Notes under the pieces: model-generated
Database searches by the model: none
Told to the model about the DNA's origin: nothing
What the model saw: the letters and a program-made list of their open reading frames with translations, nothing else
Part shown: in pieces, positions 1 to 21,794 of the stretch
How positions within the stretch are numbered: position 1 is the stretch's first letter
Layout of the letters: each line of letters opens with the position of its first letter
Made by a program: the position numbers and the translations under genes
NCBI GenBank assembly: GCA_043819135.1
Contig: JBDRFG010000019.1
Span: forward strand, 1-21,794
Source: Candidatus Eiseniibacteriota bacterium
GTDB taxonomy: Bacteria; Joyebacterota; Joyebacteria; Joyebacterales; Joyebacteraceae
Direction of reading: 5' to 3'
DNA length: 21,794 nucleotides

Positions 1-2
1 GT

Positions 3-36
3 TGGTAGCGGGGGCCCGATTCAAACCTGCGACCTT
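3..36 (-). other. Degenerate 3' fragment of a tRNA (initiator tRNA-Met-like), possible att remnant
   Basis: Reverse complement reads AAGGTCGCAGGTTTGAATCGGGCCCCCGCTACCA. It ends in CCA and resembles the 3' half of bacterial tRNA-fMet (…GGTCGCAGGTTCAAATCCTGCCCCCGCTACCA). The T-stem is mismatched and no anticodon or D-arm follows, so it is not a complete tRNA. Confidence 0.6.
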
Positions 37-116
37 GTCTGATGCTCATCCGTCGAGGCGGGCTAGCTCGCGTTCGCCCCTGCTTGCACCACCCTCTTGT
101 TCTTCACTCGGTGGCT

Positions 117-875
117 CTACGGCCGCCCCCCAACCATCGCCGGCTCACTCGCTGAACTCGCCGTGAACTCCATCTCCTCGACCAGAATGTCCGGCGTCAC
201 GACGGCCATGCGGTAGTACATGCCCGGGCCGACCGAGTGTCCCATGTTCGTGAGCGCGGGCTCCCTGCCCACAGCATAGATGTCCCGCAGCGACCGAACG
301 CTCACCTCATCGAACGCCACACCGCGCACTCGTTCCATCCGCCCATCGTCCGCGTAGACCTTGTATGCGACGACCGGCCCGGTCAGAAGCGTCGAGCCAG
401 GCTCGTCGAAGCTTTCGGTCCACTGGTACTGCTGTGAGATCTCCGGCACGTCCAGTCGCGTGATCAGGAGCCCGAACTCGCTGTCGAAGTCCTTGGCCAG
501 GCTCCGGAGTTCCTTCACCAGGTCCTTCTTCGTCTTCTCGGATTCCACGAACAGGTTCGAGGCCGCGGGCACGGTCCACTGGTTCGGGAACGTGATGGTG
601 TGGCCGTTCGACTCCGTCAGTTTCTTCGTCGGGCCGCGACTGGTCGGCAGACCCACGAGCCGACCTTCCTCCACGAGCGTCACGTCCTCGGTCGGCACGC
701 CCTCGTCGTCCACGAGCTTGTGTCCGGCGAGCTTCATGCCCTGCCAGCTCTCGCGCGTGGGCTCGTCTGTCACCGTCATGAACTCGGGCATTACCCGGCG
801 GTTGAGCTTCCCCGCGAGCTTCGCGCCGGGCATGTAGTCCTGCATCCATTCCTCGGCCAGAAGGGGAGACTTCAC
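117..875 (-). pseudogene. TldD/PmbA-family metallopeptidase, 3' fragment only (copy 1, open frame, 5'-truncated)
   Basis: Contains the TldD/PmbA C-terminal pattern DEPT…DDEGVP…LVEEGRL…SNGH…P.ASNLFVES. Homology to copy 3 stops at ~873-880 and an in-frame stop lies shortly upstream, so the N-terminal half is missing. Confidence 0.8.
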
Positions 876-1046
876 GGGCGTAACGCGGAAGCACGCGGTT
901 CCAGCCTCCGGATTACTTCGGTATTATGGGGAGGACGTCCCGTCGGACTGGACCAGCGACTCTGCACCGTGTCAGACAGCATGGCTCTTGCAGAATGCGG
1001 GCGGGAGGTTTCCAGAGCCCCGAGCCCCTCCGGCAAGAGCCCGACG

Positions 1047-2411
1047 CTACCTGAAGTCGTCAGGATTGAGCCCTGTCCGCTTCAGCAAGTCGTAGAGCCC
1101 ACGGGAGGAGAGCCCGGCCAACTCTGCGGCCAGCTGGATGTTCCCGCCGGCGCGGTTCATCAGCGCACGTGCGTACCGCTTCTGACAGGCCAACATTGCC
1201 TCACGGTAGCCACCCTCTGACGAGAGTCCTTCCACACCCGCATCATCGGGGAGCCAGAAGTCCTGCGGTCTCAGCACGTCGTCACGACTCCTTATCAGTG
1301 CCGCCTCCACTGCATTCCCAAGCTCTCGCACGTTGTTGCGGGGCCAGCCGTAGGCGCGGAGCTTCGTGATAGCCTCTGGATCCACTTCAGGAACGGGCTT
1401 CCTGTCTCTTGCCGCGTACTTCTCGGCGAAGTAGTGAGCGAGAAGAGGGACATCGTCGAGTCTCTCTCTGAGAGGTGGTACCCTGATCACGTAGGTGTTC
1501 AAGCGGTAGAGAAGGTCCATTCGGAACCGCCCCTCCTCGGCCATGTGGTCTACGTCGCAGTTCGTAGCCGAAATCACTCGGACGTCTACGTGAATCGTCG
1601 CGGTCCCTCCGACCCGCTCGAAGGTCCCTTCCTGCAGAACACGGAGGAGCTTCGGTTGCAGAGAAAGGTCCAGATCCCCAATCTCATCGAGGAACACCGT
1701 GCCTCCGTCCGCTCGTTCGAACCGCCCTTCCTTCGGCACGGCTCCTGTGTAGCCTGCCTTCTCCGCTACTCCGAAGAACTCGTTCTCAAGGAGCGTTCCC
1801 ACGACAGCTGGACATGAGGCGACCACAAGGGGCATGTCGCTGCGACGGCTCCTCTCGTGAATCCACCGTGCAACCAGCTCCTTACCTGTTCCAGATTCGC
1901 CGGTAATCAGCACGCTTGACTCGCTTGGAGCCACCTCCTCGACTTGGCGAAGCAGCTCCTCGATACAGCGGCTGGTGCCGACTATCTCGGGTAGGGATCT
2001 GCGAGCTTCATCGCGGACAGACGAGACCGCACGGCGAGTCCGCCTCCCGCTGATGGCCTTTGCCATGAGGCTCAGGAGTTCTTGTCTTCTTGGGGGCTTG
2101 ACTAAGTAGTGGAAGGCACCCGCCTTGATGCACTCAACTGTATCCCCGTGCTCCGCCGACTCGGTCACCATGATCACAGGCAGTGAGGGCTCACGCCTCT
2201 TGATTTCATTCAGGATCTCCAGCCCGCTCACGCCGTTGGGGAATCGCAGATCGAGGAGGACTACGTCCGGGACCCTTCTGTCGAGTTGCGCCAGGCCTGC
2301 ATCTCGTCCACCGGCGGAGGCCACGTCGTAGTCTGAGCGAATGAGACGACTTAGGAGCTCGATGTCCTCTGGAGCATCGTCAATCACAAGCGCACGCCGC
2401 TTACTCATCAC
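1047..2411 (-). CDS. Sigma54-dependent response regulator (REC-AAA+-Fis HTH, NtrC/AtoC family)
   Basis: Receiver (VIDD…VLLDL…KP), Walker A GESGTGKE, Walker B VFLDEIG, variant loop-1 AGYTGA, FRMDLLYRL and a C-terminal HTH (GGNIQLAAELAGLS…LY). Its start overlaps the kinase stop. Confidence 0.95.
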   Translation of the reverse strand: MMSKRRALVIDDAPEDIELLSRLIRSDYDVASAGGRDAGLAQLDRRVPDVVLLDLRFPNGVSGLEILNEIKRREPSLPVIMVTESAEHGDTVECIKAGAFHYLVKPPRRQELLSLMAKAISGRRTRRAVSSVRDEARRSLPEIVGTSRCIEELLRQVEEVAPSESSVLITGESGTGKELVARWIHERSRRSDMPLVVASCPAVVGTLLENEFFGVAEKAGYTGAVPKEGRFERADGGTVFLDEIGDLDLSLQPKLLRVLQEGTFERVGGTATIHVDVRVISATNCDVDHMAEEGRFRMDLLYRLNTYVIRVPPLRERLDDVPLLAHYFAEKYAARDRKPVPEVDPEAITKLRAYGWPRNNVRELGNAVEAALIRSRDDVLRPQDFWLPDDAGVEGLSSEGGYREAMLACQKRYARALMNRAGGNIQLAAELAGLSSRGLYDLLKRTGLNPDDFR

Positions 2412-4819
2412 GTTCTCCCAGTTAGCCGATCAGCTTCCGCCACACGGCGCATCGCGACACGAAACGTCGTGCCCTCTCCCGGTGAACTCCGCTCGACCCG
2501 GATCGAGCCCCCCAGCGGCTTCAGGATCTCCCGGGAGTAGTACAGCCCCTTCCCTCCACCCTCGGCCCTTGTTGTCCGTCCGTAGTCGAAGACACGCTCC
2601 CATTCGGTGTTTGGGATTCCACAGCCGTTGTCCGTGAATCTGAGGATTACGTGCGATTCGTCCCACTCCACACTGATACTGAGACTTGGGTCCTTCTCAC
2701 CCGCTGTGGCGCGAATCGCATTTGACATGAGATTGCTCACGGCCATCTGGAATCCCCTGGGCGACGCGTGACAGAGAGTCCCCGGAGCAATGTCGCACTC
2801 AAGAGAGAGATCGAGCCCGGCGTCATCCGCGTCTTCACGACACAACTGCAAGGAACGCTCGAGTTCGCGTCGCACATCGAGCAGATAGTCAGCCGCGACG
2901 CTCGCTCGCAGCGTGGCGAGGGCAGACTCGAGCTCATCCGCTATTGCGCTGAGCGCGGCAGACGACAACCTGGCTGGATGGACATCGGCCAATGCAGCGC
3001 TCAGGTCGTCCGTCTCCTCATCTACCGACTCAAGTGCGGTGCGCAACCGCGTCTGACCACGCTCTTCCGCGCTCCACGCATCGGCCAGCTCCAGGATCTT
3101 GGCGACGGAAGGCTTGGTGAACTCACAGTAGTTCTGAAGACTCTGCAGGGCGAGATCGGCCAGGTCGTCGCGCATCTCAGGGTCATCCTGCATGATCGTC
3201 GTCACCCTGTGTAGCGCCCTCAGGGGACGCGTCACTAGCATCTTGTCGTGCTGGCCCATCTCCAGTTCGCCGAGGAGCGCGAGGCCCAGGAAGTCGCGGT
3301 CGACAGGGACGCGCGGTGAAGGTCCTCTGATGAGACCCGCAAGCGCAGATAGCACCTTCTTCCTCTGGGTTTCATACCAGATGCCTGCGGACACGACTCC
3401 CGACACGGCTATTGACAGTGCCACCCAGGACACAGGCGGCCACAGTCGGACCACCTGCAGCAGGTGCCATCCGTCAGAGATGACGAGCAGCTTCTCCCCA
3501 GGCGTCCCGTCTCTGTAGCTTCCGAGGAAGCCTACCTCCTGACCCTCAGGCGGATCGCCGCTGGGCTCGTACACCGCACGGAGCTTGAAGAACGGCACGG
3601 CGGCGGCCAGTCTTCCGTTGCTGAGAACGGTCAGTATCCACGGACTGCCCGAGCCCGGTCTGGGGTGGAGTGACTCCAGCCTCGTCCGCTCCGCTAGCTC
3701 GATGGATCTGTCCAGATGTAGCTGACCATCGGAGACGCTGAACCATAGGATTTCACTCGAACTCGCGCAAACTGCGATCCGCCGAGACCGTCCAGTCCGG
3801 TCGGGGTACGCAAGGGGGATGCCTCCATGTCCAGGGAACGTGACCTCATCCACCAGCCTCCCCGTCATGCCCTCTCGGATAGCTAGACGACTCAGAGGGG
3901 GGTGAGACTGTCTCTCCGGTGTGGTCATTGTGATTAGCTCCGACCCCGCTTGTTCTGTGAGATCGGCTGCGGCCACAAGAACGCTAGTCACAGGACCGCC
4001 AAGCTGCTCGCACCACAGCAGCTCACCACCGGCTGTCAGGACTCCGGCGTAGGATGCCGTATCTGCCGTGCCGGCGAACACCGCACCATTGCAGGGTGCT
4101 GCACTTGCGAACGCAAGCTCATCGATTCCGTCGTCGTCAAGATCTACCGCACGGAGTGATCGGACCTGAGCACCTCCTGGGTGTCTCCACAGCACCCCCT
4201 GCAACCCGCTGTCGAATAGGATTATCTCGCGCGGCAGCCTGTCTCTGTCAGCAGCAGCTGATACAGCGACACCCCAGCCTGACTCCCCAAGGTCCATGCT
4301 AGCCACGCACTGGATCTTTCCGTCCCAGAACCGATCACCTGTTGCGTCGACGCCGCTCGATACATACGTGTCGGCAACGATCCGGAGATCTGCATCGTAC
4401 GCCCGCAGTCGAACCGAGTCCTCGACGACGTACTCAAGCAGTACCTCCTCCAATCCATCGCCATCGATGTCGGTGCACGGGAGAAGACGTACCTTGCGCC
4501 ACCGTGGGTGGTCGGGTCCGGGGTTTCTTTGTGGCCCTTCACCAGCCGTGGCTCCGGCCAGAGAGATCATGCTCAGGGACCCCCCGGGCTCCGACATCGT
4601 CACCAGTTCATCCCGGCCGTCACCATCGAAGTCGGACACATCACCTGACGTGTTGGGACCCCATCTCTTGGACCACACGGGCCGCAGGCCGTGCGTGCTG
4701 TGCGCTCCAAGCCAGCCGGCGACCTCCCACGCACCCAGCAGGACAGCTGCGAGGGCGAGCCAGGATGCGAGGAAGAGAATGTGGGTTCTTCTCGATGGTG
4801 GGGCAGGCTCAGCAACCAA
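2408..4819 (-). CDS. Membrane sensor histidine kinase with FG-GAP/VCBS-like extracytoplasmic repeats (~803 aa)
   Basis: N-terminal TM segment, DxDGDGxxE repeats, second TM (WVALSIAVSGVVSAGIW) and HATPase boxes NLMSNA, DNGCGI and GGKGL. I moved the start from 5185 to TTG at 4819 because GGAGG lies 7 nt upstream and a sigma70 promoter is just upstream. Confidence 0.9.
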   Translation of the reverse strand: MVAEPAPPSRRTHILFLASWLALAAVLLGAWEVAGWLGAHSTHGLRPVWSKRWGPNTSGDVSDFDGDGRDELVTMSEPGGSLSMISLAGATAGEGPQRNPGPDHPRWRKVRLLPCTDIDGDGLEEVLLEYVVEDSVRLRAYDADLRIVADTYVSSGVDATGDRFWDGKIQCVASMDLGESGWGVAVSAAADRDRLPREIILFDSGLQGVLWRHPGGAQVRSLRAVDLDDDGIDELAFASAAPCNGAVFAGTADTASYAGVLTAGGELLWCEQLGGPVTSVLVAAADLTEQAGSELITMTTPERQSHPPLSRLAIREGMTGRLVDEVTFPGHGGIPLAYPDRTGRSRRIAVCASSSEILWFSVSDGQLHLDRSIELAERTRLESLHPRPGSGSPWILTVLSNGRLAAAVPFFKLRAVYEPSGDPPEGQEVGFLGSYRDGTPGEKLLVISDGWHLLQVVRLWPPVSWVALSIAVSGVVSAGIWYETQRKKVLSALAGLIRGPSPRVPVDRDFLGLALLGELEMGQHDKMLVTRPLRALHRVTTIMQDDPEMRDDLADLALQSLQNYCEFTKPSVAKILELADAWSAEERGQTRLRTALESVDEETDDLSAALADVHPARLSSAALSAIADELESALATLRASVAADYLLDVRRELERSLQLCREDADDAGLDLSLECDIAPGTLCHASPRGFQMAVSNLMSNAIRATAGEKDPSLSISVEWDESHVILRFTDNGCGIPNTEWERVFDYGRTTRAEGGGKGLYYSREILKPLGGSIRVERSSPGEGTTFRVAMRRVAEADRLTGRT

Positions 4820-4851
4820 CGGTCGACCTCCAAGGGTGGTAGTTGAATACG

Positions 4852-4880
4852 ATTCTACGGTGCAGCATAGTGGACGGCAA
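4852..4880 (-). promoter_or_regulatory. Putative sigma70 promoter for the kinase-regulator operon
   Basis: The minus strand reads TTGCCG-17 nt-TAGAAT, ~30 nt upstream of the TTG start at 4819. Confidence 0.6.
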
Positions 4881-5193
4881 TGGATATGTTTCTCAGGGCG
4901 GGTGCCCATGCACGCTGGCTTCTGGGAGCTGGACGGCCGGCAACCTGAAGTTTGCTTCCTGCAGTGAGCGGACCTGCAGACGCCACGACCTGCGCCGGTG
5001 GGGCCGTAATCCGCGTTCGCTCGGCCTGTGTGAAGAGGACTTCGCGGCCTTGCCCATACGGTCCACGTGGGAGAGCGAACGACGAGTCCGATCGGTCCTC
5101 TAACAGGTTTCCACTTGGGAAGTTGCGGGCACCCCGAATCCGAACCGATCTCGACCCAGCTGAGGCACGGAACTTGGTTACCCAATAGGCTGC

Positions 5194-5227
5194 GGTGGAG
5201 TGCTCGATCCCGTTGCTGGACTCCACC
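5194..5227. promoter_or_regulatory. Inverted repeat, candidate enhancer (UAS) or hairpin
   Basis: Perfect 8-bp dyad GGTGGAGT-N18-ACTCCACC, ~120-150 bp upstream of the candidate sigma54 promoter. Confidence 0.35.
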
Positions 5228-5344
5228 CGGGAGTCGATGATCCTGACGAAAAAGGGGGGGTCTGGTGGGAGGCGTCGGCCCTGCCTCACGGAGCTACTCG
5301 CTCAGCCACACGCTCGATGCGAGAAGATGGAGGTCGTCTACGGG

Positions 5345-5360
5345 CGGCACGTTCCTCGCC
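5345..5360 (+). promoter_or_regulatory. Putative sigma54 -24/-12 promoter
   Basis: cGGCACGttccTCGCc has GG-N10-GC spacing with the GGCACG core. It lies ~95 bp upstream of the 5453 start, next to a sigma54 activator gene. Confidence 0.55.
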
Positions 5361-5452
5361 ACAACATGCTCGCGCGTGTTTCGCAGCCCGTCAGTTTGCA
5401 CACGGCAGCAGATGGGGCACAGCTGCCAGGATGAAGGTGAGAGGAGGAGAAG

Positions 5453-6238
5453 ATGGAGAGAGTGATTATCGCTGCTCTGGTGCTGACAGCGGCCTTGGCG
5501 AGTCCGTCTTCTGCGGTGGCGCAGTGTCCCGCCGACAACGGGACCGTCGTCGCTCGCTATCAGCTTGACGAGGCCGATGGCCTCATCGCGCACGATGAGA
5601 TTGGCGGCCACGACGGCACGCTCATCAACGGCCCGACGTGGGATCCCAATGGTGGACATCTCTGCGGAGGCGGAGCCTTGGTTCTGGACGGCTTCAACGA
5701 CTACGTGGATCTGCCGTGGGGCGCCTGGGACGACTTCGGCCCGGGTGAGAGTTTCTGCATCAGCTGCTGCTTCTACGCCGAGACCGTGCTCGCGGGCTCT
5801 CCGCACATCATCGGTCGGTATCATCCATCGAACGATGGCGGCATGAGCATTCTCTATGGGCTTGAGTTTGAATCCGGACAGGATTACCCGGGTCATGTCG
5901 TGTTCTCTTTCAGGACGGACTACGGCGGCGGAGCCATCTACGTCATTTCGACGGAGCCGTACGAGCCAGGTGTGTGGCACAGCGTCTGTGGTGTGAGAGA
6001 TCGCGGTGCTGATGAGCTACGGCTGTATGTCGATGGGGAGCTGGCAGCTCCGCCTGTCTCGGATACATTCCCTGAAGATCAGGGGATGACGCAGAACCAC
6101 TTCGTGATTGGGCGAACCGGCGATTCCGATCAGGAGTACTTCACAGGGAAGGTCGACAACGTCGCGATTTGGCGAGGACTCGGACCGTGTCCTGCAGAGC
6201 AGGCGTCATGGAGTGTAGTCAAGTCGCTCTATCGCTAA
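5453..6238 (+). CDS. Secreted LamG/concanavalin-A-like domain protein with C-terminal SWSVVKSLYR tail
   Basis: Strong RBS (GAGGAGG) and signal peptide. LamG motifs ALVLDGFNDYV, WHSVCGV…LRLYVDG and FVIG…FTGKVDNVAIW. Confidence 0.85.
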   Translation: MERVIIAALVLTAALASPSSAVAQCPADNGTVVARYQLDEADGLIAHDEIGGHDGTLINGPTWDPNGGHLCGGGALVLDGFNDYVDLPWGAWDDFGPGESFCISCCFYAETVLAGSPHIIGRYHPSNDGGMSILYGLEFESGQDYPGHVVFSFRTDYGGGAIYVISTEPYEPGVWHSVCGVRDRGADELRLYVDGELAAPPVSDTFPEDQGMTQNHFVIGRTGDSDQEYFTGKVDNVAIWRGLGPCPAEQASWSVVKSLYR

Positions 6239-6499
6239 CCCGTGGTGTTCGCTAGCTGTGCCCCAGTGCGCCTCGTGCAACCCGGCTAGAGCCGGACGAG
6301 ATCGAAGGCCTCAGAGTTCACCGGAACCTGTGGTTAGACGGTGGGACTCCCCCGTACGGCGGCCAGGAAGCCGGGATGGTAGCAGCTGTGCCGAGACTCC
6401 GACCGACACAAAGCTCGAGTCGCAATCCTGGGGTTCATCAAGGCCGTGTACCGGTGAAGATCTGTCATGCGAGATGCACACTTGACGGGAGGTGAAGAC

Positions 6500-7318
6500 A
6501 TGAGAGCGTGGAGCAAGCGGTCAGTGGTCTGTTTCTCCGTCATCATCATCCTCTTGACTGCTTCGCCGCCTGTGGGGGCGGACTTCGAGCTTCGCACATG
6601 GGCGACGACTGCGGCGGCTCCGGCCGATGGCGGCTCACACAGCACCTCCACGAGTTTCGAGATGGTCTCCAGACTTGGCGGGCCTTTCGTCGGCAGCGCC
6701 GAGAGCCCCTCGTTCTCGCTGTGGGGATGCAGTGTGACTCCTGTGGAGGGGGCGTTCATCGCGACCGAGACCGAGCCCCTCTGCGTGACGCTCCGGTGGA
6801 CGGTGGAGCTCTTGCCTGAGATCGCGGGGTTCAACGTCTACAGGGCCTCGGCCGAGGAGGGACCGTTCGAGCGAATCAACCCGGGTCCGGACGACCTGCC
6901 CGCGGAGCCATCCGGCATATACGAGGACAGGACGGTGTGGCCCGGATGCCCCTTCTGGTATGAGCTCAGGGCCGCGATGTACGACGGCTCCGAGGACGTG
7001 GTGGGCGAGACGATCTCGCTGACCACGGACGGGAGGCTAGCCACGAAGCTCTACGCGGCTTCGCCGAACCCGTTCCGCGACGCGACGGTCATCCAGCACG
7101 ACGTCGCCCCCGGGACGCGCGACGCCAGGCTCGTTATCTACGACATAGCCGGACGCGCCGTGCGGAGCTTCGAGTCCGTCGCTCCGAGGGCGGGCAGGTA
7201 CTCCGTGATCTGGGACGGCACGAACGACCGAGGTCAGCGAGTGGCATCGGGCGTCTACTTCTGCTCGCTCGAGGCCGCCGGAGCAAGGGAGACGCGTCGC
7301 ATCGTCCATCTGCGCTAG
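6500..7318 (+). CDS. Secreted protein: short N-terminal module, FN3-like domain and FlgD-Ig (T9SS-CTD-like) tail
   Basis: RBS GGAGGTGA before ATG 6500 and a signal peptide. GFNVYRA…GPF…YED…WYELRA, then SPNPF…IYDIAGRAVR…WDGTNDRGQRVASGVYF. Confidence 0.85.
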   Translation: MRAWSKRSVVCFSVIIILLTASPPVGADFELRTWATTAAAPADGGSHSTSTSFEMVSRLGGPFVGSAESPSFSLWGCSVTPVEGAFIATETEPLCVTLRWTVELLPEIAGFNVYRASAEEGPFERINPGPDDLPAEPSGIYEDRTVWPGCPFWYELRAAMYDGSEDVVGETISLTTDGRLATKLYAASPNPFRDATVIQHDVAPGTRDARLVIYDIAGRAVRSFESVAPRAGRYSVIWDGTNDRGQRVASGVYFCSLEAAGARETRRIVHLR

Positions 7319-7365
7319 GCACACCGCACAACTACCACGCGTGCATTCGACATGAGGAGGGCGAC

Positions 7366-8889
7366 ATGTTTGCGAGAGCAGTTGCGAGGGCAGTGCTGGC
7401 CGCCGTGTTCGTGCTCGGCTTCGTCCTGAGCGGGAGCGCGCTTGCGAGTTCGGTGGATCTCGTGGACGGCGCGCTGACCGGCGAGCCCGGGTCGCGTGAC
7501 ATCCAGGAGACCATCTGGTTCCAGGGGTACATCGCAGACCGCGTGAGCGGCGAGCCCGTCAACGCGACATACACGGTTGAGGCAGAGATCTTTGACGCGG
7601 AAAGCGGCGGGTCCTCTGTGTGGGGCCCGGAGTCACACGTGGGCACGGTCATCGCGGCCGGCTGGTTCAGCATCGAGCTTGGCGACACGATCGGTGGGCT
7701 GCCCGCCTTCGACACGCCGCCCTACTACCTTCAGCTGACCATCAATGGTGAGCCGTTCACCTCGCGCCTCAAGCTTGCCAGTGTTCCGTCGGCGTTTGCA
7801 TGGAGGGGGAGCGTTGTCGATCAGCAGGCCACGTACGAGAACGGGATCAAGCTCGTAGGTGGCAACGTGGAAAGGCGGGTTGGCCCGACCGATTCTAGGC
7901 GGCACTGGATACTCGCTGATGACGGCCTCTCTCTCTACGATTCGACCACAGATGACGTGTTTGCCGAACTCGGCGGGGGAACCGGGGGGCAGCTCTCGCT
8001 GAGCAGAGTGGATAACTCAGCAGCATGCTTGCTCTCGGCAAACAGTACCGGTGGAGAACTGATGCTCTGGGATGACACTCCTTCTGTTACACTCTGGCTG
8101 CACGGCGATTCCGGCGACCTCGAGGTGAATGGGAGAGCGGGCATCGGCACCAGCGACCCACAGGCGAAGGCCCACATTGTGGAGCCAGGAGGCACGATTC
8201 CAGCGCTAAGGGTCCAACAGGATGATCCTTACGCCGTGAGCACCGTCCTTATCGAAAGGACGGCAATCGACGCCAGTAGCGAGGGCAACGACCTGCTTGC
8301 CATCAATGTGCCGGCTCTCACCTTCACGGATTTTCAGTTCCTCCAGTGCAAGGAGGGCGGCAACAAAGTGTTCCGGCTCGATGCTGACGGCAATGGCTAC
8401 TGCGACGGGAGCTGGAATGGTGGGGGAGCCGATATCGCAGATCTCGTTCGTGTCAGCAGGAGTGCGGATGCGGTGACCCCCGGTGACGTGATGGTCATCG
8501 ACCCCCTCAGCTCACGGGCGATCGAGAGATCCACAGAGACGCGGTCTTCCCTGGTTGCGGGCGTTGTCAGCACCCATCCCGGCTTCGTGTGTTCCCACAG
8601 AGAATGGGATGAACCCGCTGCAGAGGGCGAGCAGGAAGGTCGTACGTTCAAGCTCGAGGACATGGCGATGGAGTTCGATGAGGTTCCGCTCGCGGTCGCT
8701 GGGATAGTGCCGTGCAAGGTCTGCGATGAGAACGGCCCTATCCGGCCCGGTGATCTTCTGGTCACGTCGTCGCTTCTTGGTCACGCAATGCGCGATGAGC
8801 ATCCGTCGGTTGGCACCGTTCTCGGGAAGGCACTCGAACCGCTGGTCGCAGGGACTGGCGTCATAGAGGTGCTCGTGGCGCTTCACTAG
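7366..8889 (+). CDS. Secreted fibre/tail-spike-like protein with C-terminal peptidase-G2-like intramolecular chaperone domain
   Basis: Signal peptide and N-terminal FQGYIAD…GGSSVW.PESH…GWFSIELG…LASVPSA module. C-terminal GADIAD…PGDVMVID…VAGVVST.PG…AGIVPCKV..ENGPI.PGDLLVTSS..GHAM…LGKALE. Confidence 0.7.
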   Translation: MFARAVARAVLAAVFVLGFVLSGSALASSVDLVDGALTGEPGSRDIQETIWFQGYIADRVSGEPVNATYTVEAEIFDAESGGSSVWGPESHVGTVIAAGWFSIELGDTIGGLPAFDTPPYYLQLTINGEPFTSRLKLASVPSAFAWRGSVVDQQATYENGIKLVGGNVERRVGPTDSRRHWILADDGLSLYDSTTDDVFAELGGGTGGQLSLSRVDNSAACLLSANSTGGELMLWDDTPSVTLWLHGDSGDLEVNGRAGIGTSDPQAKAHIVEPGGTIPALRVQQDDPYAVSTVLIERTAIDASSEGNDLLAINVPALTFTDFQFLQCKEGGNKVFRLDADGNGYCDGSWNGGGADIADLVRVSRSADAVTPGDVMVIDPLSSRAIERSTETRSSLVAGVVSTHPGFVCSHREWDEPAAEGEQEGRTFKLEDMAMEFDEVPLAVAGIVPCKVCDENGPIRPGDLLVTSSLLGHAMRDEHPSVGTVLGKALEPLVAGTGVIEVLVALH

Positions 8890-9050
8890 GCGAGCCTGGA
8901 ATCCCTGAGCGTCCAGATGCGGGCGGTCGAGATGCTCCGAGGGAAGGGCACAGGGGAGGCACCCGTCCGCATGGGCTGCAGCGCGTTACGGGTGCGTAGT
9001 GCGAGTGTCTTGGCGATGATTCCTGTATCAAGAGCGCCTCAGCGGCGACC

Positions 9051-11000
9051 TCAAGTGTGTCGTACGAGAACGGTTTTCAGTACGCTGTGTCTTGCTCCCG
9101 CTCGAAGCGTGGCGAAGTACACTCCTGCGGAAACGAGGTCGCCGCGGTTGTTCGTCCCGTCCCAGCAGACATTGCGCCGTCCGGCGACGGGGCTGTCTTC
9201 AAGCAGCGTCCTCACCAACTGCCCTTTCAGATTGTAGACAGAGAGCGTCACAAGATCTCCCGAACTTGGAACGATGAATTCCACGGCGGTCTCGAACCGA
9301 AACGGGTTGGGGCTTGCCGAGACGAGACTGGCTACCGGAGGCCCCCCTGTTGTGACTGCTGCCTTCGCTGCCGCCAGTTCACTCTCAGTGCCGTCCGCCC
9401 TTACCGCCTTCAGCACGTACCAGAACGTGCCTCCGGGCCATGCCGTGCTGTCCTCGTACTCTCCTGGCGAGGCTGGTATCAGGACGGCGTTGTTCACCGC
9501 CACAAAGGGACCGCCAGGCGACGTGGCGCGGCAGACACTGAGTTCCCGAGTGCCATCCGGGATCCTGACTTCCCACTCGAGGAGGATGGTCTCTGGACCC
9601 GTGGGTGTGGCGCGGAGACTGCTCGCGACACCAACGGACTTACTCGAGTACATCAGAGTAACGTAGTCGTCCGAGGCCTCGGGAGCCGAGCCGTAGCCAG
9701 TCACGTAGATGTTCCCGTGGGGGTCGATCGCGATGCACTGCGGCGCCCCGCTCCCTTGTGTGGCGCCTGACTGCTGCGTGCCCTCCTGCTGGTATGTGCC
9801 GACCCAGCGCTCGGCACCGCCGCGGTCGTGTAGCACCGTCGTGCATACATCTTCGCTCTCACCTGTTGTGCACACCGTGCTACCATCACTGCTCACGACG
9901 ATTCCGAGCCCGTTGCCATCCCTGTGCCTGGTGAGCCACCTCTGATTCCCCTCGAGGTCGTACTTGATCGTGGCGAATTGGTGGTAGATCCTGCCCGCCA
10001 CATACGCGCTCCCGCTGTCGTCCACGGCAACTGCGTAGGCGCGGTCGCTATGGTATGTCGAATAATTGTACTCCCTTGTCCAGAGGCGCTCACCGGAGGA
10101 CGAGTACTTGATCGTCAACCATGAGTCGTAGCCCTCAGAGTTGAGCGCCCAGTCCCCGATGTATCCGGTCGCGTAGACCGTGCCGTCAGGCCGCACGGTC
10201 ATGTCATATGCGATCGCGTTCTCGTAGAAGTACCACTGGTTGTACCCGAAGAGAGTGTCTTCCCAGAGCAATGTTCCCGACGGTCCGTACTTCGCGACGG
10301 TGAAGCCCATCTGGCAGTCCACCATCATGCAAAACGAGGTGTACCCAGCGACATAGACATTCGACGAATCGTCGACTCCGATGGCTAAGGCGCTATCTAC
10401 TCCCTCTTCCCCCAGATACCGGACCCACACTTCGTTTCCCTGATTGTCATACTTGATGGTCACCCAGTCGTATTCCCCGTCCTCCCAGCCCACGTAACTG
10501 CGCCCTGTCACGTAGACGTTCCCGCGTTGGTCGACGGCGATCGCCTCCGCGGAGTCTCCCATTGAGAGCAACCCGTCGAACTCGGCTACCCATTCCTCGT
10601 TGCCGTCGCGATCGTATTTGATCGTAACGATGTTACTCCAGCCGGAGGATCCTCTGGTGGTTCCAGTGACGAGGACTTTGCCGTCGTCGTCCAGCACGAT
10701 GTCCGCGCCCGCGTCGTTGCCGTTCCCGCTACCGTTGAACAACGCTACCCATTTCTCGCCGCCGCCGTCGCCGTACTTTATGGTGACGATGTCATCGGAC
10801 GTACCCTCACCGGCAGCGTGCCCGGTGACGTAGACGAAACCGCTTGGGTCCACAGTGACCGCGCGTGCCTGATCTTGAGCTCCCGCCGACCCGTCGTAGA
10901 TCGCAGCCCATTCCTCTGTCAACTGCGCGCGACCCAGCATCGCAGGTAGCCATAGGGCCAGGACAGCGCCGAGCAGTTGTGCCGCTCTGATGTCGACCAC
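9051..11000 (-). CDS. Secreted SBBP-repeat (beta-propeller) protein with FN3-like and FlgD-Ig tail
   Basis: About 7 repeats of A.AIAVD..GNVYVTG…TIKYD..G…W, then GPF…YED.TAWPG..FWY and SPNPF…WDGTNNRG..VSAGVYF. Confidence 0.88.
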   Translation of the reverse strand: MVDIRAAQLLGAVLALWLPAMLGRAQLTEEWAAIYDGSAGAQDQARAVTVDPSGFVYVTGHAAGEGTSDDIVTIKYGDGGGEKWVALFNGSGNGNDAGADIVLDDDGKVLVTGTTRGSSGWSNIVTIKYDRDGNEEWVAEFDGLLSMGDSAEAIAVDQRGNVYVTGRSYVGWEDGEYDWVTIKYDNQGNEVWVRYLGEEGVDSALAIGVDDSSNVYVAGYTSFCMMVDCQMGFTVAKYGPSGTLLWEDTLFGYNQWYFYENAIAYDMTVRPDGTVYATGYIGDWALNSEGYDSWLTIKYSSSGERLWTREYNYSTYHSDRAYAVAVDDSGSAYVAGRIYHQFATIKYDLEGNQRWLTRHRDGNGLGIVVSSDGSTVCTTGESEDVCTTVLHDRGGAERWVGTYQQEGTQQSGATQGSGAPQCIAIDPHGNIYVTGYGSAPEASDDYVTLMYSSKSVGVASSLRATPTGPETILLEWEVRIPDGTRELSVCRATSPGGPFVAVNNAVLIPASPGEYEDSTAWPGGTFWYVLKAVRADGTESELAAAKAAVTTGGPPVASLVSASPNPFRFETAVEFIVPSSGDLVTLSVYNLKGQLVRTLLEDSPVAGRRNVCWDGTNNRGDLVSAGVYFATLRAGARHSVLKTVLVRHT

Positions 11001-11344
11001 CTCCTCTCACGGAGCAGCCAGGGGCGCCGCCTTCAAATGCTTGCTGCCGGGACTGACGACCCCCACCACCCCCAGGTAGCTCTCATCCTGCAGAAGAACA
11101 GCACGGATAGGTGCAGGGAGACTAAAGAAGACACGAGGTGGCTGTGCTTGTCTACATCCTCGGCACGGAATCACCGCTGGACACAAAGGAATCGGGATGC
11201 AGGCTCCAGGCGAGACCGGATCGCTACGGTGCTTTCTCGTTGGTCGCCGAATATGGTGTTTGGGTCACGGCCTACACGAGATTGGCCGTCCGGCTGGAGA
11301 TGGTCACAGGCCTTGCGATGGTATCTGATGTCCTCCGGACAGGC

Positions 11345-11373
11345 TTGACATCCATTGGGAGCCACGCTAGCAT
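11345..11373 (+). promoter_or_regulatory. Near-consensus sigma70 promoter
   Basis: TTGACA (11345-11350), 17-nt spacer, TAGCAT (11368-11373). Confidence 0.75.
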
Positions 11374-11379
11374 TACAGT

Positions 11380-11620
11380 AGCAGCAGCAGTAGTTCAACC
11401 TTCCTGATCGGAGTTCTGCGAGTGTCTCACTCAGAATGGCAAGCGCTGTGACGCTAGGGGCTGCCAGCGGTCAACACCGCCGGCGGCTCGCTGAGCGTGC
11501 AGTGCGCTACGGGCTTGGGACCGATCCCGGTCTCAGTCCGGCCATTTGCCTCTGCGTAATAGCAGAGGCGGCCTGTTCTCGGTGGTTCCCAGCCATCGGG
11601 AATCAGAACGGAGGTGAGGC
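11380..11620 (+). ncRNA. Candidate structured non-coding RNA or 5' leader
   Basis: Consecutive hairpins lie between the promoter and the RBS of the 11621 gene: 11414-11436, 11437-11466, 11467-11480, 11510-11540, 11548-11569 and 11575-11609. Several have G-U pairs that work only on the + strand. I do not recognise the family. Confidence 0.45.
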
Positions 11621-12400
11621 ATGGAGCGGGACATCATCCGCCGCCATTTCGAGTCCATTGGTGCGAGGGTCCGCTTTCGCACGCTCGAGCGCGGTTCGCG
11701 CCCGGGGGGTGGGGCTTCGCGCAGGTCCTTCGCCATCGACATCGTGAAGGACAGGCGCGGCTCGATCTTTGACGTAGCTCAGGCGTCCTCGGCGCCTGAA
11801 CTCCTGGTTTTGCAGGCGCGCCCGAAGGAGCGCCACCTCTTGCTCTACAGCCGCGACGGGCGGCGCTTCCTGTGCGGCCACGACGAGAGGGACTGGTTCG
11901 TAGCCGCCGTCCCCAAGCGCGTGAGCACCGTGCGCGACGCCAGGGTCGCCCTCATGCCTGACGCTGTGTGGGAGAAGGCGCGCAAGCTGGCACCAGCCGC
12001 AACCCGCAAGAGGAAGAACCACGTCTTCAAGCGCCAGGGCGAGTGGTTCTTCGTTCCTGTCGAGCTTCAGTTCCCCGAGGAGCTGATTCACAGGAACGAG
12101 CCGCTCCAGCGCACCGCTTGGAGTAAGCCTCACGTGTGCGAAGAGCTCTACCGTGAGGGTGGTGAGCTCGTCTACATCGTGCGCGACAGTGTCTACACCG
12201 AGGAGCACTACAAGCGCAAGAGGGCCCAGGACAAGAGGTTTGCCCAGTTGCGCGCTGAGACGCGCACGAGGAATCCCGAGATCTACGTCCGTGGCAACGT
12301 CCGCCACGCAGATCACGCGACCATTCATCTGGAGGGCTGGCACCGCGTGTACATCAACGCGGAGCTGACGCTGCAGGGTTCGGTGGCGTACCTGGACTAG
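11621..12400 (+). CDS. Hypothetical basic cytoplasmic protein (259 aa) with His-containing motifs
   Basis: RBS GGAGGTGAGG and GC3-rich codons. Motifs FLCGHDERDWF, KRQGEWFFVP, KPH and VRHADH…GWHRV. A strong hairpin follows the gene. Confidence 0.85.
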   Translation: MERDIIRRHFESIGARVRFRTLERGSRPGGGASRRSFAIDIVKDRRGSIFDVAQASSAPELLVLQARPKERHLLLYSRDGRRFLCGHDERDWFVAAVPKRVSTVRDARVALMPDAVWEKARKLAPAATRKRKNHVFKRQGEWFFVPVELQFPEELIHRNEPLQRTAWSKPHVCEELYREGGELVYIVRDSVYTEEHYKRKRAQDKRFAQLRAETRTRNPEIYVRGNVRHADHATIHLEGWHRVYINAELTLQGSVAYLD

Positions 12401-12422
12401 CGGGCAGGCTCCCTGAGAACGT

Positions 12423-12453
12423 GGACCCGGGGCGAAGGTTGTGCCCCGGGTCC
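12423..12453. terminator. Hairpin between convergent genes (possible bidirectional terminator)
   Basis: Perfect 11-bp stem GGACCCGGGGC/GCCCCGGGTCC with a 9-nt loop. U-tracts are weak. Confidence 0.6.
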
Positions 12454-12487
12454 TTCGCGTCTCCGATGCGCGAGTGGCGAGGGCAGC

Positions 12488-13215
12488 CTACGGCCGCCCC
12501 CCAACCATCGCCGGCTCGCCCGCACTGCTCGCCGTGAACTCCATCTCCTCCACCAGAATGTCCGGCGTTACGATGGCCAGGCGGTAGTACATGCCCGGGC
12601 CGACCGCCTGCCCCATGTTCGTGAGCGCGGGCTCCTTGCCCAGCGCGTAGATGTCCCGCAACGTCCGGATGCTCAGCTCGTCGAACGCGAGACCGCGCAC
12701 TGGCTCCATCCGACCGTCATCCGCGTAGACCTTGTAGGCGACGACCGGACCGGTCAGCAGCGCCGCCCCCGGCTCGTCGAAGCTCTCGGTCCACTGGTAC
12801 TGGCGCGAGATGTCCGGCACGTCCAACCGCGTGATCAGGAGCCCGAACTCGCTGTCGAAGTCCCTAGCCAGGTTCCGCAGCTCCTTCACAAGGTCCTTCT
12901 TCGTCTTCTTCGACTCAACGAACAGGTTCGACGCCGCGGGCACGGTCCACTGGTTCGGGAACGTGATGGCGTGGCCGTTGGATTCCGTCAGCTTCTTCGT
13001 AGGTCCGCGACTGGTCGGTAGCCCCACCAGCCGGCCTTCCTCCACGAGCGTCACGTCCTCGGTCGGCACGCCCTCGTCATCGACGAGCTTGTAGCCGGCG
13101 AGCAACTGATCCTCCCAGCTCTCTCGCGTGGGCTCGTCCCGCACCGTCATGAACTCCGGCATCACGCGGCGGTTGAGCTTGCCGGCGAGCTTCGCGGCGG
13201 GCATGTACTGCTGCA
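12488..13215 (-). pseudogene. TldD/PmbA-family 3' fragment (copy 2, open frame, 5'-truncated)
   Basis: By manual comparison over 238 aa it has ~27 differences from copy 1 and ~16 from copy 3. Homology ends at ~13215, about 30 bp short of where copy 1's homology ends. Confidence 0.8.
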
Positions 13216-13649
13216 GTGCACACCAGTTCTACTTGAGGAAGTCTCGAACTTGGCGGCACAGCTCGCCTAGGTACTGGCTACTGCCCGGCGTGCCCCAGCG
13301 ATCCCATGGGGTCCCTCGGAATCCCGACCGCGCGCAGCATGGTGGGAGCTGGGATTGGATTCCGCGCGCGCAGCAGGCCAGGGCCGCAACCTACTCAAGG
13401 GCCACCGCTGAGCACGTGGATTACCGCGACCTCCGCACGTTACCCCCATGCTCTTGTGATCGGCTCCGGCGATTCTCCTGACTGCTGGTTATAGTCTGGA
13501 TCCGCTGCGCACGGAGGCTAGGCGAGAGTGGTCCTCGATGGGAGCCTCGTGTATACTCACATCAACCAAGCTGATTCTGACTCACGACACCATCGCATTT
13601 CTATGTTCCTATCCGAAATGCGAGTAGACCGAGGCGGGTAGGACCTGAA

Positions 13650-16094
13650 TTGACGTGCTATCGAGGCGGTGGCAGTGTTGGGGACGATCGGCTCGCAGGA
13701 CTCACCCCGAGGACTGCGCGCGGACCAGAGCGCTCGCAGGTATCGCTCCTTGCGCTCGGTTTCGCTTGCGTCCTTCTGCTAGCGGCCTGCGAGAGAGGGC
13801 CGCTACGACTGAATCCATCTCCTGATAGGTACAGGTATGTCCTCTCAAACGCGATCCAGGTCATCGATCGCCCGGAGTTCATGGCGGCTGTGGACCTTGA
13901 CGGTGACGGCATCGACGAGGAAGTCAAGTACGCTGCCTCCTCGAGTGGCACTTCGTTTCTTTCTATCGCACGTGTGGGTGAGGACCGTCACTACTCCCTC
14001 TGGACAAAGAACTTCTTCCATTCCGCCGGGCTGGCTGGCCTCGTGGATGTGAAAGGCGACTCGGTTCCAGAGCTAGTCTGGTGGGAGCAGCTCGACGCGG
14101 GTTGCTTTCGCATCTATCTGTCGCAGATCGCGATCGACAGCGCTGCTGCACGGGACTCCACTCTCGCAGAGTTTGATTGGAGTCTTGAGGGTAAGCTCCT
14201 ACCCGACGGCCGCTGGGGCGGCACCGTCCTGCTCTGTGGCGCGCTTGATTCCGACAACGATGGCGTGAACGATCTCGTGGCTCTGGGATTCAACACTGGA
14301 ATAATGGAGGAGCCGCGAACAGTGTGCTTCTGGGATCTGGGAACCGGCGAGATGGTTCAGAGCGTACCTACTGGGGCAACTCCCACAGGTGGATCGGCGA
14401 TTGCTGACATCAACGATGACGGATCCGACGAGCTGGTCCTGGGGCTTGAGGCGCCGGGCAACGGTGTCTCAGCCGGGGACTGGGACGACAGTCACTCCTA
14501 TGTCGTGGCGTTCGAGTCCGACGGCTCGGTTCTGTGGTGGCGCGAGCTGGGAGTCTACTCGAGCAATGTCGAGCTTGTCGTGGATGACTTGGACGGCGAC
14601 GGAACGTCCGAAGTCGTAACGATCGTAGGAGGGCATTCGGAACAGGACATCGACACGTTCGGGTTGTCCATATGGCGGGGACATGACGGTGCGCAACTGG
14701 CAGAAGCGCGCTTCGGGTGCTCTGTGAACGCGGTCGAGACGCTTTCCTCTGAAGTGGGCACACGGGTCTTCACGGGGTCATCTGACGGGTTTGTCAGACG
14801 CCTCTGCTGGGACGGGGACAAGCTCTCCATCGAGGCGGAACTCGATTGCCTAGACGCGGTCGAGTGTGTTCGCGCGATTCGGCTTGAGCCGGCGCCGACG
14901 CCTCCGCGGCTTGTGGTAGGTACTGTCAAAGGCGGCCTCGCCGTCCTGGATGAGAACTTGGTGCCTCGCGCGTTCGGCGACGTCGGGGAAATCGTCAGCC
15001 ACTTGCGACCAACCATGGTTACCGTTGACGGGCGGGTGACGCACGGGGTGCTCGTGCTCGCGCAGAGCAGGGTCTTCAGACTTCATCTCACGAGACGGCC
15101 GCTTCCCGCGTGGATGAAATCTGGCCTGCCGGCGGTGATGGTCCTCCTAGCGCTCGGTCTCTTCCCGCTGACACGACGAACTGCGGTCGCGTGGCTCAGG
15201 AGGTGGCTCCTGCCAGGCAGGACGCGTGGAGTCGTGCTTGACAGTCTACTTGATTCGCTTACCGTGGTAGGCCATGGGAAGCTGGCTGCGACATCGACAT
15301 TGAGAAGACTGCGTGAGCAGTTGCGGATGCTGCAGTATCACGAAGGGCCTCCGCCGGAGGCGTTCCGGCAGCGCTTCAAGCAAGCCGTGGGCGATGTCGG
15401 TGACATTTGCCTGCCCGGGATCCGCGAGATCGTCGAGGAGGCTGAGCGGCTTGGCCTCGTTGTCGCACAGACTGCTACGTTGAGAACGAGCCTCGAGAAG
15501 CTCACGAGGATACTGGAGGAGCGACTTGGGGCGGGTCTCTCCCGAGTCGACGCTGCAGCGCTGGGTGCGCGCTTGGACAGCCTTCTGCCGAACACAGAGG
15601 AGTCGCTCCTAGCCATTCGGCGGGCCGCCGAGTCCGAGAGATCGTCAGATCTTGGTGCAGAACTCAATCGGGCACTCAACTCCAGCGCTGCGGAGTCAAG
15701 GCGCCTGGATGCCGAGGTGGTCGTCAAAGGATGCGAGCAGCTTGCTGGAATCCGTGTGCTGGGGACAGCGAGCGAGCTGTCTTTTGTTCTCGAGAATCTG
15801 CTGGCGAACGCCCTGGGTGCAGTACGGGACCAAAGAGTCCGAGGCGTCAGCCTGTCAGTCACGGTGGACTCTGCCTACGTTGTTGTCAGAGTTGCCGATA
15901 CCGGGAAGGGCATAGCTGTTGAGGACCACACGCGGGTCTTCATGACCGGCTTCAGCGATAAGACGTCGGGAGGGCACGGGCTACCGCTGAGTCGGGAGAT
16001 CCTATCTCGGCGTGGAGGCTCCATTGACCTCATCGAGTCCTCGCCGGGGAACGGAGCTGTTCTTGAGGTGCGATTCGCCATCTGCAGGAGTTAG
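13650..16094 (+). CDS. Membrane sensor histidine kinase with FG-GAP-like repeats (start uncertain)
   Basis: Hydrophobic N-terminus ending LLLAAC and DLDGDG repeats. TM segment LPAVMVLLALGLFPL and HATPase boxes NLLANA, DTGKGI and GGHGL. Homologous to the kinase at 2408-4819. Confidence 0.9.
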   Translation: MTCYRGGGSVGDDRLAGLTPRTARGPERSQVSLLALGFACVLLLAACERGPLRLNPSPDRYRYVLSNAIQVIDRPEFMAAVDLDGDGIDEEVKYAASSSGTSFLSIARVGEDRHYSLWTKNFFHSAGLAGLVDVKGDSVPELVWWEQLDAGCFRIYLSQIAIDSAAARDSTLAEFDWSLEGKLLPDGRWGGTVLLCGALDSDNDGVNDLVALGFNTGIMEEPRTVCFWDLGTGEMVQSVPTGATPTGGSAIADINDDGSDELVLGLEAPGNGVSAGDWDDSHSYVVAFESDGSVLWWRELGVYSSNVELVVDDLDGDGTSEVVTIVGGHSEQDIDTFGLSIWRGHDGAQLAEARFGCSVNAVETLSSEVGTRVFTGSSDGFVRRLCWDGDKLSIEAELDCLDAVECVRAIRLEPAPTPPRLVVGTVKGGLAVLDENLVPRAFGDVGEIVSHLRPTMVTVDGRVTHGVLVLAQSRVFRLHLTRRPLPAWMKSGLPAVMVLLALGLFPLTRRTAVAWLRRWLLPGRTRGVVLDSLLDSLTVVGHGKLAATSTLRRLREQLRMLQYHEGPPPEAFRQRFKQAVGDVGDICLPGIREIVEEAERLGLVVAQTATLRTSLEKLTRILEERLGAGLSRVDAAALGARLDSLLPNTEESLLAIRRAAESERSSDLGAELNRALNSSAAESRRLDAEVVVKGCEQLAGIRVLGTASELSFVLENLLANALGAVRDQRVRGVSLSVTVDSAYVVVRVADTGKGIAVEDHTRVFMTGFSDKTSGGHGLPLSREILSRRGGSIDLIESSPGNGAVLEVRFAICRS

Positions 16095-16096
16095 CC

Positions 16097-17479
16097 ATGG
16101 CTGACAAGAGACCTAGAGTGCTCATCGTCGACGACGAGATCGGATACGCGGAGGACGTCGCGGCGCTCGTATCAGAGGAACTCAGATGCGACGTTGTAGG
16201 AGACCCAGTGTCAGCCATGCGCAGTATCCAGCGCTTCTCGTACGACCTCGCCTTCCTTGATGTAGATCTTCAACACGAAACCGACGGGATCGTCCTACTC
16301 AGGCAGATCAAAGAACAGGATGCGTCGCTCCCCATCGTGATGCTCACCAAGACCGCCGATCTATCCACGATCATTGAGAGCGTCAAGAGCGGCGCGTTCT
16401 ACTACGTTGTGAAGGGCACTGACCCTTCCGTTCACAACCTCGTTCACGTGGCCAGCCTGGCCATCGAGGACGCGCGGCTGAAGAGCGCCGTCGCCTGGAT
16501 CGAAGAGGAAGAGCAGGGAGCAAGCGACGGAATAGTGGGGGATAGTCCGGCCACGATGAGGCTCAAGGACGAGATCTCGAAGGTCGCAGAGCTGGAGTGC
16601 TCCGTGCTGATCACGGGTGAGTCCGGAACTGGGAAGGAGCTTGTTGCGCGCGCCCTGCACGCCGCCGGCGGGAGGGCATCGCGTGGGCGGTTCGTCGCGG
16701 TCAACTGTGCAGCCTTTCCCGACCAACTGATCGAAAGCGAACTCTTCGGTCATGAGAAGGGCGCGTTCACGGGCGCTGACAGGCGACGTATCGGAAAGTT
16801 CGAGCACGCCGCGCGCGGGAGCATCCTCCTGGACGAAGTCGGGGACATGCCTTCCGGAGGCCAGGCGAAGCTCCTGCGAGTACTACAGGAGAAGTGCTTC
16901 GAACGAGTGGGGGGCAACCAAACCGTCGAAACCGACGCGCGGATCATCTCTTCGACGAACCGTGATCTTGCTGAGCGCATCAAGTCGGGAGGTTTCCGTG
17001 AGGACCTGTACTACAGGCTTGCCGAATACGTCATCTGCGTTCCCCCGCTTCGGGAGCGTCCGGAGGACATCGCCGCCATCGCGAGACACTTGGTCGCCGA
17101 ACTGGCAAAGCACATCGGGCGCAGCGAGATGGGGATATCGCAGGCGGCTCTGGATGCGCTACGCGGGCGGGATTGGCGAAGGAACAACGTCCGTGAACTC
17201 AGGAACGTACTGCTCGCTGCCATGATTCGGTGTGACGAAGATACCGTTCAACCTGGGCACCTCTCATATGACAGATACGAGCTCACCGACAGTCCCCCCA
17301 TGTACGAAGAGGCGAAGCAGGAGGCGGTCAGCCAGTTCAAGCACCGCTACCTGACTTACCTGCTCAGGCTTGCCAGGGGGAGCATCTCTGCCGCGGCCAA
17401 GATGGCGGGGATCCAGCGGTCCGCGTTTCACCGTCACCTAGTGGAGATCGGCGTGGACGCGAAGGTGTTCAAGGAGTAG
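16097..17479 (+). CDS. Sigma54-dependent response regulator (NtrC/AtoC family)
   Basis: Receiver (IVDD…FLD), GESGTGKE, VNCAA, ESELFGHEKGAFTGA, LLDEVG, FREDLYYRL and a C-terminal Fis-type HTH. Confidence 0.95.
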   Translation: MADKRPRVLIVDDEIGYAEDVAALVSEELRCDVVGDPVSAMRSIQRFSYDLAFLDVDLQHETDGIVLLRQIKEQDASLPIVMLTKTADLSTIIESVKSGAFYYVVKGTDPSVHNLVHVASLAIEDARLKSAVAWIEEEEQGASDGIVGDSPATMRLKDEISKVAELECSVLITGESGTGKELVARALHAAGGRASRGRFVAVNCAAFPDQLIESELFGHEKGAFTGADRRRIGKFEHAARGSILLDEVGDMPSGGQAKLLRVLQEKCFERVGGNQTVETDARIISSTNRDLAERIKSGGFREDLYYRLAEYVICVPPLRERPEDIAAIARHLVAELAKHIGRSEMGISQAALDALRGRDWRRNNVRELRNVLLAAMIRCDEDTVQPGHLSYDRYELTDSPPMYEEAKQEAVSQFKHRYLTYLLRLARGSISAAAKMAGIQRSAFHRHLVEIGVDAKVFKE

Positions 17480-17519
17480 CTCCCGCTTCGCTGCGTGAGG
17501 GACGGATTCCGCAGAGAAC

Positions 17520-17615
17520 TGTCACATCCGCGTCGAATCGTCACATTCCTGTCACTCCCACAACCTCCCAGTTCTGCGCGCGCTACGTGCGGATACGCGC
17601 TGCCATGTCACATCC
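17520..17615 (+). repeat. Short direct repeats (TGTCACATCC x2 plus two partial copies), candidate activator sites
   Basis: TGTCACATCC at 17520 and 17606, CGTCACAT at 17539 and TGTCACT at 17550. Confidence 0.45.
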
Positions 17616-17812
17616 CCTATGCGTATGGCTGCCCGGGCGCCGCCATGATCCTTCCGAACAGCCACGAGAAGTCGGCGCTAACACCTCTGCCGTGTTGCAG
17701 ATACGGATTCCCGGTCCCCAGTAGCATGTTCCGGAACAGAAGTTGCGTTTCCCGCGTTCGCACGTGGAGGGCCGACTAGCCTGTGCGGTTGCCCTCTCTG
17801 CCAATGTGAGTT

Positions 17813-17828
17813 GGGCACGGCGCATGCC
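17813..17828 (+). promoter_or_regulatory. Putative sigma54 -24/-12 promoter
   Basis: gGGCACGgcgcATGCc has GG (17814-15)-N10-GC (17826-27). It lies downstream of a GAFTGA-containing activator gene and ~120 bp upstream of the 17947 start. Confidence 0.6.
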
Positions 17829-17946
17829 GGCGCGGGTGCAGCTGATGCGCGGTTCGTTAGGTGGCTGTGGGAAGCAGTTTGGGCTTCATTTGCGAAAGGA
17901 GGTCGCGAACCTGATGCAGTCGCTTCCGTAAGAATGGGAGGGCAAC

Positions 17947-18678
17947 GTGACTAGTCTCGCATATCGTGTTTCCGCACGTCCTTTGGTACTCGCTACATGC
18001 CTCGCCCTCATGCTCGCAGTGGGCGTCGGCCACGCGGTGGTTGTGTTCGAGGAGCACTTCGACGATCCCAGCTTTGCACAGTGGGTCATCCATGGCGACG
18101 GTGTCCTCAACCCCGGCGGCGTTGCCGAGATCGTCTGCACATACTGGTGGTACGATGGGTTGGAGACCGTGGAGCGCTTCAACCGCGCCGCGGCTCGTGA
18201 CGCGATGGTCGTCGAAGGTTGGTTCAAGATGGACGCGGCCAACCCGCGCTGCGCGAGCATCGTGTGGCTCCAGGATGGCTGGGGCCACCCCTACAACTGC
18301 TACGCGGTTGAGTTTGCGAAGGACCAGGATGCACCCGGTGACAATCGTGTGTTCTTCGCGTATGACCTGGACGATCAGGTCGTGACCTACGAGGCGATCG
18401 GTGTCTTCCAGCCCGGCGAGTGGATCGGCTGGAGGTTCTGCCTCATGGCTCCCGGATGCGAAGTCTGGTTGAACTACGGCAGCGGCTGGATCCGCGAGTT
18501 CACTGAGACGGCCGGGACGTTCGCTCCTGTCGCAATCAACCTCCACGGTAGCGGTGACACTTCCGGTGGGGGAGGGCCGAACACCTCCTACTGGGACAAC
18601 ATCCTCGTGCATACCGAGATCTCGTGCCCGGTGTTGGAGAGCAGTTGGTCCTCGATCAAGGCGCTGTACAGACAGTGA
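17947..18678 (+). CDS. Secreted hypothetical beta-rich protein with C-terminal SWSSIKALYRQ tail
   Basis: RBS GGGAGGG, GTG start and signal peptide. VFEEHFDD…W…YWDNILV suggests a jelly-roll-like fold (inference). The tail matches that of 5453-6238. Confidence 0.8.
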   Translation: MTSLAYRVSARPLVLATCLALMLAVGVGHAVVVFEEHFDDPSFAQWVIHGDGVLNPGGVAEIVCTYWWYDGLETVERFNRAAARDAMVVEGWFKMDAANPRCASIVWLQDGWGHPYNCYAVEFAKDQDAPGDNRVFFAYDLDDQVVTYEAIGVFQPGEWIGWRFCLMAPGCEVWLNYGSGWIREFTETAGTFAPVAINLHGSGDTSGGGGPNTSYWDNILVHTEISCPVLESSWSSIKALYRQ

Positions 18679-18827
18679 ATCGGCGGCTGCGACATTCGCA
18701 ATGCAATGAAGTCGGCTCCCACAGCCATCTGATCAGCGAATGCAGCTATCACACTTCGGTGTCACGCGTCTCGAGGGCTGCGTCGTATTGGCGGAAGCAG
18801 GAGTCGCACCACAGAAGGGAGGCTGGA

Positions 18828-19412
18828 ATGAGATCTGTCGTCGAGCGAAGGCCGAAGCATCTCCTAGTCGCGTGTACCGCGGTGCTGGCAGTCTGCATCT
18901 CGGTGCACTTGGTTTGGGCCGCCGACCCGATACTGGCCATCCGGCTCGGGGGCGGACAGGGTCGAAGCTATGGGATGGAGGATGTCGAGAGGATCACCTT
19001 CGACGTCGGTACGATTCACGTCATTACGCCCGAAGAAACAGACGACTACCGGGCTTGGTCATCTGAGCGGATCGAATTCCTGTGGGATGAATGGACTGGT
19101 ATCTCGGAACCTGATACCGGGGCTGATGTCCCAGGAATCCCCCACCTGCGGCAGAATAGACCAAACCCTTTCTCACCGGAGACATGGATATCCTTCGAGC
19201 TTCCGCAGGCAGGACGGACGGAACTCATGGTCTACACCGCTAGTGGTCGTCTTGTCCGCACCCTTCTTGACGAGGAGTGCATGGTCGGCCCAAACGCCGT
19301 GCTCTGGGACGGACGCGACGGATCGGGCCGCGATGTGGCAAGCGGCGTGTACTTCTGCGCACTGGAGGCTCCAGGGGTCAAGGAGAGCCGGAAGATGATC
19401 CTGCTGCGTTGA
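18828..19412 (+). CDS. Small secreted protein with FlgD-Ig tail
   Basis: RBS GGGAGG before ATG 18828 and a signal peptide. Two short repeats ending ERITF and ERIEF, then LRQNRPNPF…WDGRDGSGRDVASGVYF. Confidence 0.85.
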   Translation: MRSVVERRPKHLLVACTAVLAVCISVHLVWAADPILAIRLGGGQGRSYGMEDVERITFDVGTIHVITPEETDDYRAWSSERIEFLWDEWTGISEPDTGADVPGIPHLRQNRPNPFSPETWISFELPQAGRTELMVYTASGRLVRTLLDEECMVGPNAVLWDGRDGSGRDVASGVYFCALEAPGVKESRKMILLR

Positions 19413-19488
19413 GGGTCGGACTCGAGGGCAGCCATAAGAGGATTCCCATCAGCTACATGTAGGAACCGGAGCCTAGAGAGGAGAGGGT

Positions 19489-20544
19489 GTGATGACGAAG
19501 GTAGTGACTGTGGTCTTGGCAATTGCCATTCTGCTCGGCGCGTCCGTGAGTCAGGCAGCGTGGAATATGGAGGTGCATGAGGGAGCGACGCTTACCGAGT
19601 TCGAGCTGTCCAGCATTGACAGCCTGACGTTCATCTTCCACGAGGATCTCCTGATGGTTCTCGTTCCCGCTGGCTCATTCACGATGGGCGATGGAGCAGC
19701 GGCCTGTGGTCAGAGCGAGCGAGAAGTCACCCTCACGCGTGACTTCTTCCTTGGCGTGCGTGAAGTCACGAATCAGGAGTACATGGAGGCTCTCCAGTGG
19801 GCCTACGATCACGGGTATGTCACCGCCACGGTCACATCGGTGAGTGACGGCCTAGACGGGAGTACCGTGGAGCTCCTGGATCTGGATAGCTCCTACGGCT
19901 GCGAGATTCAGTTTGACGGTGCGGGGACGTTCTACCTGCGGGAATCGCCGTCGGGGCACGCGCAGGGCGCGTATCCAAGCGGGTACGACCCCGCGGACCA
20001 TCCGGTCAAGGTGGTGACCTGGTACGGAGCAGCAAGGTACTGCGACTGGCTGAGCCTCCAAGCCGACTTACCGCGGACCTATGAGCATTCGGGCGACTGG
20101 TCGTTCAGCGTGGGGCATCCGTACGACGAGGCTGGCTACAGACTCCCGACTGATGCCGAGTGGGAGTACGCGGCGCAGTGGGATGATGAGCGCATCTACC
20201 CGTGGGGGGATGAGGCGCCGGACTGCAGCCGGGCCAACTACTCTGGCTGCGTGGGCTGGACCACTCCTGTCGGCAGCTATCCTGACGCTCCGCAAGCGCT
20301 AGGGCTTTCTGACATGGCTGGCAATGATCTGGAGTTCTGCAACGACTGGTGGTCCTGTGACTTGGGTACGGCATCTGTGACCGACCCAGTAGGACCGGAG
20401 AGTGGTTCGGCTCGTGTGATTCACGGCGGATCTTGGCGCTGCGTGGCCCCGTACTTGGCGTGCGCCCATAGGGAGTCCTACGCGACGCCGAGCTTCGTCA
20501 AAGACTGCCTCGGGCTTCGCGTCGCCAGAACCGCTTCTCCCTGA
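19489..20544 (+). CDS. Secreted formylglycine-generating-enzyme (FGE-sulfatase/SUMF1) fold protein
   Basis: MVLVPAGSFTMG, EVTNQEY, HPVKVVTWYGAARYCDW, YRLPTDAEWEYAA, YPWG, GLSDMAGN and GGSW. Confidence 0.9.
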   Translation: MMTKVVTVVLAIAILLGASVSQAAWNMEVHEGATLTEFELSSIDSLTFIFHEDLLMVLVPAGSFTMGDGAAACGQSEREVTLTRDFFLGVREVTNQEYMEALQWAYDHGYVTATVTSVSDGLDGSTVELLDLDSSYGCEIQFDGAGTFYLRESPSGHAQGAYPSGYDPADHPVKVVTWYGAARYCDWLSLQADLPRTYEHSGDWSFSVGHPYDEAGYRLPTDAEWEYAAQWDDERIYPWGDEAPDCSRANYSGCVGWTTPVGSYPDAPQALGLSDMAGNDLEFCNDWWSCDLGTASVTDPVGPESGSARVIHGGSWRCVAPYLACAHRESYATPSFVKDCLGLRVARTASP

Positions 20545-20780
20545 CTCCCTGCTCCCGAGTCACCGCATCCTCCCGGGGCACAGCGACGTGCATGAGCGTG
20601 GAATACGAAGTGTCGCGACAGCGGGCGCAGGCATCTAAGCGTGCGTCGACGTCGAACGGCAGCGCGGCATGACCCAAGAGGGGACCGCCCACAGCGGAAG
20701 CGCGTTCGGCACCGCAGCAACCCTGCCGGTGCTGCGGAGTTTGCTGGGCCGTGCTCGCTGCCCGGGAAGGATGCGCCATC

Positions 20781-21010
20781 ATGCGCGCACCAGTGTGTTG
20801 CCTGGCGCTTCTACTGGCTGCGATTCTCTCGCAGTGGGGTGCGTCGGCGTGATTCAACCCCCTCGCGGGACCGATGCCTTTGGCAGTGGTTAATCGGATC
20901 CCTGGCTCATGGCGATTGGGTCCGACACACCAAGGACTGCGGTCTACGAGGATGGAACGATCACTTATGTGCAGTCCGCTGTGCGCCCCCGTGTGTTGTC
21001 AGGCCATCTC
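20781..21010 (+). pseudogene. Possible remnant of a secreted protein or lipoprotein gene
   Basis: A purine-rich RBS-like stretch precedes ATG 20781, which gives a signal-peptide-like MRAPVCCLALLLAAILS that stops early. In another frame, LAVGC and a protein-like DPWLMAIGSDTPRTAVYEDGTITY run into the stop of TldD copy 3. Confidence 0.3.
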
Positions 21011-21794
21011 CTACATCCCCGGCCGCCCCCCAACCATCGCCGGCTCACCCGCGCTGCTCGCCGTGAACTCCATCTCCTCCACCAGAATGTCTGGCGTGAC
21101 AACGGCCATGCGGTAGTACATGCCCGGGCCGACGGACTGCCCCATGTTCGTGAGCTCGGGCTCCTTGCCCAGCGCGTAGATGTCCCGGAGTGTCCGGATG
21201 CTCAGCTCATCGAACGCGAGACCACGCACGGGCTCCATCCGACCATCGTCCGCGTAGACCTTGTAGGCGACGACCGGTCCCCGTCAGAAGTGCCGAGCCC
21301 GGCTCGTCGAAGCTCTCGGTCCACCGGTACTGACGTGAGATGTCCGGCACATCAAGACGCGTGATCAGGAGCCCGAACTCGCTGTCGAAGTCACGAGCCA
21401 GGTTCCGCAGCTCCTTCACCAGGTCCTTCTTCATTTTCTCGGACTGCACGAACAGGTTCGAGGCCGCCGGCACGGTCCACTGATTCGGGAACGTGATGGC
21501 GTGGCCGTTGGATTCCGTCAGCTTCTTGGTCGGGCCGCGGCTGGTCGGCAGCCCCACGAGCTTTCCGTCCTCCACGAGCGTCAGGTCCTCGGTCGGCACG
21601 CCCTCGTCATCGACGAGCTTGTAGCCGGCGAGCAACTGACCCTCCCAGCTCTTGCGCGTGGGCTCGTCCCGCACCGTCATGAACTCGGGCATCACGCGCC
21701 GGTTGAGCTTCCCAGCGAGCTTCGCGCCGGGCAAGTAGTCCTTCATCCACTCCTCGGCGAGGAGGGGAGACTTCGCCGGCGACAGCTGCCCGGC
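21011..21794 (-). CDS. TldD/PmbA-family metallopeptidase, 3' part (copy 3; continues beyond the window; +1 frameshift at 21279-21282)
   Basis: The frame is open from the window edge (AGQLSPAKSPLLAEEW…), beyond where copies 1 and 2 start. An extra C (CCCC, where copies 1 and 2 are one base shorter) splits it into ORFs 21207-21746 and 21011-21238. It ends GGRPGM* rather than GGRP*. Confidence 0.75.

Follow-up and report, generated by a model that had tools for sequence, protein, structure and literature searches.

Architecture of the locus

The window (the whole stretch of DNA that was analysed, 21,794 nucleotides) is one entire contig, C19, of a Candidatus Eisenbacteria-like metagenome-assembled genome (MAG), G000. 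It contains three minus-strand copies of the 3' part of a pmbA/tldE-like gene, which are pairwise 87.7-90.8% identical across 726-762 bp and all match Pfam PmbA_TldD_3rd; the three same-strand copies reported in the preliminary description are thus real. Copy 1 (W1; 117..880, minus strand) is a displaced tail of ~760 bp with an open frame of 252 codons, starting at an A|CGCC junction. Copy 2 (W2; 12488..13215, minus strand) is a tail with an open frame of 238 codons and a start ~35 bp later, so that the two are indeed cut at their 5' ends at different points. Copy 3 (W3; 21011..21794, minus strand, with the match at 21020-21781 and the junction position at 21781) had also been taken for a tail fragment, but it is the 3' end of a full-length gene that continues on contig C4.

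The window's end and C4 have 81 identical bases in common, and the sequence continues into C4, which holds the full operon of tldD and the pmbA/tldE-like gene. Due to a +1 frameshift near 21280 in copy 3, the joined gene encodes 504 amino acids, compared with 567 in the intact copy on contig C12. The gene order at the locus is tldD-tldE-ispG-selB, with the array at the pmbA/tldE-like gene. The repeated gene is the partner without HExxxH, whereas HEIFGH sits in the upstream tldD. Extending the contig, as had been suggested, recovered the full-length gene. Three more copies lie on a second contig (six in G000), and a linked large serine recombinase (LSR) was found as well. In a search of the bin by contig end overlap, DNA past window base 1 was absent.

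The copies are separated by two cargo blocks, whose sizes had been given correctly. Cargo B (947..12487, ~11.6 kb) encodes a sigma-54 response regulator, an FG-GAP histidine kinase, a LamG protein, and FlgD-Ig and SBBP secreted proteins, together with open reading frames (ORFs) without assignment. Cargo A (13216..21010, ~7.8 kb) encodes an FG-GAP histidine kinase with a sigma-54 regulator, a secreted protein without assignment, a FlgD-Ig protein and an FGE-sulfatase-domain protein. The GC content of cargo B is 62.1% and that of cargo A 61.4%, against a genome median of 64.4%, and their tetranucleotide distances fall at the 92nd and 95th percentiles, respectively, of 259 8-kb windows. Homologs of cargo B in relatives are piecemeal and only 65-78% identical. 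The kinase-regulator pair of cargo A is 71-72% identical to other loci of G045 and G046, while its FlgD/FGE pair has homologs in G013 among LSR att sites.

A Pfam scan of the 16 window ORFs returned no integrase or transposase, and a scan of the C12 ORFs likewise gave no recombination or mobilisation gene within the units. When 13 proteins of G000 and one congener (recombinases, transposases and primases) were used as tblastn queries, we obtained no match to the cargo blocks below E 0.2 and found remnants in 0/4 blocks, while the identical search detected LSR remnants in the positive controls, the cassettes on contigs C137 and C68. No terminal inverted repeat was found. The earlier statement that the blocks lack an integrase, a transposase and terminal inverted repeats is upheld by these searches.

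Reads were checked in the low-depth contigs of one public run (8% of words) for window positions 1-20000, a stretch that excludes copy 3. The run yielded only short stretches of sequence, of which not one joined a tail to its two flanks, and no circle, excision or read across two tails was seen in these contigs. Elsewhere in the G000 MAG, other contig pairs are duplicated at 85-95% identity, two tmRNA genes among them.

Divergence of the tail copies

The six G000 copies are 87-91% identical, with dN/dS of 0.06-0.29 (0.14-0.19 among the window tails), and homology stops at the stop codon. Because of this combination of divergence and low dN/dS, the copies are, judged from their sequences, alleles of different lineages rather than in-place duplicates. 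Contig C12 possibly comes from a co-binned relative, so the six copies are not necessarily within one cell. In-place duplication followed by neutral decay was rejected on the tail divergence and on the ratio of non-synonymous to synonymous changes (N/S). W1 has 13 synonymous and 7 non-synonymous private changes and W2 has 7 and 0, giving N/S of 7/13 and 0/7; the displaced tail F has 6/15, and the neutral value is 3.1.

The tails differ by 9-13%, and their longest exact matches span 32-65 bp (35-55 bp among the window tails only). In a tree, nine close tails form one group without resolution, tails D and F excepted, and mosaic mapping of informative sites among the tails, which has low power, gave no clean blocks. 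Tails were absent from IMG/VR (protein search and two DNA patterns) and from GenBank phages. Tail-like partial proteins were found in other metagenomes; as they were not placed in DNA, they were not counted as junctions.

A common tail start behind unrelated left flanks

W1 and the tails E and F of G000, as well as a tail of another genome (G020a), start at the identical position. Compared pairwise, the sequences to the left of W1, E and F show no relationship to one another (p 0.56-0.75). For E and F, comparison with selB and with upstream tldE also gave no match (p 0.55-0.63), whereas W1 and G020a have left flanks that match selB, with 0/500 random segments as good. In the window, a decayed selB 3' part is fused to the W1 start (881..946, minus strand), where 51/70 columns match the selB of contig C53; this match was reached by 0/300 shuffles and 0/500 random segments and has an nhmmer E of 0.008. 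G020 displays the identical junction position, with 218 bp of selB/ispG at 92%. We infer that 881..946 marks where the ends of a circle, or of a duplication, running from the tldE core to the selB core were joined. No selB/ispG remnants were detected in the DNA preceding W2, E, F or the tldD junction of C12.

W1 and F match full-length alleles at 16-20/20 nt already in the first bin and are undecayed from the first codon, while the W1 left arm is ~73% identical to selB, which makes the boundary sharp. A|CGCC is read at the tldE, selB and tldD junction positions in most alleles; ACGCC occupies 0.2% of genome positions and is a short, GC-rich motif picked after the fact. At the junction, tldE and selB have ~6-8 bp in common, and 6 bp of the G020a junction fit neither partner. 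Lesions are concentrated at the starts of W2 and G020a, and two further tails, G020b and G004b, are far shorter.

The junctions have no inverted-repeat symmetry common to all. In the full gene, a hairpin follows the junction on its 3' side; it was rejected because W1 and F do not retain it, and integron, Xer/dif and restriction-site readings were rejected on inspecting the junction sequences against the motifs of those systems. No recombinase was linked to the A|CGCCG core, the tRNA-Met core being the one used by the neighbouring LSRs.

A tRNA-Met-like att site adjoins the array

At the first bases of the window, where the contig breaks, the att core GGCCCCCGCTACCA (3-17) lies within a degenerate 3' end of tRNA-Met (3..36, minus strand). 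Positions 3-36 are 92% identical to the last 36 nt of the tRNA-Met on C68, and weak tRNA similarity reaches ~80. In G001, this flank is followed by an LSR gene; C53 contains the matching right junction, adjoining ispG, and G002 is the empty form. Of the cores with identical next two bases, 12/17 run on into a C12-type LSR end. Positions 3-36 look like the attL of an LSR element starting at the contig break. The adjoining flank (37..116, minus strand) is common to G002 (93.5% over 124 nt) and G001 (91.7% over 205 nt), which shows that copy 1 is the tail that stood here originally and has been displaced furthest.

The att site lies ~100 bp behind the last tail. Elements with an integrase do occur in tandem with the units: on C12, tail F is followed after 3.5 kb by an LSR whose domains are resolvase, recombinase and zinc ribbon, and G001 has another LSR immediately behind the tail flank. 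The preliminary description had found no recombinase, which is correct for the cargo blocks but fails for the locus because of the LSR att at the window edge and the LSR genes behind tails in C12 and G001. It had also named a nearby integrase with short att cores as a possible explanation of the junctions. An LSR att does adjoin the stack, but the core of the linked C12 LSR differs from the tail-junction core.

In G000 as a whole, full or partial LSRs were found on C12, C107 and C42, together with a serine recombinase fragment on C21 and seven tyrosine-family matches. Only the C12 LSR is linked to the tail array; the C42 LSR terminates at a tRNA-Asn, and a search for a partner repeat of the C107 LSR found none. 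The LSR att pattern was absent from viral contigs.

Variation of the locus among relatives

In relatives, the locus is empty, holds a single copy or holds a tail-cargo-tail pair. L043 and L045 have a single copy followed directly by ispG-selB, G002 has a single copy with the att empty, and G004 has two tails (tail-cargo-tail) within one contig. Together with the six copies of G000, this comparison, which had been proposed as a check, reveals variable cassette number and content, and supports the earlier view of the unit as a tail plus cargo and of the locus as an accretion hotspot. The units at the locus are multi-gene, 3.8-19.1 kb long and bounded by coding tails. In G020, a tail fragment lies immediately behind the tRNA-Met of that genome, in which the 5' part of tldD/tldE was searched for and not found. 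Extra ispG copies in G024 and G016 were considered as mobile arms and dropped; the G024 copy is near-identical in layout to G005 and has core genes in its region, and as a possible binning error it was left unused.

Origin of the array

We propose that integrase-less units, similar to cis-mobilizable elements (CIMEs), accreted in tandem by sequence-directed recombination in trans and were carried by LSR elements, a reading to which we would give about an even chance. Each unit would combine its cargo with a replacement 3' gene end of ~760 bp, which starts at a fixed point and runs through to the stop codon, and would enter at a short core, A|CGCCG, within the pmbA/tldE-like gene. The incoming tail would restore the gene while the resident tail is displaced downstream, resulting in the order gene-cargo A-tail-cargo B-tail. 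The units were probably already integrase-less on arrival, with the crossover directed by sequence and catalysed in trans by a putative recombinase. For at least one unit type, a donor segment from the tldE core to the similar selB core may have been looped out. Transfer between cells would most likely occur in cis with LSR-plus-primase elements entering the tRNA-Met-like att, and the G020 tail fragment behind a tRNA-Met, in a genome where the 5' part of tldD/tldE was not found, fits such passenger carriage. A second likely route of gain and loss is homologous recombination among tails that are 87-91% identical. The proposal draws support from the common tail start behind unrelated flanks, the sharp tail boundary, the A|CGCC reading at the tldE, selB and tldD junctions, the near-intact displaced tails beside blocks in which no recombinase remnant was found, and the LSR genes behind tails. 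Counting against it, no recombinase was linked to the core; the left arms lack the conservation expected of att P arms, one of them being plain host selB DNA; W2 has its start 35 bp further on, 6 bp of the G020a junction fit neither partner, and the G020b and G004b tails are far shorter; and the target gene has the integrase-less units as its nearest neighbours, the opposite of the streptococcal CIME rule (PMC7563491).

The preliminary description had instead favoured Campbell-type homologous recombination. One rare microhomology event between the tldE and selB cores would have created the junction, followed by RecA-dependent Campbell integration via the 760-bp arm; units would spread as circles or transforming DNA, and recombination with a working gene would refresh the arm as far as the homology boundary, leaving the left flank to decay or to be replaced. 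We consider such integrase-independent cassettes possible but doubtful, and are equally tentative about a platform without a dedicated recombinase, on which tldE-to-selB donor segments with their cargo would re-enter strains and species via a self-renewing, gene-repairing tail. The host selB arms of W1 and G020a and the few bases common to tldE and selB argue for cassettes of this kind, as do the lack of recombinase remnants in any block, the lesions at the W2 and G020a starts and an arm length that should suffice for recombination. The presence of recA, comEC and dprA is weak evidence, because the same queries match 10-14/14 control genomes. However, E and F hold the exact start without a trace of selB, and random erosion should not halt at one base twice. 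Sequence divergence reduces RecA efficiency, and the tails combine their 9-13% divergence with short exact matches; the informative sites lack clean mosaic blocks (at low power), and G020 has a tail where the 5' part of the target gene was not found. Pure homologous recombination does not readily account for either the undecayed state of W1 and F from the first codon or the common start of W1, E and F behind unrelated flanks.

Ordinary e14-type islands, each losing its own integrase after insertion, would produce the geometry of icd/e14/icdC (PMC13626634), and CIMEs are defined as elements decayed by deletion (PMC7563491). We judge this origin improbable, given that remnants occur in 0/4 blocks whereas the control cassettes retain LSR tails, that the displaced tails are barely decayed, and that no tail was found in viral contigs or phage records. 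It is very unlikely that the adjacent tRNA-Met LSR made the tail junctions via secondary sites in tldD, tldE and selB: although the tldE and selB sites flank the LSR att on either side and LSR genes or remnants occur in 9/31 genomes, the junction sequences are, by eye, unlike the LSR core or half-sites, and LSR att at <=2 mismatches is absent from the cargo blocks. A chimeric assembly from several strains or species might be suspected from the duplicated contig pairs of the MAG and from the single low-depth run, in which the array was not spanned. We give it very little weight, as the exact matches between window tails are shorter than the contig overlaps of this assembly (up to 141 bp), swapping homologous copies should be unable to create cargo-to-truncated-tail junctions, and G004 has its tail-cargo-tail within one contig. 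The public run also contains exact pieces of both cargo A and cargo B at similar low depth (2.7-3.6), their independence being uncertain.

According to a recent preprint (bioRxiv 10.64898/2026.01.13.699239), many genomic islands are without any gene for mobility, and their mode of movement is still a matter of debate. The tails described here are long, with an allele-specific SNP approximately every 10 bp, so that crossovers in circles or empty sites could be mapped to a few bases, directly separating site-specific from homologous recombination. The selB arm would be a record of the unit's first excision from a donor chromosome. No tldD/pmbA-family gene was found as such a target in the literature searched, which does not in itself establish absence from print. 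Should an ordinary integrase emerge, the array would represent only a further target gene for such elements, one whose replacement segment is unusually long.

Comparison with known systems

As in integrons, one locus gathers independently acquired modules. The integron core motif is GTTRRRY, which the junction here lacks, and the units are multi-gene, 4-19 kb long and placed between coding tails, unlike the mostly single-gene attC cassettes of integrons; the earlier term integron-like is therefore not strictly applicable. The sole IntI-like gene is partial and located on the unlinked contig C126, without end overlap to C19, C4, C12 or C108.

The prophage e14 has an integrase on board and a replacement segment of roughly 200 bp, unlike the units here, which are stacked, carry a tail of ~760 bp and are devoid of the enzyme. 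According to PMC13626634, e14 is a single prophage that supplies the C-terminal coding end of icd in E. coli, leaves the displaced fragment icdC and is excised site-specifically upon SOS induction, its removal yielding a chimeric gene. The units likewise supply the C-terminal end of their target gene and leave a displaced C-terminal fragment. Their replacement 3' end is, in copy 3, now frameshifted, and the cargo blocks contain no site-specific integrase.

The att sites of CIMEs are short. At our locus, tandem units lie at the target gene between target-derived direct repeats, and no recombination or mobilisation genes were found in them by Pfam or by tblastn of 13 proteins on four blocks. Integrase-less islands in tandem with active elements have already been published (PMC7563491, PMC3146451). 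The streptococcal CIMEs (PMC7563491) resemble the array in being integrase-less blocks, of 1-13 kb, that form a tandem stack in the 3' region of a protein-coding gene, with a recombinase-encoding element adjoining the stack. Unlike them, the array is bounded by 760-bp coding tails rather than short att sites, and its integrase-less units are nearest the target gene instead of farthest from it; no remnant of ICE/IME descent and no intact parent element were found, and the neighbouring integrase uses another site.

The Dehalococcoides ssrA islands (PMC3146451) are arranged in tandem with CcrB-like serine recombinase modules, 15 islands being without an integration module, and closely match the tRNA-Met LSR arrays of this genome. 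Their repeats are 20 bp of ssrA, whereas those of the array are long coding tails with no tie to the LSR core. Set beside these systems, the array resembles known forms of island stacking but has unusually long arms.

Repeated gene ends and their cargo

The three same-strand tldD/pmbA 3' ends proposed in the preliminary description are real: ends of a PmbA/TldD-family gene lie on the minus strand at 117-880 (copy 1), 12488-13215 (copy 2) and 21020-21781 (copy 3), with 87.7-90.8% identity among them. HExxxH is absent from the repeated gene, the PmbA/TldE-like partner, and homology between its copies, hereafter tails, ends at the stop codon. The window is the entire contig C19 of a metagenome-assembled genome (G000; 2.69 Mb, 174 contigs, completeness 92%, contamination 1.5%). 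Its end shares 81 identical bases with contig C4; copy 3, described as a longer fragment, thus does extend further, but as the end of a full gene continuing on C4, downstream of tldD. It carries a +1 frameshift near 21280 (product of 504 aa versus 567 aa).

The blocks between the window tails encode two-component pairs and secreted proteins, have lower GC and are atypical in tetranucleotide content. In agreement with the claim that they lack an integrase or transposase, no recombinase or recombinase remnant was found in them. An FG-GAP histidine kinase beside a sigma-54 response regulator (window 1047-5185 and 13650-17479; L001:2901-8690) is a recurring module of these islands, present in both blocks and upstream of tldD; in the latter version, on C4, the FG-GAP sits in the adjacent gene, not the kinase. 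FGE-sulfatase-domain proteins occur in three cargo blocks (L002:2247-7413, L003:5010-7409, window 19489-20544). Between copies 1 and 2, a FlgD-Ig gene and the next, 507-aa gene (window 6584-7796) are 70% identical to a resident pair (C74:11215-12432), which was also matched in five of six congeners compared. A 259-aa ORF (window 11621-12400) had no match in Pfam, NCBIfam or PHROG; at the DNA level it has matches of 70-74% in several other genera.

The search beyond the contig for a full-length gene, further tails and a recombinase yielded the C4 gene and, on contig C12, all three. On C12, as extended by C108, a tldD 3' fragment and an intact tldE (D) are followed by 19 kb of cargo and a deleted tail (E); then come another 3.8 kb of cargo, a further tail (F), a kinase gene and the genes for a large serine recombinase (LSR) and a primase. 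The FGE-sulfatase genes directly behind D and E have 3' ends ~79% identical, and immediately before the truncated tldD, C108 (L004) encodes a TOTE conflict-system primase-helicase and an SDH-type protease. No overlap joining C12 to C19 was found, and C12 may come from a co-binned relative, because other contig pairs in the bin are duplicated at 85-95% identity. The region upstream of tldD occurs a second time on C65, where 3.7 kb of genes are inserted and the tldD 5' part has lost about 200 bp internally; the 99% identity of this copy to the related genome G002 over 1.8 kb, when the species share only ~84% at ispG-selB, suggests recent transfer or co-binning.

Tail alleles, junctions and relatives

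The six G000 copies are about as distant from G002 (87-91% identity) as from each other (86.7-91.2%; dN/dS 0.06-0.29). Private changes of copies 1, 2 and F are mostly synonymous, as in full genes, and decay is seen in E only. The tails stem from different lineages and stayed functional until recently.

Copies 1, E and F and one tail in G020 share the same start position, while copy 2 starts ~35 bp later, close to the ~30 bp offset originally noted; two tails in relatives are far shorter. The 66 bp left of copy 1 are a decayed selB 3' end (51 of 70 columns; 0/300 shuffles, 0/500 random segments), and G020 has the identical fusion type, in which the selB/ispG part spans 218 bp and is 92% identical. 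Circularisation or duplication of a tldE-to-selB segment would be expected to leave such a junction. The left flanks of E and F, when compared, matched neither selB nor tldE nor one another. A|CGCC, a short motif picked post hoc, stands at the tldE, selB and tldD junction positions in most alleles.

Tail DNA was found in 8 of the 31 genomes of the group (G000 counted), and comparison of relatives recovered the variable content that had been anticipated. The empty state, tldD-tldE-ispG-selB, is seen on two metagenome contigs; in G002 a single full copy is followed by the flank shared with copy 1 and then by ispG; and G004 has two tails on a single 2.5-kb contig, separated by 580 bp that are 96.9% identical to C108. 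Tail neighbours in G008, G013 and G014 differ from those in other genomes. These differing layouts indicate that locus content varies and mark copy 1 as the original tail, the one displaced farthest.

An adjacent tRNA-Met att site

The degenerate 3' end of a tRNA-Met occupies window 3-36; its core reappears at the tRNA-Met locus and on several contigs, in many cases leading into an LSR gene end. In G001, the tail flank and core are as at the window and stand right in front of a 618-aa LSR; a matching right junction adjoins ispG on C53, with the empty form in G002; and a C12-type LSR end lies behind 12 of the 17 cores sharing the next two bases of the window edge. On these grounds the contig probably breaks at an LSR element. 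The statement that there is no recombinase holds for the cargo blocks but not for the locus, given this att site and the LSR genes behind tails in C12 and G001.

The C12-type LSR matches 9 of 31 genomes, near full length in G000 and G002 only. Separate cassette arrays are bounded by the same kind of short core (C68:16923-27760, C137:500-3575, C92 and C97 in G000; L134, L135, L137, L138, L170), and many of their cassettes start with an LSR reduced to its last 45-150 codons. A 419-aa cassette gene (C53:72-1664, C68:26053-27645, C17:2230-2615), presumably OmpA-like judging from its ending, precedes the right att at the ispG and tRNA-Met loci with 96% identity. The empty att by tldE is a palindrome of tRNA T-arm stretch, core and inverted T-arm stretch; it and similar half-sites occur at L030:4810-4860 (G002), C53:1884-1912 and L139:7550-7570 and on L187, L189 and L201. 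Similar tRNA-like half-sites stand behind unrelated genes in several genomes, and the LSR landing site looks as if it were itself mobile. Elsewhere in G000, a partial integron-integrase-like gene lies at a contig end (C126:1-768); the set C126:1-768, C165 and C76 also includes three clustered matches to tyrosine recombinases and a phage-like contig that carries one such recombinase. According to the Islander paper (2014), no serine integrase was known to use a tRNA gene as its target (PMC4383910).

Possible mechanisms

The likeliest reading, to which we give an even chance, is one in which an integrase-less unit would join at the core by a recombinase acting in trans, would restore the target gene with its own tail and would ride in cis with neighbouring LSR-primase elements. 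In G020, a tail fragment lies directly behind tRNA-Met and the 5' part of the tldD/tldE operon was looked for and not found, which fits transport in cis. Pure Campbell recombination from a single ancestral junction is possible but doubtful: the host-derived selB arm of copy 1 and the failure to find a junction enzyme keep it alive, whereas three unrelated flanks that all end abruptly at one position speak against it and favour a putative sequence-directed crossover at the tail start.

That the units once carried integrases and later lost them is improbable, as the tails are fresh, yet four of four blocks are free of integrase remnants; the same observations suggest that the units already lacked an integrase on arrival. 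The alternative of a nearby integrase with a short att core was borne out to the extent that an LSR and a core exist, but this is a tRNA core that differs from the tail junction, and no tRNA-type LSR core was found inside the window cargo; the LSR system by itself therefore leaves the tails unexplained, and we consider its action at secondary sites highly improbable. A chimeric assembly would be just as surprising, since the longest exact match of the window tails is only 35-55 bp and the layout is repeated, at contig level, in G004.

Comparison with known systems

The earlier label of integron-like does not strictly apply, an integron being rejected as the class for the tail-plus-cargo stack. 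As far as the sources describe them, the stack works in the manner of tandem accretion by integrase-less cis-mobilizable elements (CIMEs; PMC7563491), of Dehalococcoides ssrA islands without an integration module (PMC3146451) and of e14/icdC (PMC13626634). The units likely belong to the CIMEs, but proof of this would take a cognate enzyme, and none was found; an e14-type element was rejected because the units here have no integrase. In its published description, Islander relies on displaced fragments as a signature but demands that every member of a tandem carry an integrase (PMC4383910). What is unusual here is the tail length of 253 codons, together with the selB arm, and the tldE stack is a variant of known island stacking rather than a wholly new type.
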